Source: a virus | Taxonomy: Duplodnaviria > Heunggongvirae > Uroviricota > Caudoviricetes | Direction: 5' to 3' (one strand) | DNA: 64,000 nucleotides | IMG/VR virus record: IMGVR_UViG_2799112923_000001 | Shown here: piece after piece, positions 1 to 64,000 of the stretch | Position numbering within the stretch: position 1 is the first letter of the stretch | How the letters are laid out: every line of letters starts with the position of its first letter | Translations under genes and position numbers: made by a program | The notes under the pieces: model-generated | Seen by the model: only the letters and a program-made list of their open reading frames with translations | What the model was told of the DNA's origin: nothing | The model's database searches: none

Positions 1-375
1 TTGGGTGAATTGAAATCACCCAACCCATATTATGATTTGAATGGTGATAAACTGAGCGAACATATAGAAATTTATGGTGCCGACGCATTAGACCAAATGA
101 TTGAAGCAGTTCTTTGTACAGAACCATACGAAAGAATTTTTAATCTATCTTTTAGTTCACCATTATATAGAGTTCTGTTTGAAAATCATACACAGATTGA
201 TAGTTTAATCAATATGGTATTTGACCAGATTGAGTATTGGGTTCCAGTCTCAATTTATCGTGAAAATGCTGATGTTAGAACAAATCCTAGTGAACATTCA
301 GTACATTTTAAAATACCTTATGTTTCAAACGATGGAAAGATTACCCATATTTTTAATCGCATAATAAGCAAATAA
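1..375 (+). CDS. Baseplate wedge protein, gp25/GPW family (5' may be truncated)
   Basis: L.TEPYER.F...F.SPL..VLFE motif typical of gp25-like proteins; structural context. Confidence 0.75.
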   Translation: MGELKSPNPYYDLNGDKLSEHIEIYGADALDQMIEAVLCTEPYERIFNLSFSSPLYRVLFENHTQIDSLINMVFDQIEYWVPVSIYRENADVRTNPSEHSVHFKIPYVSNDGKITHIFNRIISK

Positions 376-395
376 CGATTTTTCATAAATAATAT

Positions 396-869
396 ATGAA
401 TATATCGTTTAGAGAATATGTGAAATTGAATATGGATAAAGCCTACAACCACCAAAAGGTTGAGGTTCCCGAAGTTAAAGTTAAGAAAATTGTTAAACCG
501 ATAGCAACAGCACCGGTTAAAGAAAAAGATGCTTACGATTATTTAAAAGAAATCAATCCACAAGTTTGGACTGCTAAAATCGTACAAAATAACAAGTATC
601 TTTTTTATAATGAACACTATCTTGATATATCCAAATTAGCAACTGAATTAAAAACATTGTACACCAATAATGGGTATCGCAACTATGGTTTCTCTAAATT
701 AACAGAAAGTGATTTAATTCGTTACACCACTGTAAGAGAAATTTTAGCAAAAGAATTTAATAACCCAACAAGTGAAACGGAATTAAATCCCGCAGATGTT
801 GCCCAAACTCTTTATAATAATGAATTGAAAGACTTTGAATGGCAACCACAACCTCTAAATCTTAAATAG
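396..869 (+). CDS. Hypothetical protein
   Basis: 157-aa ORF after late-promoter-like ATAAATA; no clear family. Confidence 0.6.
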   Translation: MNISFREYVKLNMDKAYNHQKVEVPEVKVKKIVKPIATAPVKEKDAYDYLKEINPQVWTAKIVQNNKYLFYNEHYLDISKLATELKTLYTNNGYRNYGFSKLTESDLIRYTTVREILAKEFNNPTSETELNPADVAQTLYNNELKDFEWQPQPLNLK

Positions 870-877
870 GTGATACA

Positions 878-1294
878 ATGAATACAATGACAAATAATTT
901 GTTAGAGGTTAAATTATTAGTAGAACCTTCTATAATTGAAGAAACTCTAACAAGAATGGGAATTCCCGATACAAAGAATAAGATTTTATATCAGTCATGC
1001 CATTTGTTAAAACATTTTGGTAGTTATTACATAGGTCATTTCAAACAATTATTCGTTTTAGGCCGCGGAAAAGATGGTTTTCCAGGTTTCGGTAATGTTA
1101 GTATGGAAGATATAGAACGCAGAAATTCTATTGCGTTTTGCCTTCAAAAATGGAATATGATTGAAATTATTGACCCAGCACAAATAGAAGAACATAATGT
1201 AAGAATTTTTGTTTTGCCACACAAAGAAAAACATAACTGGCAATTAATCAAGAAGTTCAATGTTAAAAATTTGGAGGGTGTTAGTAATGGATAA
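878..1294 (+). CDS. regA: RegA translational repressor
   Basis: ETLTRMGI...LYQSCHLL...YYIGHFKQLF...RRNSIA..LQKW..KEK.NWQL matches T4 RegA family motifs. Confidence 0.95.
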   Translation: MNTMTNNLLEVKLLVEPSIIEETLTRMGIPDTKNKILYQSCHLLKHFGSYYIGHFKQLFVLGRGKDGFPGFGNVSMEDIERRNSIAFCLQKWNMIEIIDPAQIEEHNVRIFVLPHKEKHNWQLIKKFNVKNLEGVSNG

Positions 1295-1694
1295 ATATAA
1301 TATGACATACGATAGCGGATATGCTAATGAAAGTCTTTATAACAAAACAGAAGGAGAAAACAATATGAATCTTGAAGAAGCAATAGAATTCCTAAACAAT
1401 CAGGGATATTATCTAAAAGAAACCCATGCGGAAGATGATGAATTAGATTATCTTTGCGATATAGTTTATAATGATATTTCAAAAGAACTTACTGGTGGAA
1501 CGATAGATATGAATTGGAAGAATGGGACTGCTTGTAAGCGAGGTATTCTTTATACACAATACACCAGTCTTGATGGTGAAACATCAGATATACAAGTATC
1601 TTTTAATGATAATCATGTGAAATTTATTACCATTGATGGGCAAGATATGACTGATGAAGAATTCATTGAAATGGCTAATAGTGGTGAAATTTAA
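1287..1694 (+). CDS. Hypothetical acidic protein
   Basis: ORF overlapping regA stop, GGAGG upstream. Confidence 0.6.
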   Translation: MDKYNMTYDSGYANESLYNKTEGENNMNLEEAIEFLNNQGYYLKETHAEDDELDYLCDIVYNDISKELTGGTIDMNWKNGTACKRGILYTQYTSLDGETSDIQVSFNDNHVKFITIDGQDMTDEEFIEMANSGEI

Positions 1695-1714
1695 CACTCT
1701 TTTCATATAATTTC

Positions 1715-1744
1715 AAAAAGGCGGCCTGTTTGGGTCGCTTTTTT
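1715..1744 (+). terminator. Intrinsic terminator
   Basis: AAAAAGGCGGCC-TGTTT-GGGTCGCTTTTTT hairpin plus T run. Confidence 0.75.
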
Positions 1745-1749
1745 GCGTA

Positions 1750-1757
1750 TATAAATA
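1750..1757 (+). promoter_or_regulatory. T4-type late promoter TATAAATA (similar sites near 385, 5113, 7866, 10945, 20454, 49763)
   Basis: TATAAATA/nATAAATA just upstream of structural gene starts; gp55-like gene present. Confidence 0.7.
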
Positions 1758-1779
1758 TAGAAAGAAGTAGAATTGTATT

Positions 1780-2574
1780 ATGTTAAGTTATCAAGAAATT
1801 TTTAATATCCAAAGAACAACCCTACCATTATCCAAGAAAGAATTGGAAAATGTACTTACTAAGTCTGTTTTCACAGGCTATGTTCAATGTTCATATAGTG
1901 TTTTGGTTCAAACCCTTAAAGAACTAGCAACTGCTGAAAGTTGTAAATGTACTATTAACCCAGATGTTATGTACCAAAATACCAACAATCCATTCTTAAA
2001 AGCAGATTGTATTATTCAGGTTGAAGGTACAAGATACTATGAAGAATTTATTAACAGAGTGATTTCTAACGAAGATAGTAAAGAATGGACTGATTTCGTC
2101 ACTTATTCCGAAACATTCAAAGACGAACTTCGTGTTCTCAAATGCCAAATTATCGCAAAATATCTTTGGAATCACATGAACTTAAATAACTGGTATGAAG
2201 AAAAGAATGTATCTTTGTTGGGTGATACAAAGGCTATGATGGAATCCGATTGGGAAACATTCAAGAATAAGGTATTACTCACACCAGATTTGTATGGATT
2301 TATAGATTCTTGTAACCAGGCAGATTTACAGAAAGCCACAAAAGCATTGAGCCAAAATCTATGTGCTAAGTTGGTTAAATATAAACCTGAATTGATGAAA
2401 CATATTACAAACAATAGTAAACGAGAAGAAGTTATAACAGTTAAAAATCCAATTATCAAACATATTTTCATTGTTTCAAACTATGCTAAACAATGTGAAA
2501 AAGATTGGCCTGTTATTAAGTTTACTACATTGGATAGAAGAAGTTTTGAAAATCTCAGTATGTGGGAAGAATAA
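1780..2574 (+). CDS. Hypothetical late protein
   Basis: 264-aa ORF, TAATG overlap with next gene. Confidence 0.7.
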   Translation: MLSYQEIFNIQRTTLPLSKKELENVLTKSVFTGYVQCSYSVLVQTLKELATAESCKCTINPDVMYQNTNNPFLKADCIIQVEGTRYYEEFINRVISNEDSKEWTDFVTYSETFKDELRVLKCQIIAKYLWNHMNLNNWYEEKNVSLLGDTKAMMESDWETFKNKVLLTPDLYGFIDSCNQADLQKATKALSQNLCAKLVKYKPELMKHITNNSKREEVITVKNPIIKHIFIVSNYAKQCEKDWPVIKFTTLDRRSFENLSMWEE

Positions 2575-5117
2575 TGTTAAAACATAGTGAAACCATAATA
2601 AATTCTAATGTTAGACGCCAAGATGCTACCTGGGATTATCGTTGGGAATACAATAACAGTGATAATCCAAATACCATATTTGAAAAGCCAGATATGCAGC
2701 AAGAAGGTCAGTTTGGTAATGAAACTTGGTATTTTTGTGGTGATGCTAGTGAGTTAAGACAATACGATAGTTCTACCTGGGACCCTAATCATCCTGTATT
2801 TGAGTATGATAGTGCTAATCCTGAATCCTGGGATGAATCACACCCATATAACCCAACCCGTTATTTAAGCCCTGGTGATAGTAAATTTATTCGTATCACC
2901 AATTCTGTACAAAATGTTACTATTGACCCTATTCCACCTGAATTCGTCACAGATTATGGTACCGAATACTTAACATTGGAATCTAAACTTGATGGTAGAA
3001 GTTGGGTGGATAAAAGCACACCTGAAAGAATTAAATATAAATTCTCACAAGCAACAAGAGAAATCGTTTTAGAGTTCAAAGACGAAATTGGTTTGGACTA
3101 TAAACAGGTCGCATTGTATACTGGTGATGAAGAAATTGATTGGGGTAATGTAAAAGAATTAACTGATAACATAATTTATTACTATGATAGAACATTAGAT
3201 AAATCTTTACAACAGAAATATGTAGAACACATGTCCTTCAATTCTACTAAGGATGGTCAGTATAGAGTTGCTTTCTCATTGAATGAACAATGGGCTAAAA
3301 TCAAAAAATACACTGATAACAAAGTATTTTACGATGAAGAAAAACTTGAAACATACATTAACGATGTAGGTTCAATTTATAATGTAGAATACAAGAAAGG
3401 TGGTGAAGATATAAGTAGACCCAAATATGGTAAAGCCAAACTAAATCTAATCGTTTGGGATTTAGCAGGCAACTACTCAATTTACCATATCGTTAGACCA
3501 TTCAATACATTAAAACTTGAAGATTTAAATAATCTCGTCCCAGTAGATATTTTGTTCAAAGATATAGAACCAAAGAACTACTATTTGGAAGATGGTATTG
3601 AAGGCAAGATTATTACTGATGTTTATGACCCAAACGATATTCTATGGGAATATGAAAATGTTGCTAAACTAATGGAAGGTTCCATTGGTGTAATTGATAA
3701 AGGTTCTTACGAAGCAGGTGATAACAGAAAAAAACCATTAACAGGTGTTCGTGAATTTATTATCACTCACCTTACAGAAAGTGGTAATGTAGAAGTTGAA
3801 GCCTGGGTTGAAACTGGCTTCCCTGAAATTGATGAACTAATTAAAGAACGAACATATAATACCGCTATATGTGGTCCTTGGGTTTATGGAGCAGAAGGTA
3901 GAAGATACCATATCACTCCTTATGTTCCTAAGTATCTACACGGTACTGAGTTCGCAGACTTTATGGAATTTTTCCAGTTGTACATTAACACAATGTACCA
4001 GGGAATGGAAAGTAAAAAGAACATTTCAGCACTAGAAAAGATTGCTAGAATTGGTAACTTCAATGATATTGCTAGATTGGAAGATTCATTAGTTTATCAC
4101 TATGCTAAACAGTTCGGAAATGAATTTGATTTTGATGTTGATTCATTACAGAATGTGAACTTGATATTTGATGGTATGGGTTTCACCACAAGAGATATGA
4201 AAGAAACCTTTGATATTATCAAATATGTTTTGGAAGAATTACCAGCATATAACCGCTATAAGGGTACTAACACTGGTATTACTATGGCTATTAGAATGTT
4301 TGGTTTCGCATGCCAAATTATAAATGTATGGGTTCGTAGAGATATTGAAGTAGAAAAAGACCCTAACTTTATTGAAGAGGATAGATTATACTCATACGAA
4401 GAATACTTTATGACCTCTCGTTTTGATTTGGAATTGAAAGCCGATAACAATAAATTCAAAACATTCTGTGAAAACATTGATATGTTTATAGATTTAATCA
4501 AATCCATTAAGCCTATTACAAAGATTTTGAATTTGATTAAATACACAATTATACATGAACTTAATGTAAATCTTGTGTATGATATTGACGAAATAGAAGA
4601 TACTAATAATCCTGTGAAAGAATACTCCTTCAAATGGTATTTTGATAATGAACACGAAAAGAGTATAAAGAACATTAAGAAACTATGCTCAATGGATTAT
4701 AGTACTGGTACTGTAGATTTATTCTGTTTAAATTATAGACCAGATGTAGTTTCACCACAAGCAACTACACCACCAATGGTTTATAATGTAATTGGTAAGT
4801 TCTTGAAATCAAAATTTGAAGAAATCATTTTGACTGTAGAAGCAACTAAAACAGAAAAGGCTATTGAAGATAATGTAGATATAGAAGTTCCATCAACTAC
4901 AACATATAATTTGAATAGAGCAGGGTTGACTCCAATCTTAAATGCTGGTTCATTCTTCTTATATCTAACTGATGCTTCTAATGGAACACACGGCTATAAT
5001 ATGATTCATAAATTCTTTGACTATAAAAATCTTGAACTTGGTTATTTGAAAATCACTATTTCTATGAGATTTAAAATTCAAAACGGCACAGATTATGCTG
5101 TCGCATTAACACCATAA
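2574..5117 (+). CDS. Large baseplate wedge-like protein
   Basis: C-terminal half with ...YNRYKGT..GI..AIRMFGF...IKPI pattern seen in baseplate wedge (gpI/gp7-like) proteins; context. Confidence 0.55.
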   Translation: MLKHSETIINSNVRRQDATWDYRWEYNNSDNPNTIFEKPDMQQEGQFGNETWYFCGDASELRQYDSSTWDPNHPVFEYDSANPESWDESHPYNPTRYLSPGDSKFIRITNSVQNVTIDPIPPEFVTDYGTEYLTLESKLDGRSWVDKSTPERIKYKFSQATREIVLEFKDEIGLDYKQVALYTGDEEIDWGNVKELTDNIIYYYDRTLDKSLQQKYVEHMSFNSTKDGQYRVAFSLNEQWAKIKKYTDNKVFYDEEKLETYINDVGSIYNVEYKKGGEDISRPKYGKAKLNLIVWDLAGNYSIYHIVRPFNTLKLEDLNNLVPVDILFKDIEPKNYYLEDGIEGKIITDVYDPNDILWEYENVAKLMEGSIGVIDKGSYEAGDNRKKPLTGVREFIITHLTESGNVEVEAWVETGFPEIDELIKERTYNTAICGPWVYGAEGRRYHITPYVPKYLHGTEFADFMEFFQLYINTMYQGMESKKNISALEKIARIGNFNDIARLEDSLVYHYAKQFGNEFDFDVDSLQNVNLIFDGMGFTTRDMKETFDIIKYVLEELPAYNRYKGTNTGITMAIRMFGFACQIINVWVRRDIEVEKDPNFIEEDRLYSYEEYFMTSRFDLELKADNNKFKTFCENIDMFIDLIKSIKPITKILNLIKYTIIHELNVNLVYDIDEIEDTNNPVKEYSFKWYFDNEHEKSIKNIKKLCSMDYSTGTVDLFCLNYRPDVVSPQATTPPMVYNVIGKFLKSKFEEIILTVEATKTEKAIEDNVDIEVPSTTTYNLNRAGLTPILNAGSFFLYLTDASNGTHGYNMIHKFFDYKNLELGYLKITISMRFKIQNGTDYAVALTP

Positions 5118-5125
5118 ATAGTAAT

Positions 5126-5893
5126 ATGAATAGTAGTGTTTTTTATAAAGATGTAGTATGCGTTATAACCAACGAAGGAAAATCATTATTTGTTAAACAA
5201 TCTAATGGTATCAAATTCGCAAAGGTTGGAGCAGTCTTATTCTCTGATAAAAACAAATCTATCAAAAATGCTTATGAATTAGATGGTGATAAACATTTGT
5301 TGTTAAAGAACATTTCTTTAAAACAGTTAAAGAATTATACAACACTCGTTTATAAGAACATTACATATACACAAGAAGGGAATGTATTCATTCCTGAAAA
5401 CATGACCGACTATAATAATGCGTTATCTAATCCTGAAAATTTACTACCAATACAACTTGCTTATGGTAAAAAAGAAATTGGTATAGACGAAGATGAAGAA
5501 CCTATTTATCAAAAATTTATGTCTTATGACTTGGTTCTTAAAACCAATACCCTTTCTGTTCAAAGAACATCCGATATGAATTTTGATGGTTTCGCTATAT
5601 TGGGTTTACCATTCAAACCATTGGATGTTGAACAAAATTTACCAATTATAGTTGACCAGGATTACTGCACATTAGCATTGGTTTATTTCCCAAAAGATAC
5701 TGAGAAATTCCAGGTATTATATAACCAACCTAGTACTGTTGCTATGAACTACGAAATACATGTTATGATGGATAATCCAATACTTTTAGATGGATTGAGT
5801 TATACAACAACAAAAGGATTAGAACCAAAAAACCCAAAAAGATTTTTATATGGAATACATTTAACTAATGATGGCTTACATAATAAAGGATAA
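5126..5893 (+). CDS. Virion structural protein (tail/baseplate)
   Basis: N-terminal ITNEGK..F.....GIKFA motif paralogous to 7878 ORF start; tail-fibre-like N-terminus. Confidence 0.5.
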   Translation: MNSSVFYKDVVCVITNEGKSLFVKQSNGIKFAKVGAVLFSDKNKSIKNAYELDGDKHLLLKNISLKQLKNYTTLVYKNITYTQEGNVFIPENMTDYNNALSNPENLLPIQLAYGKKEIGIDEDEEPIYQKFMSYDLVLKTNTLSVQRTSDMNFDGFAILGLPFKPLDVEQNLPIIVDQDYCTLALVYFPKDTEKFQVLYNQPSTVAMNYEIHVMMDNPILLDGLSYTTTKGLEPKNPKRFLYGIHLTNDGLHNKG

Positions 5894-5899
5894 TGAAGA

Positions 5900-7867
5900 A
5901 TGAAAAACATTGGAACTGTCAATGATATATTAATGTCTGATGGAATTAAGAATGTAGATTCTATCGCCAAGTTGAACATTATGACCGAAGCCAATAATGA
6001 CTTTGATAAGAATGTTCCACAAATTATGTTATCACAAACCACTACTGGTACTGTGAAGACTTGGAATGGTGATAGATTAACCATTAATTATGCCAGTGGT
6101 AATAATGCTGGGTATTTCGGTATTTCCGAAATTACTGGTTCATATAGAAAAAGATTGAATTTTGAAATCCTAGGTGCTAACAATGTATTCCATACTTCTG
6201 TTGGCGGAACCTATGGAAACTCCTTCATTTATGCCCAAGGCAACAAATTATCCAAGAATACTCACGATTGTAATTTCATTCATTCCGATTACAACACATT
6301 CAATACTTCTGCCGCAAATTCATTCAATTTTATCCATTCTCATAACAACACTTTTAAAGCTGGTAGTTATGATAATGTTTATGCATCAGCCAATAACATT
6401 TCTTTATACAACTCTAACGATAACACATTCAATCCACTTCCAGCCACATATACTGTAGTTTCTACAAAGGGTTCTACAAAAGGCCAAACAGAAAGATTTG
6501 GTGTTAAAGGTTGTTTCTTACGCAACCAAACCTTGATTGGTTCTAACTTTAACTACATCAAAGGTAGAGTGGTTGCTAATGGAACTACAAATGTACCTAA
6601 CACTACTTTCATTAACTCTAACAGTGGTTTGTATGATTTCAATGAACACCACGGTTCATTAACATTCATTGGTAATACATTTGGTTATTACAACAATGTA
6701 AGTGGTGGTAATGTAATTGGTATTGGTGAAGGTCTTATTCAGGATGGTGGTAGTTCCGATAAGATTTTGTTAGGTTTCTATAACCAAAACACAACTGACC
6801 CTAACGAAGTATTGGTTGTTGGTGATGGTAGATTGAATCGTAGTTATGTTAAGGGATTAACAAAAAACTATGGTGATGATTGGAACACCAAGCATGGTGC
6901 TTGGAACAAGATTATGGGTAGCATTAGTGGTACAGGTTCTACTGCTTATAATGATACACACTATCGTCACAATATCTTTACTGTTAATAAGCAAGGATAT
7001 GTAACAATTTCCGATTACCAAGTACCAAGTAATTCTGCTCGTTATGGTTATAAGGGTATCACTGCTTATGTAGATGGTGCTGTATATGATATTCCATTCG
7101 CCAAAGTCTATAACAAGATTAACGGCAACGATGCAGTTGATATTATGCAGGAAACTATTGATTCTTACACACATACTATTCAAACAAGAATTGATAGTAT
7201 GCCAACTACTAAATTTGAAACATTCACAGACCCAAAGAGTATTGTAAACACAACTATTCAAACATCTGGTTATTTGAATTTGGATAAACCAAGTAATAAC
7301 GCAGCTTTGAAAATTATTAAAGATATTGATACCTACACAAATAATTCTATAATTGGTGTATCATATCAGCCTGATACTATTGGTAATAGTAAGAGAAGAA
7401 TACCTGCAAAGATTGTATGGTCTTACTATCCACCTGTAGAAAATGGTAAGAGTAATAAGGTTACACTATCTACTTTGATTTACCCATATTGTACTAAACA
7501 ATTTATCTTGCGTAAACCTTATTATCCTTCTACTGATAAACAACAAAAACCATTCAGTGGTATTACATTGGTAGAAAGTGACGATTCAACAAAGAATATC
7601 AATTACGAAAGCGTTACACCAGTTACAGATGCATTGAAGTATTATTTGACTATAAACGATAACAATACTGTTAGATATTATAATGGTTCTACTGCTTCAT
7701 ACCAAACAAATAATTGGATTACAATTCCTGAAAACGAAGATGTTTCTACCTATGCATCATTTACTGCTAAATGGACTACCGCTTCATTAGATACTATGAA
7801 TACTATCAATGATTCTATTAGTGCTGAACGTGGTGATTACGCAGATGTAAACTATTATTATGTGTGA
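5900..7867 (+). CDS. Tail fibre/spike-like protein
   Basis: N/G/S/T-rich beta-repeat segments (FIHSDYNTF..), VLVVGDG...RHNIFTV motif. Confidence 0.55.
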   Translation: MKNIGTVNDILMSDGIKNVDSIAKLNIMTEANNDFDKNVPQIMLSQTTTGTVKTWNGDRLTINYASGNNAGYFGISEITGSYRKRLNFEILGANNVFHTSVGGTYGNSFIYAQGNKLSKNTHDCNFIHSDYNTFNTSAANSFNFIHSHNNTFKAGSYDNVYASANNISLYNSNDNTFNPLPATYTVVSTKGSTKGQTERFGVKGCFLRNQTLIGSNFNYIKGRVVANGTTNVPNTTFINSNSGLYDFNEHHGSLTFIGNTFGYYNNVSGGNVIGIGEGLIQDGGSSDKILLGFYNQNTTDPNEVLVVGDGRLNRSYVKGLTKNYGDDWNTKHGAWNKIMGSISGTGSTAYNDTHYRHNIFTVNKQGYVTISDYQVPSNSARYGYKGITAYVDGAVYDIPFAKVYNKINGNDAVDIMQETIDSYTHTIQTRIDSMPTTKFETFTDPKSIVNTTIQTSGYLNLDKPSNNAALKIIKDIDTYTNNSIIGVSYQPDTIGNSKRRIPAKIVWSYYPPVENGKSNKVTLSTLIYPYCTKQFILRKPYYPSTDKQQKPFSGITLVESDDSTKNINYESVTPVTDALKYYLTINDNNTVRYYNGSTASYQTNNWITIPENEDVSTYASFTAKWTTASLDTMNTINDSISAERGDYADVNYYYV

Positions 7868-7877
7868 TAAATAGTGT

Positions 7878-10800
7878 ATGGAAATAAAATTTACAAATAA
7901 ATGTAAAGATAAAATCATTCATGCGAAAGATGGTATCAAATTCGCATTGAAAGGCTATGCTTTCTATTCTGATGAATTACCAGATACAGTAGAAAGTGAA
8001 GAACTAGAAATTAAAGATTTAGATAGAGAATATCTTGTATTGAATGAATACAAGATTACTGACGAAGAATACGAAATTAAAGATTGTCTTTTTGATTTAA
8101 CATACATTCCATCATTAGAAGGAACTGTAGTCCAAACAAACGAAGATGAAAGTGAAGAACTCGTTTGTAAATTTGGAACATACGAAATTCCTATTAACAA
8201 AGGTTTATTCAAAACAGAACCAGACCAAATAAGATATATTCTTTTATTTGGTGAAGAATTAAGTGAAACCAATAGAACAGTTTCCGATAGAAAAAAGACC
8301 TATTTAGCTGGTCTAATTGAAGTCAATTATACAGATTTCACAAATCCAAAGAAAGTAATTTTCCAGCTTTCTCTATCAGATATTAGTGAAGTACCATCTA
8401 ATGCTCAAATTGTAATTGACGATAATTTTGATTCAATTACAGAAAACGAATCCTTGAAGAATATAAATCTTCTTGAATTTGAAGATAACTTTACATTAAC
8501 ACCAAATGAAAACAACAATGATTATAGTGATGATGTTGGTTATATCAATGGTGGTGCAGCTAACACTAAATTCTTCCCTGGCAACATTACATTATACGAT
8601 GAAACCGAAAAGATTAACAACCCTTGGAATACTTCGCCAAGAGTTTATGTTGGTTTGAAGAAACCAAACGATATATCTTTGCCACATGCTCAGTTGTTGA
8701 ATACAGATAACAATGAATTGAATTCATTGACTTTCCAGTTCAATCCTGAACGCGGTTATGTTGCTATTAACCAGGATGATGGTAATGATAACATTCAAGC
8801 AGATATTTTCCCTGAAGATGTAGATTTGGAAAACACTATCTGTTTGAAAGATAGAATTAAAAAGAGTAATTCCACATTTAATTATGCGGATGTTTCTGCT
8901 GCTAAATCTTATTTTAGATTTGATTCCAATGGTTCTTATTATGGTGATGGAGCATACCATATATTTGAAAGTGATTGCCGTGGAAACCAAATTCCTGATT
9001 TGTATTTACCAGCAAGAAACCTTACATTCTTATATTCCGATTATAACACATTCAATGGTGAAAACATAAATGCTCTCACTATGGATTCCGATTATAACAA
9101 TATCGGTCATGGTTTGAATGAATTAACTTTATTGAATACCCATAATTCTACTATCACAAACGATTCTAGAAGTTATGAAGAAGGTGAAGAACTTGGTGTT
9201 TCTAATGTTTATTTGAATAAGAATGTTATTATTGCTGCTACAGGATTAAATTCTTATATCAATGTTCCAGTTACAAGTAATAACATCACATTTATTGGTA
9301 AGAACAACAATACTACCTATGTTCCATATACAAAGAGTGAAGTTCTTGATTTTGATACTATCAAGACTATTAAAGGAACATTCAAGAGATATTATGGTGG
9401 TGAACATTCCGACTACGATTATATCAATGATACTGTAAATGTAGATTTGAAACATTCTTATGAGTTCAGTGCCCAAGATATTGAAAACCAAGCATTGATT
9501 GGTTTTGATGGATTAACAGTTAATAAAATTCCAAATAATGAGTATTTCTATTCTAATAGATATCAGATTGGTTATTCTAAGGAATTGAACCAATATGATT
9601 ACTATTACTATGGTGACGAAACCAAACAACCAAACAGAAACTTCTCTGTTGTATTTGGTTCATATAATGCTAACGATAATTTGGATGCTATTAGTGCTAT
9701 TAATGGTTTGAAAGTATCTACTGTATTTGGATTGAAAGGCAAATATAGTGATTTGGAAAATTCATCATTTTCTTCTTACTATAATAATGAGTTCACATAT
9801 AGTACTGACCCAACACTTTCAGGTGAAGTTTCTGCTATTACAGAAATCCATAAATTGTATTTCAAACATACACAAGATAGCACATATACCGATTCCGCTA
9901 TTTCAGCTCAATGGGATTCATTAACTGCTGATGAAGGTGATTATGGTTTGAATAGAATTGTTGTAGTTGGTAATGGTACACAACATACTGATATCAATGT
10001 TATCGGTCATTCACCAGCAGAATTTGCTTCTAAATCCACATTGTATAGTGATAATACTAGAAGAAGTAATTTGTTCTCTATTGAAAAGAACTCCTTACAA
10101 TTAGTTCACAATGGAGCATTTGACGAAAACCCACACTATTCTGCTACTAATGTTGTAAACATTCCTTCTATGTTTGCAGTTCGTGGTTCAGACCCAATTT
10201 CTCAAACATATACTTACCATTTCATTAGTGGTACAAATACTGAAGATAATTCTGTATTCATTAACAAAGAATTATACGAGAGTGTAAACCAATATAACTT
10301 ACACCATTCTGTTTATACACCAACTGGTATCTTTATTCCATTACACAGAAGTTCTAATGATTTGTATAAAATGAATTTCTCTAATGTTAAAGGTTTGATT
10401 AACGATAACATTATTAAGGGTAATAAAGATGTTTCTTACGATGCGTTAAGAAATATGATTAACTTTAAACAATACACATTCGTCCTTCCTACAAGTGGTC
10501 TAACATTTAGATATGCTAATGGTACATTAGCCAAGGGTAAAGGGAAGGGTAAAGGTATTAATTCTAGTAAGGGTAAGGGCAAGGGAAAAGGAACTGGTAA
10601 GGGAACTGGTATCACATACACATACGAAACATTAACCAATTTCAATATGAAGAACTTGGTTGACTGGTATGCCCAAAACCAAAATACATATATTCCAATG
10701 TCTAACCAATACGGTAGTGATACACACTTGTACACATTCTATATCATTAACAACAACCCATACAAAGGATTGAAAATGAAAGGATTTAGAATGAACAAGA

Positions 10801-10952
10801 GTGGTAATTCTATGCAAACCTTGTATAAATCAAAATACATCGCTAAGGGTCATTGTTTGCGTGTAGATTATATGGATTGCGGTGCCAAGGGTAAATATGG
10901 TGTAATGAACTTTGATTATTGGAACCAGCGTTCAAATTCATTCTATAAATAA
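7878..10952 (+). CDS. Large tail fibre-like protein with GK repeat
   Basis: 1024 aa; paralogous motifs to the two upstream ORFs (GIKFA, SDYNTF, IVVVGNG..RSNLFSI). Confidence 0.55.
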   Translation: MEIKFTNKCKDKIIHAKDGIKFALKGYAFYSDELPDTVESEELEIKDLDREYLVLNEYKITDEEYEIKDCLFDLTYIPSLEGTVVQTNEDESEELVCKFGTYEIPINKGLFKTEPDQIRYILLFGEELSETNRTVSDRKKTYLAGLIEVNYTDFTNPKKVIFQLSLSDISEVPSNAQIVIDDNFDSITENESLKNINLLEFEDNFTLTPNENNNDYSDDVGYINGGAANTKFFPGNITLYDETEKINNPWNTSPRVYVGLKKPNDISLPHAQLLNTDNNELNSLTFQFNPERGYVAINQDDGNDNIQADIFPEDVDLENTICLKDRIKKSNSTFNYADVSAAKSYFRFDSNGSYYGDGAYHIFESDCRGNQIPDLYLPARNLTFLYSDYNTFNGENINALTMDSDYNNIGHGLNELTLLNTHNSTITNDSRSYEEGEELGVSNVYLNKNVIIAATGLNSYINVPVTSNNITFIGKNNNTTYVPYTKSEVLDFDTIKTIKGTFKRYYGGEHSDYDYINDTVNVDLKHSYEFSAQDIENQALIGFDGLTVNKIPNNEYFYSNRYQIGYSKELNQYDYYYYGDETKQPNRNFSVVFGSYNANDNLDAISAINGLKVSTVFGLKGKYSDLENSSFSSYYNNEFTYSTDPTLSGEVSAITEIHKLYFKHTQDSTYTDSAISAQWDSLTADEGDYGLNRIVVVGNGTQHTDINVIGHSPAEFASKSTLYSDNTRRSNLFSIEKNSLQLVHNGAFDENPHYSATNVVNIPSMFAVRGSDPISQTYTYHFISGTNTEDNSVFINKELYESVNQYNLHHSVYTPTGIFIPLHRSSNDLYKMNFSNVKGLINDNIIKGNKDVSYDALRNMINFKQYTFVLPTSGLTFRYANGTLAKGKGKGKGINSSKGKGKGKGTGKGTGITYTYETLTNFNMKNLVDWYAQNQNTYIPMSNQYGSDTHLYTFYIINNNPYKGLKMKGFRMNKSGNSMQTLYKSKYIAKGHCLRVDYMDCGAKGKYGVMNFDYWNQRSNSFYK

Positions 10953-10955
10953 TGT

Positions 10956-11876
10956 ATGCCCGAAATCTATACAAAAGATAATAATGGTAATTTCAAGAGT
11001 TTAGGAAATGTTGACCCAGGTAAATTGGTAAACACTTCCGTTCTTGGCAAGTATATAAAAGATTTTTGGACTGATAAAAAGAGTGGCAAACACCCCGAAT
11101 TGGGTAAGAAACATTATCAAATCCTTCAAACAGATTTGATTGCGAAACCTGAAGATTTGTTTGAACAACTCAAACAAAATAAGTTCGTGTTCCAGGATTT
11201 CGGTCCATTAAAGATTGTTAATTTCTTGAAAAATGCCAAACTAGATTCTTATTTGAAACCCGAATATGTTGAACATTGTTTGGAAGTTACAACCCACCAA
11301 CCAGCTATCGGAAAAGGTGAGTTCTTACTCGTTTCTTGTTTTAATAACATAAATTTCTCAGATAAGAGTGGTGACCTTGTAGATGACGAAGGTAATAAGA
11401 TAGAAGTTAAGGGCACTCATTCAGCTATTGGCGGTCCTAAACATTTTAAACAAATGAACAAATCTATTATGTTCTCCATTTATAATTTGTTTGGAACTAA
11501 TCCTGATTTCCCAGATTTGACTATGGAATGTGCTGAAGACTTACAAACCAAACTAATTGATAATCCACAACAGATTAGAAAGACTATGTTGTTATTACAG
11601 AATAACAATCAAGAAAGTAATAGTTTGGCAGAAGCCATGACCGCATTGTTCAATGAAAAACAAGATTTGTTAAACATTGTGGCTGCTGCACATTTGTATG
11701 CCTATCTTAAATTACAGAAAGCAAACTTCTTGTTTGCTATCAATGATAAGTATTTCGCAGGGTTCGCTACACCAAAAGATTTGAAACAATCCTACGAAAT
11801 AATCAAAAACCATTTCAAAGTAAACGGCTGGACCACAGGTAATAGCGGTATAACATTCACATTAAGAGCGGGGTAA
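10956..11876 (+). CDS. Putative PD-(D/E)XK nuclease-fold protein
   Basis: GKGEFLL...SGDL.....KIEVKG motif. Confidence 0.45.
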   Translation: MPEIYTKDNNGNFKSLGNVDPGKLVNTSVLGKYIKDFWTDKKSGKHPELGKKHYQILQTDLIAKPEDLFEQLKQNKFVFQDFGPLKIVNFLKNAKLDSYLKPEYVEHCLEVTTHQPAIGKGEFLLVSCFNNINFSDKSGDLVDDEGNKIEVKGTHSAIGGPKHFKQMNKSIMFSIYNLFGTNPDFPDLTMECAEDLQTKLIDNPQQIRKTMLLLQNNNQESNSLAEAMTALFNEKQDLLNIVAAAHLYAYLKLQKANFLFAINDKYFAGFATPKDLKQSYEIIKNHFKVNGWTTGNSGITFTLRAG

Positions 11877-11880
11877 TTAA

Positions 11881-13308
11881 ATGACTATTTCAAATAACAG
11901 TACCCAGCTTGGTAATGTAAAGACCTACGATAACAGCTATGAATCTTATATCATTCGTCTTAATGACCCTAAAGATGGTAAGATACTATCTTCACAAGGC
12001 ATTAAAGAAATTGCGATTACTGAAAACATTTTTAGTTTGTTGCCAACTATTCGTATTGAAGTTGAAGACCAAGGTTCATATTTCGCAGCTTATAACATTA
12101 AGAATGGGGATAAAATCTATTTCATTGTTACACCAAATGTAGCAAATGAAGGCGAAGACCCAAAACCATACATTGATAGTGTATTCGCAGTTCAAAACAT
12201 TTCTTGTGTTCCTGATGGGATTAACTACCAATATGTAATTATCGGCATTTATGATGCTCAAACATATCTCAATGAAGTAGCCACATATCCAAAGACTACT
12301 GTTGAATCCATTTTGATGTCTAATACAAAGAGAAGTGATGAGGCAATTCAAGAAGTATTAGACGATACAAGTTTGAAGTTATCCATTAAGATTTCACCAA
12401 GTGATAAAGGGTTGTGGTTAAACTGCCGTAATACCAGAGCACAATTCGTAGATAAAATAATAGAACATGCGTGGATAGATACTGACGATGCTCCAGTCAT
12501 TTACACAGATGTAAATGGTGGTTCTGTTTACACCAGTGTTAAGACTATGGCAAGTCAAAAGAAACTTTGTATGTTCACCAATGTTAAGAACTATATTGAT
12601 AATTTAAGGGGTGATGCTACTGAGAAAGAAGATATGGAATTTCCATTCACTTCAGTAGAATTTCTACATGCTGCTGGTCCAATCTTAAACCAGGGTGGTT
12701 ATAAAGTTCGTGCTAACTATTACACACCATACAACGCATTATCATTATACGATTTGGATATTACACCAAAAGATATTGATATTTACGAATTGCTAAAAGA
12801 CCTTTTAGCACAAGGTAATTTAGACCCTATGAGTATGGCAGATGCTCAATTAGCAGATAAGAAAACATTGGGTAAATTTAGAGAAGCAGTATACCAACAA
12901 GATGACCCATATATCGCAAGCCGTAGTAATAAGGCGGCTTCGCAAATGGATAGATTAACTAGAAACATTGATGCAGGAATGTATTTCAAAGAATTTCATG
13001 ACCATTACGATGTTGCTCCAGTTCATAATGAAATGATTAGACGAAGTTTCTTCCAAAATTTTATAAATATGACTGTAGATGTTCATCGTATGCCAAAAGA
13101 ATATCAAACAGCACAATGCAGACCAGCTCTTGGTGATAAAGTAAATATAGATTTTTCTAATGCTGATACAGTAGATAAAATCCATAGTGGTAACTATATC
13201 GTAGCAGGTATCACTCACCATTTCAAGGCTTTCCAATCATATACATTGGAAGTCAAATGTGTTACAGATGGTACATTTGGTAAGGGTCTATTGGAGGAAG
13301 AAAAATAA
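11881..13308 (+). CDS. Baseplate hub protein (gp27-like)
   Basis: Directly upstream of gp5-like spike; C-terminal LGDKVNI...SGNYIVAGITHHF motif. Confidence 0.65.
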   Translation: MTISNNSTQLGNVKTYDNSYESYIIRLNDPKDGKILSSQGIKEIAITENIFSLLPTIRIEVEDQGSYFAAYNIKNGDKIYFIVTPNVANEGEDPKPYIDSVFAVQNISCVPDGINYQYVIIGIYDAQTYLNEVATYPKTTVESILMSNTKRSDEAIQEVLDDTSLKLSIKISPSDKGLWLNCRNTRAQFVDKIIEHAWIDTDDAPVIYTDVNGGSVYTSVKTMASQKKLCMFTNVKNYIDNLRGDATEKEDMEFPFTSVEFLHAAGPILNQGGYKVRANYYTPYNALSLYDLDITPKDIDIYELLKDLLAQGNLDPMSMADAQLADKKTLGKFREAVYQQDDPYIASRSNKAASQMDRLTRNIDAGMYFKEFHDHYDVAPVHNEMIRRSFFQNFINMTVDVHRMPKEYQTAQCRPALGDKVNIDFSNADTVDKIHSGNYIVAGITHHFKAFQSYTLEVKCVTDGTFGKGLLEEEK

Positions 13309-14123
13309 TGAATGATATAGAACAATTTAGACAGTTAATGGGTGGCAATACAGAATCTATTGCTACTGACCAAATTATACCAAAGAAAGAAGTTCCTGAG
13401 AATACTCATTGGACTGGTATTGTTGTAAACAACAATGACCCAGACAAACTCGGTCGTTGCCAAATCAAGATTTATGGTTATTATGATGATTTAGCCACAA
13501 CTAACATTCCTTGGGCTATTCCTGATATTCCATCTCTTGCTTCCACAAAGGGTAATTTCGTTATCCCAGAACTAAACACAGTAGTTCGTGGTTATTTTGA
13601 TAATGGTGATGACTCAAAACCAATCTATGATAGTGTTGCTTTCAACGCTTCTTATAGTGATATGAAATACAACTTCAAAGACTGGCAGTTAAGAACTGAA
13701 GACTATCCACACACGATGGTATTGTTCCAAACAGACCAATCCGATTATCTTGTTATGAATCGTAAAACAGGTGAAATCGCTTTCACCCACCATACAGGTG
13801 CAGTCATGAGAGTTAATCCTGACGGAAGTATTGATATTGGAACAAGTGTTTATAGTGCTGGACCAGCACCATTGAATGTAAGTATTAGTGGTGATGTGAA
13901 CATTCAATGTAATGGTAATATGCAGTTGAGTGCTATGAAAGAATGTACCATAAATGCTTTACAAAGTATCAATGTTAGTGCTATGGGTAATGTTGATGTT
14001 CAATCACAAGCCGGTATGATTACTCTCGGCCCTAACCCAGCTAAAACTCCTGTATGTAATTTGACTAACTGTTGTATTTGTGGAGCACCTCACCAAATCG
14101 GTAATACTAAAGTATTCGTGTAA
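13308..14123 (+). CDS. Baseplate central spike, gp5/VgrG OB-fold
   Basis: GIVVNNNDPDKLGRCQIKIYG...IPWA OB-fold motif, beta-helix repeats, Cys/His tip. Confidence 0.9.
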   Translation: MNDIEQFRQLMGGNTESIATDQIIPKKEVPENTHWTGIVVNNNDPDKLGRCQIKIYGYYDDLATTNIPWAIPDIPSLASTKGNFVIPELNTVVRGYFDNGDDSKPIYDSVAFNASYSDMKYNFKDWQLRTEDYPHTMVLFQTDQSDYLVMNRKTGEIAFTHHTGAVMRVNPDGSIDIGTSVYSAGPAPLNVSISGDVNIQCNGNMQLSAMKECTINALQSINVSAMGNVDVQSQAGMITLGPNPAKTPVCNLTNCCICGAPHQIGNTKVFV

Positions 14124-14132
14124 GGAGAGAAT

Positions 14133-14891
14133 ATGGCTAATAAGATTTTAAATACACCAGGTGGGCAAGGACAATTACCAGCAGGGAAAGTAATCGTTGG
14201 TAATGGTTATACAGGTGATTTAGCAACATTTAATGGCAAATTATTTATTTTTACTGACCCTTATAATCCATTGGATTTACCTTCTAATACAGTTAGAGTT
14301 AGAACAAATGATGGAAATGCACCATTTAAAGATTTGAGCAAGGCAACACATGCTACTTATGACACAGCCATTTTAGTTCCAGGTACTACTGATGTGTACG
14401 ATGTTTACAAAAGTGGTTCAAGTTTTGAAAATTTATTTTATTGGTCTATAAACATTGTAGAAGTTTTAGGAGCAAATTCTACAGGAATCACAAACATGCA
14501 ATATATGTTTAAAAACTGTGAATACTTAACAACTATTTCTACTGTATTTGATACTTCTAGTGTAACTAATATGCTTGGTATGTTTCATAATTGCGAGACT
14601 TTACTATCAACTCCAGTGTTTGATACTTCTAATGTTACTAATATGCGTGCTATGTTTGAATTTGCTTATAAACTAACAACAGTTCCTTTATTTAATACAT
14701 CTAAAGTAATAGATATGGAACGTATGTTTCATTTTTGTGGTGATGTACAATCAGGTGCTTTAGCATTGTATCAACAAGCAAGTTCACAATCTAATCCACC
14801 AACAAACCACACTTTTACATTTGATAAGTGTGGTGAAAACACTGAGACTGGTGCAGCAGAATTAGCACAAATTCCTTATGAATGGAGATAA
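14133..14891 (+). CDS. DUF285/BspA-like repeat protein
   Basis: Repeated FDTS.VTNM..MF..C..L units. Confidence 0.8.
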   Translation: MANKILNTPGGQGQLPAGKVIVGNGYTGDLATFNGKLFIFTDPYNPLDLPSNTVRVRTNDGNAPFKDLSKATHATYDTAILVPGTTDVYDVYKSGSSFENLFYWSINIVEVLGANSTGITNMQYMFKNCEYLTTISTVFDTSSVTNMLGMFHNCETLLSTPVFDTSNVTNMRAMFEFAYKLTTVPLFNTSKVIDMERMFHFCGDVQSGALALYQQASSQSNPPTNHTFTFDKCGENTETGAAELAQIPYEWR

Positions 14892-14894
14892 CAG

Positions 14895-14921
14895 AAAACC
14901 CGGTGTTAATTCACCGGGTTT
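14895..14921. terminator. Bidirectional terminator between convergent genes
   Basis: AAACCCGGTG-TTAATT-CACCGGGTTT. Confidence 0.8.
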
Positions 14922-14925
14922 CATT

Positions 14926-15414
14926 TTATCTAGTCAAAATATCAATAACAAATGGTGGTACAGCGTCAGGATACGCATCATTGTTAGGTATCATAATTTT
15001 TATTTTGACTTTTTGATTTAAGAATTTATCGTTAATTGTATTCTTGTTATTTAGTTTATCTAACAAGTCTTTGTATTCTTTTTCAAGTGCATCTTTAGCC
15101 TTTTGAAATTCTACCATTAGTTCTGTAATGCGTGGTTGTTCGTTTTCATAAACGATACTGCCCTGATCATCACGATCTGCGTATTTCTTTACAAGTTTCT
15201 CGTATTTATCTCTAAACTCAAAGAATTTAGGGTCATTTTCTTCGTTATACACACCCTTACTAATCTGGTTGTATGGTGTTTCCAAATACTTTATATTCTT
15301 ACAAGTAATCAAAGACCAATCATACGAAAGACCTGGTTGACGATACATTGTGAAAAAGTATTCATACAAATTTTTTATATCAAGTAATGTAACTTCTATT
15401 TCGGTTTCTTTCAT
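14926..15414 (-). CDS. Hypothetical protein
   Basis: 162-aa ORF in minus-strand operon. Confidence 0.7.
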   Translation of the reverse strand: MKETEIEVTLLDIKNLYEYFFTMYRQPGLSYDWSLITCKNIKYLETPYNQISKGVYNEENDPKFFEFRDKYEKLVKKYADRDDQGSIVYENEQPRITELMVEFQKAKDALEKEYKDLLDKLNNKNTINDKFLNQKVKIKIMIPNNDAYPDAVPPFVIDILTR

Positions 15415-15415
15415 A

Positions 15416-15739
15416 TTACTCCTTGTGTTCGTATAAACTATTTAAATCAAAATCAATAGGAACATTTAATGTAACGGCAGAATACCATTTTGTATCACCG
15501 GATTTAGATACTATTGGAAAAATTGGGGTTCCATTTCTACCCATAATTCTAACAACGAAACCTTCGTGTATATTAAGTTCCTCTATTGGTAATCGTTTCA
15601 AATAACAAGGATATAATCTAGTTTTTCCATTATTATCTTTCATTGGTTCTAAAAATTCTCTTGCCGTTTCAGGTAAATGTTCATACAAATACTCAACCGA
15701 AGAATAACCATCACATTTTAAGCCATTTGGTAAAAACAT
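15416..15739 (-). CDS. Hypothetical protein
   Basis: 107-aa ORF in minus-strand operon. Confidence 0.65.
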   Translation of the reverse strand: MFLPNGLKCDGYSSVEYLYEHLPETAREFLEPMKDNNGKTRLYPCYLKRLPIEELNIHEGFVVRIMGRNGTPIFPIVSKSGDTKWYSAVTLNVPIDFDLNSLYEHKE

Positions 15740-15741
15740 AA

Positions 15742-16369
15742 TTACTCCACAAACTTGTTAATACCATCCATACTATGAGGGTCATCAATAGTGTTCAAGT
15801 TATCGTAGAAATCAAGACCAGTAACCATTTTCTGTTCTCGTTCCTTAATTTCATTCAATGAGAATAAGATACTATTGGTCGCCAACTGAGTAACATAAGC
15901 GAAAGCAGAAGTAGCCAATTCATCGTTGTATCTGTTAATATAGGTCATAACAGCGATAAATGCGTCCTGAACAATATCGTTAATATCTTCGTGGTTCTTT
16001 AATGAGCCATTTGAACGAAGTCTAAATGAATTTATACGACCGTTAATAATCTTTAAGAAATACTCGCACATTTCATTTTTGAGAATATCCAATTTCTGCC
16101 TATATGCTCGTTTCTCTTCAGCGGTCATCTTTGAGTATGTTTCCTGGAGTTCATTAATTGATTTTGCTTTGTTAATAATGAACTGTTTGGCAGTGTTGTA
16201 TTTCTCTTCTGGCATCTTGCCTTTAAGATACTTGTTCTCCAATCGTTGTAGATATGAAGGACACCAATCACCGCTTGTCATCAGGGTTCATACGATTATA
16301 TTCAATGATAACTTGTCTTAATCTTGCGTTATCTACATAATACTTTTTATCTTCATCTTGTTTTGCCAT
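15742..16369 (-). CDS. gp55-like late sigma factor, apparently split by a +1 frameshift near 16275
   Basis: N-terminal YYVDNARL frame (16369-16268) plus downstream frame with DIVQDAFIAVMTYINRYN...SAFAYVTQLATNS sigma region 2. Confidence 0.75.
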
Positions 16370-16511
16370 AAATTAATTCCTTATTCGTAGCCTCCTTGCT
16401 ATAAGTTTCGTGGATTAAGTTTAAAAGACTATTAATTTGTTTTCATTTATGTTAAATATAGTTAAAATACTACAACTGCGATAAAATTTATTGTTTTTGA
16501 GAACTGTAGTA

Positions 16512-17393
16512 TTAAATCATTGAACGATTCATAGTGATTTTGCCATTATCCTTCTCAAGTTGTTTTCTTTCTTCTTCGGCAATCTTATTAGCAGCTTCTT
16601 GTAGGATTTCTACTTCCATCCAAGGCATGTTATCTTGTATCTGATAATTCATTGTCTTGGCTAATCGTAATGTTAAATCAAGAATTTCAAACAAGTTTAC
16701 AGAACCTAATAGACCTAAATCACTATATTCAATGTTATATGTGTGGGGATGACCGCACATTGGGCAATATATGGTTATATCATGGCTAAATCCAATAGCC
16801 ATCTTGTTTATTGTGGTTTGGAGAATGTTAAAATCCAAAGCACTCAAATTCTTTACGAATTGTTCTAGTATAACTACATCAGGATTATCTATATTCAAAT
16901 GCCTTATGATATTTTCTATTTCTTTATCTTCACATTTGATTTTCAAATCACGAATAGTTGGGTATTTTAACTTCAATGTAATACCAGCATCAGGTAAATC
17001 TATTGCTTGCTCGTCTTCAGTGATATATTTTTCTTCAAAGTCTGTTAGTTTAATGTTAGTGTTATATGAATTGTGGCATCTTTCACATTCTTTAATGGTA
17101 ATATCATAACCATTGTTCTTTGTAAATGAGTTAATACGAACCCAAAAAGCAAAGTATTCTCTATCACCCAAGTAAATATCTTCAAATTTGATTTTATCTA
17201 ACAACAAACATTTTTCAAGGATTTCATTTACAATATCAGTAGCATTTTCTTCACTAATAGTAGATAAGTATTTGATTTCTTGAACATTCAAAGGACGGAT
17301 TTTGATTATTGTATCTTCAGGATATAACTTACCCATTGTAGGTAGTTCTTTCAAATCCATTTTCCAATAATTATTATATGTTTGTGCTATCAT
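16512..17393 (-). CDS. Baseplate hub assembly protein gp26-like with gp51-like C-terminus
   Basis: LPT.GK.Y...IKIRPL.V.E.KYL, two CxxC motifs, LKYPT, C-terminal DNMPWMEVEI. Confidence 0.75.
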   Translation of the reverse strand: MIAQTYNNYWKMDLKELPTMGKLYPEDTIIKIRPLNVQEIKYLSTISEENATDIVNEILEKCLLLDKIKFEDIYLGDREYFAFWVRINSFTKNNGYDITIKECERCHNSYNTNIKLTDFEEKYITEDEQAIDLPDAGITLKLKYPTIRDLKIKCEDKEIENIIRHLNIDNPDVVILEQFVKNLSALDFNILQTTINKMAIGFSHDITIYCPMCGHPHTYNIEYSDLGLLGSVNLFEILDLTLRLAKTMNYQIQDNMPWMEVEILQEAANKIAEEERKQLEKDNGKITMNRSMI

Positions 17394-18007
17394 GCTAAGG
17401 CTACCTGTTGAAATGCTATTGTAACTGTGCCAGTAAATGCTCCAGTTGGTATCATACCAGCTCCGACGAATGGCATAGTCACAGGAATAATAGATTTAAA
17501 TGCGAGATTTAAATATCTATCTAATGTATTGTGAAATAATACTGGGTTCATATTCCCAGCGGCTCCAATAGCCATAATTTCGGTCATAAATGCGGTGCCC
17601 ATTGTAGTGAATGGAGTTACAGCATCAAATGTAAAACCAGTTAATCCACCAACTATTGTTGTAGAATACGCATTAGTAAAGTTCAACATTAGTTTAGACG
17701 CAAATAGTTTGAACAAATTAGGAAATGTTTGTGAACCTTCGCCACACCACATAGCCGCTTTGACTTCTGGGTATGTTAATCTAATATGTTTGTTAGATAC
17801 TTGCCCAACAGGAGCAGTAATTGGTACTGGAACAGGTGGTGTTCCAGGAACCGTTGTAACTCCGGCAATCACGAATTGTGGAATGTTCATAGCAGTCTCA
17901 ATATCCTGCATATATTCGTTTAATGAATCCATCATAGCACGAACATACCATTCCTTATCTTCAGCACTTTGCCCTAATCGTGGGATTATGTGATTAGCAA
18001 ATAACAT
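17390..18007 (-). CDS. Hypothetical virion protein
   Basis: 205-aa ORF in structural operon. Confidence 0.65.
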   Translation of the reverse strand: MLFANHIIPRLGQSAEDKEWYVRAMMDSLNEYMQDIETAMNIPQFVIAGVTTVPGTPPVPVPITAPVGQVSNKHIRLTYPEVKAAMWCGEGSQTFPNLFKLFASKLMLNFTNAYSTTIVGGLTGFTFDAVTPFTTMGTAFMTEIMAIGAAGNMNPVLFHNTLDRYLNLAFKSIIPVTMPFVGAGMIPTGAFTGTVTIAFQQVALA

Positions 18008-18009
18008 AT

Positions 18010-19086
18010 TTAATTAAAACTTTTCCAAAAGTCTGTATTATCGTTTGATTCGTCAAACAAGCATGGAGGTGGTGCGTAATCATCTACAACTGTGGTTGGT
18101 GATGAAACTTGTATAGCATCCAAATCAAATTGTGGTAATGATAAGCAATACACTGCCCAATATAAACCGGAAACAAGGTCATCGTGGCACCCTTTAGCAC
18201 CTCTAAAATGGTTTGGACTAATTTGTTCAAAACGAGATAACTGATAAATTGTTTCGGCATCGTGTAGAATTAGTTTATGAGCATCAGCAACCTTCTTTAA
18301 TGCCATACAAGCATCTAATTTACTTGCAGGAGTAGCACGGGTTCCAATTCCCTTACCATCAGTATTCATTACATTAGGACAACCAATGTTATACCATAAT
18401 TCATCTGTAACATATCTACCGCAATCGTTGTTTTCAACAATCATCATAGCATTATTATAGGCTTCACTTGTTTTTGCTATGATTTGAGCATAGTCTACTG
18501 GCTTGATTTTATTGTGTTTGAACACACAAACTTGTTCGTATAAATCACGATTAACGATTTTTAATACTTGGAACGCACAATAGTCCTGACCTACACCAGT
18601 TGAACTATCTACACCCATAACATATACAACACCTGGTTGAGGTTCTTCATATATGTTCATAGCATAGTTGTATTTAATCGTCACTGGGTCGGAAGGTAAA
18701 TATGTTTTTAAGATTTCACCATCAACAAGTGTTGGAGATGAACCTTCAAATGAGCAGTTATAATTAACTACACCATTTGCTATATACTTATTACCATTTT
18801 GAACCATAACGGGTGTGTAAACTGTTTGTACACCCATTGGAATTATATTATCAACTGTTTTAGGACCTAGTCTTCTACCATATTCTAGTGTATCACCTTT
18901 TCTTAATTTTTCTGCTACTATTTCATAATCATTATTGCCTAAAGTTTTATAGTTATAGCAAGCAAATCGGTGGTCTTTACTACAAGTAATAGATGTACCA
19001 TCGGTAAAAACAATCTTTATACAATCAGCGGTTTTCTTTTGTATCTTATAATAAGGCTGATATCCTGTTGGAGTCAGTATTTTCAT
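18010..19086 (-). CDS. Terminase large subunit C-terminal (nuclease) half fused to split-intein C-fragment
   Basis: Residues 111+ CSFEGSS.TL...YVMGVDSSTGVGQDY...IVENN...HDDLV = gp17 nuclease; residues 1-110 intein-like. Confidence 0.9.
   Translation of the reverse strand: MKILTPTGYQPYYKIQKKTADCIKIVFTDGTSITCSKDHRFACYNYKTLGNNDYEIVAEKLRKGDTLEYGRRLGPKTVDNIIPMGVQTVYTPVMVQNGNKYIANGVVNYNCSFEGSSPTLVDGEILKTYLPSDPVTIKYNYAMNIYEEPQPGVVYVMGVDSSTGVGQDYCAFQVLKIVNRDLYEQVCVFKHNKIKPVDYAQIIAKTSEAYNNAMMIVENNDCGRYVTDELWYNIGCPNVMNTDGKGIGTRATPASKLDACMALKKVADAHKLILHDAETIYQLSRFEQISPNHFRGAKGCHDDLVSGLYWAVYCLSLPQFDLDAIQVSSPTTVVDDYAPPPCLFDESNDNTDFWKSFN
18757..19086 (-). mobile_element. Atypically split intein, IntC (110 aa)
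   Basis: MKILTPTGY start lacking block A, CSKDH block B, VY..V...NKYIANGVVNYN/C block F-G. Confidence 0.85.
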
Positions 19087-19499
19087 TAATTACACCATTC
19101 ATTCACTGTTTCGCTTCCGCCTGGATTATACACTCTGCGTAATTCATTGGAAGCTTCATTATTTTGTGGAATATCATCAAACAAATGGGCTGTTTCTTTC
19201 CACATTTCTGCTTCTTTAATAGGTTCCACTGTAGGAACTTGAACAGTACCTTCTTGTACTGTTTCGGTTTCAATCGGAGTTGCCTGAATTACTACTTCTT
19301 GGGTTCCTGTGTTGGTGGAACTGGCTTTGGTTGTGGTTTTCTTGGTGGTACTCTTCTCATTTTCTTCTCCTTCTATTTCTCGGGTTTCTTCATCAGTTTT
19401 ATATTCACTATATTTCTTTTTGTGAATGTTCCAATAATGCATCGCAATCTTCTTGCTATCAAACCATTCACCGCAAATTTTACATTTCTTTTGAATCAT
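19086..19499 (-). CDS. C2H2 zinc-finger protein
   Basis: CKIC...HYWNIH N-terminus, low-complexity tail. Confidence 0.7.
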   Translation of the reverse strand: MIQKKCKICGEWFDSKKIAMHYWNIHKKKYSEYKTDEETREIEGEENEKSTTKKTTTKASSTNTGTQEVVIQATPIETETVQEGTVQVPTVEPIKEAEMWKETAHLFDDIPQNNEASNELRRVYNPGGSETVNEWCN

Positions 19500-19534
19500 A
19501 TAATCACCTCACATTAATTTGTTTATTATTTATA

Positions 19535-20419
19535 TTACCACCCATCAAAAGGGTCTATTCTGTAATACTCTTTTTTGTTTTCATCAGTTTCAGGGTGATA
19601 TATTGCCTGGTCTTGTTCTTTTTCTTTCAAATTATCATTGATAGCAAGTTTATCACCACTAGCCTTAACAACACTTGTTGGTGTTGGTGAATACTCAGGG
19701 TGAACTTCTACATTAGCAGCATCAGGATTTAATTTGTGTGCAGCATCGTGTTTACCCATATCGTAATCTACATTAAAGGTTTCGCCCAATTCAACATAAC
19801 TGCGTAAATGTTCCATATTGTCATCATTTACATTCATTTCATCCACATTTTCGTGAGAATTTCTCCAAACTCTCAAACTAAACTTGTATGTAATTGGTGT
19901 GGATAGGAATGTTGTACCTTCTGCGAAGTCTTTTACATTCAATACTTCGTAATAAAGGTCGGAATACTTAAAATACATCAAATCACCAATTTTAGGAACA
20001 ATACTTTCATACGCATTTGGATTTTCTGTTTTCCAATCATATCTACTTGCTTCAGCAAAGTGTTGAATTGTACATTGAACTTCTATGATTTCTGTATAAA
20101 TCATTCCTTGTAGTTCATATTGTTTCTGTAATTGTGGAATGTTTTCAGCATAGACCTGTAAAGCAAATCTTCTCTTTACATTTTCTAATTGGTCTTCTCC
20201 ATAAACTGGGTCAAACTTGGTATCGTGTTCTTTAACAAAATAATAAACAGATAATCCATACTTATTATATGCTTCGCTAGTTAAACTTGCCATAAGAGCA
20301 GCTTCACTGCCATAGCAATCATTGTTTAATGAATCAAAATACCTTGGTTGTGTCCAGTCCGTCTGTGGTGGGCAACTATTACCAAATACTTTCTTAAATT
20401 CACTAGCAAAATCTGTCAT
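19535..20419 (-). CDS. Neck protein gp14-like
   Basis: YG..VYY......DPVYGED...P..GDL.YF....YEV..V motifs. Confidence 0.8.
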   Translation of the reverse strand: MTDFASEFKKVFGNSCPPQTDWTQPRYFDSLNNDCYGSEAALMASLTSEAYNKYGLSVYYFVKEHDTKFDPVYGEDQLENVKRRFALQVYAENIPQLQKQYELQGMIYTEIIEVQCTIQHFAEASRYDWKTENPNAYESIVPKIGDLMYFKYSDLYYEVLNVKDFAEGTTFLSTPITYKFSLRVWRNSHENVDEMNVNDDNMEHLRSYVELGETFNVDYDMGKHDAAHKLNPDAANVEVHPEYSPTPTSVVKASGDKLAINDNLKEKEQDQAIYHPETDENKKEYYRIDPFDGW

Positions 20420-20477
20420 ATATCTGCGGCTTCGTATAAATTCATACTATATTTATAAATAGATTAAGAGGTTTCCA

Positions 20478-21842
20478 ATGAAATTTGAACAATTTTTAAA
20501 TGAAAAATTAGCAGACGATTTAACACCATCCCAAATGGATTACTATTGGAAAGCAATCCACGCATATAACTCCTGGAAAAAGAACCAAAAGAACTCTATG
20601 AAAGTCAAGAATATGTTATCTTTCATACTTATGAATTTTAACCTAGATGACCGTGCTACAGCTAAAATTACAAATCTTAAAAATACAGTAGATGAATATA
20701 TTCAAAATGGTAATTTGGTTATAGCACCAATCAAACATAGAGAAAAGAAAGAAGAAGAACCTGAAACCAAGCAAGAAGTAACTATTGACGAAACTGAGTA
20801 CCAGACTATTGAGATAGATAAAGAATTTTGCGAGAAAGCATTTGATAAATTCAATCAAAAGTATTTTGAAAATAAACTTGCTAAAATACCATTTGAAATA
20901 AAATCTATTGGTGGTGGTATTGAAGGTCAATTCGCATTTACTGTTAATTATAGAGATAAAAAATTTGACCCAATTTGTATTAGAATTAATAAAAAAGATG
21001 ACTGGACTTTATCTTCATTTAGAAATACATTAGTCCACGAAATGCTTCACTATTATGTTCACTGCTATAATAATGGATTAACTGAAGAAGATTGGCAATC
21101 AGCATTCTTTTATTTAATTCGTGGTAAAAAACGCAAAGCAAATTCAATCCTAGAAGTAACTGATGCTACATGCCACGGTGGTATTTGGTTGAAATTAGCA
21201 AAAGAATTAAATAAGAGATATACTGAACTATGTATCACTAGAAATGGATTCGTTAGTTATCGTGCTGAAACAGATAAAGTAAAAGTCATTAACCAACTAA
21301 AAGACGCATACGCAGTAGAATTACTTTATATGGGTTCTACTAAATTCCCAAGATATAGATTAGTTAATAAAGAACAACTTGATAAAATAATGAGTTTTAT
21401 TAAAGAAAGTCCAACTGTTAAAGTAGATGAATATGGTAGTCTTGATTATACAGACCCAACAACTAATTTTATTTCGGATTTAAGTATTAGTTATCGTAAT
21501 CCAAATGATTTTACAGATGTTTATGCAGCTCAAATTGTAAATCCTGTTCCATTAGCAGAATTTCCAATTAGAGATATAGAAAAGGAACCTTATGCTATGG
21601 GTAAAGAAGAATGGAAACAAATGAATCACACATCAGCTTTCGGAAAATTCAAGAAACTCGGTGAAATCAAAATTAAAACAAAAGAAAACGAAAGTAAAGA
21701 AGAAACCAATTTCTTAAACTGGTTAAATGAAAAAACACAAAAGAAATGGGATATTGAAAAATTGAAAGCATTAGGATTAACTGACGAAGAAATAGAAAAA
21801 TTACTATCCGGTGATGTGGAAGAACAATGTACTATTGAATAA
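20478..21842 (+). CDS. SprT-like zinc metalloprotease
   Basis: FNQKYF..KL, TLVHEMLHYY, HG..W..LA..LN. Confidence 0.8.
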   Translation: MKFEQFLNEKLADDLTPSQMDYYWKAIHAYNSWKKNQKNSMKVKNMLSFILMNFNLDDRATAKITNLKNTVDEYIQNGNLVIAPIKHREKKEEEPETKQEVTIDETEYQTIEIDKEFCEKAFDKFNQKYFENKLAKIPFEIKSIGGGIEGQFAFTVNYRDKKFDPICIRINKKDDWTLSSFRNTLVHEMLHYYVHCYNNGLTEEDWQSAFFYLIRGKKRKANSILEVTDATCHGGIWLKLAKELNKRYTELCITRNGFVSYRAETDKVKVINQLKDAYAVELLYMGSTKFPRYRLVNKEQLDKIMSFIKESPTVKVDEYGSLDYTDPTTNFISDLSISYRNPNDFTDVYAAQIVNPVPLAEFPIRDIEKEPYAMGKEEWKQMNHTSAFGKFKKLGEIKIKTKENESKEETNFLNWLNEKTQKKWDIEKLKALGLTDEEIEKLLSGDVEEQCTIE

Positions 21843-21908
21843 TGTAAACAAAATTTTACATAAAATTGGCAGTTGTCTATTGACAACTGCTTTTTATTTT
21901 ACTATATT
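21843..21908 (+). promoter_or_regulatory. sigma70-type promoter with upstream TGTAA-N8-TTACA palindrome (first of about 18 copies)
   Basis: TGTAAACAAAATTTTACA, 19 nt, TTGACA, 17 nt, TATATT. Confidence 0.8.
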
Positions 21909-21932
21909 ATATAGTGTAAAAGAGAGGTAACT

Positions 21933-22298
21933 ATGAACACATACACACACAAAGAATTGGTTGAACTTATGAGAAAGCAGATTACTACTAGCCCGAAGAA
22001 GGCTATTGCTGCGTTACTTAGAATTTACGAAAACCAGCGTGTAGATGAAAAGAGTTATCGTTCTGTATATTACAAAAATGGTATTGGTTTCAAACCCCAG
22101 GATGTGAGAGTCCTTTCTAGTATGGCTGAACAGGCTATCCATAACAAGAAAATGGAAAAAGAAAATTTGCTCACAGAAAAGCAAATTAAATGGCTCCTGA
22201 AATTGATTGGCAAATATGCTGGTCAGTTGGTGGATGGCTCTATTGCTGAAGGCAAAATCGTTAAGCTCCAAAAGGGCAAATTCATTGTAAACAAGTAA
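21933..22298 (+). CDS. Hypothetical protein
   Basis: GAGGT RBS after promoter. Confidence 0.75.
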   Translation: MNTYTHKELVELMRKQITTSPKKAIAALLRIYENQRVDEKSYRSVYYKNGIGFKPQDVRVLSSMAEQAIHNKKMEKENLLTEKQIKWLLKLIGKYAGQLVDGSIAEGKIVKLQKGKFIVNK

Positions 22299-22314
22299 TT
22301 ACAAAGGTACAACT

Positions 22315-22563
22315 ATGAAAATTACAGAACTCACTGCGGAAAATCTTGAAAATGCTAAAACTGGTGATATTATCGTAACCCCGCATAAGGGCGAATACAA
22401 GATTGAACAGGTGTACAATGGTGTTTGGCTCTATAAGAATGGCGAAATTGTTTATCGTGATTATGCCGACAATTATGTATGGTCAGCCAAAGAAAACACC
22501 AACACAGCTCGTTTACATTTTATGTACGAAATTCTCGCTCGTTGGGCTAATCGTAATTGGTAA
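22315..22563 (+). CDS. Hypothetical protein
   Basis: AAGGT RBS. Confidence 0.65.
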   Translation: MKITELTAENLENAKTGDIIVTPHKGEYKIEQVYNGVWLYKNGEIVYRDYADNYVWSAKENTNTARLHFMYEILARWANRNW

Positions 22564-22574
22564 TGGAGGTAACT

Positions 22575-22865
22575 ATGTTAAGAGATTACATTTTTGAAAT
22601 CAAAAATAAAATCAATGAAATCAATTTCTGTTTAGACGAAAACCAGGATCCAGTTTACTGGAAATGGACTGGAACAGATGCGGAATTAGACAAAATCGTC
22701 TATGAAGATTACGAAGGTTTAATTGATTTTGCGTATGAAAAGCAAATCAGTGTAGCATCAATTTCCCACGAAATTGTTCAGCGTATCGTTGAAGATAAAA
22801 AGGGATTGGAAGATTTGAAAGACGCAGCAGAAATCGTTAAAGAAATCAAGGCTCACTATTTGTAA
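22575..22865 (+). CDS. Hypothetical protein
   Basis: GGAGGT RBS. Confidence 0.7.
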   Translation: MLRDYIFEIKNKINEINFCLDENQDPVYWKWTGTDAELDKIVYEDYEGLIDFAYEKQISVASISHEIVQRIVEDKKGLEDLKDAAEIVKEIKAHYL

Positions 22866-22948
22866 ACAAAAATTTACAAAGTGACCCATTGACAAACTTC
22901 AATTTATAAACTATAATTGTGTATGAAAACTCAAAAACGAGGTACTAA

Positions 22949-23335
22949 ATGGTTACAGAAGGACTAGAACGATTTAATAAAATCGTAGATATTTGTGGAT
23001 TGTATGTTCCCGAAGAGGGAAAGAAAATTCTACAGGACCCAGAACGAATGAAGAATGAAGCCGTTTGTGCGTATGTGAACGAAGAAGCATTCACGAATAA
23101 CGCAGGCTATATCATTTCTGTAATTGACGAATGTGTTTACGCATGTTTGGAAACTGTGGAAGATTTAAAGACCCGTGGTGGTTTTACCAAAGAATTTTGT
23201 TTTAACGGTTGTTTCCCTGCGTGGACTTATACCGATGAAATGCTCATTGAACATATTGGTGACCTGTGTGTAGAATATAAGAAACACGCATCCAATAAGG
23301 CTCTCAAATCTTTGCAGGAAGATTTTGACGATTAA
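22949..23335 (+). CDS. Hypothetical protein, DF-tail family
   Basis: Own promoter and RBS; ends KALKSLQEDFDD. Confidence 0.7.
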   Translation: MVTEGLERFNKIVDICGLYVPEEGKKILQDPERMKNEAVCAYVNEEAFTNNAGYIISVIDECVYACLETVEDLKTRGGFTKEFCFNGCFPAWTYTDEMLIEHIGDLCVEYKKHASNKALKSLQEDFDD

Positions 23336-23427
23336 ATGTAAAAATCTTTTTACAAAGTGAACCATTGACAAAACAAAAATTAAAAACTAAAATTGGAAAC
23401 ATTCACAACAAACAAAGAGGTACAAAA

Positions 23428-23643
23428 ATGAAGAAATTTAAGATTACTAACACTGCCACCAATGAAACCCGTGAATTTGGTGTGCCCGATAATGCTACTG
23501 ACCAGGAATACGATGCCATGAAGGAAATCGTTATCGCAGGTCTTCAGGGCAATAACGAAATTGGTAATATCAAGATTGAATTGATTGACGCTCCTGACGA
23601 AATCAAGGAACGATATATTATCAACCCGGATTGTGATGGTTAG
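23428..23643 (+). CDS. Hypothetical protein
   Basis: GAGGT RBS after promoter. Confidence 0.65.
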   Translation: MKKFKITNTATNETREFGVPDNATDQEYDAMKEIVIAGLQGNNEIGNIKIELIDAPDEIKERYIINPDCDG

Positions 23644-23762
23644 TTTGTAAAAATCATTTTACAAAATTACCCATTGACAAAACGAAAAACAAAATCTAAA
23701 ATTTCACTTGTGATTTTTAACTAATATCAACTAACCATAAACAAAAAGGAAAAAAATAAATT

Positions 23763-24971
23763 ATGGATATTGCAACTCTCAAATCAGTACTCGCAGCAAC
23801 TCCTTCCACTCACACCATTATGTTGAAGGGCCCTCATGGTATCGGTAAGACCGAAGTCATTCGTTGGCTCGCAAAGAATGTATGGCATCAGGATTGTGTG
23901 GAATTCCAGGCATCCCAGATCTCCGACGTGGGTGACTTGATTGGTCTGCCACGCATCAATTCCGAAACCGGTGAAACCGAGTTCGTTCCTCCATATTGGT
24001 ATAAGAAGGACGAAAATGGTAATCCACTTCCCGTCACTCTTTTCCTTGACGAAATCAACCGTGGTACTACCCTCGTCACCAATGCTATGATGCAGCTTGG
24101 CCTTGACCATCGCATTTTGAATTTCAAGCTGGCTCCAGGTTCGCACGTCATTTGTGCTATCAATCCGGGTGACGATGGCAATTATGATGTTGAAGAATTT
24201 GACCCGGCAAAGATGGACCGTTTCGTGGTCTATAACTTTACCCCAACTGTTCAGGAATGGCTTGATTGGGCTACTGAGTCTGGCGTGAACTCCGTTGTAA
24301 CTGGCTACATCTCCCAGTACTCCGGCGACCTTGACCCATACTCCAATGCCGCAGCTAGTAAGACTGCTAGCAAGAGCTTTGATGGTATTCTTCCATCCCG
24401 CCGTACGTGGACTCATTTCGCTGCGTTCCTTGATATGGCATCCGAAAAGGGATTGTTTGATGGCAATAAGGGTTTGGGTATTCTCCAGGAATCTTGTGCC
24501 GGTTATGTGGGGCAGGCTATCGCAGCCAAATTCAAGACCTACTATGCTCAGCATGGTACTGGTATGGATGCTAAGGCTCTAATGGAATCCAAGAACTTTG
24601 AAAAGGATTTCGGAAAGAAGGTAGAAGGTCTTTGTAAGAAATCCAAGATTGAAGCGGTCCAGTTGGGTCAGTCTGTCTGCCAGTATCTCCATGAACAGGA
24701 AGGCAAGATGGGCACTCCTGATAATCCAACGGAATTGGCTCACAAGTATGCTGACAATTTCTACTATTTCTTGACTCACCTGCAGAAAGAAATTCAGGTA
24801 GAAGTTTACACCAACGCAGTCGCTACGGCTCGTGAACGCAAGCAGAAGTGGACTAAACTCATTGGAAAATCTTGCACCATCAAGGTGAAGGACGAAAAGA
24901 GCGGCGAACAGGTTAATGCTCTCAATGCTCTCTACATTTCCATTGTTCGTATTCAGAACGAATTTAACTAA
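23763..24971 (+). CDS. MoxR-like AAA+ ATPase
   Basis: Walker A GPHGIGKT, DLIGLP, Walker B LFLDEINR, AINP, DPA..DRF. Confidence 0.9.
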   Translation: MDIATLKSVLAATPSTHTIMLKGPHGIGKTEVIRWLAKNVWHQDCVEFQASQISDVGDLIGLPRINSETGETEFVPPYWYKKDENGNPLPVTLFLDEINRGTTLVTNAMMQLGLDHRILNFKLAPGSHVICAINPGDDGNYDVEEFDPAKMDRFVVYNFTPTVQEWLDWATESGVNSVVTGYISQYSGDLDPYSNAAASKTASKSFDGILPSRRTWTHFAAFLDMASEKGLFDGNKGLGILQESCAGYVGQAIAAKFKTYYAQHGTGMDAKALMESKNFEKDFGKKVEGLCKKSKIEAVQLGQSVCQYLHEQEGKMGTPDNPTELAHKYADNFYYFLTHLQKEIQVEVYTNAVATARERKQKWTKLIGKSCTIKVKDEKSGEQVNALNALYISIVRIQNEFN

Positions 24972-25173
24972 TTTCTTTATGGTGGTTGAGGGTGGTTTTC
25001 TCTCAAATGGGAAAACCACCTTTTTTCTTCCAAAACTTCGCAGTGACGAAGTAAGAATTAGTTAAATCGTTCTTTTGTTAATTTTATTTTACATAACTTG
25101 GGTTGACAACAATTAACAATTTTACTAAATTATCGTTAGATTGATAAACAATGCTATATAAGAGGTACAAATT

Positions 25174-26691
25174 ATGGCAAATTCTATTACTCAAACTACC
25201 AATGAAGTCATTGGTCTAACCAAACAAGAACTGGCGGAATTTTACAAGTCCGACAAGCAGGCGTATGATAACGCCTGGAATGAATGTAACTCAATGAGTG
25301 AACAACTCATTACATCAGCCGTAAAGTTGCTCCAATTTGAGCCGGCTATTCTCACATATTTTGGTTTGTGCGATTTGAAGCCTGTTCGTGACCCGGAGGT
25401 AACTCTCCGTCTTAATTGCCGTGGCACTGGTTCCGCTATCAATATGGAATACAACCCAATTTGGCTGAACAAGATTGAAGAATGCTCTATTCTTGCTTAC
25501 ATTATGTTTAGTGAATGTTTGCGTATCGCACTTCACCACATTACTACCCGTAAATGCTATCCCATTGAAATTTTCAAGAAGGCTAGTGATTACATTTCGT
25601 TTGCTGATAACCAGCGTTCTATTCTCAATACCCATAAGCCCGAAGTAACTCAAATGCTCCAGGAATTTCCTAGCAAGGCAAAATTCCGTCAAGAAACATC
25701 CAAAATCAAGTTTGACGAAGAACAGCATTGGTTCTTGGAAAAGGTTTTCTCTATGTTGATGGAAGTTGCCCAGTCGCAGCCACAATCCGGTAGTGGTCAA
25801 GGTCAAGGTGGACAAGGCCAGGGACAGGGACAAGGCCAAGGTAGCGGAAATGGTCAGGGTCAGGGTCAAGGACAGAATGGACAAGGTAATGGTGGTAATG
25901 GAAACCAAAACGGAAATGGTGGTGGTTCCGGTGGCAACCAACAGAAGAAGGGCGGAAGTGGTAATAATACCAAGGACGCCATCGGCGACTATTTTGACAA
26001 TTCCAAACAGGGTGCGGAAAAGGCAACAGAAGGTTGGGAAGAAAATACTCTCGTTGACCAGGAAATCCAGGAAATCACTCACCACATTGCTGAGAATGGT
26101 TCAACATGGGGTAACATTAGTGGTGGTTTGCTCCAGGCAATTCTTGCTGCTAATACTCCAAAATTTGACCCAAAGACGGTGCTAAAGAGATTCAAGGCCA
26201 ACACAGTTGATAAGTATACAGAAGATACTCGTATGCGACCAGATCGTAGAAAGGGATTTGATGTTCCAGGTAAGAAACACAAATATCGTTCTCGCATTTT
26301 GGTGGCTATTGACTGCTCCGGCTCTATGGCCGACGATGATGTTGAACGTGGTTGTGCCATTGTGAACAAATTCGTAAAACACGCTGATGTATCTTATTGC
26401 TTCTGGGATGGTGTTTGTGGTCCTTTCACCGAACAGAAACAAAAGAAAAACGAATTTAAGCTGATCGGTCGTGGCTGCACCAACCCGGAATGTGTGTTGG
26501 AAGCAATCAAGGAACGCAAGGCCAAATTTGATGGTATCATCTATTTCACCGATATGGGATTTGATTTCCCTCGTCCTGAACACATGGCGAACAAAATCTT
26601 TATGATTAGCACTCCTGGTACTGAATCATATATTCCTGAATGGGTGAAGTATCATCTTACCACCGAACAACTCTTCTCCATTGAAGAATAA
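25174..26691 (+). CDS. vWA-domain protein (DUF2201-like) with G/Q/N linker
   Basis: MIDAS AIDCSGS, GRGCT, IIYFTD; degenerate peptidase motif SECLRIALHH; adjacent to AAA. Confidence 0.85.
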   Translation: MANSITQTTNEVIGLTKQELAEFYKSDKQAYDNAWNECNSMSEQLITSAVKLLQFEPAILTYFGLCDLKPVRDPEVTLRLNCRGTGSAINMEYNPIWLNKIEECSILAYIMFSECLRIALHHITTRKCYPIEIFKKASDYISFADNQRSILNTHKPEVTQMLQEFPSKAKFRQETSKIKFDEEQHWFLEKVFSMLMEVAQSQPQSGSGQGQGGQGQGQGQGQGSGNGQGQGQGQNGQGNGGNGNQNGNGGGSGGNQQKKGGSGNNTKDAIGDYFDNSKQGAEKATEGWEENTLVDQEIQEITHHIAENGSTWGNISGGLLQAILAANTPKFDPKTVLKRFKANTVDKYTEDTRMRPDRRKGFDVPGKKHKYRSRILVAIDCSGSMADDDVERGCAIVNKFVKHADVSYCFWDGVCGPFTEQKQKKNEFKLIGRGCTNPECVLEAIKERKAKFDGIIYFTDMGFDFPRPEHMANKIFMISTPGTESYIPEWVKYHLTTEQLFSIEE

Positions 26692-26712
26692 TTAGTTTGT
26701 TGTACCTCCGTA

Positions 26713-26750
26713 AAGAGGGTCATTTGGGAAACCAGGTGGCCCTCTTTTTT
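26713..26750 (+). terminator. Intrinsic terminator
   Basis: AAGAGGGTCATTTGG-GAAA-CCAGGTGGCCCTCTTTTTT. Confidence 0.8.
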
Positions 26751-26769
26751 ACTAACAAAGGAAATAACT

Positions 26770-27228
26770 ATGGCAGTTGATAAAATAATTCAATGTTGCG
26801 AAAAAGCAATTAGAAATGGAACTAATCTCAAAGAACTATATACCAAATTTAAAGCATTGGTTGATGTGAATGGTGGGATTTTCTATTCACTTCAAATTAA
26901 GGGTAATTTACAGAATTCTCCAAATTTGTATGCTATTATAAAATTCAAAGAAGAAAATGATGGTTCTCGTTTAACTATTAATTCCCTTGATAAGTGTACG
27001 AAGTTTAAGTTCCAATATCTACCATCAGATTGGACATGTGAAAACAATCAGTTCTATCATCTATATGATATTGAAAGGGAAATAGAAAATTTAACAAAGA
27101 AGGGTTTAACATTTGAACAATTCAAAATGTTCTATTTGGGTTTAAATCGTGATTTGACCTGTTGCGAATTTTCCAAAGTGATTAAGCAACTGATTGCTCA
27201 GTTTAAACTACAAAAGGATTTCAAATAA
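26770..27228 (+). CDS. Hypothetical protein, DF-tail family
   Basis: Ends FKLQKDFK. Confidence 0.7.
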   Translation: MAVDKIIQCCEKAIRNGTNLKELYTKFKALVDVNGGIFYSLQIKGNLQNSPNLYAIIKFKEENDGSRLTINSLDKCTKFKFQYLPSDWTCENNQFYHLYDIEREIENLTKKGLTFEQFKMFYLGLNRDLTCCEFSKVIKQLIAQFKLQKDFK

Positions 27229-27493
27229 TTCTTCAGTATTCAAAAAAACTTTTTTGTTAAAATACCCATTGACAATTAGAATTTTTAATACTATATTATA
27301 TCTCGTTAAATGATTGAGAACAACCATTAAACGAAAACAGAAAAAGAGAAGTTAAATGTAAAAAACATTTTACAAAACTACCTCTTGACAATGGATTGAA
27401 AAGAATCTATATTAGTTCTCGTTGATTGGTTGAGTAATCAAGAAACAAATTTTGAAAAATAAAAATTATACATACAATATAGGAAAACAGAAA

Positions 27494-27625
27494 ATGATGT
27501 CTATTAAGAATCTACATAACATTTGCTCCGAACGAGATTGGCTCCGCGTCAATGCCAATTCAATGCAGGGTGCATTTGCAGGCATCGCCTTTATTGAATG
27601 TGGAGAGGGATTATATAGTCCGTAG
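27494..27625 (+). CDS. Putative attenuator leader peptide of tRNA cluster 1 (43 aa)
   Basis: AGGA RBS; MMSIKNLHNICSERDWLRVNANSMQGAFAGIAFIECGEGLYSP; 3' end overlaps antiterminator arm. Confidence 0.7.
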   Translation: MMSIKNLHNICSERDWLRVNANSMQGAFAGIAFIECGEGLYSP

Positions 27626-27689
27626 ATTTTATTTGTTTTTCCGGCGTAACAAATTAAATCCATTGGACTAAAATCCAATGGATTTTTTT
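27608..27689 (+). promoter_or_regulatory. Antiterminator/terminator switch before tRNA cluster 1
   Basis: Terminator AAATCCATTGGA-CTAAAA-TCCAATGGATTT+T run; alternative hairpin 27608-27637 with 27648-27676. Confidence 0.7.
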
Positions 27690-27744
27690 ATTACTCTTTT
27701 GCTGGTAAGCCAGTAGTGGAGAAACCACTTAAAAAACAAATTAT

Positions 27745-27819
27745 GGCCCTATCGTCTAGTTTTGGTTAGGACACAAGAATTTCACTCTTGAAACACCAGT
27801 TCAAATCTGGTTGGGGCTA
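27745..27819 (+). tRNA. tRNA-Glu(TTC)
   Basis: CAAGA-ATTTCAC-TCTTG anticodon arm. Confidence 0.85.
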
Positions 27820-27834
27820 CTAACAAACTAATAT

Positions 27835-27907
27835 GGTACTGTAGAATACTTGGTTAGTTCGCTGCCCTTTCAAGGCGGAAAAGAGAGTTCAAATCTCTCC
27901 AGTACTA
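27835..27907 (+). tRNA. tRNA-Glu(TTC)
   Basis: CTGCC-CTTTCAA-GGCGG. Confidence 0.9.
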
Positions 27908-27920
27908 CTAACAAATTAAT

Positions 27921-27994
27921 GGGTGTGTGGTGAAGTGGTTTAACACACCGGTCTGTCTAACCGGCATACGCGGGTCCGAATCCCGCCATACTCG
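27921..27994 (+). tRNA. tRNA-Asp(GTC)
   Basis: CCGGT-CTGTCTA-ACCGG. Confidence 0.9.
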
Positions 27995-28006
27995 CTAAAA
28001 CATTTT

Positions 28007-28080
28007 GGTTTCGTGGTGAAGTGGTCTAACACATTGGTCTGTCTAACCAACATTCGTGGGTTCAAATCCCACCGGAATCG
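28007..28080 (+). tRNA. tRNA-Asp(GTC)
   Basis: TTGGT-CTGTCTA-ACCAA. Confidence 0.9.
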
Positions 28081-28090
28081 TACAAATTAT

Positions 28091-28166
28091 GGGCTTGTAG
28101 TTCAGTCTTTGGTAGAACGCCGCACTTGCACTGCGGAGGTCATGGGTTCAAATCCCTTCAGGTCCA
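28091..28166 (+). tRNA. tRNA-Ala(TGC)
   Basis: CCGCA-CTTGCAC-TGCGG, G3:U70. Confidence 0.9.
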
Positions 28167-28181
28167 CTACATACAAATTAT

Positions 28182-28254
28182 TCCACCTTAGATCAGTTGG
28201 TAGATCAGGGCACTGTTAATGCCTTAGTCCCAGGTCCGAGTCCTGGAGGTGGAG
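28182..28254 (+). tRNA. tRNA-Asn(GTT)
   Basis: GGGCA-CTGTTAA-TGCCT. Confidence 0.9.
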
Positions 28255-28308
28255 CGAAAACAAAAAATGGTGGTAATCCACTGGTGCTGGAAGCACCTTA
28301 AAAACTTG

Positions 28309-28382
28309 GCCCTCTAATCCAAATCCAGTGATTGGACCGGACTGAAAATCCGAGAAGCTGCGGGCGGCACGCAGAGTGGGCA
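28309..28382 (+). tRNA. tRNA-Phe(GAA), atypical D and T loops
   Basis: CGGA-CTGAAAA-TCCG; T arm CTGCG-GGCGGCA-CGCAG. Confidence 0.7.
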
Positions 28383-28394
28383 CGAACAAATTAT

Positions 28395-28467
28395 TCCGGT
28401 ATAACTCAACTGGTAGAGTGTTTCCTTCATACGGAAAAAGTTGTAGGTTCAAATCCTACTACCGGGA
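28395..28467 (+). tRNA. tRNA-Met/Ile2(CAT)
   Basis: TTTCC-TTCATAC-GGAAA. Confidence 0.85.
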
Positions 28468-28479
28468 CTAACAAATTAA

Positions 28480-28555
28480 CTCTCCTTCGCCTAGCTGGTT
28501 TATGGCACCTGTCTTACAAACAGGAACAACCTTGGTTCAAATCCAAGAGGGGAGA
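28480..28555 (+). tRNA. tRNA-Val(TAC)
   Basis: CCTGT-CTTACAA-ACAGG. Confidence 0.85.
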
Positions 28556-28558
28556 TAC

Positions 28559-28629
28559 TGCCCATTGGTGTAATGGTAACACGGCTCGCTCTGACCGAGC
28601 AATCAGTAGTCCGAATCTATTATGGGCAA
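28559..28629 (+). tRNA. tRNA-Gln(CTG)
   Basis: GCTCG-CTCTGAC-CGAGC. Confidence 0.85.
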
Positions 28630-28641
28630 CGAACAAATTAT

Positions 28642-28718
28642 CGGCAACTATCTCCTCGCTCTGATAAGGCGTTGAAAGAGTAAATGGTTACATGTAGGTT
28701 CAATCCCTATGTTGCCGA
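28642..28718 (+). tRNA. Rearranged tRNA-Ile(GAT)-like RNA
   Basis: Acceptor CGGCAAC/GTTGCCG, CGCT-CTGATAA-GGCG arm, T arm present, no D arm in normal position. Confidence 0.6.
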
Positions 28719-28722
28719 CTAT

Positions 28723-28796
28723 CGCCCGGTGACGGAACTGGCATACGTGTCTGCCTTAGAAGCAGAATTTTGAGAGTTCAAATCTCTCCTGGGCGA
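28723..28796 (+). tRNA. tRNA-Leu(TAG), short variable loop
   Basis: TCTGC-CTTAGAA-GCAGA. Confidence 0.85.
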
Positions 28797-28808
28797 CTAA
28801 ACATTTTT

Positions 28809-28893
28809 GGAGGTGTGGCAGAGCGGCTTATTGCGTCGGTCCTGAAAACCGAAGATGGTAAAACATCCGTGGGTTCAAATCCTACCACCTCTT
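28809..28893 (+). tRNA. tRNA-Ser(TGA)
   Basis: TCGGT-CCTGAAA-ACCGA, long variable arm. Confidence 0.85.
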
Positions 28894-28901
28894 CTACTTA
28901 T

Positions 28902-28974
28902 ACTCTCGTAGGCTAACTGGATAAACCACTGGACTACGAATCCGGCATTGAAGGTTCAAATCCTTCCGAGAGTA
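28902..28974 (+). tRNA. tRNA-Arg(ACG)
   Basis: CTGGA-CTACGAA-TCCGG. Confidence 0.9.
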
Positions 28975-28988
28975 CGAACAAATTATTT

Positions 28989-29062
28989 GTGGCTATATCA
29001 TAGTCTGGTTAATGAGCCTGTTTACCAAACAGGTTACCTGGGTTCAAATCCCAGTAGCCACT
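28989..29062 (+). tRNA. tRNA-Gly(ACC)
   Basis: CCTGT-TTACCAA-ACAGG, U73. Confidence 0.8.
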
Positions 29063-29070
29063 TACCAAAT

Positions 29071-29159
29071 GCTTATGTGACCCGAGTCTGGCGAAGGGGG
29101 CGGTCTGCAAAACCGTTGTGTTTACAGCACCATCGTTGGTTCAAATCCAATCATAAGCT
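29071..29159 (+). tRNA. tRNA-Cys(GCA), long variable arm
   Basis: GCGGT-CTGCAAA-ACCGT, U73. Confidence 0.85.
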
Positions 29160-29163
29160 CTAT

Positions 29164-29234
29164 ATCTCATTGGTGTAACGGCAGCATGGCTGGTTCCAAC
29201 CCAGTTGGTGGGGGTTCAAATCCTTCATGAGGTG
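29164..29234 (+). tRNA. tRNA-Trp(CCA)
   Basis: GCTGG-TTCCAAC-CCAGT, G73. Confidence 0.85.
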
Positions 29235-29247
29235 CGAAAGTAAATAA

Positions 29248-29319
29248 GTCCTATTGGTGTAGCTGGAAACATGGCAGTCTTCCAAACTGGTGTCGCGGGT
29301 CCGAACCCCGCATAGGGCT
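29248..29319 (+). tRNA. tRNA-Gly(TCC)
   Basis: CAGT-CTTCCAA-ACTG, U73. Confidence 0.85.
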
Positions 29320-29338
29320 CTACAAACAAACTATCATC

Positions 29339-29412
29339 TCCGTATTAGTGTTAATTGGTTAGCACGCAAGTTTGTGGCACTTGTAGTCTGAGTTCAAATC
29401 TCAGATATGGAA
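29339..29412 (+). tRNA. tRNA-His(GTG), lacking G-1/C73
   Basis: CAAGT-TTGTGGC-ACTTG. Confidence 0.8.
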
Positions 29413-29415
29413 TAT

Positions 29416-29487
29416 ATCTCCGTATGTCAATGGTTAGACGAGCAGACTCTTAATCTGTGGATCTGGGTCCGAATCCCAGCGGGGGTA
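29416..29487 (+). tRNA. tRNA-Lys(CTT)
   Basis: GCAGA-CTCTTAA-TCTGT. Confidence 0.9.
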
Positions 29488-29501
29488 CGAACAAATTAAA
29501 T

Positions 29502-29574
29502 GGGCTTACATGTTCCTTGGAGGCGAATCTCCCTAGCACGGAGATTGTGATGGGTCCGATTCCCATTAGGTCCA
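29502..29574 (+). tRNA. tRNA-Ala(AGC)
   Basis: TCTCC-CTAGCAC-GGAGA, G3:U70, atypical D arm. Confidence 0.75.
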
Positions 29575-29583
29575 CGAAATCAT

Positions 29584-29614
29584 AACTGGTAAACTTTTGT
29601 TTACCAGTTTTTTG
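29584..29614 (+). terminator. Terminator ending tRNA cluster 1
   Basis: AACTGGTAAAC-TTTT-GTTTACCAGTT+T run. Confidence 0.85.
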
Positions 29615-29710
29615 ACGTTTTGTAACTTTCTTTTTACAATTATGGGTCAGTTATCTATTGACAAATACAGTATAAAATTCTATATTATTATAATAAAAAG
29701 AGAGGTAACT

Positions 29711-29938
29711 ATGAAATCCAATTTTACTTATCACAGCAACGCAAAATTTGAACTGAACATTCGTTTCAAGACTGTTGAAACAGCTCATGTGTTTGCGTGG
29801 GATTATAATTGCGAATGCCGCGACCACGCTGAAGATTGGGTTGATGTATGGCTGGATAAGAAATCCGACCTGAACAAATTCGTAAAAATCGTTATGAATG
29901 ACCCGGATGTTGAACACTTCTCTGTGAGCAAGTTCTAA
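29711..29938 (+). CDS. Hypothetical protein
   Basis: GAGGT RBS after promoter. Confidence 0.7.
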   Translation: MKSNFTYHSNAKFELNIRFKTVETAHVFAWDYNCECRDHAEDWVDVWLDKKSDLNKFVKIVMNDPDVEHFSVSKF

Positions 29939-30174
29939 TGAACGAAACTACTATCAAATTTATCATTCTCAATGTTATTAATGGTAAAGCCGTTCAAACT
30001 TGGTCTTTTGCTGACAAGGCCCATATCGTGTATTGTAAATCTCCCGAATGGGCTATGAAATTTGATACTATGGAAGATGCTCAAAAGAGAGTGGAATACC
30101 TGAAAAAGAATTTTCCTAGTCAAAAATTGACCGCTATGAAATTCACTAAAACTGTTACATACAAGGTAGGATAA
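29938..30174 (+). CDS. Hypothetical protein
   Basis: TAATG coupling. Confidence 0.65.
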   Translation: MNETTIKFIILNVINGKAVQTWSFADKAHIVYCKSPEWAMKFDTMEDAQKRVEYLKKNFPSQKLTAMKFTKTVTYKVG

Positions 30175-30177
30175 ACT

Positions 30178-30447
30178 ATGAAAATTAGACCAGCATCAAG
30201 TTTTCTTGATTTAGATACAGCCATGAAAATGGTAAAAGAAATCAATACTCTAACAGAATTGAAGAATGAAATCACTACCGCTACCGATGGTTGGTTTAAT
30301 GCGGAAACTGTGACTTGCCTGGAACATGGTTATGATGACCGAACAGGTTGGAACACATATTTAATTTGTTGTGATTTTACCAATGGCAAATATAAGCAGC
30401 AGGCTGTGTTCTTTGCCGATAGCCCAATTTCCGATTTGAAGGAGTAA
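30178..30447 (+). CDS. Hypothetical protein
   Basis: Operon continuity. Confidence 0.65.
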   Translation: MKIRPASSFLDLDTAMKMVKEINTLTELKNEITTATDGWFNAETVTCLEHGYDDRTGWNTYLICCDFTNGKYKQQAVFFADSPISDLKE

Positions 30448-30450
30448 ATT

Positions 30451-30735
30451 ATGTGCGATGGTGCTATTGTTGGTTGTATTGCGTTTTGTTTCTTGATAAT
30501 TCTCGTTGGTGCATTTCTGTATGATACATACGGACCGAAACTAGACGATTTGCGAATTGTTGAATTAGAAAACGGAAAATACGCAGTTGAGAAGTATACA
30601 TTTTGTGGAATGGATGAAACAGGCACAGATGAATGGGTACGAATAAAAGAATTTAATTCTTTGAAGAAAGCCCAACAGTACAAACAACTTAAAACTCCCA
30701 AAGAAGAAACAAAAATTAAACGAGTAATCAAGTAA
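30451..30735 (+). CDS. Small membrane-anchored protein
   Basis: N-terminal hydrophobic segment. Confidence 0.65.
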   Translation: MCDGAIVGCIAFCFLIILVGAFLYDTYGPKLDDLRIVELENGKYAVEKYTFCGMDETGTDEWVRIKEFNSLKKAQQYKQLKTPKEETKIKRVIK

Positions 30736-30745
30736 GGAGAAAAAT

Positions 30746-30985
30746 ATGATTGGATTGATTATTTCTTTTATATTGTTTGGTGTTATCGTTTGGGGCTGTA
30801 TTGCCCGACAACATTCAACTACTAGACTTGTTCTTTCTTACATTCAAGAAGGTTTGGCTGTGGCTATGGCATTTATTCAGGTCGGCTGGGGCAACTATTT
30901 CTGTTGTTTGTGCGATGTTGCTATCGCAGGTCTAGCCATTTATTACATTCTCAAACAACATAATCCAAGTTCGGAAAGGAGATAA
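30746..30985 (+). CDS. Small 3-TM membrane protein
   Basis: Three hydrophobic segments, AAGGAG RBS. Confidence 0.7.
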   Translation: MIGLIISFILFGVIVWGCIARQHSTTRLVLSYIQEGLAVAMAFIQVGWGNYFCCLCDVAIAGLAIYYILKQHNPSSERR

Positions 30986-30987
30986 AT

Positions 30988-31230
30988 ATGATGATTACCA
31001 TTTTGACTATTATTTTGCTAACACTAATTTTCACCGAATTTTTTCTCTTTAAGAAGAAAGAAGCTCGTTATTGGATAAATCTGGTAGAAGTAATAATCGC
31101 AACATTTTTGAGTGGTTATTATTTCCACGAAAATGATATTTTGGGAACTGTGTGTAATTTTGTGGTTAGTCTGATGGCAATATGTTATGTTATCTGTTAT
31201 ACGATATGCGGGGAAGATGATGTCCATTGA
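30988..31230 (+). CDS. Small 3-TM membrane protein
   Basis: Three hydrophobic segments, AGGAG RBS. Confidence 0.65.
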   Translation: MMITILTIILLTLIFTEFFLFKKKEARYWINLVEVIIATFLSGYYFHENDILGTVCNFVVSLMAICYVICYTICGEDDVH

Positions 31231-31456
31231 GTGTTTCTTTTCAGTACTTAATTTAGTTCTATTTGGTGTTATTTTATCCAAATTCTTCTTTATTAAGAAC
31301 TATCCTGTACTTGTAAGTTTTTGTGTAGCCCAACTTATATTGTCAGCTATCATTATGGTTTATGATGTAGCAGTTAATAATTTGTTTGGTGCGATTTTAG
31401 ATTTGGTTGTTTTAATGCTGGCTATCTTTGAAATACAAACTATAAAGGAGAAATAA
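31217..31456 (+). CDS. Small 3-TM membrane protein
   Basis: Three hydrophobic segments. Confidence 0.6.
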   Translation: MMSIECFFSVLNLVLFGVILSKFFFIKNYPVLVSFCVAQLILSAIIMVYDVAVNNLFGAILDLVVLMLAIFEIQTIKEK

Positions 31457-31671
31457 TGCTCAACTTGCCGGGACCATTTCCACCACCAGTCATTCCACCA
31501 GTTTATTATATCCCAGATGAAGATGATGTAGATTTTCCCAGTTGGAAGGATGCTTCCATTGGGATGAAAATCTATCTTTGCTTTTTATATGGTTTACTCG
31601 GTTTAGCCGGTATTGGAACTTTACTTTTAATTTGTTTAACTATTAAAGTTGTTATTGAAACATTTAACTAA
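31456..31671 (+). CDS. Small membrane protein
   Basis: Pro-rich N-terminus, acidic patch, C-terminal TM. Confidence 0.65.
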   Translation: MLNLPGPFPPPVIPPVYYIPDEDDVDFPSWKDASIGMKIYLCFLYGLLGLAGIGTLLLICLTIKVVIETFN

Positions 31672-31680
31672 GGAGAACTT

Positions 31681-31920
31681 ATGTTTAATATCTTAATGGG
31701 TATCGCAGTTATAGTAGGTATGCTATCAGCTATCGCATATCTAGTAGTTATGTTTAAACATCGTGGAAATCCAACTTATGATTCTACTGTAACACTAATG
31801 GGTCTCTCAGTTCTAGCCTTTATTGGTTGTTTATCTGCTCAGGCTTGGATGGGTGTAATTTGTTGGATTATCTGTTTTTGTACGCAGCTATATACATTCA
31901 TTAGAATTGGTAAAGATTAA
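31681..31920 (+). CDS. Small 3-TM membrane protein
   Basis: Three hydrophobic segments, AGGAG RBS. Confidence 0.65.
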   Translation: MFNILMGIAVIVGMLSAIAYLVVMFKHRGNPTYDSTVTLMGLSVLAFIGCLSAQAWMGVICWIICFCTQLYTFIRIGKD

Positions 31921-32354
31921 ATTCTACAGTTCTCAAAAATAAAAATTTTTGGATCAGTATAAACAAATTAACTATATTTGGCAATAAAATAGTAAGTCTA
32001 TTTCCTCGGAGCGAAGCTCAACTCAATGCAGTTATCGGTAGAGGGATAGCCATTTTGCCAAATAGTTCGGTGGCATCGGAATGTAAGAACATCGTAGTTT
32101 GGATTAGCAACCCAAACATATAGCCGCTTTGGTAGAATAGAATGTAGCTGGAGTACAGGAAAACCGACCCATAAGTCTATTCGTAAATCCCACAGAAGTT
32201 GATACTTATACTTTATACAAAAAAGAAGGTATCTCAAGTTCTAGTTGACCTAACTAGGCTTGAAGTATCCTCTTACCATTACCAAAAAAGAATTCATTAA
32301 AAATCATTTTTGAGTTTATCTCAAAAATGATTTTGTTTGCGTTAGCAAACATAC

Positions 32355-32660
32355 TTATTCTAAAAATTCTTCTATTGATTCTTTCTTATATTCTTTGAAT
32401 GATATTAAATATGGATCTTCTCTATACACACTCTCAAAAGAAATTAGAGTGCACTTTAAAATATCGTCTGTATTAGAAAGAAATCCATTAAAATGAGTCT
32501 GAAAAGAACTTTCTTCTTTTTTAATAGATTTAGTGAAATTAGTTAGATATGGGTCATTTTCTATTGTACTCTCAAATAATAACAACTGAGATTTAAGTTC
32601 ATCAGTTGTATTTGATAATGAACCATAAAATGAAGTTTTGATTTGATTATTATTTTCCAT
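32355..32660 (-). CDS. Hypothetical protein with internal duplication
   Basis: Two copies of T.F.G.LSNT.D.LK..L..FES....DPYL..F. Confidence 0.55.
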   Translation of the reverse strand: MENNNQIKTSFYGSLSNTTDELKSQLLLFESTIENDPYLTNFTKSIKKEESSFQTHFNGFLSNTDDILKCTLISFESVYREDPYLISFKEYKKESIEEFLE

Positions 32661-32727
32661 ATTATTATTGAATAATTGTTTGTTATTTATTATATTCAAC
32701 TTATAAACTCAAAAAGGATAAAAAACT

Positions 32728-33567
32728 ATGTTATATGAAGAAATGAGAAGTTATTGCTATCGTCATGGCAGATGGGATGAAGAACATAAGTTTGATAAAC
32801 GAAGTTCAGGTATCAGTAAAGAAGAATTTAAAGATTTTTTAACCAGTCATAATTTTACTAAAGATAGCTGGGGAACATGGGATAATGGAACGATTAAGAT
32901 TAGTTCAATTAACTCAGGTTATAATGAAGGAACAATATATGAAATTGCCCACATACAGTTCAAGAATAGTAAGACTGATGCTTGTTTGAAGTATGAAGGA
33001 AAAAGTTTTGGTGAATACATTTTTGATTTGTATGTAAAGAATTATACAGATTATTATACAAAGGGTATGGATGCTACAAGGTATCAGTTTACCGGTGATT
33101 CAAATTTATGGAAGGAATTTTTCTTTAAAGAATTTGAAATAGCCATAGATAAATTAAATACCAAATGGGCATTGAAACATAAGAAAGATAAAATCGCAGA
33201 TAATCTACAACAGATTGAAAATGAGATAGATTATGCGATTGAAGAAGTAGCAGATGAATTAAAGCAATATAATATCAAGTTAGAAACAACTAACAATGAA
33301 ATTGCGTCAACCACATTAACATACAGATTTTCAAAAGATATTAAAGCCCGAATACATTTACCTTGTATAATCATTCGTAAACTGAAGAATGGTAAAAATA
33401 CAATGTGTTATCGTGATTATAATACTTATGATAATGATTTTTCTGTTTGGAAGAAAGTAAAAGATGGCACAACACCTGACGAAATCAAGCAGTTCATTAA
33501 AGATTATTTTGAACCTTGGTACGGGTTAAAAGATATTTACATTAAGAAACCTGGGTTTGTTGACTAA
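32728..33567 (+). CDS. Hypothetical protein
   Basis: 279-aa ORF with AAGGA RBS. Confidence 0.75.
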   Translation: MLYEEMRSYCYRHGRWDEEHKFDKRSSGISKEEFKDFLTSHNFTKDSWGTWDNGTIKISSINSGYNEGTIYEIAHIQFKNSKTDACLKYEGKSFGEYIFDLYVKNYTDYYTKGMDATRYQFTGDSNLWKEFFFKEFEIAIDKLNTKWALKHKKDKIADNLQQIENEIDYAIEEVADELKQYNIKLETTNNEIASTTLTYRFSKDIKARIHLPCIIIRKLKNGKNTMCYRDYNTYDNDFSVWKKVKDGTTPDEIKQFIKDYFEPWYGLKDIYIKKPGFVD

Positions 33568-33678
33568 AATTTACATATTTGTAAACAAAAATTTACATAA
33601 AAAGGCAGTTGTTATATTGACAACTGCCATATTTTTATCTATATTTACTATGTAAAACAATCAAACAAGAGGTAACAC

Positions 33679-33837
33679 ATGAACGAATATATCCCCGCTG
33701 GCTTTAAGAGTTGGACTGAATACAACCGAGTTCAGGAAAAGAAGGCAAAGAGAAAATACATTCTCCAGGGAATTGCGGGAATGTTGGTTTTCTTTGGTGC
33801 TATTGCTCTTGATGGTATCACCACCCTTTACATGTAA
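33679..33837 (+). CDS. Small membrane protein (52 aa; not in ORF track)
   Basis: GAGGT RBS after promoter; MNEYIPAGFKSW...GMLVFFGAIAL. Confidence 0.6.
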   Translation: MNEYIPAGFKSWTEYNRVQEKKAKRKYILQGIAGMLVFFGAIALDGITTLYM

Positions 33838-33851
33838 TGGAGGTACAAACA

Positions 33852-34187
33852 ATGGATAACAATGAAATTTCTTTCCGTTCTATCAAACCTTATTCAATGA
33901 CAGAACTCCGCCGCTATAATCGTACAACTGCTGAACAGAAGCGGAAGGACGAAATTGACGCATATCTCAATAACATCAATTACAAAATCTTTACGGCCTG
34001 GACTGAAAGCGAAGTAGACCGAGTAACTATTGACCTGGATAATAATTTGTACGATAGTTACAAGCTCAAGAAAGAACTCAAAGAATTGGGTTATGAAATT
34101 GAATTACATCGTGAAATTGACAGTTACACCCGTAATCTTGTTCCTGTAACGATGGTGGTAAAATTCCCTGAACAGAAGGAGGCATAA
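33852..34187 (+). CDS. Hypothetical protein
   Basis: GGAGGT RBS. Confidence 0.7.
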   Translation: MDNNEISFRSIKPYSMTELRRYNRTTAEQKRKDEIDAYLNNINYKIFTAWTESEVDRVTIDLDNNLYDSYKLKKELKELGYEIELHREIDSYTRNLVPVTMVVKFPEQKEA

Positions 34188-34266
34188 ACTATGGAACAGT
34201 ACATTCTTGACATCGCATTTGTTATTACAGGTTTCGTTATTGGTTATATCGTGAGAGGTATGAAGA

Positions 34267-34584
34267 ATGGCTAAAAGACATCGTAGAACCAAAGCAGAAA
34301 TGATTGCTTACAGGGCACAAAAGGCGGAAAAGAAGGCTCAAAAGTATCTTAACAAGATTAACAAGAAGAAAGAAGAAAATCCGCAGGTTATCGGTATGCG
34401 ACCAGTGAACTATCAGGTCACAGATCCCAATGACCCAAACACATACGATTTTTGTGATTTCGTTGGAACAGAAGAAGAAGTCAATTCTTTTATGAAGAAG
34501 CACCCTGAGTATGATTTTGTTGGTAATGCTCCATATTTGTACGAAGGTAATAAGTTCCGAATCACTTACTGGAAGAAAAAGTAA
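34267..34584 (+). CDS. Hypothetical protein with basic N-terminus
   Basis: KRHRRTKAEM start. Confidence 0.7.
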   Translation: MAKRHRRTKAEMIAYRAQKAEKKAQKYLNKINKKKEENPQVIGMRPVNYQVTDPNDPNTYDFCDFVGTEEEVNSFMKKHPEYDFVGNAPYLYEGNKFRITYWKKK

Positions 34585-34633
34585 AATGTTTACATTATCA
34601 CACCCAATTAAAAGTATTAAAAGGAGTACGAAT

Positions 34634-35125
34634 ATGGGTCTGTATAACAAACTATCAAAGATTGAACAACTGATTGAAGCGAACACAAAGATTTCTTATT
34701 GGGCCTGGACAGAAGGTTGGATTTCTGTTGAACAGCTCCCTGATAAGATGCGTGAATGTATGATTCAGTTTGGTTACAAGAAAGACGCTCCACTTTTCGG
34801 TGTTCATGTTCGCTCTCCAGGAAAAAATAATGGTGGTGATACAACTGTTTACGATTTGATTTACATTTCGCCTGGTAAAGATGATAATGCTAAGTGGACC
34901 GATTTGCTCTATAAAGATGTTGATAGGGACTGGCGTTATACTGTTATGTTCAACCACAATAACAATATGACTGAAGAATTGAAAAAAGAAAATGATGGTA
35001 AACTAGAAAAATGTTATAATACATTAAGCAAACTGTTTGCTTTCCTTAACATTTACATTCGCCATCGTGAAGAACTTGTTCAGTTGGTAAACATTGAATA
35101 CGATCAGTTGGAAGATTTAAAATGA
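34634..35125 (+). CDS. Hypothetical protein, paralog of 35888 ORF
   Basis: AGGAG RBS; MG.Y.K..KI...P...RE..  ..G.K...F...Y.L...SP shared. Confidence 0.7.
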   Translation: MGLYNKLSKIEQLIEANTKISYWAWTEGWISVEQLPDKMRECMIQFGYKKDAPLFGVHVRSPGKNNGGDTTVYDLIYISPGKDDNAKWTDLLYKDVDRDWRYTVMFNHNNNMTEELKKENDGKLEKCYNTLSKLFAFLNIYIRHREELVQLVNIEYDQLEDLK

Positions 35126-35511
35126 AACCTTGGAATAGTGCATACAGAAATAATGTGAAAGAAATTTTAACATGGATAAAGAATAAACAATTATTCCCAA
35201 ATGTTTATCTTGAAGGATATTCAAACGAATGGATTGGATGCGACATTATCTGTAAAATAGGTGCTAGTCATCATATTGTGATCTGGTGTTGTACGGGTGA
35301 ATATACACATGACCGAAAGTCAAGACCATTTTATGTTATTCGTTATGAAAAGAACAATGAATGTAACAGATATGAAGTATTTAATTTAAAACAGATTTAC
35401 AAATTCTTTGAACTATCCAAAGATATTGGTTATAAGAATGCTGGTGAATATATTGACAAACAAACTAAATTAATAAATGAACAATTAAAAATTTCAAAGG
35501 ATTTTGAATGA
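35122..35511 (+). CDS. Hypothetical protein, DF-tail family
   Basis: Ends QLKISKDFE. Confidence 0.7.
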   Translation: MKPWNSAYRNNVKEILTWIKNKQLFPNVYLEGYSNEWIGCDIICKIGASHHIVIWCCTGEYTHDRKSRPFYVIRYEKNNECNRYEVFNLKQIYKFFELSKDIGYKNAGEYIDKQTKLINEQLKISKDFE

Positions 35512-35888
35512 AACCTTCAGTCAGTGCTATAAAAGAGAACATAAAATTTGTTCGTGATTTTATGGATAAAGAAAATATCAAATATGATATTACATTCCAA
35601 CATCCAACCAGTTTTATGTGTGAAGTGCGAGGATATTCAGTAACTTTTTGTGTTCACATTGAATTAGAGAAGTATTTTGAAATTCGGAATTCAAAAATAA
35701 AATACAGAATTGGAAGGTGGTGCGGGTGTCCAGGACCATTTTTTGAGTTCACCACAAACAGAAGATGGGAAAGTACATATTTTTTACGAACAATAAAACA
35801 TCTCGGCATAGAAGAAGGTGTTAAGTTTTTTGAGAAATTATCTAAACGAAAAGAGATGATTTCAGCAATAAAAGAGGATTTTGAATAA
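35508..35888 (+). CDS. Hypothetical protein, DF-tail family
   Basis: Ends ISAIKEDFE. Confidence 0.7.
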   Translation: MKPSVSAIKENIKFVRDFMDKENIKYDITFQHPTSFMCEVRGYSVTFCVHIELEKYFEIRNSKIKYRIGRWCGCPGPFFEFTTNRRWESTYFLRTIKHLGIEEGVKFFEKLSKRKEMISAIKEDFE

Positions 35889-36409
35889 TGTTAGAAACAA
35901 TTAAGAGGGCATTTAATATGGGAATTTATGGAAAAATTCAAAAGATAACAGACTGGTTAGACCAAAAATATAACATTACTAACTGTTGGGTAAATTTTTC
36001 ATACACAGTTAAGAATTTTCCAAAAGACTTTAGGGAGACGTGTTATTATATTGGACTAAAAGATGCGGACACCATTTTTGCCATTAATTACAAATTCACA
36101 AATGGAAAACAGTATACATTGGTCGCATTATCCCCACCAATGGATGAAAAATGTAAGACTGACGATTATAGTGTAATTTTTAAGCGAAACTATTGGCAGT
36201 TCCAAAGTAGATGGTTTGAAACATTTGATGAAAATCTTTATATAAAAGAAAAGAATCCCCATAAGCAGGTGGAAGAACAGATTGAAAATATCTTTATTCA
36301 TTTACAGAATTTTTGCCAAACCATAGAATTACTGACAAAACAGCTCAAAGCCATGCCCACATTACAGAAAATTGAAACAGATTTCACGAAAACAACGGAA
36401 GAAGTGTAA
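35888..36409 (+). CDS. Hypothetical protein, DF-tail family
   Basis: LQKIETDF near C-terminus. Confidence 0.7.
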   Translation: MLETIKRAFNMGIYGKIQKITDWLDQKYNITNCWVNFSYTVKNFPKDFRETCYYIGLKDADTIFAINYKFTNGKQYTLVALSPPMDEKCKTDDYSVIFKRNYWQFQSRWFETFDENLYIKEKNPHKQVEEQIENIFIHLQNFCQTIELLTKQLKAMPTLQKIETDFTKTTEEV

Positions 36410-36545
36410 ATTTTTGTAAACATTGGGGTTTGTAAACTTCTTTTTACACAAAAATGTAAGAAAATGGTTGACGAACTGCGTGGAATAAACTATATTTACT
36501 ATGTAAACGAAATTGAGCCATTAACAACAACAAGAGAGGTAAACT

Positions 36546-37319
36546 ATGGCAAAGAACAACAACAACACCAAGATTTCCACCATCAACGCTGAAACTCGTA
36601 CCCACTACGAACCGCTCCCCATCACCGACGAGGAACACGCAGATATCCAGGCTCGCCTGATGAAGCATGGTCTTTGTATCAAGCAGGGTAAGAAGCATGC
36701 CCGTGTGTATCGTTTCAAGGGTTGGAAGAACAAGAAGATGCTCACTAGCCCGGACTTCGTCTATGTTATCCAGGCGGATGACTACCGTGCTAACCCGGAT
36801 GGTGTGATTGCCGAATGTGTTGCGAAGTCCGAACAGGTCTTTACGAAGAAGACCAAGAAGGTCAAGAATGCTGAATATGAACGCAACATGTTCAAGGTAG
36901 AAGAAAAGCTGCTCATGGAACACGGCATCAAGATGCAGTGGAAGGTTTCAAAGCATGCGATTTTCAAGCAGGTGGCTCACATTTGTACAGACCGAAAGGT
37001 TCTTGAGGTTCTTGACGAATACGCAAAGAACAACGGCCCATTTGTAACGAACCATCTCCGTGCCACGAAGGACGGAAAGCACCTGGAAATTTTCCGCAAG
37101 CTGATCCGTATCTTTGAAGAATTTGAAAAGGATGTTCCTGATTACGATTGGCACTCCTTCCGCTATATCACAAAGAATGGCAAGGTAGTGTGTGCCTACT
37201 CTACTGTGGACATGACAAAGATTAAGAATGTGGCATTTGCCCGTGGTATCAACGATAAGTTTGATTTCAACCTGAACATCAACAACTATGTGAACGACGT
37301 TCTCGGAATCACGAAGTAA
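36546..37319 (+). CDS. Basic hypothetical protein
   Basis: Own promoter, GAGGT RBS, terminator after; C-ending codon bias. Confidence 0.8.
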   Translation: MAKNNNNTKISTINAETRTHYEPLPITDEEHADIQARLMKHGLCIKQGKKHARVYRFKGWKNKKMLTSPDFVYVIQADDYRANPDGVIAECVAKSEQVFTKKTKKVKNAEYERNMFKVEEKLLMEHGIKMQWKVSKHAIFKQVAHICTDRKVLEVLDEYAKNNGPFVTNHLRATKDGKHLEIFRKLIRIFEEFEKDVPDYDWHSFRYITKNGKVVCAYSTVDMTKIKNVAFARGINDKFDFNLNINNYVNDVLGITK

Positions 37320-37392
37320 ATCCTGCATGCCGGGTTTGGGCGAACTAACTCGCCCATTCCCATTTTTTATTTTCAACTCAAGGAGATAAGTA

Positions 37393-37815
37393 ATGTTTAA
37401 GAAGATTTTGTTTGTAATGATTGTTATGTTGTTCATTGGTTGCGATTTTGATTTTACTAATAAGACTGCGGATATTCCGTCTGGTTCTTCTGTAACCACA
37501 ACTGTTCTTGATACTTCTTCTGTTGTGCCGGATAGTATCGTGGTAAAATTCATTAAGCAGTTCAATGAATTTAACACTGACACCAGTTGTTCTATCGTGG
37601 ATATTGAATCCAGGAATTGTTTCGGACATGAACGAGGCTCATTTACAGATATTTTAGTGAAGTGCTACAGTTTATCTAATTACGAATTTCCACAGAATGT
37701 AGAGGTCTTTTATAAAGAACAGTCTGTAACAGATATGCGACCTGAACATGGTAAGTTAGTAAGAGTATCATTTACACGATATACAAATCAAAAATGTGTT
37801 TATGTGGAGGACTAA
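37393..37815 (+). CDS. Putative lipoprotein
   Basis: MFKKILFVMIVMLFIG-C lipobox-like signal. Confidence 0.65.
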   Translation: MFKKILFVMIVMLFIGCDFDFTNKTADIPSGSSVTTTVLDTSSVVPDSIVVKFIKQFNEFNTDTSCSIVDIESRNCFGHERGSFTDILVKCYSLSNYEFPQNVEVFYKEQSVTDMRPEHGKLVRVSFTRYTNQKCVYVED

Positions 37816-38034
37816 ATGGCACGTGATGTTGAACGATTGGATCCGCTCTATGAATATCTAAAGCAAGTTCATAAGCAGAATTTTCCTGATTGGAGATTTA
37901 TGCAGTTTATGAAAAATTTTATGGATTGGTATGGTGCAGATCCGTTTTATATGGAAGATGACAAGGTCTATGACCGAGTGGAAAAATTTCTTCAGCATTT
38001 GAAAGTACAAAATTCTTTTGTAAAGAAAATTTAA
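37816..38034 (+). CDS. Small conserved phage protein (DUF1040-like)
   Basis: RD.ERLD.....L..VH....PDWRF.Q pattern. Confidence 0.55.
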   Translation: MARDVERLDPLYEYLKQVHKQNFPDWRFMQFMKNFMDWYGADPFYMEDDKVYDRVEKFLQHLKVQNSFVKKI

Positions 38035-38098
38035 TTTGACAAAGAAAAAATAAAATACTATATTAAACTAAAACATTTTAACTAATGAGGTAAAAAAT

Positions 38099-39112
38099 AT
38101 GATTTACGAAAAAGGTCAGGAACCAACAAACATTATTGAAAATTTTGAAGAATGGACTCTTGATGACCCAAATCCAGGCCGTCAGGAATTCTTTGCTGAA
38201 GTCATGTCGGCTCTTGAAAACAACGAATCCGGTTACGCATCATTCTCAGTTGGTGTTCCAATGGACCGTGGTGTTGGTGGCTATTTCACTAACACTCTGG
38301 CACTAGACCAGATCAATTTGCCCCGTATTGCTACTGCGGATTTTGCCACACAAACTATCAAATTCCACGATGAAGAAGTGGATGAAGAATTTATGAAGGA
38401 AAATCCTGATTACGAACCAATTACTGCTGACAGAGCATTTGCGATTTTCGTACACGAAGCATGCCACTTCCTCCATTTCTCCCGTGATGGTGGCGAATTT
38501 ACTAGCCCATTGATGAAGGGCAAGGTTTACACTATGAATGAATTAGTTCATAGTCCAAAAGTCAGACGAGAAGCAGAATTTGAAGCTGGCTATCGTTCTG
38601 TAAAGTATAATGCTATGCTCCGTCTTTACCCAGAGGGTGACCGCACTATTCTTGAAACGAATCTACACAATATGATGAATTACGATAAACCAAATCAGTC
38701 CCGTGAATGGTTTGACAAATATCGTAAGATTGTAGAACCCTGGCTCAAGGACGCCAAGGACGAAAATGGTGATTACATCATTGACGATAAGGGCGAAATC
38801 GTTAAGTCAGGCGAAATTGCGGAAGAACATAAGAAAGATTACGAAAATTTCTTTGATAGTTTGTTCGCAAAGGTAGAAAAGTTTACTGAATGGGCTGATC
38901 CAAAACACGAAATCAAGGGAGTTATGGATTACGAACTTCCCGAAGTAGTCAAGCCTGACCAGGATGTGGAAAAAGAAAAGGCCATTAAGTTGCTCCGTTC
39001 AATGGGCTACAATGTTTCTCTTCCAGGTGAAGATACAGTTGATACCATTGGTGGAACGATTGGCAAGGCCATTGGTGGCATTAAGAATCTTATTACGGGA
39101 GGCAAGCAGTAA
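38099..39112 (+). CDS. Putative zinc metallopeptidase
   Basis: IFVHEACHF followed by EAEFEA. Confidence 0.6.
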   Translation: MIYEKGQEPTNIIENFEEWTLDDPNPGRQEFFAEVMSALENNESGYASFSVGVPMDRGVGGYFTNTLALDQINLPRIATADFATQTIKFHDEEVDEEFMKENPDYEPITADRAFAIFVHEACHFLHFSRDGGEFTSPLMKGKVYTMNELVHSPKVRREAEFEAGYRSVKYNAMLRLYPEGDRTILETNLHNMMNYDKPNQSREWFDKYRKIVEPWLKDAKDENGDYIIDDKGEIVKSGEIAEEHKKDYENFFDSLFAKVEKFTEWADPKHEIKGVMDYELPEVVKPDQDVEKEKAIKLLRSMGYNVSLPGEDTVDTIGGTIGKAIGGIKNLITGGKQ

Positions 39113-39366
39113 TGGTATTGACCTTACAAATTATTCTTTTGCTAATTCAGTTAACTGAATTTCTTATTCCAAAATTTATTCCAAAGAAGTTCTTAATTCC
39201 AAATTTCAAAGCACAGATTATTCTATCTTTAGTTTGTTCTGTTGGATTTGGATTTGAACATTCAGTGTTTGGATGCATCATTTATTTTATGGTGTTTGGA
39301 ATAGTCAGTTATCGTTTAAGCAAGGAAATTGAAAAAACCAAGGAGATTGAAAATGAAAATCATTAA
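39112..39366 (+). CDS. Small membrane protein
   Basis: Three hydrophobic segments. Confidence 0.65.
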   Translation: MVLTLQIILLLIQLTEFLIPKFIPKKFLIPNFKAQIILSLVCSVGFGFEHSVFGCIIYFMVFGIVSYRLSKEIEKTKEIENENH

Positions 39367-40417
39367 GGCCGACCCAACAGTAGAACCATCTATCCAGCTC
39401 GCAAGTAATCTAAACAATTCTATCTTTCTTGCGGGTCCATGTCCACGAAAGGATTATACAAATGATTGGCGAAACAAGGCATTTGAAATTCTTGAAAAGC
39501 TGGGATTTGATGGAAATGTGATTACACCAACGAATGACCGCTTTCCTGAACTGCGTGAAAAGTTTGGTAAGGAAGCACTGCGTATTCAAACAGAATGGGA
39601 AACGATTGCGATGAAGAAGGCATCAGCCATTGTGTTCTGGGTTGATAGGCACATTGAAGCAGGTTTCCCAGCATTCACTACCAACATTGAATTTGGTGAT
39701 TGGTATAACAAGCCAGGTGTATATTGTGGTTTCCCTGATGATGCGGAAAAGAACGATTATCTTAAACTTCGTTTGGAACAAGAAAAGATTGAGTACTGGA
39801 CTGATCTTGAACAAATGCTTACTGCCGTTGTAAACAAACTCAATGGCAAGTCAAATACTTGGTTCACATCTGATACACATTTCTCCCAGCAGAGAACATT
39901 GGAACTTTCTCGCAGACCATTCATTGATGTAAATCAGATGGACCTGACGATGATTTCTAACTGGAATAAGAAAGTTACAATGAATGATATTGTGTTCCAC
40001 GCAGGGGATTTCGGTGATATTTCTACAATGAAGGATATTCTTTCTTGTTTGAATTTCAAAACTCTTTATTTTGTGTTGGGCAATTATGACCGAAAGATTA
40101 AGGACGAAGTAGAAAAGGTTGTTAGTGAATTGCCAGATCGTGAAATTATCATTTCTTCCAAGGCAGAATTTGATTACAACGATAAACATTATTATGTTGT
40201 TCACGAACCTGACGAAGGAACAGAAACTCCTGAATATCCAAAGAACATTGTTTTGTATGGGCATATTCACGGGCGCAGTTTCGCAAAACAGAATGGTTTT
40301 GATTTGGCAACAGATTACCACAATTACACCCCGATTTCTATGGAACAGGTTGCGTGGTTTGCTAATGCTATTCAGTATTGGGATAACAATGTTTTCTGTA
40401 CCAAGGCTAGTGTGTAA
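39353..40417 (+). CDS. Nucleoside 2-deoxyribosyltransferase-like domain fused to calcineurin-like metallophosphoesterase
   Basis: SIFLAGP...DWR...EWE...TTNIEFG; FTSDTHF, GDFG, GNYD, GHIHG. Confidence 0.85.
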   Translation: MKIIKADPTVEPSIQLASNLNNSIFLAGPCPRKDYTNDWRNKAFEILEKLGFDGNVITPTNDRFPELREKFGKEALRIQTEWETIAMKKASAIVFWVDRHIEAGFPAFTTNIEFGDWYNKPGVYCGFPDDAEKNDYLKLRLEQEKIEYWTDLEQMLTAVVNKLNGKSNTWFTSDTHFSQQRTLELSRRPFIDVNQMDLTMISNWNKKVTMNDIVFHAGDFGDISTMKDILSCLNFKTLYFVLGNYDRKIKDEVEKVVSELPDREIIISSKAEFDYNDKHYYVVHEPDEGTETPEYPKNIVLYGHIHGRSFAKQNGFDLATDYHNYTPISMEQVAWFANAIQYWDNNVFCTKASV

Positions 40418-40525
40418 ATAAAATTTTACAATTATTTTTCAATTACCCATTGACAAATACAGTATATAATTCTATATTATACACACAAACAGAAAACAAC
40501 AACAATCCACAAAGGAGTTAATACT

Positions 40526-40798
40526 ATGATTAATATGCTTCACGATGATTTCATTGACCAGGCCCGCCACTACATTCAGGAAATTACTGCTCTCCGTAAG
40601 AGCGGTAAGGCAGTGGAAGCAGCCAAGAAGAATCTTGAATTTGCCCAGTTCAAGGTGGGGTATTATGAACAGTTCGTTGATGAAGACGCTCCGGCATCAA
40701 ACTATTCCAAGATTTACGATGACGAATATAGCAAGGCACTTCGTGGATTGGCAGTAGCCCGAGACGAATGTATGGATTTGGGCATTTACGAAAAGTAA
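40526..40798 (+). CDS. Hypothetical protein
   Basis: Own promoter, AAGGAG RBS. Confidence 0.7.
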   Translation: MINMLHDDFIDQARHYIQEITALRKSGKAVEAAKKNLEFAQFKVGYYEQFVDEDAPASNYSKIYDDEYSKALRGLAVARDECMDLGIYEK

Positions 40799-41018
40799 AT
40801 TGCTAGACTAATACGTCTCCTGGGCGACCTTGGCACATGCTGGGGTCGCCTTAGTTGTTTTATGGGCAAATGGTATAACCACACCACTAAATCTAACTGG
40901 GGCTTGTACGTCAAATACTGGGCATCCTTGTGTAAACATTCTTTTACAATAATTTTAATCTTTTTTATTGACAACTGAGTTAAATAATGCTATATTATTA
41001 GTGTTAAAAAAAGAGGTA

Positions 41019-41264
41019 ATGAATATGTTTACAAAAGCAAATGAAATCGCAACACTCACCAAGAAGTTCAACGAAATCAATAAGCAGCAGAAGGGCTCTC
41101 GTTCCTATTGCCAAATTGTAGGATTTGAAGAATTTGATAAGAAGGAAAACGGTGCGACCTGTGCCATTCATTTCCACGAATCCATTCACGGTATGGAACG
41201 TAATAGCAAATTTGAATTTCTTGATGAAAATCATATTGTTCAGTATCTCAAGGCTCACACCTAA
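41019..41264 (+). CDS. Hypothetical protein
   Basis: GAGGT RBS after promoter. Confidence 0.65.
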   Translation: MNMFTKANEIATLTKKFNEINKQQKGSRSYCQIVGFEEFDKKENGATCAIHFHESIHGMERNSKFEFLDENHIVQYLKAHT

Positions 41265-41277
41265 TTTGGAGGCAACA

Positions 41278-41727
41278 ATGTACACAGAAATTTTCCAGAT
41301 GCTCGTTGATAATCACGCACTGATTATTGAACGAATTAACCAACACATTAATACAATGGAAAGTCTGATTAAGATAGCTGAAAATACTCTCAACAATTTC
41401 CGTTGTGGTTGTGTGGTTGCTAATTGCCCTCGTAAACCTGAAGAATTTGAATTTTACATTGACCGAGATTTGAAGTCCATCAAAGAAGCCAATAAGATTA
41501 AAGAAGATTATGTAAATGGAATAATTGAATTGTTTAAGCAGGTTAAGAATGATTACAAATTCATCGCACCTAGTCAGTGGGTGAATTATGTTTACACAGC
41601 ATCTGATGCTCTCAATTTGTACAACATTAAAACCTGCTACCAGCGTTCTTACATTGAAAAGATTGCAGCTCTCCAGACGGAAGTTTGGAACAAAACAGAA
41701 AAGTGGTTCACCATTAACAAGGAGTAA
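41278..41727 (+). CDS. Hypothetical protein
   Basis: GGAGG RBS. Confidence 0.7.
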   Translation: MYTEIFQMLVDNHALIIERINQHINTMESLIKIAENTLNNFRCGCVVANCPRKPEEFEFYIDRDLKSIKEANKIKEDYVNGIIELFKQVKNDYKFIAPSQWVNYVYTASDALNLYNIKTCYQRSYIEKIAALQTEVWNKTEKWFTINKE

Positions 41728-41731
41728 TAAT

Positions 41732-41974
41732 ATGGTATTTGAATTAGCCGCTCGTTTTGACGCAAGAAAGTCTTTCTATGGAAAGGCCCAAGTTGAAGAT
41801 ACAACAGAAGGGGTTTTTCTTTATTCCTATAATCGTAATGTAGCAAAGATTATCGGCGGTCAGCTTATTCTTTGCCCCGATTGGAATTACTCACAAACTA
41901 CTCGCAGACATGTAAAAGAATTTTGTAAGCAGTATGATGTGGAAGAACAGTACAACGAATTAAGGAGAGGTTAA
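41732..41974 (+). CDS. Small conserved phage protein
   Basis: D.RKSFYGKA.V......LYSY...VA.I...YSQTT.RHVKEF motif. Confidence 0.7.
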   Translation: MVFELAARFDARKSFYGKAQVEDTTEGVFLYSYNRNVAKIIGGQLILCPDWNYSQTTRRHVKEFCKQYDVEEQYNELRRG

Positions 41975-41975
41975 T

Positions 41976-42230
41976 ATGTTTGTAGAAATTAAGCAGCACG
42001 AAAAGCCATTAGTTTTGAACATTGACAAGATTGAAGCCATTGTTCCCATTACTGACGATTTGTTCAGGGTTCAATGTGAACGCGGTTCATACGAAGTAAA
42101 CAAGAACGCAGTTAAGATTTTGAAGCAGAAGATGGGATTGATTGGAACACAACAGAATACCCAGATTGAACAATATAACCAGTTGGTTGCTTCATTGGGA
42201 ACTAAGGGACCGCGTATTCAAAAGGCATAA
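41976..42230 (+). CDS. Hypothetical protein
   Basis: GAGG RBS. Confidence 0.65.
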   Translation: MFVEIKQHEKPLVLNIDKIEAIVPITDDLFRVQCERGSYEVNKNAVKILKQKMGLIGTQQNTQIEQYNQLVASLGTKGPRIQKA

Positions 42231-42231
42231 A

Positions 42232-42486
42232 ATGAGTGATAGAATCAAGAACTATTTGAAGAACCCGGCGAATAAGAATAAACTAATTGAAAAGTTAAAT
42301 GATTATCGCCGAGACCACCCGGAAGAAGCAAAAGATGGTCCTGGAAATGATTTTCTTTTGACTATGTTAATGCATGGTTGGATTGACGAAGACGCACCGA
42401 CACTTGCCCGTTCTATTGATAGTGTGTTGAATAAGAAACCAACGCCTGAACCAACAGAAACGAATGAAAACAACAAAGGAGTTTAA
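42232..42486 (+). CDS. Hypothetical protein
   Basis: Operon continuity. Confidence 0.6.
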   Translation: MSDRIKNYLKNPANKNKLIEKLNDYRRDHPEEAKDGPGNDFLLTMLMHGWIDEDAPTLARSIDSVLNKKPTPEPTETNENNKGV

Positions 42487-42488
42487 CT

Positions 42489-43172
42489 ATGGGATTTTGG
42501 AACCGAGATAAAGATTACAAACCTTGGGATTGGGACCCGAATAGGGATGACCCGGACAAGAACGGTCGCAACGATGAATTTCGTGAATCCGAAGAAGATA
42601 AACTTTTCCACCAGGAAAAGAGTGAATTTGAATGGAACGAAATTGAAAATCGTATTGGTCCTGAAATGATTAAGAACGGCCTGAAAGACAACAAAGAAAT
42701 TCAGGAAGAATATCAACGCCAGACCTCTGGTATGGCAACTAATCTAATGATGCTCCAGCTCACTAATTGGAAGTTCGCTCACAATAACGAAGCCGCCAAG
42801 CGAATGATTGATGTAGCAAAGAAGTTAGACCCAGATGGACATACATTTGAAAAAATGATGGACAGTTCCAAAGTTATGGAAATTCTCCGTTCTAACAGGC
42901 GTAATGATGATTCTGTGAATATGAGTGCTATGGTTGCTTTTGGTGTGGCTCTCACCGATCACTGCGTGAACAAAGATATTCAGCAGACTATCCTGCGTGA
43001 ATACGAATCACAAAAGAAGTTCTTCAGGGAAAAGGGTGAACTGGAATACACAGCATTCTTAATGGGTGTTGAAACACAAAAGTATTTCGTAGAAGAAATG
43101 TGGCTCAAAGAACAGGTCTATAAAGAAATTGATGAACTGGAAAAGACACCTGTGCCAAAAGATAATAAGTAA
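42489..43172 (+). CDS. Hypothetical protein
   Basis: 227 aa, AAGGAG RBS. Confidence 0.75.
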   Translation: MGFWNRDKDYKPWDWDPNRDDPDKNGRNDEFRESEEDKLFHQEKSEFEWNEIENRIGPEMIKNGLKDNKEIQEEYQRQTSGMATNLMMLQLTNWKFAHNNEAAKRMIDVAKKLDPDGHTFEKMMDSSKVMEILRSNRRNDDSVNMSAMVAFGVALTDHCVNKDIQQTILREYESQKKFFREKGELEYTAFLMGVETQKYFVEEMWLKEQVYKEIDELEKTPVPKDNK

Positions 43173-43245
43173 TTCCACAGTTCAAATAAAATAAAAATAT
43201 CCTTCAAGGGGTTGAAATCTTGAAGGATTTTATTATATATACAAT

Positions 43246-43323
43246 ATGATTATGAATAATACACAAATTAGATTGCCTAAACACTATTACTTAATAGCGG
43301 TTAGCGGTGATTATTTTGTGTAA
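43246..43323 (+). CDS. Putative attenuator leader peptide of tRNA cluster 2 (25 aa)
   Basis: MIMNNTQIRLPKHYYLIAVSGDYFV; 3' end pairs with terminator 5' arm. Confidence 0.65.
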   Translation: MIMNNTQIRLPKHYYLIAVSGDYFV

Positions 43324-43396
43324 ACTGTGAATGTTCATATTGTAGGAAAACAGAAACAAGATTTTCACCGCAACATAAAACTGTTGCGGTTTTTTG
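43304..43396 (+). promoter_or_regulatory. Antiterminator/terminator switch before tRNA cluster 2
   Basis: Terminator ACCGCAACA-TAAAAC-TGTTGCGGT+T run; 43304-43319 pairs 14/16 with 43356-43371. Confidence 0.7.
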
Positions 43397-43429
43397 TTTA
43401 TATATTTTTACAAAAATTATTCATATTTT

Positions 43430-43835
43430 GGTTGACAAGGGGGTAATGGATTACTATATTATAGTGTGTTAAGAGAATGGTTTGGTTCGTGAAACCAAAT
43501 AGTAGATTGAAAATTGGAATGTGTAAAAAATTTGCGTTTGTTAATACTCGCCTTGGTTGTGGTTGTGAACCACCTGCGGATAGAGATTAACAAATGTAAA
43601 TTACATTTTACAAAAAAAATTCAAAATATGGGTTGACAAACGATAAACAATTAACTATCTTTGTTCACACAAAGAAAATGATTGGTTCGTGAAATCAATT
43701 TGTAGATTGAATGATTTGGAAAATGTAAAAATAAAATTTACAAAAAAATTTACTAAAATGGGTTGACAAACAGAAAATGTTTTACTAAATTTGTGAAACA
43801 CGAATGATTGAAAATCGTTTGAGTAGATTGAAATT
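43430..43835 (+). promoter_or_regulatory. Three tandem sigma70 promoters each followed by a short repeat ending GTAGATTGAA
   Basis: GGTTGACAA at about 43430, 43631, 43762 with TA.TAT/TAAAT -10 boxes. Confidence 0.75.
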
Positions 43836-44119
43836 GTGGATTTTATAGTTCAAAACATAGGAACTGACGAAAATCGGACCCGGCTAGAATCGGGTAGATG
43901 GTATGGACCTGAAAAATTAAATTGCAGGATTTCTATGTAATCATTTGAACAAACTACAACAAACTAACAACTGACAGAAATGTTTGTTGTGGGTGTTTGA
44001 ATGGAACAAAAATTTTGAATGAAATGGTTAGATTGCAGCAGTTCTATTAAATCAACAATGTGACCCTTGTTGAGCCAATTTGTTCAAAACAAGAAGGAAC
44101 AACTTGTAAAAACCAAAAT

Positions 44120-44192
44120 GGGTTTGTAACTCAGTTGGTAGAGTAACGCACTTTTAATGCGTGAGTCGGGGGTCCGAGTCCCCCCAAGCCCA
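44120..44192 (+). tRNA. tRNA-Lys(TTT)
   Basis: ACGCA-CTTTTAA-TGCGT. Confidence 0.9.
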
Positions 44193-44292
44193 CGAACAAA
44201 CTAATGTTCCAAAAGGGAAAAAGCGGGTGGCTCATAGAGCCTAGCCACAAGATGGAAGCCCGCCCACTCAGGTGCGATTTTTGGAATGTTAC

Positions 44293-44366
44293 CGGGATGT
44301 AGTTCAATCTGGTAGAATGGTCGCTTTGGGAGCGAGTGGTTGCAGGTTCAAATCCTGTCATCCCGA
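44293..44366 (+). tRNA. tRNA-Pro(TGG)
   Basis: TCGC-TTTGGGA-GCGA. Confidence 0.9.
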
Positions 44367-44679
44367 CGAAAGGTTTAAGATTTGGAAACCGTTAACCTTT
44401 AAAAATGGGTAGGATATGATGGTAGTCCTTTTAACACTGACATCCATTAATTGTTATGTTGTTTAAATTAGGAAAGCAGGGATGCGATAACCTGCACGAT
44501 TAACCAACATCGTTAGTTCATTTGTAGTTAGAACAAATTAAACAACTGACTATGGGATATAAACTATCTTGAAGGCCAAAAGATATTATCCCCGAGTAGA
44601 TAGGCGAAACCGGTTCGTAATAAACAAGGCTCTCGCCACGATTTTAATAGTTTGTGATGATACAAACAACAGAACTTAT

Positions 44680-44763
44680 TGGTAGGTACCCGAGTGGTAG
44701 CAGGGGGGAGACTGTTAATCTCTTGTCGCAAGACCGCCGCAGGTTCGAATCCTGCCCTATCAG
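44680..44763 (+). tRNA. tRNA-Asn(GTT), Tyr-like long variable arm
   Basis: GGAGA-CTGTTAA-TCTCT, G73. Confidence 0.85.
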
Positions 44764-45105
44764 CTAAAAGAATGAATGGTTAGTAGTACAAATGAACTCA
44801 ATGTAGTAATACTGAGTGCTTAGTACACTCTCCAATAAACCGGAGAGAGATGTTAATGTGACTGTTATGGGTCATTGGTTTAACCTAACTGAGTGTTTAA
44901 CAAAATCACATTTGGTAGTAAAAGGTACAAACTACGCCTGCGCAGATGCCGGGAGTTGCCAACATCCTAAATTGGTAATGTGGTGAATGAATACAAACTA
45001 AACTGGATGATGTTGTATTCTACGAACAATATAATTACCAGTAGTCAATTATGTTGCGAGGCACTTTTTTCCATAGTATGCGTCAAAATGGAACAAATTT
45101 TATAT

Positions 45106-45190
45106 GCTAGTTTCGGATAGTGGTCAATTCCTGGAGACTGTAAATCTCCCGCCCTCTGGGCTTTCGGTGGTTCAAATCCACCAGCTAGCA
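45106..45190 (+). tRNA. tRNA-Tyr(GTA)
   Basis: GGAGA-CTGTAAA-TCTCC. Confidence 0.9.
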
Positions 45191-45226
45191 CTAATACAGA
45201 ATTTTGAAGAATGGTGATGTGAAACA

Positions 45227-45302
45227 GTCCCCATACGCAAGTGGCTAAAGCGGCTCCCTGAACGAGGGAGTGAATTCATGGGTTCAAATCCCATTGGAGA
45301 TT
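45227..45302 (+). tRNA. tRNA-like element, nominal Val(AAC) or pseudo-tRNA
   Basis: D and T arms intact; CTCCC-TGAACGA-GGGAG; mismatched acceptor. Confidence 0.5.
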
Positions 45303-45566
45303 GAAGTAGCATTGAACAAATCAGGCCTCATACGCAATTTGTTCTAACCAAACTTCATCGGGTGAATAGATGATTGAAAATCCTAGGTAATCATTCAGTC
45401 ACAATTCACCCACCGGTTTTGAAGAAAACTAAATCAACAGGTGGTGTTATACTATTAATTTGTTGTAAACATAGTTGATTCCCACCCGCCCGTCTAAAAA
45501 GATGAATGTGAAGGCCTCCGGCGATGCTCCGATAAACGCATTGTGATTTAGAACAACATTTTTTTC

Positions 45567-45640
45567 GCACCCGTGGCTCAACTGGATAGAGCAACGCACT
45601 TCTAATGCGTAGGTTGTAGGTCCGAGTCCTACCGGGTGTA
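45567..45640 (+). tRNA. tRNA-Arg(TCT)
   Basis: ACGCA-CTTCTAA-TGCGT. Confidence 0.9.
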
Positions 45641-45650
45641 CTAAATTTAC

Positions 45651-45723
45651 TGGGGTATAGCCAAGCTGGTAAGGCAGGGGCCTTTGAAGCCTTTATTCGG
45701 GAGTTCAAATCTCTCTACCCCAA
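45651..45723 (+). tRNA. tRNA-Gln(TTG)
   Basis: GGGGC-CTTTGAA-GCCTT. Confidence 0.9.
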
Positions 45724-45836
45724 CGAAATCAGTTGATGAATGCATCTCAATGTTTAGAAACACAGAACGCATGGTGGAAATCCTGCAAGCAGAAGTTGTG
45801 ACTGCGATAATAAATTAAATAACAACAAATTCTTTC

Positions 45837-45910
45837 CCATCCTTAGTTCAACTGGTTAGAGCGCGGCTCTTATAAGGCTGAAGTTCTAGGTTCAAATCCT
45901 AGAGGGTGGA
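45837..45910 (+). tRNA. tRNA-Ile(TAT)
   Basis: CGGCT-CTTATAA-GGCTG. Confidence 0.85.
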
Positions 45911-45944
45911 CTACCGCTTTTCGCCATAGTACGGGTCAAAATGG

Positions 45945-46445
45945 CAAAATGTGAAAGTAGTTCAAAAGCGATTAGCACCACGCAAATACAAGGTTTGTAT
46001 TGGATGCAAGTTTGACAAGCGTTTCGCTAGTGGTAAGAACGAGTTGCTTCCGAAGATTGGCAGAATCAGCTATGTAAGGCTGTTTAGGAAGTGTAAAATG
46101 CAAGTGTTATGTAGTACACGGACCACGCAAGGTAAATGACCTTATGCTATGCCCACGATAGTCTTTCACTCACAAAGTAGATATATGTGAAAAATACCAA
46201 GTGGTTTACCAATTTGCCTCTATCTACAAAATTGGAAAATCTTTAATGGTTATAGACGAAACTGACCAATGTAAAATAGTTATATGCTCCTTGATAAAGT
46301 GGAATTTATTTTGGATAAAGTATATTATAAAATCTATTTGAATAATACAATAGTTAGACGTTTAGCAGTGAAAAGTTAGACAGAGTAATGATGGCTCGTT
46401 AAGCCCTATCCGAGGGTGTAGTTGAATGGCACACTGGTAAGAACA
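45945..46445 (+). ncRNA. Candidate large structured ncRNA
   Basis: About 500 nt without a credible ORF between tRNAs, many short helices. Confidence 0.35.
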
Positions 46446-46479
46446 AAAACTAAATGAACTAAACAAAACATCATACTAT

Positions 46480-46563
46480 GGCCTGGTGATGAAATTGGTA
46501 AACATAGGGGACTTAAAATCCCCCGGTGGTAACACCTTGTGGGTTCAAGTCCCACCTTGGCTA
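46480..46563 (+). tRNA. tRNA-Leu(TAA)
   Basis: GGGGA-CTTAAAA-TCCCC. Confidence 0.9.
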
Positions 46564-46591
46564 CGAACAAAATAATTGGAGATTATTAACT

Positions 46592-46801
46592 ATGATTAAT
46601 ACTGGTTGGGTTCCAGGTTATCTACAAACTACTGGCAGAATGTTACATGAGAGTGGCAAACGCGGTGGTGGTTGTGGTGGACCGAAGAAAGACGATGACG
46701 ATGATGACGAAGATATTAGCATTGTAAAGATTTTACTTTTTTTGTTATTATTCTTTGGTATTGTTGGATTATTCTTTTTCTTGCTTTGTGTTATGTTTTA
46801 A
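46592..46801 (+). CDS. Small membrane protein within tRNA cluster
   Basis: GGAG RBS; poly-D then C-terminal TM. Confidence 0.6.
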   Translation: MINTGWVPGYLQTTGRMLHESGKRGGGCGGPKKDDDDDDEDISIVKILLFLLLFFGIVGLFFFLLCVMF

Positions 46802-46917
46802 TTGTGAAGTTTAGCAAAAACAAAATTCATAAATAAACCATTGACAAACATAAAACAAAAAACTATAATTGAATATGTAAACGATACGAATTTAGACGGA
46901 TAGTCAATTTCTTTCGG

Positions 46918-46991
46918 GCCTCATTGATGTAGTGTTAGCATGAAATGTTTCCGACCTTTTCGCCTGAGTTAGATTCTCAGATGAGGCTCCA
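46918..46991 (+). tRNA. Atypical tRNA-Gly(TCC)
   Basis: GCCTCAT/ATGAGGC-T-CCA; no D-loop GG; T loop TTAGATT. Confidence 0.55.
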
Positions 46992-47094
46992 AAAAGAAAA
47001 AAGAATTTTGGTTTCCAATTTTTCCTTAAAAATTGGTGGTGGTCGCTTGGAATTTTGTTAGTTTATCCATGACCAAAACAAAACTAACAACCAT

Positions 47095-47179
47095 CCTCCG
47101 ATGGCGGAACTTGGTAGACGCGCTGGACTCAAAATCCAGTTCTCGCAAGAGAGTGTGAGTTCAATTCTCACTTGGAGGA
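47095..47179 (+). tRNA. tRNA-Leu(CAA)
   Basis: CTGGA-CTCAAAA-TCCAG. Confidence 0.9.
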
Positions 47180-47399
47180 CTAATACCAAAGTAAAATAGA
47201 GAACTGTGATTTAAAAGTATCAGGTAGTTTGTAGTACTGACCTTAACAAAAACTAGGAAATTTGAAGAGTCATTGGCTTAACCAATGTGGAGCGATACCC
47301 CTGATAAGGGTTCCCGCAAGCTGTGTAGTGCTTTGAACTACACACAAATTTAGAAGGAGAAAATGGTTTGTTAATTTACCACAAATAAATTAACACCAT

Positions 47400-47472
47400 G
47401 CCTGGTTAGCACAGCTGGTAGTGCAGCGGCTTTGTAATCCGCAGGTCGGGGGTTCGGGTCCCTCACCAGGCG
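47400..47472 (+). tRNA. tRNA-Thr(TGT)
   Basis: GCGG-CTTTGTAAT-CCGC. Confidence 0.85.
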
Positions 47473-47485
47473 TAATAAATAAACA

Positions 47486-48100
47486 GATTGAGAAATCAAT
47501 CAAGCGAAATCTTTAGCCTAATACAAATCTAATCTGGTTTGAAGGCACTATGGATGCACTGAAAAGGTGTTTGAAGTAGGTATGAGATAATCGCAAAAAC
47601 ATAGGGTAAACTGCGTAACTATTAGTTAGAGGTTTATATGTTTGTGGAATTTTGAGATACCCAGGGTTCCACAGGCTACGAAACAGATGTGGCGTCTGAG
47701 TTCAAATATAAGTCGCTAAAGCCGAAATAGTGAGAGTTTTATCGGATGACAGATATGCTATTTTTGGCACAGATTGCCGATATGTGTGTAAATCCACACC
47801 AGTGACTTGTAGCATTGAAAGGGGTAGCTGCCGAGTAAATGTGTTGCTGTGACCTAATAATGTTTGGTTATTTCATTAAAGGTAAACCCCAGTCCTTTAA
47901 GTTTCGTTTTATTGATTTTTCAATCTTGAACAAGATAATCCAGGAAACGGAGGTTTGTTATCTCATAGCGACGCACTGCTATCTGTAAGATAATGAGCGG
48001 GCACGAAATGGAAGCGCTGACACTCTAAGCTCTGTTAGACATGGACTGATAATTAATATATCTTGTTAGGGTACCTAAATGTCCGAGAGTACCTGCCATT
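47486..48100 (+). ncRNA. Candidate large ornate ncRNA (ROOL/GOLLD-like context)
   Basis: 47486-47508 pairs with 47902-47925; 47581-47590 pairs with 47958-47967; no ORF. Confidence 0.55.
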
Positions 48101-48193
48101 TAAACAAAAACATACTTGGTTGTCCTACGAACCTTCACGATTTTTGAAATCGTAAAGGAATGAGAGTTTGTATGTTCTCTCATAAGATTTTAT

Positions 48194-48267
48194 CGCGGGG
48201 TGTAAGCAGTTGGTAGCTGGCAAGGCCCATAACCTTGAGGTCGCGGGTTCAAGTCCCGCCCCCGCTA
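48194..48267 (+). tRNA. Initiator tRNA-fMet(CAT)
   Basis: CGCGGGG acceptor with C1 mismatch; CAAGG-CCCATAA-CCTTG. Confidence 0.85.
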
Positions 48268-48738
48268 GAATTTGTCCACAAAGAAAAATGCGGTCAGAAC
48301 GCATTGGACCTTTTCCTGGTGAGAGCCTCGTAACTAGGACTGTAGCAAACGAGGCAACGAATTTAACGCGGCACAATTATTCTTTTTGCGAATTTGTTTA
48401 AAACAAACACAGATTCCACCATAAGAAGAAATAATTTCGTACAAACGCAAATAATCCTAATGACGTCTAATGGAACGATTGTGAGTGCGGCGACCAATTA
48501 ACTAATGGCTGATAGACGATAAATAAAATGAAGATATGAATATGGTTGCGGGTTGAGTCTAGATATTCCTTCTAGAATTATTCATTTCTCGGAAGTGACG
48601 AATCGGTATTCTTCCGGGCCATTATTTTGAAATTTAAACGTCTCCTAGGCGGTTATTGGTTCTTTACAATTTTCTCCACTAATCAAAAGAAAATCTATTT
48701 TTTGTTTGTTGTTACCTCCTTGGGTTGTGGTTGACCCA

Positions 48739-48771
48739 ATGCTCACTAGCGAATGTTAGTGAGCATTTTTT
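48739..48771 (+). terminator. Terminator ending tRNA cluster 2
   Basis: ATGCTCACTAGC-GAAT-GTTAGTGAGCAT+T run. Confidence 0.85.
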
Positions 48772-48958
48772 GTAAGTACTGGTGCCATACTGACCAGTTT
48801 TTATTTAATTGGTATAGTTTACTATCCAACACAGAAATCGCCTTATAACGCAAGTACTGACGAATACTGTGTAAACAAACTTTTACAAAGAAATAGTTGC
48901 CAACCTGTATATTAGTTACTATATTATGGTTGTTAAAAATTAAAAGAGAGGTAAAAAT

Positions 48959-49150
48959 ATGAAGAAAGTTTATGTTCTCACATACAACACTATGGATAAG
49001 CCTGAACGTCGCATGATTTGGGGTGTTTATGGCTCAAAGGCAACAGATAAGGAAAACCACGATGAAGCAGAAAAGGCTCGTCAGGGCATTATCAAGCAGT
49101 ATGGTTCATTCCTAGCAGATACAGAAATTGATGAACAAGAAGTAAGGTAA
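48959..49150 (+). CDS. Hypothetical protein
   Basis: GAGGT RBS after promoter. Confidence 0.65.
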   Translation: MKKVYVLTYNTMDKPERRMIWGVYGSKATDKENHDEAEKARQGIIKQYGSFLADTEIDEQEVR

Positions 49151-49717
49151 ATGGATTATAAACAATCTATCGGTGCCGTTGTTAGGCATTTTTACGAACA
49201 CCATACTGATGTATGGTGTTTTTGTCCTGGTTTCCCTAATAATTACAAAGAAATGAAGTTATCCGAATTTGGTGAAACTGATGAAGAAATTGCGAACAAG
49301 ATAATAGACCAGTTACATGAAACTAAACTAGAATTTGAAATGTTCAGTTCCGACAACAGTCATCCAGGTGGTTCATTTTATGGGCCGTCATTGTATATTG
49401 AAAATGGTTATACTCCATTCCCAGATGGTGGAAAACCTAAATGGATTACTGGTACATTGAAAATGATACAACAAGTTCCAATGTTAAGGTATTATGGTGA
49501 TGATAAACGAATTTTCCAGTTAGGAAGTAAACCTGTAAATTTTTATTTCACACAACAGTTTAAAGGGCAAAACGATTTTGATAATTATTTGAAGTATTTG
49601 AAGAAAACAGAAGAAATAATCAAACACAACAAAGAATATCAAGATAGATTTGAAATTGATAAGAAATATGTAAAAGCCCAAGACCTGGAACAAGCAATTC
49701 AAACTGATTTTGATTAA
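49151..49717 (+). CDS. Hypothetical protein, DF-tail family
   Basis: Ends LEQAIQTDFD. Confidence 0.75.
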   Translation: MDYKQSIGAVVRHFYEHHTDVWCFCPGFPNNYKEMKLSEFGETDEEIANKIIDQLHETKLEFEMFSSDNSHPGGSFYGPSLYIENGYTPFPDGGKPKWITGTLKMIQQVPMLRYYGDDKRIFQLGSKPVNFYFTQQFKGQNDFDNYLKYLKKTEEIIKHNKEYQDRFEIDKKYVKAQDLEQAIQTDFD

Positions 49718-49863
49718 CACAGTTCGCCACCAAACAAAATGATTATTGTGGCTATTGAAAAATTATAAATAATAAACTATATTATAACTACTAAAATGGT
49801 TTACATTTAGCCCCCTGAGCAATTTGTGTATGGGATTGGTTAAATGGTTTGCCTTAAAATCTA

Positions 49864-49985
49864 CCACCCGTGGTGTAATGGTAGCACGGTAGGATATAAT
49901 AGAGATAAATTATTATTGATTTTTATAATAGAGTTATATAATAATAATTGGAATCAGGTGGGTGGTTCAAATCCCCCGGGGTGGT
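49864..49985 (+). ncRNA. tRNA-like RNA with AT-rich insertion replacing anticodon arm
   Basis: CCACCCG-TGGTGTAATGGTAGCAC 5' half; GGTTCAAATCCC-GGGGTGGT 3' half. Confidence 0.6.
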
Positions 49986-49998
49986 CTAAATTAGAATT

Positions 49999-50166
49999 TG
50001 GGTATAGTTCCCTGCACACAGTTCTAGAATGCGTGTTCAAGAAGCCCGCAGTAAGACCTCTGTGAAAGGTTTGGTGAGTTATCCTTGTCGCAAGGCACGA
50101 AGATTTGAAAGGGAATAAATGGATTAGATAGCAACTCAACTATCGCCGGGCGCAGTCCAATACCCA
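49999..50166 (+). ncRNA. Candidate structured RNA (about 170 nt)
   Basis: TGGGTAT/ATACCCA closing stem, TTCCCT/AGGGAA, GCCCG/CGGGC, GAGTT/AACTC. Confidence 0.45.
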
Positions 50167-50193
50167 TCACATTTAATACAAAGGAAAAACAAG

Positions 50194-50349
50194 ATGAAAA
50201 AGAAGAAAGTAGTTATTGAGAAAGAAACACAGGAACAGAAAGAAGCTCGTTGGAAGAAGAATTTGAAGATGGCACGAAGTTTTGCTAAACAAGCAGGTGT
50301 AAAGAAAGAAAAGAAAGTAGAAAAGCAATCGGAAAAATACGATTACTAA
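50194..50349 (+). CDS. Small Lys/Glu-rich protein (51 aa; not in ORF track)
   Basis: AAGGA RBS. Confidence 0.55.
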   Translation: MKKKKVVIEKETQEQKEARWKKNLKMARSFAKQAGVKKEKKVEKQSEKYDY

Positions 50350-50357
50350 CTACAGTT

Positions 50358-50440
50358 GGAGGATTAGCCTAATTGGTAAGGCAGCAGATTACTAATCTGC
50401 CGCGGGAAACCGCTTGGGGGTTCAAGTCCCTCATCCTCCG
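50358..50440 (+). tRNA. tRNA-Ser(ACT)
   Basis: GCAGA-TTACTAA-TCTGC, long variable arm, G73. Confidence 0.85.
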
Positions 50441-50457
50441 TTAATTGAGAACAAACT

Positions 50458-51252
50458 ATGAAAATTTATCCAAACTTAGCTGTTGAAGAATCAAACACAT
50501 CAATACAATATGCTCGTCAGTATGCAGCATATACCAGAGACGAAATTTTAGACTGGGTTAATCTAAAATGTTTGAGAGCATGTGAGAAACCTGATGAAAG
50601 AATAATTTGTGTAAGAACTGGTATTCAATGTGATAAAAGAATACAGAAGTATTTAACATTTGTATTCTATAATTACTCTGATAAAGAATATCTTTTATCC
50701 AAAATAGATACAAGAGATTGCTGGTATCAGGACCATAACAACGGTTGGATGTTCTCATATTATACTTGGGGAGATGCCTGCACATTTTTTAGAGATATGG
50801 GTTTATCCCTTGATGACCTGTATGCTAAATATGAAAAGAAATTTGAGAATACTATTGCTGAATACGATAAGTATATCAAAGATAAAATAGAGCAGCAGAA
50901 AATCTACGACATTGACACCGACGATTTTGAAGGTGAATTGCTATTTATGGCCGAGAAATATGGTTATAAATTTGAATCTGAGTTCGCTAGTAATGTGCCA
51001 ACTAAAAAGAATTATCATTTTACACACCCAACAACAGGTGCTTCAATAGATTACTATGTTAAACAGGTAAAGAAATATAATTATGTTTGTTGGGAGGTAT
51101 CTGCTAGTACTCCCTGGACTAAAGAATACTACTCAGTTTATGTGGATAGTTTTGAAGCCATTAAACGAATATCAGAGGGCTATATGATGATGTTCGCCCA
51201 ACCATTTATAGAAACAGATTGGCGAAATTTGCCCACATTCAAAGAAAAGTAA
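50458..51252 (+). CDS. Hypothetical protein with internal DF-tail-like segment
   Basis: KIEQQKIYDIDTDDFE mid-protein. Confidence 0.75.
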   Translation: MKIYPNLAVEESNTSIQYARQYAAYTRDEILDWVNLKCLRACEKPDERIICVRTGIQCDKRIQKYLTFVFYNYSDKEYLLSKIDTRDCWYQDHNNGWMFSYYTWGDACTFFRDMGLSLDDLYAKYEKKFENTIAEYDKYIKDKIEQQKIYDIDTDDFEGELLFMAEKYGYKFESEFASNVPTKKNYHFTHPTTGASIDYYVKQVKKYNYVCWEVSASTPWTKEYYSVYVDSFEAIKRISEGYMMMFAQPFIETDWRNLPTFKEK

Positions 51253-51337
51253 ACAAAAATTTACACAGTTTTATGAAAATCCTATTGACAATCAATAGGA
51301 TTTTTTCTATATTATATGGTATAAAAGAGAGGTAACT

Positions 51338-51550
51338 ATGGCAACAATTACAAATGTTAAAATGATTGATGTTCGTGCTTTGGATGTGTTTATGGTTCTT
51401 ACATCTGATACGAATGAATACAACTATGGAAATTGGTCGGCAAAGAAGTTGATTGAACTCTATGCTGCCGAAATCAACAAAGATTTTCAAAATAAGAAAA
51501 CACCTGAACAGGTTGCTAAGCATATCGTTAAACTCTATATGAAGGACTAA
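51338..51550 (+). CDS. Hypothetical protein
   Basis: GAGGT RBS after promoter. Confidence 0.7.
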   Translation: MATITNVKMIDVRALDVFMVLTSDTNEYNYGNWSAKKLIELYAAEINKDFQNKKTPEQVAKHIVKLYMKD

Positions 51551-51553
51551 TTT

Positions 51554-51796
51554 ATGTGTAAGATTTGCGACCATATTGCTACAACTCGTTCCCCAATTCA
51601 AATCACCGCTCAATGGACTGCTACCCAGCATTCATCCACCATTACAACCGACCTTTCTAAATGCCAAATTGGTGTGTTCAATGAAGAAACTGGTGATTAT
51701 GATATGGTAGAATGGAAGGTTTGCCCGGTATGTGGCAAGCAGTTGAAGATTGAACCATGTAAAACAATGGAAGATATTGTAAAGAGGGAAGGCTAA
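51554..51796 (+). CDS. Small zinc-ribbon protein
   Basis: CKIC...CPVCG. Confidence 0.7.
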   Translation: MCKICDHIATTRSPIQITAQWTATQHSSTITTDLSKCQIGVFNEETGDYDMVEWKVCPVCGKQLKIEPCKTMEDIVKREG

Positions 51797-52170
51797 TGTA
51801 TAAAAGTTCTCGTAGCGAAAACCAACTCCAGTTTGATGTAACGAATGTGAAGCTCGGACAGCTCCCAGGTGTGTTTGATACAGTCACCAACGAAGGAGCA
51901 TTTTTCAAGAATTTCTCTGATGATTGGGCAAATGGATATTGGGAAGATGGCTGGGATGTTGAACCGACCAAGGTAGCTGGTACTTGGTTTGACTATTTGC
52001 GTAAGAAAACTGAAGCATGGATTAACCCTGCTTATGATACATTTGATACTGACGATGATTTTGTTTGTAGAACTGTGTATCCCGAAAACCAAAAGCGAGA
52101 TGTAGCAGTTTCTGTAATTTTTGATAACACTAACGATATTGTAGTCGGTTGGTTTATTGACGCCGACTAA
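51796..52170 (+). CDS. Hypothetical protein
   Basis: TAATG coupling. Confidence 0.7.
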   Translation: MYKSSRSENQLQFDVTNVKLGQLPGVFDTVTNEGAFFKNFSDDWANGYWEDGWDVEPTKVAGTWFDYLRKKTEAWINPAYDTFDTDDDFVCRTVYPENQKRDVAVSVIFDNTNDIVVGWFIDAD

Positions 52171-52184
52171 AGGAATAAAAAACT

Positions 52185-52334
52185 ATGGTAAATGCTTATT
52201 TGGGTATCTTTCTTAAAGATGGTGAACGAAAGACTGTAAAGTATTTGGCAGATGATATTGAAACTGCTGAAAAAGAATTAAAAGAAATCGCAACAACACA
52301 GGGTTCTATCCTGGAAGATGTTATGGAGGTCTAA
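52185..52334 (+). CDS. Small hypothetical protein (49 aa; not in ORF track)
   Basis: AAGGA RBS, TAATG overlap with next gene. Confidence 0.6.
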   Translation: MVNAYLGIFLKDGERKTVKYLADDIETAEKELKEIATTQGSILEDVMEV

Positions 52335-52753
52335 TGATTTTAATAACTAAGTCCGAAATTGACGAATTGTGTGCTTGCTATAATCTCACAATGACTAACA
52401 ACAAACCATTTAATACATTGGTAGGGTTTGCTGTTCCTGACGATGAACATTTCTATCTCGTTATCTCACACCCAGCATTACAAAATGATAAGGAAGAAGT
52501 TGTGTGTTTGAATAAAACATATAATAATTGCTATCGGGTAACTCGTTTGTTTGATAAATTTGAAGAAAAAGACGATTATGGCCGAGACACACGAACTTTA
52601 GGACCGAGAGAAAGAAACATTTTTAGACAAACTCTATTTTCTTACACAGAATTAAAGCTTCGCCTAAACAAATTGAGTGGTGAACTTAATGATTATGTTC
52701 GCAATAAAGTAACGAACAAGAATTTAGCAGAAATTAACAGTGATTTTGAATAA
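52334..52753 (+). CDS. Hypothetical protein, DF-tail family
   Basis: Ends LAEINSDFE. Confidence 0.75.
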   Translation: MILITKSEIDELCACYNLTMTNNKPFNTLVGFAVPDDEHFYLVISHPALQNDKEEVVCLNKTYNNCYRVTRLFDKFEEKDDYGRDTRTLGPRERNIFRQTLFSYTELKLRLNKLSGELNDYVRNKVTNKNLAEINSDFE

Positions 52754-52767
52754 AGGAGAAATAAACT

Positions 52768-53718
52768 ATGGCAGTTAAAACTATTCACACATTTAAGCAG
52801 TTATGCGAACGTATCATTATGAATGGTCCTGAAGACCAGAACTATTACAGTGATGAAGCACAACCAGATGTAGTTTACATTTCAAAGGAACTCAATGATG
52901 GAGCGAATGACATTAAGTTGTGGTATTCTGTAACCGGCAACGGTCGCCCAGTATATCTCGGGTACACTGGTTTGTGTTATTTCCCAAATGGCTCTCTCGT
53001 TGTGGATGATGTAAAGCCAACGATTAAGCCAAAGCCACAGTGGGATTATCCAATGAGCCATAAGCAAATTTTGGATTTGGCAAATTCTCGTTTGGCTAAG
53101 TATGGTTTATCAATGGAAAATTTCAGTTCCCAGTGGAATGATAAACATAAGAACTCAAAGATTTTAAAGTTGGAAAAGATTCCTGGTTGTAAGAAACGAT
53201 TCTGCTATGACCAGCCCCGATATTGTTCTGTTTGTAGCATTTCTTATGAAACTTCACCAAAGCAGGTTTTCTTTGGTTGTAATCTTGACGATGTGGATAG
53301 TGATTTTATGAAAGAAGGCAGACTGCAAGCTTCTTCTACCTATATCAAGATTCCATTGGCATTTAGACTAATTGAAGAAGATTACGCAATCTACTATGAC
53401 AACAATAAGGACCACGAATGGAAGAAGTATGGTTCTGTTGCGTATAATTTGGATTTGGTAGTTTGTAGAACACCTGAAGAAATCAATGCTTGGTTTGACA
53501 AGTTTGACGCATATTATTCTCGTCTCCAGGAACAGGCAAAGATTACATCCGAAGTATTTGATTATGTTAAGACTAATGGTAAACCATATAAGGACATTAT
53601 GAAAACATATACAAAGCGAACTCAGCAATACAAGGATGCTCGTAAGAACTACGAAGATATGATTTTAGGACAAATTAAGAGAATTACAGCTCTTGACAAA
53701 ATTAACAATGACTTCTAA
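52768..53718 (+). CDS. Hypothetical protein, DF-tail family; paralog of 53734 ORF
   Basis: Shared LAN.RLAK...KRFCY...DSDFM.EG.LQASSTYIK.PLAF...QIKRITA.D.INNDF. Confidence 0.8.
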   Translation: MAVKTIHTFKQLCERIIMNGPEDQNYYSDEAQPDVVYISKELNDGANDIKLWYSVTGNGRPVYLGYTGLCYFPNGSLVVDDVKPTIKPKPQWDYPMSHKQILDLANSRLAKYGLSMENFSSQWNDKHKNSKILKLEKIPGCKKRFCYDQPRYCSVCSISYETSPKQVFFGCNLDDVDSDFMKEGRLQASSTYIKIPLAFRLIEEDYAIYYDNNKDHEWKKYGSVAYNLDLVVCRTPEEINAWFDKFDAYYSRLQEQAKITSEVFDYVKTNGKPYKDIMKTYTKRTQQYKDARKNYEDMILGQIKRITALDKINNDF

Positions 53719-53733
53719 AAGGAGAATAAACTA

Positions 53734-54492
53734 TTGCCAGCAAGTAATACTATTCAACAGCTCATTCAGCTCGCACAGTCTTTCCAAAATTCTATCACAT
53801 CGGGTCAACCAGTCAATCTCAACCAGGTCTTTGGGTCACCTAGCCAGCAGAAAACATTCAATATGAACATCGCAGACATTGAAGCTCTCGCTAATGCTCG
53901 TCTAGCAAAGAATAGTTTGGCTCTCAAGTCCTATCACGAAGACCCAGATTGGGATTTCAAGTGTGTTAAGGGAGAGGATATTCCAAATTTCACAAAGAGA
54001 TTCTGTTATTTCCGAGAAGGCTTTGCTGGAGAATGTTTGTGTGGTCTTTCTATGCAATCGGGTAAGCCAGCTCTCATTTGTGCTGACATTAATGACATTG
54101 ATAGTGATTTTATGAGCGAAGGTAATCTCCAGGCCTCATCTACCTATATCAAACACCCTCTAGCATTTCATTTGTTTAGATTTGGTGACCTGATGCATTT
54201 TGACCAGGGCTTGTGTTTTGGTGTTCCTGTAGAAGTTCTCGCCACTGAAGACGAAATTAACGCATGGTTTGATAAGTTTGATTCTATCTATCCTCGTCTC
54301 CAGGCTCAAAATACTATGGTTGCCGAGGTCTATAAGAATGTTAAAGAACTTGGTAAGCCATACAAAGATATTATGAAAACTTATCAAAAGCGAACAAATG
54401 AATACAAGGAAGCCCGTAAGAACTATGAAGAAATGATTTTAAATCAAATCAAGCGAATTACGGCTGTGGACCAGATTAACAACGATTTCTAA
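53734..54492 (+). CDS. Hypothetical protein, DF-tail family; paralog of 52768 ORF
   Basis: TTG start after AAGGAG; ends AVDQINNDF. Confidence 0.8.
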   Translation: MPASNTIQQLIQLAQSFQNSITSGQPVNLNQVFGSPSQQKTFNMNIADIEALANARLAKNSLALKSYHEDPDWDFKCVKGEDIPNFTKRFCYFREGFAGECLCGLSMQSGKPALICADINDIDSDFMSEGNLQASSTYIKHPLAFHLFRFGDLMHFDQGLCFGVPVEVLATEDEINAWFDKFDSIYPRLQAQNTMVAEVYKNVKELGKPYKDIMKTYQKRTNEYKEARKNYEEMILNQIKRITAVDQINNDF

Positions 54493-54505
54493 GGAGAAAC
54501 TTATT

Positions 54506-54940
54506 ATGGCATATTCTGTTGGTGATTTTAAGAAAATGATGAAAGATGCGTATAAAACCGCATTTGGTTATCGCGGTGCCACCGGTTTTAATATCTATCG
54601 CAGATATGCCGGTAATAAGTTCCGTTATTGTAGTGAATGTGAAGTTAACGAACTAAATGCTCCAGGTGGTTTCACTCATTGGATTCCTAAGGCTAATCCC
54701 ACAGATCCAAAGAAAGTAAAATACATTGGTTTTTGGTTCGGTGTGTATATTACAGATGCTACCGGAACTAGAATGGATTTACATTATATTCATTTTATGT
54801 ACGAAGATACTACTATCCTTGGTGTATGTTATGAAGATTTTGATAATCCACAAACACAGCTTCAAATTAATAGTGGTATCACACCTACCACAACTCCAAT
54901 GAATGTTCAGTTAAACGATTTCATACAGGCTTTTAAGTAA
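54506..54940 (+). CDS. Hypothetical protein
   Basis: AAGGAG RBS. Confidence 0.7.
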   Translation: MAYSVGDFKKMMKDAYKTAFGYRGATGFNIYRRYAGNKFRYCSECEVNELNAPGGFTHWIPKANPTDPKKVKYIGFWFGVYITDATGTRMDLHYIHFMYEDTTILGVCYEDFDNPQTQLQINSGITPTTTPMNVQLNDFIQAFK

Positions 54941-55245
54941 TGAACTTATTCCAAATTAAAAATCTACTAGAGAAAGACGCAGATCTAATTAAGACCTTGG
55001 ATAGCAATTCAAGTTTCCGATTTGATTGCAAACTAGAATATGAATACCAGGGACATGGTATTCTCTCAGTAGATGGTGGTTGGGTTCAGGTTGCCGGTCT
55101 AAACATTTATATGGAATATCTCAGTAAGAAAGACCTTCTTTCTAGGATAGAGATAGGAAAAGAGAGAATCCGTAATCTTATTAGAGAGAATAAAGAAAGA
55201 CTTGTTGAAATTCATTTAAAACAAATGAATATGGATTTTGAATGA
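54940..55245 (+). CDS. Hypothetical protein, DF-tail family
   Basis: Ends LKQMNMDFE. Confidence 0.7.
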   Translation: MNLFQIKNLLEKDADLIKTLDSNSSFRFDCKLEYEYQGHGILSVDGGWVQVAGLNIYMEYLSKKDLLSRIEIGKERIRNLIRENKERLVEIHLKQMNMDFE

Positions 55246-55562
55246 TTTTTGAACATATTGCTGATATAGAAAAATTGTTAAAGAAATATGGATTTTCTTT
55301 GAACCGATACCATGATTCTGTAATCACTCGTTGGAATTTGTATTATAATAATTCCGGCGGAAGTATTGCTGAGTTATGGAAGAATAATAAATTGGGTCAG
55401 TATAAAATACGATATGAACAGAGTGCAGGAAATGTGCCAGCATATTCTATGGAATTATGCGATGATGAAAAATTTGAACAGTATCTAATAGATTATATTA
55501 GAGAAAGAAAAGAAGCCAATGTAAGAATTAAATTATCCGATATAAAAAAGGATTTTGAATGA
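55242..55562 (+). CDS. Hypothetical protein, DF-tail family
   Basis: Ends LSDIKKDFE. Confidence 0.7.
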   Translation: MIFEHIADIEKLLKKYGFSLNRYHDSVITRWNLYYNNSGGSIAELWKNNKLGQYKIRYEQSAGNVPAYSMELCDDEKFEQYLIDYIRERKEANVRIKLSDIKKDFE

Positions 55563-55846
55563 CTTTTGAAAGATTTAAAGAAATGGTAAAACAAGACCCT
55601 ACAATTATTGTAGTTATAGATACACCTAAAAAATTTGTTTGTAACTACAATGAGAGAGAATTGTTATCTTCTAATGGTGCAGTTGTTCTCTCGTTTAATA
55701 TGAATATGCGTTATGAGTATATGAGTGAAGAAATGGCTAAGTTCGTTATCCAAAATGGTAAAGATTATGTTAATCATTATATTAAATGGGATAAAGAACT
55801 TAGAGAAACTGAAAGATTAGAAGAAATACAGAAGGATTTTGTATGA
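55559..55846 (+). CDS. Hypothetical protein, DF-tail family
   Basis: Ends LEEIQKDFV. Confidence 0.7.
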   Translation: MTFERFKEMVKQDPTIIVVIDTPKKFVCNYNERELLSSNGAVVLSFNMNMRYEYMSEEMAKFVIQNGKDYVNHYIKWDKELRETERLEEIQKDFV

Positions 55847-56154
55847 TTACTCTTGACCGAATTAGAGAACTATGTTTACAGTTTGGTTATAAACCATTTG
55901 ATAGAGAACCAAACGAATACCATATTGGAGAGTCTTCAGTATTTAAAGTATTACCAAATGAAACTAGCAAAAATGTAGTTTACTGGGACACGATGTATAC
56001 TTTGGGTACAAGATACTCTAATACAGATTTGACTGAAGAAAAAGTAATTGAAATGATTAAAGAAAATCTAAAATGTGTTCAAAAACACGAAGAAATGAGA
56101 AAGAAAAAATTAGAACACAGAATGTTGAGCAGTATTCAAGAGGATTTTAGATGA
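55843..56154 (+). CDS. Hypothetical protein, DF-tail family
   Basis: Ends LSSIQEDFR. Confidence 0.7.
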   Translation: MITLDRIRELCLQFGYKPFDREPNEYHIGESSVFKVLPNETSKNVVYWDTMYTLGTRYSNTDLTEEKVIEMIKENLKCVQKHEEMRKKKLEHRMLSSIQEDFR

Positions 56155-56552
56155 TTACTTTGTGCCAAATTAAAGCATTACAGAGAGAATTTGATTTAAC
56201 CTATACTGAAGAATTTGGCTATATCACTATAGGCTCTAAACATCCAGCATGGGAACTAAAGCATGGGCAAATGGCATTAGCACAGTTCTCTTATTGGGAA
56301 TGTGAAAAACAATACAATTTAATCTATCTCGCTGCCGTAATTCACAAAACACCGAATGAATTTATTCTATTACCCGCTGGCTATGATAAAGATGGAACAA
56401 ATGTTGCCTCTATCCATGCTCCACCTCTCTCTTACGAACAACTGCGTATTCACCTTAAATCTCTCCTTGAAGATTTTGATTATCTCTCCCTCTATAAGAA
56501 ACAACTAAAATTACAACAAAATATCTCTAATATCTCTCATGATTTTAAATAA
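56151..56552 (+). CDS. Hypothetical protein, DF-tail family
   Basis: Ends ISNISHDFK. Confidence 0.7.
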   Translation: MITLCQIKALQREFDLTYTEEFGYITIGSKHPAWELKHGQMALAQFSYWECEKQYNLIYLAAVIHKTPNEFILLPAGYDKDGTNVASIHAPPLSYEQLRIHLKSLLEDFDYLSLYKKQLKLQQNISNISHDFK

Positions 56553-56868
56553 AGACTCTCTCATACAATTATTAACCCAAAATGGGTGTGAGTATTGCTC
56601 CTGCCCACCTTCTCTCACTTACAAAGATTATAGATTTCTATCCTTTAATCATTGGTTTTATGATACAGATACAGATTTTAGATTACATACACATCTAACT
56701 AAAACACTCATGACTAATCATGGGTTAAGATGTAAGTATACAAATACCTCTCCTGAATTTATTCTCTATCATTTAGAGAAATTCAAAATGTGGGTAGATA
56801 GGCTCTCTCTCAAAGAAAAACAAGAAAAACTTACTAATATGATTGGCAAAATTCAAGAGGACTTCTAA
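56539..56868 (+). CDS. Hypothetical protein, DF-tail family
   Basis: Ends IGKIQEDF. Confidence 0.7.
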   Translation: MILNKDSLIQLLTQNGCEYCSCPPSLTYKDYRFLSFNHWFYDTDTDFRLHTHLTKTLMTNHGLRCKYTNTSPEFILYHLEKFKMWVDRLSLKEKQEKLTNMIGKIQEDF

Positions 56869-57323
56869 TGAACTTAACTTTGGAAGAAATAGAACATATT
56901 TGTAGTAGATATAATCTACAGTTTATCCAAACAAGTCCAACAGAACATCAATTATTTCTTCGCTCTGATATATTTGGGGCATATTCTTATCCTGAATTGG
57001 GAGGTTATATCTTACCTGTAGCCGATTTTAAAATGACCGCCGACATCCATTCCAAATATGCTCTATACAATACTTATAATGCTTTTCTTATGAGAGACTT
57101 CCAAACAATACCACCTTATATCTGTTTATTCCGAGCCATCACACCCGCTGAAAAATCTCATGGTGATATTATCTTTCTTAATACCCAATTCACTTATATC
57201 CCAGATTCTATACAGTTTATGAATTATATCCATTGGATATTAGATACTATCCCGGAAGCATCCAAATATCTCAAACAATATAAACAAAATAAACTTTTTG
57301 AACAAATACAAAAGGATTTTTAA
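56868..57323 (+). CDS. Hypothetical protein, DF-tail family
   Basis: Ends FEQIQKDF. Confidence 0.7.
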   Translation: MNLTLEEIEHICSRYNLQFIQTSPTEHQLFLRSDIFGAYSYPELGGYILPVADFKMTADIHSKYALYNTYNAFLMRDFQTIPPYICLFRAITPAEKSHGDIIFLNTQFTYIPDSIQFMNYIHWILDTIPEASKYLKQYKQNKLFEQIQKDF

Positions 57324-57658
57324 TGCTTATCCCTTATTCTAAATTAGAGAATGTAAGAACTTTGTTCACGAATTTAGGTATTAAAGATACCAATTATGGT
57401 GTATTTGAAGAATTTTATATCTCCCGCCCACACTTGGCTAATTTAGTAATAGCCGAATTACATAAAGATGTTCCCGGCTTCGCTATCTTACTCTTTAAAA
57501 TCTATATCAAAGATAATAACCTGTATAATGATAGAAATGATAGAATCCTAATAGATAATATCCCAGATCTAATCTCTACCCTTGACAATTATTCTTTAAT
57601 TCTTAAACAATACGAACAAATACTAGAAATTAAAAAGATTAAGAAGGATTTCCTATGA
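57323..57658 (+). CDS. Hypothetical protein, DF-tail family
   Basis: Ends IKKIKKDFL. Confidence 0.7.
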   Translation: MLIPYSKLENVRTLFTNLGIKDTNYGVFEEFYISRPHLANLVIAELHKDVPGFAILLFKIYIKDNNLYNDRNDRILIDNIPDLISTLDNYSLILKQYEQILEIKKIKKDFL

Positions 57659-58035
57659 ATCGTTATAGATTAAAAGACATTTATTCTCTATGTGGTCTTT
57701 TTCCTAATGACTTCAAGGTTTATAAAAACTCTACCTCTTATGGTATTACATCTCTCAAACTGAACACTATTATTATAGCATTTCAACAAGTATCTAATAC
57801 ACGATATGAAATTCATGCTATAACAAACTGTTTTATGTTTTCTAATGGTGGTATCGCACCTTGTGATTCTAATAGAATGGTATCCGATATATTTACTGAC
57901 TATGTGTTTAAGAATGTACCAAACAAATTATCCGATTATTTAAGATATTTTCGTGATAATTTCCAATATGTAGAAAAAGCATATAAAGAATACTTATATG
58001 CCAAAAAACTAAACAATATATCTGAGGATTTTTAA
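57655..58035 (+). CDS. Hypothetical protein, DF-tail family
   Basis: Ends LNNISEDF. Confidence 0.7.
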   Translation: MNRYRLKDIYSLCGLFPNDFKVYKNSTSYGITSLKLNTIIIAFQQVSNTRYEIHAITNCFMFSNGGIAPCDSNRMVSDIFTDYVFKNVPNKLSDYLRYFRDNFQYVEKAYKEYLYAKKLNNISEDF

Positions 58036-58205
58036 TAAGAATGAAATTATCCCTATATGGTATTTATTAGCAAAAAACTGTGGTGAAACCACGAAATTTG
58101 CTATTGAACCAGTGTTTGACCCACTTTGCACGGTTTGTTGCAGTAAATAAAAAAATTTTTTGAAAAAAGAATATATTTACAAGTAAAGGATAAATTTATA
58201 TATTA

Positions 58206-58679
58206 TTGGCTATGGCAAAGTTATTAGGAATACAGTATTTGGATTATGATATAGCCAATAAGTATGTTGACATGTACAACAACATCGTAAAGGCTAATCA
58301 GGATTTTGAAAGTGAAAAGAAGGAAATAGAATTAGATTCATTTTGTAGCATTTACAATAAGTTTAGTAAGGAATGGAGTGATTTAATTTATTTAATCAGT
58401 TATGAAGAAGATGGTGAATATCATAATTTAATCAGTTATGTAGATAATGATGATGGATATAGAAGTTATGTAAAAACCATAGAATTAGCAGGATTAGGTC
58501 AACCATTATTAAAGCAGTTTGAATATGATGTAGATATATCAAGATATGTAAGTGGACAAAATGAAATAAATTATGATATTTTGATACAGTATGAGGGTAA
58601 GAATATATTTGAATGTTACACAGATAACAGTGATAATTATTATCCAGTAGGGAATATAGAATATCATGGATTTCAATAA
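58206..58679 (+). CDS. Hypothetical protein
   Basis: 157-aa acidic ORF. Confidence 0.65.
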   Translation: MAMAKLLGIQYLDYDIANKYVDMYNNIVKANQDFESEKKEIELDSFCSIYNKFSKEWSDLIYLISYEEDGEYHNLISYVDNDDGYRSYVKTIELAGLGQPLLKQFEYDVDISRYVSGQNEINYDILIQYEGKNIFECYTDNSDNYYPVGNIEYHGFQ

Positions 58680-58974
58680 TTTAATAGAAAAAGAACAGTT
58701 ATTGTATGCTCAAGGGTTTTATTATTTTGAGAAGGGTAGTCCATTAATCATGTATGAAAACTGCAATCAGTTTATGATATATGTTCGTCGGCATATACAA
58801 CTACTAGAAAATAATAAGATTGGTGATGGTGATTTTGATATAATGTTCAGGGAATCCGCAGATTTAGAACAACGAATACAAGCATTACGAATAGAATGGA
58901 ATAATATAGTATTATACTTTAAACAACTAAAAATGGAAAAACAACTACAACAACTGGAGAAAGATTTTGAATAA
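58666..58974 (+). CDS. Hypothetical protein, DF-tail family
   Basis: Ends LQQLEKDFE. Confidence 0.7.
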   Translation: MDFNNLIEKEQLLYAQGFYYFEKGSPLIMYENCNQFMIYVRRHIQLLENNKIGDGDFDIMFRESADLEQRIQALRIEWNNIVLYFKQLKMEKQLQQLEKDFE

Positions 58975-59482
58975 ATACGGATTAGATATATCAAACACCA
59001 AAAAGACAGTAATGGATAATATAGCCAAGATTGAAGCAGTTAATGCAGATTTTAATAAAATTGAAAATCCATTTACTAAAACTTCATTATTCATAGAAGG
59101 TAGCCTTGGTATGAATGGTAAGATTGATGGAAGACCCAAGGTATATTCCGAATTGATTATTAGGGATTTTAGTTATAAGTTACACATGAGATTTATATTC
59201 CGATACAGTTTAGCAAGAAAGAATTGGAAGTTTGGTGATTTTGAAATAAATTATAGTAGAAATTGGTGGAATGAAAAGCCAGGAGATGAACAATATAGGG
59301 CATTATGGCAAAAGGTTAAAGATTTTGATTTTGAAGGATTATTTAAGAAAAAGAATTTAGAAGAATGTTGGAATATATTGGCTGAATGTATTACCGGTGT
59401 GAATGGTGAAGAAGAATTAAGTCTATTCTATAAAAATCTTATAAATGTTAGTGCCACAGATAAAATCAAAGGAGATTTCTAA
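58967..59482 (+). CDS. Hypothetical protein, DF-tail family
   Basis: Ends TDKIKGDF. Confidence 0.7.
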   Translation: MNKYGLDISNTKKTVMDNIAKIEAVNADFNKIENPFTKTSLFIEGSLGMNGKIDGRPKVYSELIIRDFSYKLHMRFIFRYSLARKNWKFGDFEINYSRNWWNEKPGDEQYRALWQKVKDFDFEGLFKKKNLEECWNILAECITGVNGEEELSLFYKNLINVSATDKIKGDF

Positions 59483-60039
59483 TGACTTGGGATGACGCAG
59501 TAGAAGCATTTGCCAAATATGATATAGATATTAAAAAATATCGTAATGGTAAATTGAAATTCAAGGATATTAAACTCACAAAGCAGTATTTTAAGAGAAG
59601 ACCGGAATATCCAGTATTTGAGTATAATGAAGCCACTTATAATGGAACATTAACCAAGAATAATTTTTATATTGATTATAACACAAATGCTAAGGGTGAT
59701 TTCTTATATTATCAACCAGCAGATTTTGGTGACTTATCAGATTGGGAAATGGATGATTTTTTGAAGTCAAAGGGTAATCCTACACGATATTTTAGAACAT
59801 GGCATGGAAAGAAGATTGCTATAAATGGAAAAGAACAATTAGAATGGGCTTTGAAGGATTTCTTTAATAGATTGGAAGTTATGAATAAACTGACTACAAA
59901 TGAAGATTTGTTGCAGATTAAGAAGGATTTCCAAGAACAGACTAATGAATTAGAAAGAATTACCCAGAACATAAAGAATTTAAAGACTAAATACAAACAT
60001 ATATTTAAAACACAAGCCGGTATAAATGCCGATTTTTAA
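59482..60039 (+). CDS. Hypothetical protein, DF-tail family
   Basis: Ends QAGINADF. Confidence 0.7.
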   Translation: MTWDDAVEAFAKYDIDIKKYRNGKLKFKDIKLTKQYFKRRPEYPVFEYNEATYNGTLTKNNFYIDYNTNAKGDFLYYQPADFGDLSDWEMDDFLKSKGNPTRYFRTWHGKKIAINGKEQLEWALKDFFNRLEVMNKLTTNEDLLQIKKDFQEQTNELERITQNIKNLKTKYKHIFKTQAGINADF

Positions 60040-60050
60040 GGAGAAATAAT

Positions 60051-60233
60051 ATGGAAGATATAAAGGAAAAACTACTAATCGCAGTTCAAGACGGTGCTAT
60101 TGATGGAGCAGATGTGGTTGAAAAACTATTAGCATACATTGATGGTGATACGGTACAGGATATTGTGGATTCCGAAGGTTGGGATGAAGCATGTGGGATT
60201 GGTATTAGTGATTCTAGTGATGACGAATACTAA
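60051..60233 (+). CDS. Small acidic protein
   Basis: AAGGAG RBS. Confidence 0.65.
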   Translation: MEDIKEKLLIAVQDGAIDGADVVEKLLAYIDGDTVQDIVDSEGWDEACGIGISDSSDDEY

Positions 60234-60323
60234 TGTAAAGAAAATTTTACATAGAATGGGTTGACAAAACCCATTCTTTTTTCTATAATATAGTGTAGAA
60301 CTTCAAAATAAGGACAAAAAACT

Positions 60324-60800
60324 ATGCAAAATACTATGAGATTTATTCCACTTAACGATATTCTTGAATTGCTTACTGGTAAGTCAACGGGATTTCCTAG
60401 TTCTTTTTATGAACAAGTAGACCCAGATTTGCGACCAACTAATAAGGTTCCAGCGGAAAAGGCTAATGCTTGTTGGGCAAATGGTACACCAGTGTATCAA
60501 GAACCCAAGTGGAATGGTGATAAGGCATTTGAATTGGCAAATGACATTAAGGCTCGTAGAGCAAAGATTGAAGAAATCAAGGCAGCTCAACAGGCAGAAT
60601 TGGAACGTGAACAGAAAGCATTGGAAGAAGCCGAAAAGCAGTATCACAATGAACTCTCCCATATCCGATATGTTGGTGATGACAAGCAGTTGGAACTTTT
60701 GATTCCCCGCGAAAAGATGTTCCAGTTGGTTAAGGGATTGACAGATGTAATTAACGGGAATAAGGAAGCAAAGTCTTATAAGGTCAAGATTACTCTTTAA
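60324..60800 (+). CDS. Hypothetical coiled-coil protein
   Basis: Own promoter, AAGGA RBS. Confidence 0.7.
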   Translation: MQNTMRFIPLNDILELLTGKSTGFPSSFYEQVDPDLRPTNKVPAEKANACWANGTPVYQEPKWNGDKAFELANDIKARRAKIEEIKAAQQAELEREQKALEEAEKQYHNELSHIRYVGDDKQLELLIPREKMFQLVKGLTDVINGNKEAKSYKVKITL

Positions 60801-60904
60801 TCTTGACTTTTTATGCAGTTCTTAATGAAACAAAATAAATAGGTGAAAACATTGACAAGTGTAAACTAATAATTTACATTTACAATGTTGAACAATTTAA
60901 CTAT

Positions 60905-61558
60905 ATGGAGAAAAAAACTATGAATACAAATTCAACAAAATCCGCCTCTAAGGCACCAATGAGCAACCGTGAAATTCTCGGTATGAAGCTAAAGAACATT
61001 GTTTCTACTAACAAGCAGTCCATTGAAAAGGTTGGCGACAACGCCTGGCGTTTCAAGGACATTGAGGTAGATAACAAGGTAAATGATTATCTTGTTCGTT
61101 TGGAAGCCAAGACTGGTAAGTCAGGCAAGACATTCAAGAAGCGTAATCTTTATCGTATCGTTGATGGTGCGGAACAGAAGGTTGAATTGGGTGAATTTAA
61201 GAAGGAATATCTTTATAAGATTGTTTCCGGTTTGACTAGCACCGCAGTTCCTCGTGAAAAGCTCGCAAAGTGGGATGCTGATTCCGGTCATAAGATTTGT
61301 GAATACATCAAGACCCACCAGGACGAATTTAAGACTGTTGATGGTGTAACCACAGGTAAGATTCCCGAAATTGGTGAAATCAAGTACATTGCTGGTCATC
61401 TCAAGGCTATGAAGAATGGACACAAGCGTTTGTTTGGTCGCAAGCTCTATGTGAATGGCGAAATCCACTCCGAAGGTGGTAGTTTGCATCGCATTGACCG
61501 TGCTATCAACGCAAAGAAGCGTGGTCGCAAGCCTGCCGTCAAGACTGAAAGTAAGTAA
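60905..61558 (+). CDS. Basic hypothetical protein with AT-hook-like KKRGRKP tail
   Basis: Own promoter and terminator. Confidence 0.75.
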   Translation: MEKKTMNTNSTKSASKAPMSNREILGMKLKNIVSTNKQSIEKVGDNAWRFKDIEVDNKVNDYLVRLEAKTGKSGKTFKKRNLYRIVDGAEQKVELGEFKKEYLYKIVSGLTSTAVPREKLAKWDADSGHKICEYIKTHQDEFKTVDGVTTGKIPEIGEIKYIAGHLKAMKNGHKRLFGRKLYVNGEIHSEGGSLHRIDRAINAKKRGRKPAVKTESK

Positions 61559-61638
61559 TTACAGAGCCGCTAACCCCGGTTGGGTTAAAGGGTAGTAGAA
61601 AAACACTACTACCCTTTTTTTCTTTCAAAGGATTTAAT

Positions 61639-62094
61639 ATGATTGTAGAATATAATGGTGATAAGTTCCAAGTAATGTTCTTTCATAAGAATAAAGAATG
61701 TAAGTGTGAAATTTGGTTAATGAGTAATCTTCCAACCAATGAATTAGAATATGTGCATCAAAAGTCTAAAATTCGTGGTTGTGAATCAAAGAAACACCCA
61801 GATACCATTTCTAAATTGTTATTAGCAAAGACAGTAGCCAAGTGTGCTGATGAAGATAATTACATTTATGCGTATGGTCGTGCATTATCCTTGAAACGAG
61901 CCTTACGAGTACTTATTGATGAATCTTACAATACTACCAGTGTGGAACATGTAGACCGAATTATCCAGTTCAATAATGAAATGTTCAAGAAATTCATGCA
62001 TGAATTGAAGGTACAATGCCCACACGGGGTAGAAGCCGCAGAGAAGTTACAGTCTGTTAAGGGCTATAATTTAAACGAAGATAATATGTGTTAG
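61639..62094 (+). CDS. Hypothetical protein
   Basis: AKC...DNY....GR.LSL.RAL motif common in phage proteins. Confidence 0.7.
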   Translation: MIVEYNGDKFQVMFFHKNKECKCEIWLMSNLPTNELEYVHQKSKIRGCESKKHPDTISKLLLAKTVAKCADEDNYIYAYGRALSLKRALRVLIDESYNTTSVEHVDRIIQFNNEMFKKFMHELKVQCPHGVEAAEKLQSVKGYNLNEDNMC

Positions 62095-62234
62095 ACATTC
62101 CCACACGGGAATCTCCGTCATGAACCGGTGCTGCAGATGTGCTGCTCGCCGGTTCTTTTTATGTAAACATTATTTTACACAGTTTTGGGCTAAAACCCAT
62201 TGACAAACCATAATGAATATACTATATTTGTTTA

Positions 62235-62861
62235 TGTGATTGAGAGAATTGGTGGTTCGCTCTTAAAATCAACCAACAACGAAACCACATCACTTAAGGA
62301 GATTAGTATGAAGGAAGATAGTCCGCCGCTCAATTAATTATGGTCATTAGTTTCCGGGTCGCAATAGGATGCGGGACCAAACGCCGGGCGGAAACGAGTG
62401 GGATAGCAACCCTACCATAGTACACAAAGATACACGAGTTTGGCACGGTGCCCTTCGCAAAGGCACCACTGGAGTTCTTTGGTCTATCTTAACATGGATT
62501 AGGATATACCACAGAACTTGAGAATGATTGCGTGTCTGATCGTTCAAGTATAGGACTCCGCAGTGAGCGGCAATATCTGGGGTAGAGCCAGACAAGACTA
62601 AAACGCAAACATTCAAGGGATTACATAGCAGTGGACGCACCAATATGATAATCCCAGCGCTCTTGAATCTCGTAGCATAACTCTAGTGCAGCAGAATACC
62701 AAGCTGACGATGGTGGTGAGAATCCCCCGAGATTTATCTTTGAATCGCATAGCCGGTAGCCCGGTGTGGAATGTTGGAAATCCACGATAAACCAACAAAA
62801 ATTTTTGATTGTTGTTACCTCCTTAACCGCTCCCTGAGATTACATCAACGGGAGCATTTTT
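62235..62861 (+). ncRNA. Candidate about 600-nt ncRNA with own promoter and terminator
   Basis: TTGACA(62200)-TATATT promoter, GC-richer structured body, terminator 62829-62861, no credible + ORF. Confidence 0.6.
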
Positions 62862-62959
62862 GTATATTAAATTTTACATAAAAATACTCAGTTTACTATT
62901 GACAAATAACGCAGTTTAAACTATATTTGTATATGTAAAACAAAACAAGAGGTAACACT

Positions 62960-63421
62960 ATGATTAACAACACCGCTCTCTACAATCTCGCCAACTATGA
63001 AACCATCCATGCTGAATGGGATAAAGATGTTAAAGAATGCCGAGACCTTTGTATAGAAAAGACTTGCCCCGTTCTTTATAAACTTCTTGAAGCAGTATAT
63101 AATAAGAATGGTGGTGCCGACTATCATGATTACGATATGTGGGACTCCGAATTTGACCGAGTTCATCGTGAAAACTGGGTAACTCCCGTTATCCAGCTCA
63201 ACAATGAAATGTTTAGCAAGAGCCATAACCCGAAGGTGAATCACCTTGTGGAAGCAGGTTTGAATGGACTTCGTGGTTATCTCACTATTCCGCCTGAAGA
63301 TGACCAGGACCGCTATGAAATTCTTGAATACATTGAACGCATGCAGCCTATTATGGAAAACTATAAGGTTGCTATGAATGATTTGAAGAAGCGAATGGAA
63401 ACTGCTTTGAAGAACATTTAA
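62960..63421 (+). CDS. Hypothetical protein
   Basis: GAGGT RBS after promoter. Confidence 0.75.
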   Translation: MINNTALYNLANYETIHAEWDKDVKECRDLCIEKTCPVLYKLLEAVYNKNGGADYHDYDMWDSEFDRVHRENWVTPVIQLNNEMFSKSHNPKVNHLVEAGLNGLRGYLTIPPEDDQDRYEILEYIERMQPIMENYKVAMNDLKKRMETALKNI

Positions 63422-63432
63422 GGGAGAACAAA

Positions 63433-63879
63433 ATGAATAAACTTCAATTACTAATTAAAGCATATAACAATAACATTAAGTATATGCGTGAACTATGGAT
63501 TAACTTTTTAAATGCCTCAACAGGCATGGAATTTATTGATAAGTCAACTCTGTATCGTGATTTGGTTGAAGGTAGAGCCGCAGATAATCTTTGGTTTATG
63601 ATGTCTAATGAATATGATAAGGTTCGTGAAGAATGGAAAAAAGAATGGTGGAAACTGTATAATTCTTGTTGTTCCTACAAGGCACCCGATGAAGTATATA
63701 AGATACCTATAAATTTCGTTGGTAAGAATACAGAAGAAGAACAGATTGAGTTCTTTATCAAAACAATAGAATTCTTTGAACGATGGATTAACAAACTTAA
63801 AGAATTGACTACTCAACATTCTATTATTGTAAAATCTACATTACATACTTTAGATATGGCACTATTGACAAAAGGTTAA
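63433..63879 (+). CDS. Hypothetical protein
   Basis: GGGAG RBS. Confidence 0.7.
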   Translation: MNKLQLLIKAYNNNIKYMRELWINFLNASTGMEFIDKSTLYRDLVEGRAADNLWFMMSNEYDKVREEWKKEWWKLYNSCCSYKAPDEVYKIPINFVGKNTEEEQIEFFIKTIEFFERWINKLKELTTQHSIIVKSTLHTLDMALLTKG

Positions 63880-63915
63880 ACATTAACTATATTATTTCTA
63901 AAAAGAGGTTATTAT

Positions 63916-64000
63916 ATGACGATTTATTTTGATATGGATGGTGTTCTTTGTGATTTTGAACATCGTTGTGATGAACTTGATTGTTGGAAGCCTGACATTC
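63916..64000 (+). CDS. HAD-family 5'(3')-deoxyribonucleotidase-like protein (partial)
   Basis: MTIYFDMDGVLCDF = HAD motif I; runs off window. Confidence 0.75.
   Translation, partial: MTIYFDMDGVLCDFEHRCDELDCWKPDI

Follow-up and report, generated by a model that had tools for sequence, protein, structure and literature searches.

An Asp-Phe-ending C-terminal helix recurs in a probable hyperdiverged family of small proteins in a giant phage lineage

Several viral multigene families combine a constant module with a variable binding part, among them the US22/SUKH proteins of herpesviruses and the ankyrin-PRANC proteins of poxviruses. SSB ends in the acidic tip D-D-D-I-P-F, placed after a disordered linker, and this tip of one protein serves many partners. 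In Bacillus phage G, a giant phage, a lineage-specific expansion of small proteins comprises about 35 zinc-ribbon copies (PMC7824862). In phage T4, the C-terminal clamp-binding motifs of gp43, gp33 and gp55 are hydrophobic and acidic and are carried on variable flexible linkers (PMC2988020).

We analysed a stretch of 64,000 nucleotides (the window) from an uncultured giant phage of about 0.3–0.4 Mb with a gp55-like late sigma factor, in which about one fifth (~20%) of the gene count is made up of genes whose products share a C-terminal helix ending in Asp-Phe (DF). As in the zinc-ribbon, US22/SUKH and PRANC sets, many tandem, fast-diverging paralogs appear in one virus lineage, a conserved framework or terminal element goes together with variable surfaces, and interaction or conflict with the host is presumed. 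Unlike those families, the proteins described here have no sequence or significant fold match, their share of the gene count is much higher and the constant element is a single DF helix. With the T4 clamp epitope they have in common a short C-terminal motif on several proteins of a gp55-type phage, hydrophobic residues together with one acidic residue and the tolerance of an internal position, but the DF tip ends a long K-rich helix, and a flexible linker is absent from both the AlphaFold models and the sequence logo. The initial annotation had drawn an analogy with the SSB tip, in which Asp is likewise followed by Phe at the C-terminus. This analogy fails, since here many proteins have one ending, and the tail, a basic and K-rich helix without a break, has neither the acidity nor the disordered linker of the SSB tip.

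All 21 ORFs that had been listed as ending in DF were found in the window, starts included. In twenty of them the stop codon indeed comes right after DF (9), DFx (10) or DFxx (1), with the residues h-x-x-[ILM]-x-x before the DF; in the remaining one, 35888-36409, DF is set back 9 residues from the end. DF within the final four residues was thus seen in 20 of about 100 ORFs, against 1.15 expected from the frequency of internal DF, and the terminal motif [LIMVF]xx[LIMV]xxDF in 15 against 0.43 expected (Poisson p = 1.4e-18), so that the motif is clearly commoner at C-termini than expected. The same class accounts for 32 of 166 and 34 of 155 ORFs in two related viral contigs, and for one of 169 in a distant relative, G003.

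A gapless logo of 103 tails showed Lys 15 residues before the final Phe in 98 tails, K/R 8 residues before it in 86, L/I 7 before it in 78 and I/M/L 4 before it in 101. The consensus of the tip is K-x6-[KR]-[LI]-x-K-[IML]-x-x-D-F, and gapless conservation with hydrophobic periodicity extends back 34 residues from the Phe. The tail is basic and rich in Lys and Arg, and its tip has L, I/M, F and a single Asp. The members were picked by their DF ending, and only 3–4 members with variant tails were recovered by profile, so that the constancy of DF in the alignments follows in part from the way they were chosen. Among family members 1 to 9 residues beyond the Phe are tolerated, and a free C-terminal carboxylate is therefore not required.

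All the tail-bearing genes lie on the plus strand. The first, at 22949..23335 just upstream of a MoxR-like ATPase, encodes a member of 128 aa with a DFDD end (E = 2.5e-7 with the head-only HMM described below), with orthologs of 67% identity in both related contigs. The gene at 26770..27228 (152 aa, DFK end) has no close gene start after it, and its orthologs are 28–29% identical. Two further members, at 35122..35511 (129 aa, DFE, the stop overlapping the next start) and 35508..35888 (126 aa, DFE), are followed by the doubtful product of 35888..36409 (173 aa), which the family profile matched only at E = 0.49. The tail-bearing protein encoded at 49151..49717 (188 aa, DFD) has no gene after it, and its head was missed by the head-only profile.

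Fifteen tail genes had been described as a near-continuous array, and this was borne out: they extend over 52334-60039, and two ORFs that lack the tail (54506-54940 and 58206-58679) are the only interruptions. The array begins with a member at 52334..52753 (139 aa, DFE), followed by a larger tail-bearing protein at 52768..53718 (316 aa, DF), which was missed by the family profile, and by the paralog of the latter at 53734..54492 (252 aa, DF; E = 9e-48). Homologs of the 316-residue protein, with 40–95% identity and on contigs of up to 416 kb, all end in DF or DFNx; IMG/VR scans with this protein, P0022 and P0011 returned no relatives. The next members are encoded at 54940..55245 (101 aa, DFE, overlapped start), 55242..55562 (106 aa, DFE; head-only E = 4e-4), 55559..55846 (95 aa, DFV), 55843..56154 (103 aa, DFR) and 56151..56552 (133 aa, DFK), the last with many metagenomic orthologs, all ending in DF[EK]. 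They are followed by 56539..56868 (109 aa, DF), 56868..57323 (151 aa, DF), 57323..57658 (111 aa, DFL), 57655..58035 (126 aa, DF), 58666..58974 (102 aa, DFE), whose tail is kept in the metagenomic ortholog P0015, 58967..59482 (171 aa, DF) and finally 59482..60039 (185 aa, DF), which has an ortholog of 31% identity in a related contig.

It had been noted that at some junctions the DNA encoding the ending doubles as a Shine-Dalgarno sequence and overlapping start of the next gene, and AAGGATTTTGAATGA was indeed found. The ending might then be a by-product of translational coupling, the conserved element being the DNA (AAG GAT TTT GAA TGA) as Shine-Dalgarno sequence plus next start, and the peptide being incidental. 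Such an explanation is favoured by the overlap of 44 of the 86 tail genes with the start of the next gene, and by the enrichment at these junctions of GGAT, with G before GAT in 24/44 versus 6/29 tails without a near start, and of one codon past Phe (DFx in 30/44 versus 8/29). However, DF is kept in the 29 of 86 tail genes that have no start within 25 nt downstream, and the free-standing tail genes have AAGGAG-type sites after the stop. Moreover, all four codon pairs occur (GAT-TTT 39, GAT-TTC 17, GAC-TTC 20 and GAC-TTT 10), close to genome usage (GAT 70%, TTT 62%), and conservation reaches at least 15 residues upstream, to the invariant Lys. A coupling artefact is contradicted by the retention of DF with every codon pair and without a close start, and we regard it as extremely improbable; coupling accounts only for the extra residue past Phe and for the G before GAT. 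The earlier claims that DF persists with other codons and where no gene follows, and that selection acts on the peptide, agree with these data. The shared ending is real and is selected at the protein level.

The proteins had been taken as otherwise unrelated and the ending as a modular tag. The heads are in fact highly variable and the tail constant, but most members share head architecture and residues. After removal of the tails the heads fell into about 55 phmmer clusters. In an alignment of 80 proteins, Tyr occupied one column in 72 of 73 and a second column held Tyr in 68 and Phe in 8 of 77, and the N-terminal helix read h-x-E-L-h-x-x-[YF]-G. We trained a head-only HMM on the members of two related phages (G001 and G002) from which the last 35 residues had been removed. 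It ranked window members first, the top seven all being members, and separated 14 non-orthologous members from 49 size-matched other proteins (Mann-Whitney p = 2e-5). Similarly, weak phmmer matches (E 1e-3 to 0.1) of tail-bearing queries fell onto tail-bearing proteins in 74–79% of cases versus a background of 34–36%, an enrichment that persisted when 35–45 C-terminal residues were cut off. When single trimmed heads were the starting points of iterative HMM searches (E 1e-3), the clusters stayed separate; only family-level profiles and the weak-hit statistics connected them. The head-only profile missed six or seven of the tail proteins in the window (49151, 52768, 53734, 54940, 56151, 57323 and 58666); these may carry other heads, which leaves some room for a portable module. 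Searched with family profiles, sets of 1.84 billion representatives and of 5.8 billion proteins gave solely end-to-end matches, 24 of 24 and 99 of 99 of them DF-ending, and a search for longer fused forms (330–2000 aa) found none, which is weak evidence. The data thus make it probable that most members form one hyperdiverged paralog family with a DF-ending last helix, rather than unrelated domains fitted with a portable tag. Of the earlier picture of variable effector heads joined to one hub, the variable heads and constant tail stand, but the shared head architecture speaks against the portable tag.

The DF-helix family is undescribed, no relative having been found in Pfam, PHROG, PDB or BFVD. 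Scanned against Pfam-A and PHROG, all 20 members of the window and the 80 proteins of the alignment gave scattered sub-threshold matches only, with no family in more than two members. The best match of the family profile to PDB sequences had E = 0.054, the ESM Atlas returned unnamed viral clusters only, and megablast of the array and tblastn of one ortholog against GenBank phages gave no match.

AlphaFold models of two members, the products of 55242..55562 and 55843..56154, consisted of a helix, a five-strand meander and a C-terminal helix of 31–37 residues. In the first model the helix comprises residues 6–15, the strands are spread across 20–56 and the last helix covers 75–105; in the second, the C-terminal helix covers 65–101 with block pLDDT 83–93. 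This helix was continuous in both models (block pLDDT 82–93 over most of it), and overall pLDDT was moderate at 69–71, with the sheet of the 55843..56154 model below 50. Foldseek against PDB with both models, and Foldseek against BFVD and a wide VIA-align search with the 55242..55562 model, gave no significant match. The best Z values of the fold searches, 5.0–6.3, were under the 7–8 typical of chance best matches, and Foldseek E values were at least 0.02. The weak matches were two-layer alpha-beta-alpha sandwiches: TriTu immunity protein 7zhm_D (Z 5.4), YgaC (Z 5.0) and frataxins (Z about 4). Like 7zhm_D, YgaC (2g7j), frataxin/CyaY, type III secretion chaperones and PsiB, the modelled members are small and have the same order of elements, and several of those proteins are protein-binding inhibitors or chaperones. 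Unlike them, the members have a much longer C-terminal helix and no sequence similarity, and the Z values of 3.8–5.4 are in the range of unrelated models.

The DF helix could be purely structural, the last core element of proteins that act independently and have no shared partner; Phe and I/L would pack against the sheet that carries the Tyr, and caps would be formed by Asp and Lys. Conservation of the head residues (two Tyr and [YF]G) is about equal to that of the tail, the weak matches are sandwiches with N- and C-terminal helices packed on the sheet, and residues after the Phe are tolerated, all of which would suit a core element. On the other hand, a five-strand sheet is too short to cover a helix of 31–37 residues, and five near-invariant tip positions at 10–20% overall identity are unusually strict for a core helix. 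In addition, where the invariant Lys stands, the register of the hydrophobic seam along the helix changes by two residues, so the tip face (L, I/M, F) need not pack where the rest of the helix packs. We consider a purely structural role rather unlikely. Far less likely still is that the K-rich amphipathic helix anchors the proteins on the inner membrane, as do the C-terminal helices of MinD and FtsA. The tip does have a small hydrophobic face, Lys/Arg flanks and an aromatic end, but membrane-targeting helices are degenerate in sequence, and here Asp, Phe and the distant Lys are near-invariant; moreover, just three positions of the final 12 residues are hydrophobic, and the tip is continuous with a structured helix of 30 residues.

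A further possibility, which we hold to be doubtful, is that the constant tip plugs all members into one hub (candidates being the phage sliding clamp, an AAA+ machine or protease of host or phage, and other host hubs), so that one member could replace another as adaptor or inhibitor. Conservation within the proteins is highest at the tip, the register shift lies at the invariant Lys, the sandwich matches mostly end 6–18 residues short of the C-terminus, and the larger proteins with unrecognised heads retain the ending across 40% identity. The phage also has gp55-type late transcription, the T4 version of which uses C-terminal clamp-binding motifs (PMC2988020). Against a common hub, the gp55 homolog (15742-16281, minus strand; phrog_234, E = 1.9e-5) ends in G-[IL]-N-K-F-V-E in three phages and in G-L-A-R-F-L-E in the distant one, not in h-x-x-D-F. 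Furthermore, the K-rich tail is helical throughout and does not resemble an acidic-hydrophobic peptide carried by a flexible linker, 1–9 residues after the Phe are tolerated, and the conserved Tyr, Lys, Asp and Phe could merely be a folding core. DNA polymerase B and gp45 Pfam models found nothing in five related contigs, which are fragments, and the fragmentary phage DNA searched yielded no gp33, gp43 or gp45. The MoxR/vWA machine, an earlier candidate for the hub, is unlikely because G003 has MoxR (41% identity), yet only the one DF-ending ORF.

The explanation that we consider probable is an arms-race repertoire: a single lineage-specific family of small proteins (about 90–190 aa), hugely amplified and hyperdiverged, whose members keep the DF helix as their constant C-terminal part. 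A member would start with a short N-terminal helix ending in [YF]G, followed by an antiparallel beta meander with the two near-invariant Tyr, a variable linker and the amphipathic helix of 31–37 residues. The protein would stop where this helix stops, the ATGA overlap with the next gene adding one residue. Specificity would come from the variable sheet and loops, the constant helix providing a common framework, and the family may act as an early binder repertoire for host takeover or counter-defence. Whether the conserved tip is also a shared interface, with one partner or for self-association, appears evenly balanced.

One undescribed family thus accounts for about a fifth of the genes in stretches of 64–110 kb of this phage lineage, and the Tyr, Tyr, Lys and Asp-Phe framework provides a simple signature for spotting members. 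Should the tip prove, against our expectation, to be a universal handle for at least 100 interchangeable, fast-evolving early heads on one hub such as the sliding clamp or a host AAA+/protease, the family would do for a phage what the F-box or PRANC adaptor repertoires do for eukaryotic viruses, and docking of the tip on one hub would mean a new principle by which phage early proteins are organised.

Finally, we compared the turnover of the arrays with that of other genes and looked at their promoters. The structural genes are 50–97% identical to those of G001; of the 15 array members, 12 lack a match at 1e-5, and hardly any array member is shared between phages with MoxR proteins of 91% identity. 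This near-complete turnover between close relatives suggests an extensive, evolvable set of tools for taking over the host early or countering its defences. Sigma70-like promoters were found at 51285, 58176 and 60261. The first (51285..51313, plus strand), TTGACA-17-TATATT with 11 of 12 positions, lies upstream of the 52.3–60.0 kb array, and just after the array a terminator-like hairpin overlaps a perfect TTGACA-17-TATAAT promoter (60253..60289, plus strand). Judged by these promoters, the arrays would consist of early-type genes, translationally coupled behind sigma70-like promoters. None of the seven copies of the late-promoter motif TATAAATA in the window lies within the DF-gene arrays, and together with the sigma70-like promoters this argues against a capsid-loading signal, which had been suggested as a function of the ending. 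Six of the seven copies are in the structural region, and the seventh, at 49764, is upstream of 49844-50065.

Translation of the 21 starts for which the initial annotation had described a common C-terminal helix ending in Asp-Phe (DF) gave ORFs of 95-316 aa, named here by their first position in the window. The description was borne out for 20 of them, which end in DF, DFx or DFxx directly before the stop codon, preceded by h-x-x-[ILM]-x-x; ORF 35888, where DF lies nine residues from the end, was counted as doubtful because it matched the family profile with only E = 0.49. When a simple set of 102 non-overlapping window ORFs was examined, 20 had a DF-type ending as against 1.15 predicted from the internal DF frequency, and the longer terminal motif [LIMVF]xx[LIMV]xxDF was observed 15 times with 0.43 expected (Poisson p = 1.4e-18). 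It is clear that the ending is real and strong. Fifteen tail genes form a near-continuous array at 52334-60039, as had been proposed, and the sole breaks in it are two tail-less ORFs. One of these (54506-54940, plus strand, 144 aa) contains L-N-D-F six residues from its end; the other (58206-58679, plus strand, 157 aa) has weak homologs (30% identity) lying beside family members in two close IMG/VR relatives, G001 and G002.

The window belongs to a large, novel phage. It carries tail, baseplate-hub, head-closure and terminase-like genes, a gp55-like late sigma factor (15742-16281, minus strand; phrog_234, E = 1.9e-5), a MoxR-like ATPase (23763-24971) and 32 tRNA genes in two clusters (27745-29488 and 44120-50441), to some of which ARAGORN assigned Gly(ACC), Val(AAC) and Ser(ACT) anticodons. 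A nucleotide-level search of GenBank phages gave no match. The MoxR proteins of G001 (109 kb) and G002 (105 kb) are 91% identical to that of the window, and the CheckV completeness of these relatives, 31-32%, implies a genome of about 0.33 Mb; in the more distant G003-G005 the identity falls to 36-41%. A count of ORF endings in these relatives, in line with the scan of related phages suggested with the initial annotation, found DF in 32 of 166 ORFs of G001 and 34 of 155 of G002, but in G003 in one of 169, no more than expected by chance. Family members are also present on metagenomic contigs, the largest of 416 kb. Elsewhere in the window, five consecutive ORFs of 71-89 aa (30746-31920, plus strand) have strongly hydrophobic, Cys-rich C-terminal halves and lack homologs at 1e-5 in both G001 and G002, and one may ask whether they encode small membrane proteins.

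The DF ending could be a by-product of gene overlap, in which the DNA of the tail serves as the Shine-Dalgarno sequence and start of the next gene. Among 86 tail genes from the window, G001 and G002, 44 do overlap the next start; these more often have an additional residue behind Phe (30/44, against 8/29 of the free-standing genes), and G precedes GAT, giving GGAT, in 24/44 and 6/29, respectively. All four D-F codon combinations are used, however (counts of 39, 17, 20 and 10, near the genome usage of GAT 70% and TTT 62%), in 29 of the 86 genes no start follows within 25 nt, and the conservation of the tail extends far upstream of any ribosome-binding site. The by-product explanation thus fails: the influence of coupling is confined to the last codon and a wobble base, and what is kept is the peptide, not the overlap DNA, in agreement with the earlier proposal that selection acts on the peptide.

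The tail was characterized from a gapless logo of 103 distinct tails anchored on the final Phe. Lys is found 15 positions before this residue in 98 of the 103 tails and K/R eight before in 86; L/I follows at seven before (78/103), Lys at five (50/103) and I/M/L at four (101/103), after which the tail closes with Asp and Phe. Hydrophobic positions with heptad-like spacing can be traced to about 34 residues before Phe, and the hydrophobic seam changes register by two residues where the invariant Lys stands, so that the L, I/M, F face of the last 12 residues may, judging from periodicity alone, point elsewhere than the rest of the helix. The final Phe is followed by no, one or two residues, and in a few relatives by 3-9. 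A free carboxylate on Phe is therefore not required, which argues against PDZ-type or HbYX-type recognition. Altered ends occur in members recognized by the profile in G001 (10474-10818, minus strand) and G002 (55376-55720 and 59129-59449, both minus strand); they include DF with a nine-residue acidic extension and, in one case, D-D-C in place of D-F.

The proteins had been described as otherwise unrelated and joined by a modular tag, and compared pairwise by sequence they do appear nearly unrelated. When the 22 C-terminal residues were trimmed, 87 DF-ending proteins fell into about 55 phmmer clusters, which single-seed iterative searches did not join. Weak phmmer matches (E 1e-3 to 0.1) of tail-bearing queries nevertheless went to other tail-bearing proteins in 74-79% of cases, against a background of 34-36%; this bias persisted with 35 or 45 C-terminal residues removed, and the alignments cover most of the head, the part of the protein preceding the tail. 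In a MAFFT alignment of 80 members the heads share an N-terminal helix h-x-E-L-h-x-x-[YF]-G, an F/Y column (52/55), a Tyr column (72/73) and a second Tyr column (68 Tyr and 8 Phe of 77), and besides the invariant Asp-Phe there is a Lys in 75/80. For cross-validation, an HMM was built only from G001 and G002 heads lacking the last 35 residues and run against the equally trimmed window proteome. Tail proteins made up all of the seven best matches and 11 of the 12 best, and comparison of the 14 window members without an ortholog in the training phages with 49 other ORFs of matched size gave a Mann-Whitney p of 2e-5. These three lines of evidence argue for one common domain, and the DF-ending proteins very probably constitute a single family; the heads are as dissimilar pairwise as had been stated, but the reading of unrelated proteins joined by a modular tag should give way to a common domain at the family level. 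The head-only HMM did not recognize tail proteins 49151, 52768, 53734, 54940, 56151, 57323 and 58666, so a minority may have other heads or heads that are too diverged. The 52768/53734 pair (250-316 aa) has a homolog family of its own, and all 27 of its 27 database relatives (40-95% identity) keep a DF or DFNx ending.

AlphaFold2 was run on the family alignments for two members. The model of 55843-56154 (mean pLDDT 71) has helices at 4-13 and 46-58 and a long helix at 65-101, with block pLDDT of 83-93 over the long helix and a poor middle; that of 55242-55562 (mean pLDDT 69) begins with a helix at 6-15, places five strands in 20-56 and passes through a low-confidence linker to a helix at 75-105. 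Foldseek searches of PDB and BFVD gave nothing better than E 0.02. An all-against-representatives structural aligner gave Z of 3.8-6.3, within chance by its own calibration, to two-layer sandwiches in which an antiparallel sheet carries the N- and C-terminal helices (among them the TriTu immunity protein, YgaC, frataxins, type III secretion chaperones and PsiB), so this fold class is only suggested by the models.

The family turns over rapidly. Structural genes of the window and G001 are syntenic and 50-97% identical, whereas 12 of the 15 array members have no G001 match at 1e-5 and the remaining three (52768, 53734 and 59482) are only 31-42% identical; the identity is 28-67% for the few DF members that lie elsewhere and are conserved. 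When G001 is compared with G002, orthologs within the family likewise show lower median conservation than other genes do (88% versus 94%), with the final 16 residues preserved slightly better than the heads (88% versus 82%). The family profile matched 24 of 1.84 billion cluster representatives at E < 1e-3, all end to end and all ending in DF. Among 5.8 billion proteins searched with word seeding, 99 matched at E up to 1, and every one finished with DF and 0-8 further residues; Pfam domains and informative names were absent from all of them, the JGI label on one being evidently spurious. A search for longer fused forms, of 330-2000 aa, found none.

Strong sigma70-like promoters were located at 48897, 49755, 51285, 58176, 60261 and 62200, and the array lies between the one at 51285 and a terminator-like hairpin at 60253. 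At both array ends terminator and next promoter overlap: in the terminator-like hairpins 51275-51313 and 60253-60289 (plus strand), the -35 TTGACA of a strong sigma70-like promoter forms part of the stem. Of seven window occurrences of the T4-type late motif TATAAATA, six precede structural genes at 1.7-20.5 kb, one lies at 49764 and none falls within the DF arrays. By promoter type the family thus looks early-expressed, which argues against the earlier suggestion of a capsid-loading signal.

The analyses made identified no common partner for the DF tip. The T4 motifs that bind the clamp can be exchanged among gp43 (polymerase), gp33 and gp55 and consist of hydrophobic-acidic peptides attached by flexible linkers (PMC2988020), whereas the DF tail is predicted to be a rigid, K-rich helix. 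The gp55 homolog of this phage ends in G-[IL]-N-K-F-V-E, unlike the DF motif; G001 and G002 share this ending, which is a candidate clamp-binding epitope of the lineage, and the distant G003 has G-L-A-R-F-L-E instead. Clamp, polymerase and gp33 genes were not found in the DNA examined. Whether the conserved tip is only a fold-closing element or also a shared interaction surface we regard as an almost even choice. The MoxR/vWA machine, another hub that had been put forward, is weakened as a candidate because G003 keeps MoxR without the DF family. In G003, at 108353-115617 (L052:8353-15617), at least four adjoining proteins of 210-250 aa end in [KRNM]-G-L-x, possibly a second kind of constant ending carried by an analogous array.

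Follow-up and report, generated by a model that had tools for sequence, protein, structure and literature searches.

A short open reading frame, followed by an intrinsic terminator, precedes an array of 21 tRNA genes in the phage DNA studied here (a window of 64,000 nucleotides), and its codons correspond to the tRNAs encoded by this array. We interpret it as being, quite probably, a ribosome-coupled transcription attenuator that exerts tRNA-supply feedback on the 21-gene array, with translation and read-through inferred. It is a real conserved feature: anatomy, codon match, conservation, compensatory structure and partial covariation with the array were all observed. Leader translation, read-through on stalling, four-way wobble by U34 and the physiological trigger are inferred. 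With somewhat less assurance, we favour the reading that a single ORF serves as sensor for the whole tRNA pool, offering at least one codon per encoded tRNA, such that depletion of any of them by defence nucleases or infection would turn on the array, which would shut itself off as tRNAs accumulate.

Two tRNA clusters and the anatomy of the leader

The source is a large rumen phage, with PHROGs matches to a terminase large subunit, a baseplate hub and a tail protein, related contigs of up to 407 kb, and occurrences mostly in bovine and sheep gut runs. Two tRNA clusters are present in the window, both on the plus strand. Cluster 1 (27745-29575), the gated array, comprises 21 genes with 19 anticodons: Glu-TTC and Asp-GTC (two genes each), Ala-TGC, Asn-GTT, Phe-GAA, Met-CAT, Val-TAC, Gln-CTG, Ile-GAT, Leu-TAG, Ser-TGA, Arg-ACG, Gly-ACC, Cys-GCA, Trp-CCA, Gly-TCC, His-GTG, Lys-CTT and Ala-AGC. 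The count is based on 18 ARAGORN calls, Ala-AGC at a relaxed threshold, and Phe and Ile by their position in relatives. A hairpin with a T-run at the end of the array (29584-29613, plus strand) was seen in the sequence and is absent from the listing of the promoter/terminator scan. Cluster 2 (44120-50441) is ungated and encodes Lys-TTT, Pro, Asn, Tyr, Val-AAC, Arg-TCT, Gln-TTG, Ile-TAT, Leu-TAA, Gly-TCC, Leu-CAA, Thr, Met and Ser-ACT; no terminator was found between its promoters and its first tRNA.

The two atypical members of cluster 1, tRNA-Phe-GAA (28309-28381) and tRNA-Ile-GAT (28642-28717), both on the plus strand, were missed by ARAGORN and Rfam. An initial annotation of the window had included both in the set of cluster 1; they are uncalled there, but the same anticodons are called in the respective slots of relatives. 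A canonical Phe-GAA gene occupies the slot of the 28309 gene in the related loci L020, L025 and L034-L036. The atypical Ile-GAT has nearly no D-arm, being very short before the anticodon arm and carrying a long segment after it; it is identical or near-identical in several clade A phages (L019, L020, L025, L034, L035) and is replaced by a canonical Ile-GAT at the same position in L036.

Upstream of the array, two promoters of the form TTGACA-17-TATATT lie on the plus strand, P1 at 27269-27297 (11/12 consensus match) and P2, located by the promoter scan, at 27385-27413. Promoters of the P1 type also precede other phage genes, at 29658 and 33617. They are followed by an A/T block (27467-27484) that ends in the Shine-Dalgarno motif AGGA (27481-27484) and is largely invariant in the alignment of clades A, B and C. 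Downstream of this AGGA lies the leader ORF (27494-27625, plus strand) of 43 codons and a TAG stop, homologues of which occur in 30 loci. The 5' arm of the antiterminator (27608-27637) is formed by leader codons 39-43, the stop and 12 further nucleotides, and has counterparts in clades B and C. Its loop and linker (27638-27655) constitute a block common to clades A and B that contains the motif AACAAATTA, while its 3' arm (27648-27676) overlaps the 5' arm and loop of the intrinsic terminator (27656-27689), which consists of a 12-bp stem (27656-27685) and a U-tract, all on the plus strand. Thus, every element of the arrangement first reported, a 43-codon ORF between TTGACA promoters and the first tRNA with a strong terminator behind it, could be located, and the features of an attenuator are present: a promoter, a short ORF with a ribosome-binding site, and a terminator before the regulated genes. 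An independent promoter between terminator and first tRNA (27690-27745) would have refuted the idea according to the initial annotation; no promoter-like site was found there in the window.

A promoter-like site at 27646-27674 (9/12) was discarded, as it is not conserved in clade B. Likewise rejected was the reading of the leader TAG as Gln by one gene caller, because TAG ends the VWA-like gene in L001 and L002 (TAA in the window) and a suppressor tRNA is missing from the window's tRNA calls. Contigs from RNA runs cover leader, terminator and array, and one of them, X19 (27451-28094), bridges all three; they may be DNA, and since they lack information on strand, ends and level, we did not count them as evidence. 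The motif AACAAATTA occurs eight times on the plus strand in window 27648-29498, with most copies just past tRNA 3' ends and one within the antiterminator. It is a possible processing or protein-binding signal, its role being unexplained.

Codon content and the switch point

Leader codons 1-39 use exactly 17 amino acids, with Thr, Tyr and Pro missing and the codons AAA, CAA, AGA and ATA absent, as originally described. All of codons 2-39 are readable by tRNAs of the array. The concordance test suggested at the outset yielded P=5.5e-7 against the codon usage of the phage (14,874 codons from 65 window ORFs), and full array readability was reached by 0/12,339 windows of real genes and by 0/50,000 open-frame base shuffles. 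The absence of Thr, Tyr and Pro by itself has P=0.0017; with the peptide fixed, the synonymous codon choice has P=0.001. Each array anticodon is served by at least one sensor codon, i.e., 19/19 in clade A and 18/18 in clade B. The full match requires that U34 reads entire four-codon boxes: the claimed agreement at codon level holds beyond chance, but TCT, TCC, CTC and GTC fail under strict wobble and become array-readable only with four-way wobble of U34. The matches for Lys and Gln, though present, rest on one codon each. Finally, the tail had been linked to cluster 2 through Tyr and Pro; these codons do match cluster 2, yet not they alone, as all four last codons (40-43: TTA, TAT, AGT, CCG) correspond to cluster-2 tRNAs.

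The cut-off at codon 39 was picked after inspection. Folding gives the same boundary independently. The segment 27608-27676 forms one hairpin with an MFE of -21.2 kcal/mol (z -4.6), compared to -13.9 kcal/mol for the terminator core. Pairing of 27608-27637 with 27648-27676 consumes the terminator 5' arm, the two structures having 27656-27676 in common, so that the mutual exclusion postulated in the initial annotation is borne out by the MFE structure of that stretch. We then masked the RNA under the ribosome codon by codon. With the ribosome at codon 38 or earlier, the terminator arm of the window is sequestered; the last such codon is 29 in L001, L002 and L046 and 28 in L024, and the arm is freed beyond. 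This places the switch points at codons 38-39, 29-30 and 28-29, respectively; the first array-unreadable codons are 40, 30 and 31. The switch point thus falls at the end of the array-readable codons, and the boundary proposed initially is recovered by folding alone in two clades. Codons 1-38 are accordingly inferred to be the sensor, while codons 39-43 lie in the antiterminator arm; the control codons are related to the regulated tRNA genes and sited upstream of the switch point.

The quality of the switch differs between alleles. In L002 and L046 it is clean at equilibrium, with a terminator probability of at most 0.16 for stalls at codons 1-28 and at least 0.94 from codon 29 on. In the window, the equilibrium favours the terminator except with a stall at codons 35-37, and a competing hairpin weakens the antiterminator. 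Hence, the claim that a stall at any listed codon permits read-through stands only in part: the terminator arm is sequestered up to codon 38, but the antiterminator wins at equilibrium only at codons 35-37. Before the 3' part is made, the window leader tail gains only -4.9 kcal/mol on the terminator arm (68/500 shuffles were as strong), whereas the tails of clades B and C bind their own terminator arm best, at -11 to -18 kcal/mol (0/500 shuffles). Similarly, exclusivity of the antiterminator, with its 5' arm covered by a ribosome at the stop, is clean in clades B and C and marginal at equilibrium in the window. As the window equilibrium favours the terminator, the model needs a kinetic trap, in which the antiterminator forms first and lasts until polymerase has passed; for the window allele such a trap is plausible, not shown. 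Without a ribosome, the MFE structure is terminated in the window, L034, L001 and L024, and antiterminated in L002 and L046.

Conservation and covariation among relatives

Searches for relatives started from the adjacent VWA-like gene and from a 21-base motif. The cassette occurs in 30 loci, representing 15 alleles in three clades. Clade A is of the window type with a leader of 43 aa, and clade B leaders measure 35-37 aa and are 35-45% identical to the clade A peptide. Clade C is a single leader of 42 aa (L045), which uses 19 amino acids, Gln being the missing one. The search for a short ORF plus terminator ahead of tRNA arrays in related phages, advised by the initial annotation, thus revealed conservation in three clades. 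The alignment shows that the Shine-Dalgarno block, the start, the open frame, the stop position and the terminator are kept across clades. Both sides of 4/11 terminator pairs changed across clades (a shuffle test of this covariation is inflated by relatedness), and the antiterminator is rebuilt from different sequence in each clade. A few leader residues are the same throughout clades A and B, and in some database variants the tail is shifted in frame or length. Three leaders of clades A and B were all that a profile search recovered, its weaker hits being long proteins, and no family match was found for the leader.

In L045, a consensus promoter (20959-20987) is located just past the terminator of the clade C leader, so that the gate may be bypassed there; the array behind it could not be read. 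The more distant phages G003 and G004 possess a single merged array and no leader of this type, and cultured phages match through tRNAs only. Pattern matches in L005, L007 and L009 were dismissed as chance matches in coding DNA. In L172, a short Arg-rich ORF ahead of a terminator was set aside too, as it overlaps the end of a real gene. A scan with a degenerate Shine-Dalgarno block returned unrelated matches only, and scans for further clade C members nothing relevant.

Leader and array covary in part. In clade A, tRNA-Asn is part of the gated array and the window leader contains four Asn codons; in clade B, tRNA-Asn is confined to the ungated cluster 2 and the sensor part is devoid of Asn codons. 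A single Val codon, GTC, accompanies an intact Val-TAC in the clade B loci L001, L018, L030 and L033. L002 and L046 have TTC in its place, and L049 has lost the codon by deletion; none of these three carries Val-TAC. L046 also changed TGG to TGT and lost tRNA-Trp, and in L051 and L038 leader and array are both absent. The prediction that leader codons co-vary with array content therefore holds for Asn and Val, but not for shrunken arrays: the reduced arrays of L046, L049 and L050 retain leader codons for the lost Lys, His, Gln and Met tRNAs, the Trp codon is kept in L049, and the Val codon in L050 and in L023, where Val-TAC is interrupted by an insertion and GTC remains. Some of these cases may reflect recent decay or assembly errors. 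The covariation events are few and not independent.

Among alleles of the same length, 12/12 alternative sensor codons are array-readable (about 0.68 expected for each, roughly P 0.01), and 7/12 change the amino acid. Readable substitutions together with the frame shifts in the tail indicate, within the limits of a few non-independent events, that selection acts on codon class and not on the peptide.

Homing-endonuclease-like ORFs, DUF559-like where annotated (L038), lie between or inside array tRNAs in L001 (13445-14070), L023 (5130-5875), L032 (2627-3360) and L035 (13800-14456); the one in L032 immediately follows the terminator behind the leader. In L046 and L050, IS605/TnpB elements adjoin the cassette. 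The cassette of L047 lies on a contig of 2.7 kb that was assigned to a Rickettsiales MAG, probably as a binning contaminant, and is no evidence of the host.

Proposed mechanism, rival readings and known systems

According to the proposed mechanism, transcription from P1/P2 would enter the leader with a ribosome following. When no sensor codon delays it, the ribosome would arrive at codon ~39 and the stop and cover the antiterminator 5' arm; the terminator would then fold, and transcription would end at ~27689. A scarce cognate tRNA, be it cut, degraded or outrun, would hold the ribosome at any of codons 2-38, the antiterminator would form first, and polymerase would read into the array. The array tRNAs are predicted to read every sensor codon and so to close the switch again, i.e., negative feedback. 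As extra tRNA cannot cure amino-acid starvation, the useful input would be a loss of tRNA. A plausible trigger, inferred by analogy, are defence nucleases of the kind that phage tRNAs are known to counter (PMC11555353). The ribosome-stall reading put forward in the initial annotation is supported by conservation, the rebuilt antiterminator, the switch point and the Asn/Val covariation, in the absence of data on translation or read-through.

Other readings have to be weighed against it. The attenuator could be real but a general sensor of the translation state, responding to global slowing, uncoupling, host shut-off or infection stage, with the codon set merely filtering false alarms by avoiding host-slow codons served by cluster 2. 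We regard this as unlikely, although it accounts for a number of findings: the fold is identical wherever in codons 1-38 the ribosome stalls, leaders persist where many array tRNAs have been lost, the codons left out belong to cluster 2, and the ribosome-free leader is antiterminated in L002 and L046. Avoidance, however, leaves unexplained why every array anticodon is sampled in both clades, including by single Trp, His, Gln, Lys and Val codons, and it does not account for the covariation of Asn and Val. Thr, Tyr and Pro are missing despite being common amino acids.

A functional small protein, or a stand-alone small RNA, ahead of a terminator that is leaky or yields to an antitermination protein, of phage or host origin, at the conserved linker motif, appears more doubtful still. 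The few residues invariant in clades A and B would suit a protein, the conserved linker block and the eight copies of AACAAATTA in 27648-29498 would suit protein-driven antitermination, and L045 has its own downstream promoter. Against a protein, the peptides of clades A and B are only 35-45% identical, frame or length of the tail differs in variants, there is no family match, the end of the ORF can pair in every clade with that clade's own terminator arm, and the codon content tracks the array. That a chance ORF happens to lie in the spacer ahead of an ordinary terminator can hardly be maintained. Short ORFs are common and the codon-39 boundary was set after inspection, but chance is at odds with the codon statistics (P=5.5e-7; 0/12,339; 0/50,000), with a Shine-Dalgarno block, start and open frame conserved in 15 alleles of three clades, and with the structural covariation of terminator and antiterminator.

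Leader-peptide attenuators of amino-acid operons include trpL and pheL and the multivalent ilvGMEDA and thr leaders. The pheM-pheST attenuator of E. coli likewise responds to charged tRNA and governs part of the translation machinery; it is specific for one amino acid and its output is a synthetase, whereas that of the phage leader would be tRNAs. In T-box riboswitches, tRNA status sets the choice between terminator and antiterminator by direct binding of tRNA and without an ORF. The phage leader is not a T-box: at 27400-27745, Rfam gave no hit to E 0.1, the T-box model with its stem I specifier loop and T-box bulge included.

Salmonella hisL is a leader-peptide attenuator of an amino-acid operon (PMC4046918). 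The phage leader resembles this type in its promoter, short ORF and an antiterminator exclusive with an intrinsic terminator, and in the logic that we propose for it, with termination at the stop and read-through on a stall. Unlike hisL, ilv and thr leaders, which control enzymes, it precedes tRNA genes, and its output would be the sensed molecule itself. Amino-acid leaders contain runs of codons for 1-3 amino acids; the phage leader samples 17 amino acids and 19 anticodons by scattered single codons, and the classical trp/his/ilv features, tandem control codons and biosynthetic or synthetase targets, are missing. A point against the attenuator is that a lone codon for each tRNA signals less strongly than the codon run in hisL. 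Moreover, classical attenuators have a protector hairpin that causes termination when there is no translation, and the default of untranslated hisL is termination, while the predicted default of the phage leader varies between alleles.

The nearest regulated tRNA array is the Anabaena trn operon, a long array that is normally silent and induced by translational stress (PMC10272220). It is plasmid-borne and controlled at initiation by the ribbon-helix-helix repressor TrcR, without leader codon matching (PMC10272220). In T5-like phages, a tRNA-rich region counters retron-Eco7 and PrrC and replaces host tRNAs destroyed by defence; as far as the source is available, a strong promoter is reported as its control and no attenuator is described (PMC11555353), in contrast to the predicted attenuator ahead of the array studied here. 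In line with the initial annotation, which knew of no phage tRNA array under leader-peptide attenuation, our literature search, from which subscription journals were mostly missing, found no description of one. Ribosome-mediated attenuation ahead of tRNA genes is thus probably new, expression data being absent, while the same control is already known for amino-acid genes.

The purpose of large phage tRNA arrays has long been debated, codon-usage compensation being set against the replacement of host tRNAs that defence systems have destroyed. In the genome studied here, the tRNAs are divided between an ungated cluster for A/T-rich codons such as AAA, CAA, AGA and TTA, and a gated array preceded by a sensor that samples the array's own anticodons; this division makes the replacement idea testable. 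The proposal would add tRNA supply to amino-acid supply as an input of attenuation, and it predicts which codons are read by each phage tRNA, e.g., four-way wobble by Val-TAC, Leu-TAG and Ser-TGA. If true, the leader is a readable record of the tRNAs supplied on demand versus constitutively.

Some further observations concern the tRNAs and their surroundings. The D and T loops of the Phe-GAA gene at 28309-28381 are non-canonical, and its slot is occupied by three different Phe bodies across relatives, which suggests frequent tRNA replacement with the anticodon retained. Four window tRNAs have A in the wobble position, which is rare in bacteria: Gly-ACC (28989-29062), Ala-AGC (29502-29575), Val-AAC (45226-45303) and Ser-ACT (50357-50441). 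In L036, L046 and L049, Gly-GCC takes the place of Gly-ACC. The tetranucleotide TCGA occurs once in the whole window as compared to about 144 expected occurrences, and GATC, GCGC and ACGT are likewise depleted, 5-7-fold. Many tRNAs carry TCCGA or TTCAA instead of TTCGA in the T-loop, variants consistent with restriction-site avoidance. Cluster 2 contains long, structured-looking non-coding spacers between its tRNAs (window 44200-48700), where the Rfam matches are tRNA only. A cow-rumen-2 RNA (RF02947, 103 bits) matches window 32091-32195. The conserved non-coding region around it is more extended (about 31990-32350) and lies directly 3' of the array in clade B.

What the first reader, a model, noticed from the sequence alone, without database searches (positions are those of the whole stretch)
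28642..28718. tRNA-Ile(GAT)-like gene with the D-arm apparently moved 3' of the anticodon arm
Seen: perfect 7-bp acceptor, A73 and a normal T arm, but only about 8 nt separate the acceptor from the CGCT-CTGATAA-GGCG arm. After that arm comes GAAAGA plus a GTAA-ATGG-TTAC hairpin carrying a D-loop-like GG. It has normal tRNA length, the same CTA trailer as its neighbours, and is the only Ile-GAT candidate in the window, while leader 1 contains ATT/ATC codons. Inference: a functional tRNA of non-cloverleaf topology that standard finders would miss.
Basis: partly seen in the sequence, partly recalled or inferred. Interest (0 to 1): 0.75.

Follow-up and report, generated by a model that had tools for sequence, protein, structure and literature searches.

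The report
Rewired-core isoleucine tRNA in phages
This 77-base gene in a phage tRNA array is very probably a working isoleucine tRNA whose D-loop and anticodon arm have swapped places. It belongs to a large, conserved family of isoleucine and arginine tRNAs that gene finders miss or misname, and I found no paper describing it.

Summary
Window 28642-28718 has a 7-bp acceptor stem, A73, a normal T arm and a CTGATAA anticodon loop, but no D arm in the usual place. ARAGORN misses it, and the Rfam tRNA model scores 23.2 bits against a cut-off of 29.

It is not a decayed gene. I collected 215 distinct 77-nt relatives from phage contigs and bacterial genomes.
- The acceptor, anticodon and T stems all covary.
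- CTC (28652-54) pairs with GAG (28678-80) across the whole anticodon arm. All 215 sequences keep these three pairs, using five pair types at each of the two variable pairs.
That stretch behaves as a displaced D-loop: A14, an R15 that covaries with Y48, G18G19 and N20.

The scaffold carries only Ile (GAU, UAU, CAU) and Arg (UCU, CCU, ACG, UCG) anticodons, apart from a single UAC (Val). All 65 Arg-type sequences have A20, the ArgRS determinant. Arrays holding a rewired gene almost never hold the canonical tRNA with the same anticodon.

Cultured phages carry members, unannotated or misnamed: Kehishuvirus tikkala, Streptomyces phage Mildred21 and Vibrio crassostreae phages. Charging and decoding are inferred, not shown. 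First readers of this scan flagged the same layout in another genome.

The parts
28642..28648 (+). Acceptor stem, 5' strand (CGGCAAC). Includes C4 of the C4-G69 pair.
   Evidence: All 7 pairs covary across 111 relatives and 96.8% of cells are paired.
28649..28651 (+). Connector U8 A9 U10 (TAT).
   Evidence: Identical in all relatives. TATC was fixed by the extraction step and by one of the two search patterns, so this is weak evidence.
28652..28654 (+). CTC, the 5' strand of a 3-bp D-stem-like helix that encloses the anticodon arm.
   Evidence: Pairs with 28678-80. All 215 unique sequences keep all three pairs. Pair 12:38 is UA 107, CG 70, GC 31, AU 4, UG 3. Pair 13:37 is CG 178, GC 26, UA 5, AU 5, UG 1. 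RNAalifold predicts the helix independently.
28655..28655 (+). Unpaired C between the D-like helix and the anticodon stem, in the place of residue 26.
   Evidence: Identical in the relatives, but fixed by the extraction pattern.
28656..28672 (+). Anticodon arm TCGCT-CTGATAA-GGCGT. The anticodon GAT is at 28663-65, with U33, A37 and A38. The outermost position is a conserved U.U mismatch.
   Evidence: Pairs 17:29, 18:28 and 19:27 covary, and 16:30 is an invariant C-G.
28673..28677 (+). Linker TGAAA (family consensus WGAAA) from the anticodon stem to the 3' strand of the D-like helix.
   Evidence: AGAAA 83, TGAAA 24, CGAAA 5, with GAAA fixed by the search pattern. Variants with other linkers exist (L004, Vibrio phages).
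28678..28680 (+). GAG, the 3' strand of the D-like helix.
   Evidence: See the entry for 28652-54.
28681..28693 (+). Displaced D-loop equivalent TAAATGGTTACAT. A14 and A15 are at 28682-83, G18G19 at 28686-87, U20 at 28688, and a Y48-like T at 28693 lies just before the T stem.
   Evidence: Column 42 covaries with column 52 like a Levitt pair: AU 180, GC 27, AC 5, GG 3. GG is near-invariant. Column 47 is U in 149 of 150 A35 (Ile-type) sequences and A in all 65 Arg-type sequences. The hairpin alternative is not supported.
28694..28710 (+). T arm GTAGG-TTCAATC-CCTAT.
   Evidence: 98.7% of cells are paired and 4 of the 5 pairs covary. T54, T55, C56 and A58 are conserved.
28711..28718 (+). Acceptor stem 3' strand GTTGCCG plus discriminator A73. 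CCA is not encoded.
   Evidence: A73 is present in all 112 Ile-type unique sequences. Arg-type members have G, A or T at this position.

Best explanation
Window 28642-28718 encodes a functional elongator tRNA-Ile(GAU) whose core is re-threaded compared with the cloverleaf.

Proposed anatomy:
- After U8-A9-U10, the strand CTC pairs with GAG, 23 nt downstream.
- The complete anticodon arm sits inside this 3-bp D-stem-like helix, flanked by one C and a WGAAA linker.
- The D-loop residues (A14, R15, G18G19, U20) follow the helix and run straight into the T stem.
- In effect the D-loop block and the anticodon-arm block of a normal tRNA have changed places.

Proposed mechanism (inferred):
- The anticodon stem still stacks on the D-like helix.
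- The displaced D-loop still reaches the T-loop (G18G19 with U55/C56) and still forms the 15-48 pair, so an L-shape is kept.
- The host IleRS charges the RNA through A73, C4-G69, G34-A35-U36-A37-A38 and U20.
- The tRNA reads ATT and ATC, the phage's commonest Ile codons.

Shown here: the conserved secondary structure, the 15-48-type covariation, the isotype-specific D-loop residue, and replacement of the canonical isoacceptor in arrays.

Inferred only: the 3D fold, processing, charging and decoding.
For: 1. Family size. Exact-pattern scans of IMG/VR and of 185,579 species genomes found hundreds of copies. They include 215 distinct 77-mers.
2. Covariation on alignment A2 (111 sequences). 93.7% of cells are paired against 68.5% in shuffles, and the covariation score is 0.663 against 0.177, with 0 of 500 shuffles reaching it. 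Sliding the partners by 1-3 columns drops pairing to 39-49%.
3. The new helix 11-13:37-39 is 100% paired with no filter applied to it, using five pair types at each variable pair. RNAalifold predicts it unaided. Pair 12:38 ranks 4th in a mutual-information scan of all column pairs, though the sequence set for that scan was pre-filtered on this helix.
4. Tertiary and identity signals. Column 42 pairs with column 52 as A-U in 180 and G-C in 27 sequences, like the R15-Y48 Levitt pair. Column 47, the position-20 equivalent, is A in all 65 C35 (Arg-type) sequences and U in 149 of 150 A35 sequences. A20, C35 and A/G73 are the bacterial ArgRS determinants; A73, C4-G69, U20 and the anticodon loop are IleRS determinants (review PMC9976931). 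The window copy has A73, C4-G69, GAU, A37, A38 and U20.
5. Replacement of canonical genes. Loci with a rewired UCU gene have a canonical UCU tRNA in 0 of 46 cases, against 157 of 264 other loci (p = 1e-16). For UAU the figures are 3 of 194 against 25 of 116 (p = 4e-9). For GAU it is 1 of 44.
6. Sister phages. Those with a capsid 78-80% identical carry a canonical tRNA-Ile(GAT) in the same array and no rewired gene. The window has the rewired gene and no canonical GAT.
7. Codon demand. ATT plus ATC make up 58.6 per 1000 codons in the window's ORFs.
Against: - No experimental evidence of transcription, end-processing, charging or ribosome use was available.
- The 3D argument is reasoning from the textbook tRNA structure, not a model.
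- One E. coli IleRS determinant is not matched: position 29-41 is G-C here, not C-G.
- The sequence collection was made with fixed-letter patterns. The invariance of TATC, C14, GAAA and GTA is therefore partly by construction, and more divergent relatives are under-sampled.
- Counts are of sequences, not independent evolutionary events.
- My literature search covered only the held open-access library.
Confidence: 0.78

Rival explanations
1. It is a conserved tRNA-like RNA that keeps tRNA ends and an anticodon-like loop but does not decode. It could be a decoy or inhibitor for host tRNA-cleaving defence nucleases or tRNA-modifying enzymes, or a regulatory RNA of the array.
For: Phage tRNAs are known to counter tRNA-targeting defences (PMC11555353, seen). 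An altered core could serve evasion. No charging data exist. The scaffold is restricted to two isotypes.
Against: The isotype-specific synthetase determinants co-vary with the anticodon: A20 with C35 and A/G73, U20 with A35 and A73. The rewired gene replaces rather than accompanies the canonical isoacceptor. The acceptor stem, discriminator, T-loop and G18G19 are all kept. A decoy would not need this full set, and would leave the phage array without an Ile(GAU).
Confidence: 0.12
2. A D-armless tRNA has an unstructured 8-nt connector and an autonomous D-like hairpin GTAA-ATGG-TTAC in the variable position. That would be a mitochondrial-style loss of the D arm combined with a class-II-like extra arm.
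For: The four pairs can be drawn in the window copy. Single-sequence MFE folding draws a small hairpin there. Two of the four pairs tolerate only wobble-preserving changes.
Against: There is no change on both sides at any of its pairs. Pair 41:48 is broken in 26 of 111 sequences. G39 is needed for the invariant C11-G39 pair of the covarying helix. Column 42 covaries with column 52, not with column 47. RNAalifold leaves the stretch unpaired.
Confidence: 0.06
3. It is a decaying tRNA-Ile pseudogene left in the array after an internal rearrangement.
For: ARAGORN and Rfam fail to call it. Two other slots in the same array also hold irregular tRNA-like genes. Close relatives have a normal Ile gene.
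Against: The same 77-nt layout occurs in hundreds of unrelated phage contigs and in bacteria. Compensatory changes occur in every helix and the loops are conserved. A pseudogene would not show this.
Confidence: 0.02

Closest known systems
Canonical bacterial and phage tRNA-Ile(GAU), e.g. the genes at L001:12720-12795 and L002:12768-12843 in sister phages
   Same: 7-bp acceptor stem, A73, C4-G69, CUGAUAA anticodon loop, 5-bp T stem with a TTCRA loop, G18G19 and an R15-Y48 pair. Same slot type in a phage tRNA array and about the same length (76-77 nt).
   Different: The order of core segments differs. The anticodon arm lies inside the D-stem-like helix, and the D-loop follows it and joins the T stem directly. 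The helix has 3 bp instead of 4. There is no separate variable loop of the normal kind.
D-arm-lacking mitochondrial tRNAs (mammalian mt-tRNA-Ser(AGY), nematode mt-tRNAs; review PMC7609411)
   Same: There is no stem-loop between the acceptor and anticodon stems, and standard models miss them.
   Different: Those tRNAs have lost the D-loop elements and are shorter and more flexible. Here the D-stem pairing, A14, R15, G18G19 and N20 are all kept, only re-threaded. The setting is bacterial and phage translation, not organellar.
Class II tRNAs (Leu, Ser, bacterial Tyr) with a long variable arm
   Same: There is extra sequence between the anticodon arm and the T arm.
   Different: Class II tRNAs keep a normal D arm and their extra arm is a base-paired hairpin. 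Here the extra stretch is not a supported hairpin, and it carries D-loop residues.
allo-tRNAs and other 8/4 and 9/3 tRNAs of bacteria and phages (Mukai et al., PMC5389517)
   Same: They are non-canonical tRNAs found by metagenome mining, and some occur in phage tRNA clusters.
   Different: Those change how the 12 acceptor/T base pairs are divided but keep the cloverleaf order of arms. The family here keeps the 7/5 split and changes the arm order in the core.
Circularly permuted tRNA genes of the red alga Cyanidioschyzon merolae (from my own knowledge)
   Same: Segment order in the gene differs from the cloverleaf order.
   Different: In those genes the 3' half precedes the 5' half and processing restores a normal mature tRNA. 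Here both ends are in normal order, and the rearrangement would persist in the mature RNA.

Membership tests
Cloverleaf tRNA (Rfam RF00005; ARAGORN model) | 7-bp acceptor stem with an unpaired discriminator base | tested here: met
   CGGCAAC pairs with GTTGCCG, followed by A. All 7 pairs covary.
Cloverleaf tRNA (Rfam RF00005; ARAGORN model) | T arm: 5-bp stem and 7-nt loop with T54 T55 C56 R57 A58 | tested here: met
   GTAGG-TTCAATC-CCTAT. 98.7% of cells are paired and the loop letters are conserved.
Cloverleaf tRNA (Rfam RF00005; ARAGORN model) | Anticodon arm with a 7-nt loop, U33 and a purine at 37 | tested here: met
   The loop is CTGATAA. The four inner stem pairs are kept and three of them covary. 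The outermost position is a conserved U.U mismatch.
Cloverleaf tRNA (Rfam RF00005; ARAGORN model) | D arm (stem 10-13:22-25 closing the D-loop) lying between the acceptor and anticodon stems | tested here: not met
   The Rfam alignment replaces 15 model positions with 4 nt and inserts 18 nt after the anticodon arm. The paired strands enclose the anticodon arm instead.
Cloverleaf tRNA (Rfam RF00005; ARAGORN model) | Score at or above the curated threshold, or a call by a standard finder | tested here: not met
   23.2 bits against 29. No hit at gathering score. No ARAGORN call.
Cloverleaf tRNA (Rfam RF00005; ARAGORN model) | Core tertiary signatures: R15-Y48 pair and G18G19 | tested here: met
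   Columns 42:52 are AU 180, GC 27, other 8. GG is near-invariant. Both are present but in a displaced segment.
Cloverleaf tRNA (Rfam RF00005; ARAGORN model) | Aminoacylation and decoding on the ribosome | not testable with these tools
   Only indirect evidence: the identity elements and the replacement of canonical isoacceptors.
Bacterial IleRS substrate (identity set in PMC9976931) | A73, C4-G69, G34 A35 U36 A37 A38 | tested here: met
   All are present in the window copy.
Bacterial IleRS substrate (identity set in PMC9976931) | U12-A23 in the D stem and U20/U21 in the D-loop | tested here: inconclusive
   A U-A pair sits in the middle of the 3-bp helix and TT follows GG. Whether they occupy the canonical positions in space is unknown.
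Bacterial IleRS substrate (identity set in PMC9976931) | C29-G41 | tested here: not met
   The window copy has G-C at this pair (TCGCT/GGCGT). The pair varies across the family.
D-arm-lacking (mitochondrial-type) tRNA | Loss of the D stem and D-loop elements, replaced by a short connector | tested here: not met
   The D-stem-like helix and the A14, R15, G18G19 and N20 elements are retained.
Class II tRNA | Base-paired long variable arm together with a normal D arm | tested here: not met
   The hairpin 39-42:47-50 has no compensatory changes and is broken in 26 of 111 sequences. There is no normal D arm.

The most novel reading that the evidence does not exclude
A natural, widespread class of translationally active tRNAs is a topological isomer of the cloverleaf, with the D-loop and anticodon arm exchanged. 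It is carried by phages of at least three bacterial phyla (hosts Bacteroides, Streptomyces and Vibrio) and by some bacterial genomes. It is confined to Ile and Arg, and it has gone unrecognised because finders miss or misname it. The altered core may also give these tRNAs resistance to host enzymes that recognise the normal D arm.
Probability: 0.6. Interest if true: 0.93.

Novelty: new variant of a known kind. Interest (0 to 1): 0.88.

Why it matters
[quoted passage not shown] If these RNAs are charged and used, several things follow.
- The tRNA core tolerates a different strand threading in ordinary bacterial translation.
- That would be a natural experiment on what synthetases, RNase P, EF-Tu and the ribosome actually require.
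- It offers a possible scaffold for orthogonal tRNAs.
- It would correct phage and bacterial annotation. Ile and Arg tRNAs are currently missing, or are called Phe, Pro or "hypothetical protein".

The question is directly testable because cultured phages and bacterial isolates carry members.

Tried and rejected
- ARAGORN and Rfam at gathering score gave no call at the site.
- A wider Rfam scan at E <= 10 showed nothing here. Only a 91-nt scan gave a sub-threshold tRNA hit.
- No whole genome is held for the window.
- BLAST of the whole array against GenBank phages found only generic tRNA similarity.
- The first pattern gave two chance matches in tRNA-free loci, L005 and L006.
- About 100 of the 117 matches to the 16-base pattern were chance hits in coding DNA.
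- The closest relatives by capsid protein (L001, L002) carry a canonical Ile gene and no rewired one. They could not supply covariation.
- The pseudogene reading, the hairpin reading and the class-II or D-armless readings were rejected on covariation.
- I looked for the scaffold with G35 or U35 anticodons and found none. All 71 loci matching a pattern that excluded A35 carried Arg anticodons.
- I asked whether the Pedobacter nyackensis copy (CAU anticodon) is the cell's only tRNA-Ile2. It is not: canonical fMet, Met and Ile2-like genes are present.
- Seven literature searches and three papers read turned up no description of this layout.
- Searches failed through my own slips (a greedy regex, an unbalanced structure string, too many search words) and were redone where needed.
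- The set used for the mutual-information scan had been filtered for the 11-13:37-39 pairing. I therefore recounted that helix on an unfiltered set.

Full report
**What is at the site**

The window is a 35% G+C phage-like sequence with two tRNA clusters. ARAGORN tRNAs in it, and a cow-rumen-2 RNA is also present.

The stretch 28642-28718 fills one slot of the first array. It lies 11 nt after tRNA-Gln and 4 nt before tRNA-Leu, with the same GAACAAATTAT and CTAT spacers as its neighbours. In order it reads:
- CGGCAAC (acceptor 5' strand)
- TAT
- CTC
- C
- TCGCT-CTGATAA-GGCGT (anticodon arm)
- TGAAA
- GAG
- TAAATGGTTACAT
- GTAGG-TTCAATC-CCTAT (T arm)
- GTTGCCG (acceptor 3' strand)
- A (discriminator)

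ARAGORN does not call the site and Rfam has no hit at gathering score. In a 91-nt search the Rfam tRNA model reaches 23.2 bits against a cut-off of 29. It aligns the acceptor, anticodon and T arms, deletes the D arm and inserts 18 nt after the anticodon arm.

The window has no other GAT-anticodon tRNA; its only other Ile gene is TAT at 45837-45911.

**Relatives**

Phages whose capsid protein is 78-80% identical (L001, L002) have a normal tRNA-Ile(GAT) in the corresponding array and no copy of this element. Near relatives were therefore no help for covariation.

Exact-pattern scans of IMG/VR were productive. I extracted 111 distinct 77-nt sequences into alignment A2. Counting one 78-nt variant, the 112 unique sequences have anticodons TAT 87, GAT 22, CAT 1 and two odd ones.

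A pattern that excluded A at anticodon position 35 found 71 more loci holding 72 copies. Every one has an arginine anticodon: TCT, CCT, ACG or TCG.

A scan of one genome per prokaryotic species found 57 contigs, by my count about two thirds from Bacteroidota. Most of the copies lie in tRNA arrays. The contigs include isolates of Chryseolinea, Chryseosolibacter, Ohtaekwangia and Pedobacter. Each of the three isolate genomes I searched holds exactly one copy.

Cultured phages also carry members.
- **Kehishuvirus sp. 'tikkala'** (host Bacteroides cellulosilyticus). The copy lies in an unannotated 90-nt gap between tRNA-Trp and tRNA-Met.
- **crAss-like phage cr130_1**.
- **About a dozen Streptomyces phages.** The site is unannotated, overlaid by a protein call, or, in Mildred21, labelled tRNA-Phe(gaa). 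The loop CTTCGAA reads as Arg(UCG).
- **Vibrio crassostreae phages.** These have a variant with a 4-bp helix and a longer linker.

**Structure**

On A2 the proposed structure is 93.7% paired, against 68.5% in column shuffles. Its covariation score is 0.663 against 0.177, and 0 of 500 shuffles reach it. Sliding the 3' partners by one to three columns drops pairing to 39-49%. The acceptor stem (7 of 7 pairs), the anticodon stem (3 of 4 inner pairs) and the T stem (4 of 5 pairs) all show changes on both sides.

The new element is a 3-bp helix between columns 11-13 and 37-39. In the window this is CTC at 28652-54 with GAG at 28678-80.
- It spans the whole anticodon arm.
- I collected 215 unique 77-mers with filters on the acceptor, T and anticodon stems only. 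All 215 form all three pairs.
- Pair 12:38 is UA 107, CG 70, GC 31, AU 4, UG 3.
- Pair 13:37 is CG 178, GC 26, UA 5, AU 5, UG 1.
- The third pair, C11-G39, was fixed by my patterns. It does vary in looser variants: ACC/GGT, CCTA/TAGG and CGG/CCG.
- RNAalifold, given only the alignment, predicts the same four helices and leaves columns 40-52 unpaired.

A covariance model of this structure separates members from canonical tRNAs. Members score 79-91 bits and canonical tRNAs score 26 bits or less. The window copy scores 91.2 bits and is the only member in the window.

GTAA-ATGG-TTAC (columns 39-42 with 47-50) competes for G39.
- It shows no double change at any pair.
- Its third pair is broken in 26 of 111 sequences.

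The stretch looks like a D-loop that has been moved: T, A14, R15, two variable bases, G18G19, N20, and so on.

Two observations support this.
- Column 42 (R15-like) covaries with column 52, the base just before the T stem (Y48-like). The counts are A-U 180, G-C 27, A-C 5 and G-G 3. This is the pattern of the Levitt pair.
- The base after GG depends on the isotype. It is U in 149 of 150 A35 (Ile-type) sequences and A in all 65 Arg-type sequences. The discriminator is A in all Ile-type members and mostly G or A in Arg-type members.

According to the identity review PMC9976931, A20, C35, U/G36 and A/G73 define bacterial arginine identity. A73, C4-G69, U12-A23, G16, U20, U21, C29-G41 and the anticodon loop define isoleucine identity. 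The window copy has A73, C4-G69, G34-A35-U36-A37-A38, a central U-A pair in the helix, and TT after GG. It does not have C29-G41.

**Is it used as a tRNA?**

The evidence is indirect but consistent. I ran ARAGORN on all 312 loci that hold a rewired gene.
- **UCU.** A canonical UCU tRNA is present in 0 of 46 loci with a rewired UCU gene, against 157 of 264 other loci (p = 1e-16).
- **UAU.** A canonical UAU tRNA is present in 3 of 194 loci with a rewired UAU gene, against 25 of 116 others (p = 4e-9).
- **GAU.** A canonical GAU tRNA is present in 1 of 44 loci with a rewired GAU gene. The base rate is too low for significance here.
- **CCU and ACG.** No canonical gene is present in 20 and 5 loci respectively.

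The rewired gene therefore stands in for the canonical isoacceptor rather than accompanying it.

The window fits this pattern. It has a rewired GAU gene and a canonical UAU gene, while its sister phages have a canonical GAU gene. ATT plus ATC account for 58.6 per 1000 codons in the window's ORFs, and for 33 codons in the 505-aa ORF at 25174-26691, which I take to be the capsid gene, where ATA is absent. The leader ORF ahead of the array has three ATT and one ATC.

**How it probably works (inference)**

Written in standard numbering, a normal core runs:
- 8-9, then [10-13, D-loop 14-21], then [22-25, 26, anticodon arm 27-43, 44-45], then 46-48, then the T stem.

Here the order is:
- 8-9-U, then [a CNN strand, C, the anticodon arm, WGAAA], then [an NNG strand, U, a D-loop-like 14-21], then CA-Y48, then the T stem.

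The two bracketed blocks have changed places.

From textbook tRNA geometry I infer the following.
- The anticodon stem is continuous with the CNN strand, so it can still stack on the short helix.
- The strand that leaves the other side of the helix carries A14, R15 and G18G19 toward U8, Y48 and the T-loop.
- Residue 9 lies beside the D stem, and residues 21 and 48 lie close together. The new connections should therefore be short ones.

On this view the L-shape and the synthetase contact surfaces are kept, with a different threading. None of this was modelled, and I regard it as the weakest step.

Why only Ile and Arg is unexplained. Both synthetases read the D-loop "variable pocket". Both sets of anticodons include the rare-codon readers that AT-rich phages often carry. 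In 129 of the 194 loci with a rewired UAU gene, a canonical Arg(UCU) tRNA is also present.

**Comparison with what is known**

The element meets the acceptor, T-arm, anticodon-arm and tertiary-pair criteria of a tRNA. It fails the arm-order criterion and the curated score.
- It is not a D-armless mitochondrial-type tRNA, because the D elements are retained.
- It is not a class II tRNA, because the extra arm is not paired and there is no normal D arm.
- It is not an 8/4 or 9/3 allo-tRNA.
- It is not a permuted gene that matures to a cloverleaf.

Reviews of non-canonical tRNAs do not mention it (PMC7609411, PMC5389517). A 2024 paper opens by stating that all known bacterial tRNAs are cloverleaf (PMC11551756). 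Seven full-text searches found no description. That library lacks most subscription journals, so an earlier description cannot be excluded.

First-reader notes of this scan flagged the same layout in another genome (e1-5746346, e1-5746371). I treated them as leads only.

**Verdict**

The conserved fold and family membership are as secure as comparative analysis allows. Charging and decoding are likely but unproven.

I rate it a new variant of a known kind (tRNA) and of high interest. Cultured phages and bacterial isolates make it directly testable.

Noticed in passing
window 28306-28390: A second irregular slot in the same array. It is a Phe(GAA)-like gene with loop CTGAAAA, an acceptor stem with one U.U mismatch, and a T arm CTGCG-GGCGGCA-CGCAG that lacks the TTCRA motif. 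ARAGORN and Rfam both miss it. The ARAGORN-called Phe gene of sister phage L001 (12635-12708) also has an odd T loop, ATCGTTA.
   Followed up: partly
window 29502-29577: A third irregular slot. It is an Ala(AGC)-like gene with G3:U70, a normal T arm (ATGGG-TCCGATT-CCCAT) and no convincing D stem. ARAGORN and Rfam miss it. The sister phages have an ARAGORN-called Ala(agc).
   Followed up: partly
window 32091-32195: A strong match to the Rfam family cow-rumen-2 RNA (103 bits against a threshold of 66). This points to a rumen or gut phage origin for the window.
   Followed up: no
L446:595-670 (Streptomyces phage Mildred21 MF155946.1, 91367-91442): The feature annotated tRNA-Phe(gaa) is a rewired-scaffold gene whose loop CTTCGAA reads as Arg(UCG). 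In related Streptomyces phages the same site is unannotated or lies under an HNH endonuclease, endonuclease VII or hypothetical-protein call.
   Followed up: partly
L408:4553-4629, L433:4506-4582, L386:7210-7286: A possible second sub-type of rewired Ile(GAU), in Saprospiraceae-associated tRNA arrays. It has helix ACC/GGT, linker ACTYA and a D-loop-like AGYGGTTGARAAY. ARAGORN calls the L433 copy tRNA-Pro(agg). These came from a loose descriptor scan and were not tested for covariation.
   Followed up: no
L447:~593-672 (Vibrio phage 184E37.3a) and L004:15467-15546: Arg(UCU) variants of the scaffold with other geometry. The Vibrio phage copy has a 4-bp helix CCTA/TAGG and a linker of about 11 nt. 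The L004 copy has a 3-nt linker and a longer D-loop-like strand that contains TGAAAA. The family is therefore broader than my fixed-letter patterns.
   Followed up: partly
L441 (Pedobacter nyackensis), L439 (Chryseolinea sp. H1M3-3), L440 (Ohtaekwangia kribbensis): Bacterial isolates each carry one rewired gene on a large contig. The anticodon is CAU in Pedobacter, next to an extra canonical Ile(GAU) gene, and UAU in the Cytophagales genera, where the sequence is nearly identical across genera. I did not determine whether these sit in prophages or mobile tRNA arrays or are vertically inherited.
   Followed up: partly
IMG/VR loci with a rewired Ile(UAU) gene: A canonical tRNA-Arg(UCU) gene is present in 129 of the 194 loci that carry a rewired Ile(UAU) gene. 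These are the readers of AUA and AGA, the classic rare-codon pair.
   Followed up: no

Follow-up and report, generated by a model that had tools for sequence, protein, structure and literature searches.

tRNA genes in two arrays

The window, i.e., the whole 64 kb stretch of phage DNA analysed here, contains two tRNA arrays, in which genes for tRNAs with adenosine at wobble position 34 (A34) sit among ordinary tRNA genes. The tRNA set of the phage is near-complete. The relevant features are as follows.

27745..29575, + strand: tRNA array 1, 18 tRNAs called by default plus Ala(AGC)
28091-28167: Ala(UGC), U34 partner in array 1
28809-28894: Ser(UGA), U34 partner in array 1
28902..28975, + strand: tRNA-Arg(ACG) (ARAGORN; Rfam 56.5 bits), loop CUACGAA
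28989..29062, + strand: tRNA-Gly(ACC), family A body (ARAGORN; Rfam 63.2 bits)
29248-29320: Gly(UCC), U34 partner in array 1
29502..29575, + strand: tRNA-Ala(AGC), non-canonical D arm (ARAGORN at -ps95), closing array 1
44120..50441, + strand: tRNA array 2, 14 called tRNAs
45226..45303, + strand: tRNA-like 'Val(AAC)', doubtful (ARAGORN; Rfam 34.1 bits, sensitive scan only)
45567-45641: Arg(UCU) in array 2, the natural competitor of Ser(ACU) for AGA/AGG
46918-46991: second Gly(UCC), in array 2
50358..50440 (Rfam 50357-50441), + strand: tRNA-Ser(ACU), type II, last gene of array 2 (ARAGORN; Rfam 59.6 bits)

Array 1, with promoter-like sites nearby at 27269 and 27385, combines Arg(ACG), Gly(ACC) and Ala(AGC) with U34 partners; 3' of the array, after 29583, the sequence itself shows a hairpin and then a run of T. 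Array 2 is syntenic in the window and two related phage genomes (G001 and G002).

Canonical tRNAs were defined as those scoring above the Rfam RF00005 gathering score (29 bits) and also called by ARAGORN, and Gly(ACC) and Ser(ACU) are both canonical elongators by this definition. An earlier note on this DNA had described the two as well formed, the former at 28989 with U73 and the latter at 50358 with a long variable arm and G73, and both descriptions hold. The 7-bp acceptor stem of Gly(ACC) is perfect and includes G1:C72 and G3:C70; the gene lies inside the array with Arg(ACG) directly upstream and Cys(GCA) on the other side. Arg(ACG), which the note had mentioned as the usual bacterial case, is indeed present as an A34 tRNA of the ordinary bacterial type, its loop being the canonical one for TadA; seven sequence variants of it occur in relatives, six with CUACGAA and one with CUACGGA. 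The anticodon loops of Gly(ACC) (UUACCAA), Ser(ACU) (UUACUAA) and Ala(AGC) (CUAGCAC) are all 7 nt long with U33 and a purine at position 37.

The note had proposed a set of four A34 tRNAs, of which Gly(ACC), Ser(ACU) and Ala(AGC) stand and the possible Val(AAC) is doubtful. The Val(AAC) candidate has G33 in place of U33 (loop UGAACGA) and an acceptor mismatch, C4-A69, and no homologues were found in relatives or IMG/VR.

Conservation of the A34 tRNAs in a phage clade

Carriers of the A34 tRNAs form a clade of large T4-like rumen phages. ACC, ACU and AGC all recur across contigs of this clade, as a survey of related phages suggested by the note reveals, and since the same anticodons are found in independent assemblies, A34 is not a sequencing error. 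Each of the three anticodons occurs on two divergent tRNA bodies, and in all three tRNAs conservation is highest in the anticodon loop and the stems co-vary. The tRNAs are well formed and maintained by selection.

The ACC anticodon is present in 10 contigs including the window, as five distinct sequences. Identical or near-identical copies of family A are found in G001, L062, L053, L077 and L059. The two Gly(ACC) families share only 59% identity, with compensatory changes in 13 of 24 pairs and an invariant loop. The identity set of bacterial tRNA-Gly consists of U73, C35, C36, G1:C72, C2:G71 and G3:C70. Both families carry U73, C35 and C36, and each retains two of the three acceptor identity pairs (G1:C72, U2:A71 and G3:C70 in family A; G1:C72, C2:G71 and A3:U70 in family B).

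The ACU anticodon is present in four phage genomes (window, G001, G002 and L133). Identity of tRNA-Ser depends on the long variable arm and G73, and SerRS does not read the anticodon. G73 and a self-pairing variable-arm hairpin are conserved in the window, G001 and L133. Against the window gene, the G001 and L133 orthologues show compensatory replacement of 12 of 26 pairs, located in the acceptor, D, V and T stems, with the loop invariant. The G002 copy is ~50% identical to that of the window and has a Ser(UGA)-like body, for which the discriminator call is uncertain. The anticodon arm of the window Ser(ACU) is the same as that of Ser(GCU) in an unrelated phage (L004) except for base 34. This arm occurs 116 times in 185,579 species genomes, with A34 in only one case, a fragment from the same phage clade.

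Ala(AGC) is less clear-cut. In the window it was not called by ARAGORN at default settings and was not listed by Rfam even at E<1; its detection needed the ARAGORN threshold to be lowered to 95%. It has C8 and lacks U8 and A14, its 4-bp D stem contains three G-U pairs, and its T loop (UCCGAUU) has C55. Counting the window, 10 contigs carry the AGC anticodon; of the nine others, two are short fragments. The named carriers are the window, G001, G002, L053, L077, L047, L049, L062 and L133. Canonical and odd-D-arm types of Ala(AGC) both exist. The gene is 100% identical to that of the window in L047 and L049 and has two changes in L062, and the diverged L133 gene retains the cloverleaf with compensatory changes in 8 of 21 pairs. 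In this comparison, 96.8% of cells are paired, against 40-57% in slid controls. The identity elements of tRNA-Ala are G3:U70 and A73. Both are present in the window copy, and G3:U70 is invariant among the copies of the window, L062 and L133; it is kept also in G001 and G002, in which the acceptor 3' strand has one bulged U followed by A73. The note's Ala(AGC) at 29502 is thus upheld as a conserved tRNA with G3:U70, but in the window it is borderline and below default detection. Judged by its sequence, the window Ala(AGC) is a real tRNA even so.

The lack of U8 and A14 in this gene, and its absence from default calls, would be consistent with A34 tRNAs being non-decoders, i.e., amino-acid donors (for instance Gly-tRNA serving a Mom-like modification of DNA, or transfer of the cell-wall type), decoys or pseudogenes in decay. 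This is very improbable: the genes lie within arrays of ordinary tRNAs, retain U33, purine 37, full cloverleaves and identity elements, and have the conserved loops and co-varying stems described above. A Pfam scan of the 91 window ORFs detected no Mom-like, acetyltransferase-like or transferase family. Also, one A34 peculiarity common to three amino-acid specificities points to decoding.

Codon usage

For Gly, Ser(AGY) and Ala, the A34 anticodons correspond to the codons that the phage uses most. In the window, GGT accounts for 61% of Gly codons and GCT for 40% of Ala codons, and AGT for 28% of Ser codons versus 6% for AGC, in agreement with the note's remark that GGT, GCT and AGT are frequent; GTT accounts for 46% of Val codons. 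In the A34 clade, GGT/GGY is 0.76-0.83, AGT/AGY is 0.68-0.82 and GC3 is 0.30-0.37. G003, a distant relative with C-richer codons (0.49, 0.29 and 0.53, respectively), has Gly(GCC) and Ser(GCU) in place of the ACC and ACU tRNAs. In the structural genes of the window, AGY is the most T-biased two-codon box (T-fraction 0.89), and boxes read by G34 tRNAs have T-fractions of 0.57-0.82, all below AGY. However, the bias to T at third positions is genome-wide and extends beyond the boxes of A34 tRNAs, GTY and CCY being equally biased, and the L059 lineage has T-rich codons yet carries Ser(GCU). The correlation with codon usage thus depends on what is essentially a single evolutionary contrast.

L059, in which Ser(GCU) adjoins Gly(ACC), also bears on the idea that the main selective force was escape from host tRNA-targeting defences or toxins. 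According to this idea, a host nuclease cleaves or modifies GCC, GCU and GGC anticodons, and A34 isodecoders go unrecognised while still decoding. The near-complete tRNA set, which suggests independence from the host pool, and the unusual features of several tRNAs (C55 T loops, odd D arms and a bulged acceptor) would fit such escape. Nevertheless, it is improbable as the main force: Ser(GCU) is retained beside Gly(ACC) in L059, RNA-repair genes are absent from the window ORFs, and the match to T-ending codons is more simply explained by decoding. Moreover, we know of no nuclease specific for the Gly(GCC), Ser(GCU) or Ala(GGC) anticodon, and the present analysis identified none. Nuclease-evading phage tRNAs described previously resemble the present ones in being phage sets with anticodon loops unlike those of the host, but their changes lie outside the anticodon or they avoid the cleaved anticodons, and no wobble switch to A34 is described (PMC10264068).

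Probable decoding by A34

On balance, Gly(ACC), Ser(ACU) and Ala(AGC) are probably real decoders selected for Watson-Crick pairing between A34 and U3, with A34 itself probably unmodified. The gene structures, conservation, covariation, identity elements and codon match come from the present analysis, whereas expression, charging, the absence of inosine and the decoding range of these tRNAs are inferred. They would function as phage-encoded elongators charged with Gly, Ser and Ala, and would pair with GGU, AGU and GCU by Watson-Crick A:U, whereas ordinary GCC, GCU and GGC tRNAs are restricted to G:U wobble on the same codons. Selection would retain A at position 34 in a phage whose genes are T-rich at third codon positions. 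Neither SerRS nor AlaRS uses the anticodon, and of its bases GlyRS reads C35 and C36 alone, which would make A34 reachable for exactly these tRNAs.

TadA substrates have a loop of the tRNA-Arg2 type (C32 U33 A34 C35 G36 A37 A38). Among the phage A34 tRNAs, this loop is found only in Arg(ACG); Gly(ACC) departs from it at C36 and U32, Ser(ACU) at U36 and, in the window, also at U32, and Ala(AGC) at G35, C36 and C38. In E. coli, orthogonal tRNAs with ACU, ACC and AGC are not deaminated by TadA and show no inosine; the ACU tRNA decodes AGU with good efficiency (9.4%) and gives no detectable reading of AGC or AGA, and the U:C reading ratios of the ACC and AGC tRNAs are 76:24 and 52:48, respectively (PMC11066159). 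By analogy with these E. coli data, unmodified A34 is the more plausible state.

A different outcome, which seems unlikely, would be conversion of A34 to inosine by a relaxed host TadA or by a phage deaminase encoded outside the covered sequence, such that each tRNA decodes U-, C- and A-ending codons as in the eukaryotic cytosol. The phage keeps a canonical Arg(ACG), presumably dependent on host TadA, and the Gly and Ser loops have U33-A34-C35 and A37-A38 in common with it. Also, extra A34 tRNAs of some Firmicutes are in part inosine-modified (PMC8007984, PMC11066159). The TadA of the phage host could have a wider range than that of E. coli. However, E. coli TadA leaves all three anticodons unmodified and is blocked by changes at positions 32, 37 or 38 (PMC11066159). 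Inosine on Ser(ACU) would also read AGA, the commonest Arg codon of the phage (206/512), resulting in insertion of Ser for Arg. Searches for PF00383 and PF14437 deaminases gave no hit in the window ORFs (64 kb of the phage's own genome) or in 353 kb of G001-G003, in which about a third of each genome is covered; the remaining sequence could encode a phage deaminase or G34 isoacceptors.

GGC and GCC codons occur in short leader ORFs ahead of array 1, joined by AGC in L133. If these ORFs are truly codon-matched sensors, their usage is a hint that reading of codons ending in C, AGC among them, is expected, and such reading would fit inosine better than a Ser(ACU) reading AGU only.

Relation to known A34 tRNAs

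That bacterial A34 is almost confined to Arg(ACG), as the note had stated, agrees with the literature (PMC8007984). As in bacterial tRNA-Arg(ACG), of which the phage has its own copy adjoining Gly(ACC), the A34 described here is gene-encoded, but TadA is not known to act on ACC, ACU or AGC tRNAs. Natural A34 tRNAs outside Arg include the extra Leu-AAG and Thr-AGU of Leuconostocaceae and some Firmicutes and the tRNA-Thr(AGU) of Mycoplasma, and in Oenococcus oeni inosine is present in only two of the four A34 tRNAs (PMC8007984, PMC11066159). The phage tRNAs resemble these non-Arg A34 tRNAs, some of which function unmodified, but are phage-encoded and include Gly(ACC) and a tRNA of the Ser/Arg split box, whereas those cases lie in Leu and Thr family boxes.

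The only measured decoding ranges for these anticodons come from tRNAs engineered in E. coli, namely an orthogonal M. jannaschii tRNA-ANN series (PMC11066159) and a tRNA-Gly with ACC (Boren et al. 1993, cited in PMC11066159); ACU reads AGU, ACC prefers GGU over GGC and GGG, and AGC reads GCU and GCC about equally. These are laboratory constructs on a foreign body, whereas the phage genes are natural, kept under selection, and have native Gly, Ser and Ala bodies. A human tRNA-Gly given an ACC anticodon is aminoacylated yet escapes deamination (PMC8007984). The eukaryotic ADAT2/3 set of I34 tRNAs (TAPSLIVR) shares Ala-AGC with the phage, and in both cases A34-encoded tRNAs replace G34 readers of pyrimidine-ending codons; Gly(ACC) and every split-box ANN anticodon are left out of the eukaryotic repertoire, but the phage clade has both kinds. 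No ADAT-like gene was seen in the window ORFs or in the covered sequence of G001-G003.

The near-absence of A34, with no Gly(ACC) or split-box ANN anticodon in surveyed genomes, is a long-standing puzzle, and a 2021 review describes these anticodons as universally missing and 'prohibited', phages included (PMC8007984). As far as can be judged from gene sequences, there is an even chance that the present Gly(ACC) and Ser(ACU) are the first natural, selectively maintained examples that translate with an unmodified wobble A. If so, the 'universal prohibition' would not be a structural impossibility but a cost-benefit outcome, open to reversal by a lytic phage whose codons are T-rich. With a natural counter-example in several sequence variants, A34 avoidance becomes directly testable. 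The clade allows tests of deamination, of A34 specificity on a native body, of Ser(ACU) miscoding of AGA/AGG, and of Gly(ACC) toxicity or instability. The findings also bear on how large phages tune or replace host decoding, and in genetic-code engineering, natural decoders specific for U would be of use where codon boxes are to be split.

If A34 anticodons have repeatedly moved onto unrelated bodies, this would represent tRNA remoulding driven by a decoding benefit. One of the A34 tRNA bodies is ~80% identical to T5-type tRNA-His.

tRNA genes in the window

Thirty-two tRNA genes were called in the window by ARAGORN, in two arrays (27745-29488 and 44120-50441), and 31 of them have Rfam support, 30 at the gathering pass; Gly(UCC) at 46918 and Val(AAC) were seen by Rfam in a sensitive scan only. 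An earlier note had proposed a set of tRNAs with A as the first anticodon base (A34), namely Gly(ACC), Ala(AGC), Ser(ACU) and possibly Val(AAC), besides Arg(ACG), to be confirmed with tRNAscan-SE or ARAGORN. Arg(ACG), Gly(ACC) and Ser(ACU) form canonical cloverleaves with high scores and with U33 and A37, and all three are called at default settings. Their discriminators are as expected, with U73 in Gly(ACC) and, together with a long variable arm, G73 in Ser(ACU). The two other candidates are:

29502-29575, Ala(AGC): under the default thresholds of ARAGORN and Rfam; called by ARAGORN at 5% relaxation
45226-45303, 'Val(AAC)': G33, acceptor mismatch, low Rfam score

Ala(AGC) has G3:U70 and A73, but its D arm is unusual, with C8 and three G-U pairs, and its T loop is UCCGAUU. 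Homologues of Val(AAC) were found neither in relatives nor in IMG/VR, where an anticodon-arm pattern scan with N at position 34 gave no match, and on these grounds, together with the defects listed, this gene was dropped. Of the proposed set, Gly(ACC), Ser(ACU) and Ala(AGC) stand, alongside the ordinary Arg(ACG), and this set is real, conserved and unusual. A non-decoding role, for example as a glycine donor, does not fit, being at odds with the array context, the identity elements and the sharing of A34 by tRNAs for three amino acids.

Recurrence of A34 in related phages

Judged from its genes, the window comes from a large T4-like phage: Pfam identifies a RegA translational regulator, a T4 baseplate protein and a terminase domain among its ORFs, PHROGs identifies tail, terminase and ATPase families, and GC is 30-40%. 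An alternative genetic code was rejected in view of intact long ORFs under table 11 and the presence of Arg(UCU) and Trp(CCA). No close GenBank phage was found by blastn with the array region, which matched scattered tRNAs only. Relatives were recovered by pattern scans (N at position 34) and protein-anchored searches of IMG/VR, JGI/ENA metagenomes and one MAG; they are metagenome-derived, one fragment coming from a yak omasum MAG. This MAG is assigned to Clostridia, and the binning of the fragment with it is weak evidence as to the host. Relatives of 105-109 kb are ~31-32% complete according to CheckV, which puts these genomes at roughly 300 kb or more.

The survey of related phages recommended in the earlier note found the A34 anticodons again. 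Wherever array 1 (the cluster with Arg(ACG), Gly(ACC) and Ala(AGC)) was captured next to an ATPase at least 84% identical to that of the window, it contains Gly(ACC); this amounts to 10 contigs and five distinct sequences when the window and the MAG fragment L133 are counted. Ser(ACU) occurs in four contigs (the window, the related contigs G001 and G002, and L133), in a neighbourhood that varies among relatives. A canonical Ala(AGC) adjoins Ala(UGC) in G001, G002, L053 and L077, and the type with the odd D arm is found in the window, L047, L049, L062 and L133. The flanking DNA of close strains is ~96-97% identical to the window, indicating independent assemblies rather than copies. Because the same anticodons recur across such assemblies, base-call error at position 34, which the earlier note had raised, is ruled out. 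Pattern scans of IMG/VR (N at 34) with the G002-type Ser and Gly arms returned G002 itself only, and no relatives in IMG/VR were found for the protein at 50458-51252, downstream of Ser(ACU).

Conservation of the anticodon on divergent tRNA bodies

The A34 anticodons are each carried by two divergent bodies, a pattern that indicates selection on the anticodon itself. The two families of Gly(ACC), A (that of the window) and B, share 59% identity, which is no more than unrelated Gly tRNAs share, and they swap at one array position even between strains 97% identical elsewhere; in 13 of the 24 pairs both bases have changed, whereas neither the loop UUACCAA nor U73 varies. Ser(ACU) of the window, G001 and L133 shows compensatory changes in all four stems with the anticodon arm unchanged, and in G002 a Ser(UGA)-like body, only ~50% identical, still has ACU. 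Between the window-type Ala(AGC) and that of L133, 8 of 21 pairs differ, all in a compensatory manner, and 96.8% of cells are paired, versus 40-57% when partner columns are slid. The odd Ala(AGC) of the window is thus a conserved structured tRNA rather than a decaying copy.

For phage tRNAs in general, evasion of defences that target anticodons is a current idea (PMC10264068), but nothing here specifically indicates that A34 serves this purpose.

Origin of A34

Except at base 34, Ser(ACU) of the window and Ser(GCU) of an unrelated 208-kb phage (G005) have the same anticodon arm. This arm was found 116 times across 185,579 species genomes, with T (71), G (23), C (21) or A (1) at position 34, and the sole A34 is that of L133, a fragment of the same phage clade. 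Gly(GCC) and Ser(GCU) are found in a more distant relative, G003 (ATPase 41% identical), where Arg(ACG) is the only A34 tRNA, and the lineage L059 (ATPase 84%) has Gly(ACC) alongside Ser(GCU). A change from G34 to A34, or a move of the anticodon to other bodies, has therefore taken place within the group.

By established identity rules, SerRS and AlaRS ignore the anticodon and GlyRS reads C35 and C36 only; such indifference to base 34 would explain how Gly, Ser and Ala tRNAs could switch to A34 without loss of charging. The Asp, Asn, His, Tyr, Cys and Phe tRNAs retain G34, though their codons are equally T-rich.

The family A Gly(ACC) body (28989-29062) and the tRNA-His(GTG) seen in 289 records of T5-like phages (for example OL800604.1 76372-76448, L087) are ~80% identical over the full length; they share the acceptor stem and D arm, but Gly(ACC) has U73 rather than C73, and ACC rather than GTG. 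In L047 and L049, UCC is the anticodon of a tRNA with a similar body, 69% identical, in which the D and T arms are the same and the acceptor stem differs. Such likeness suggests remoulding of tRNAs between amino-acid identities within phage arrays. In the 208-kb phage G005, a suppressor-type tRNA with anticodon CUA (L046 1136-1210) is present, and Arg(GCG) takes the place of Arg(ACG); amber codons may be recoded in this phage.

Proposed decoding by A34 tRNAs

The analysis favours Watson-Crick reading by A34: the A34 tRNAs would read the dominant U-ending codons in this way, and those for Gly and Ala would also read C-ending codons. The best experimental guide comes from anticodons placed on a common tRNA body, rather than on the phage tRNAs, in E. 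coli, where ACU, ACC and AGC show no inosine (PMC11066159). With ACU, AGU is read efficiently (9.4%), AGG in traces, and neither AGC nor AGA at a detectable level; the ACC tRNA reads GGU and GGC at 76:24, and the AGC tRNA reads GCU and GCC about equally (PMC11066159).

Alternatively, inosine at position 34 (I34) would permit reading of C-ending codons. TadA is reported to be highly specific for the loop of tRNA-Arg2; a loop of this type, CUACGAA, is retained by the phage Arg(ACG), and the loops of Gly(ACC), Ser(ACU) and Ala(AGC) depart from it at 36 and in most cases at 32 or 38 as well. No deaminase gene was found among the 91 ORFs of the window or in 353 kb of three relatives, all of these being partial genomes. 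I34 on Ser(ACU) would read AGA, the commonest Arg codon of the phage, and conservation of Ser(ACU) therefore argues against its deamination. For Ser, the I34 alternative would fit somewhat better if short leader ORFs ahead of array 1 are real sensors, as their C-ending codons hint that such codons are meant to be read. A leader of 31-43 codons and, after it, a terminator-like hairpin lie ahead of this array in all relatives:

27494-27625 in the window, also in L035, L042, L059 and L133: leader ORF, upstream of array 1

These leaders use GGT and GGC, GCC and CGA, with AGC in L133; AGT and AGC occur in the leader where the array has Ser(GCU) (L059) or Ser(ACU) (L133). As a read-out of decoding range, the leader codons are suggestive only; some of them lack a matching tRNA in the array.

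Codon usage

As the earlier note supposed, GGT, GCT and AGT are frequent: in the window, GGT makes up 61% of Gly codons, GCT 40% of Ala, AGT 28% of Ser (AGC, 6%) and AGA 40% of Arg. The A34 clade and G003 compare as follows.

Codon bias in the A34 clade and in G003
Phages; GC3; GGT/GGY; AGT/AGY
A34 clade (window, G001, G002); 0.30-0.37; 0.76-0.83; 0.68-0.82
G003 (Gly(GCC), Ser(GCU)); 0.53; 0.49; 0.29

Among two-codon boxes in the structural genes of the window, T bias is strongest in AGY (0.89), and the boxes served by phage tRNAs with G34 are all lower (0.57-0.82). T bias is genome-wide, and it is just as strong in family boxes for which the phage has no tRNA that reads pyrimidine-ending codons, which rules it out as a decisive signature of A34 boxes. 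The codon bias is consistent with decoding by A34 but is not decisive.

Comparison with known systems

Phage-encoded tRNAs are known, but the anticodon class found here is not recorded as functional elsewhere. According to a 2021 review, tRNA-Gly(ACC) and all split-box ANN tRNAs except Ile are universally missing, as is A34 in the Ser-Arg box, and the same 'prohibited' genes are absent from phage tRNAs (PMC8007984). A34 is known in Leu(AAG) and Thr(AGU) of Leuconostocaceae and some Firmicutes (PMC8007984), and unmodified A34 in Oenococcus and Mycoplasma (PMC11066159). A literature search covering sources other than subscription journals found no report of phage or cellular Gly(ACC) or Ser(ACU) decoders.

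Other tRNA-like and RNA elements

Unusual tRNA structures are also seen outside the A34 set. C55 T loops (UCCGAAU or UCCGAUU) occur at 29248-29320, 29416-29488 and 29502-29575 and in several relatives; position 55 is nearly universally U (pseudouridine 55). In G001 and G002 (L035 8131-8287; L042 18453-18607), the 3' strand of the acceptor is 8 nt long in both Ala(UGC) and Ala(AGC), one U being bulged; G3:U and A73 are retained, and pair 7:66 differs between the genomes in a compensatory manner. Two more tRNA-like genes, at 28305-28385 and 28642-28718, are uncalled by ARAGORN and Rfam; one resembles Phe(GAA) but has an abnormal T arm, relatives having a callable Phe(GAA) there, and the other is Ile(GAU)-like, its D arm being displaced. 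In a distant relative whose ATPase is 36% identical, a tRNA-like gene of 75 nt (L082 20235-20309) is called Leu(AAG) by ARAGORN; its loop UGAAGGG has G33, as in the window's Val(AAC); such G33 genes may be a recurring class.

The window also has tRNA-Ile(UAU) (45837-45911), which is kept in G001 (L034 15928-16002); ATA makes up 20% of the phage's Ile codons, and UAU is the single UNN anticodon generally lost in prokaryotes (PMC8007984). Just downstream of array 1, a strong full-length match to the cow-rumen-2 RNA motif (Rfam, 103 bits) lies at 32091-32195.
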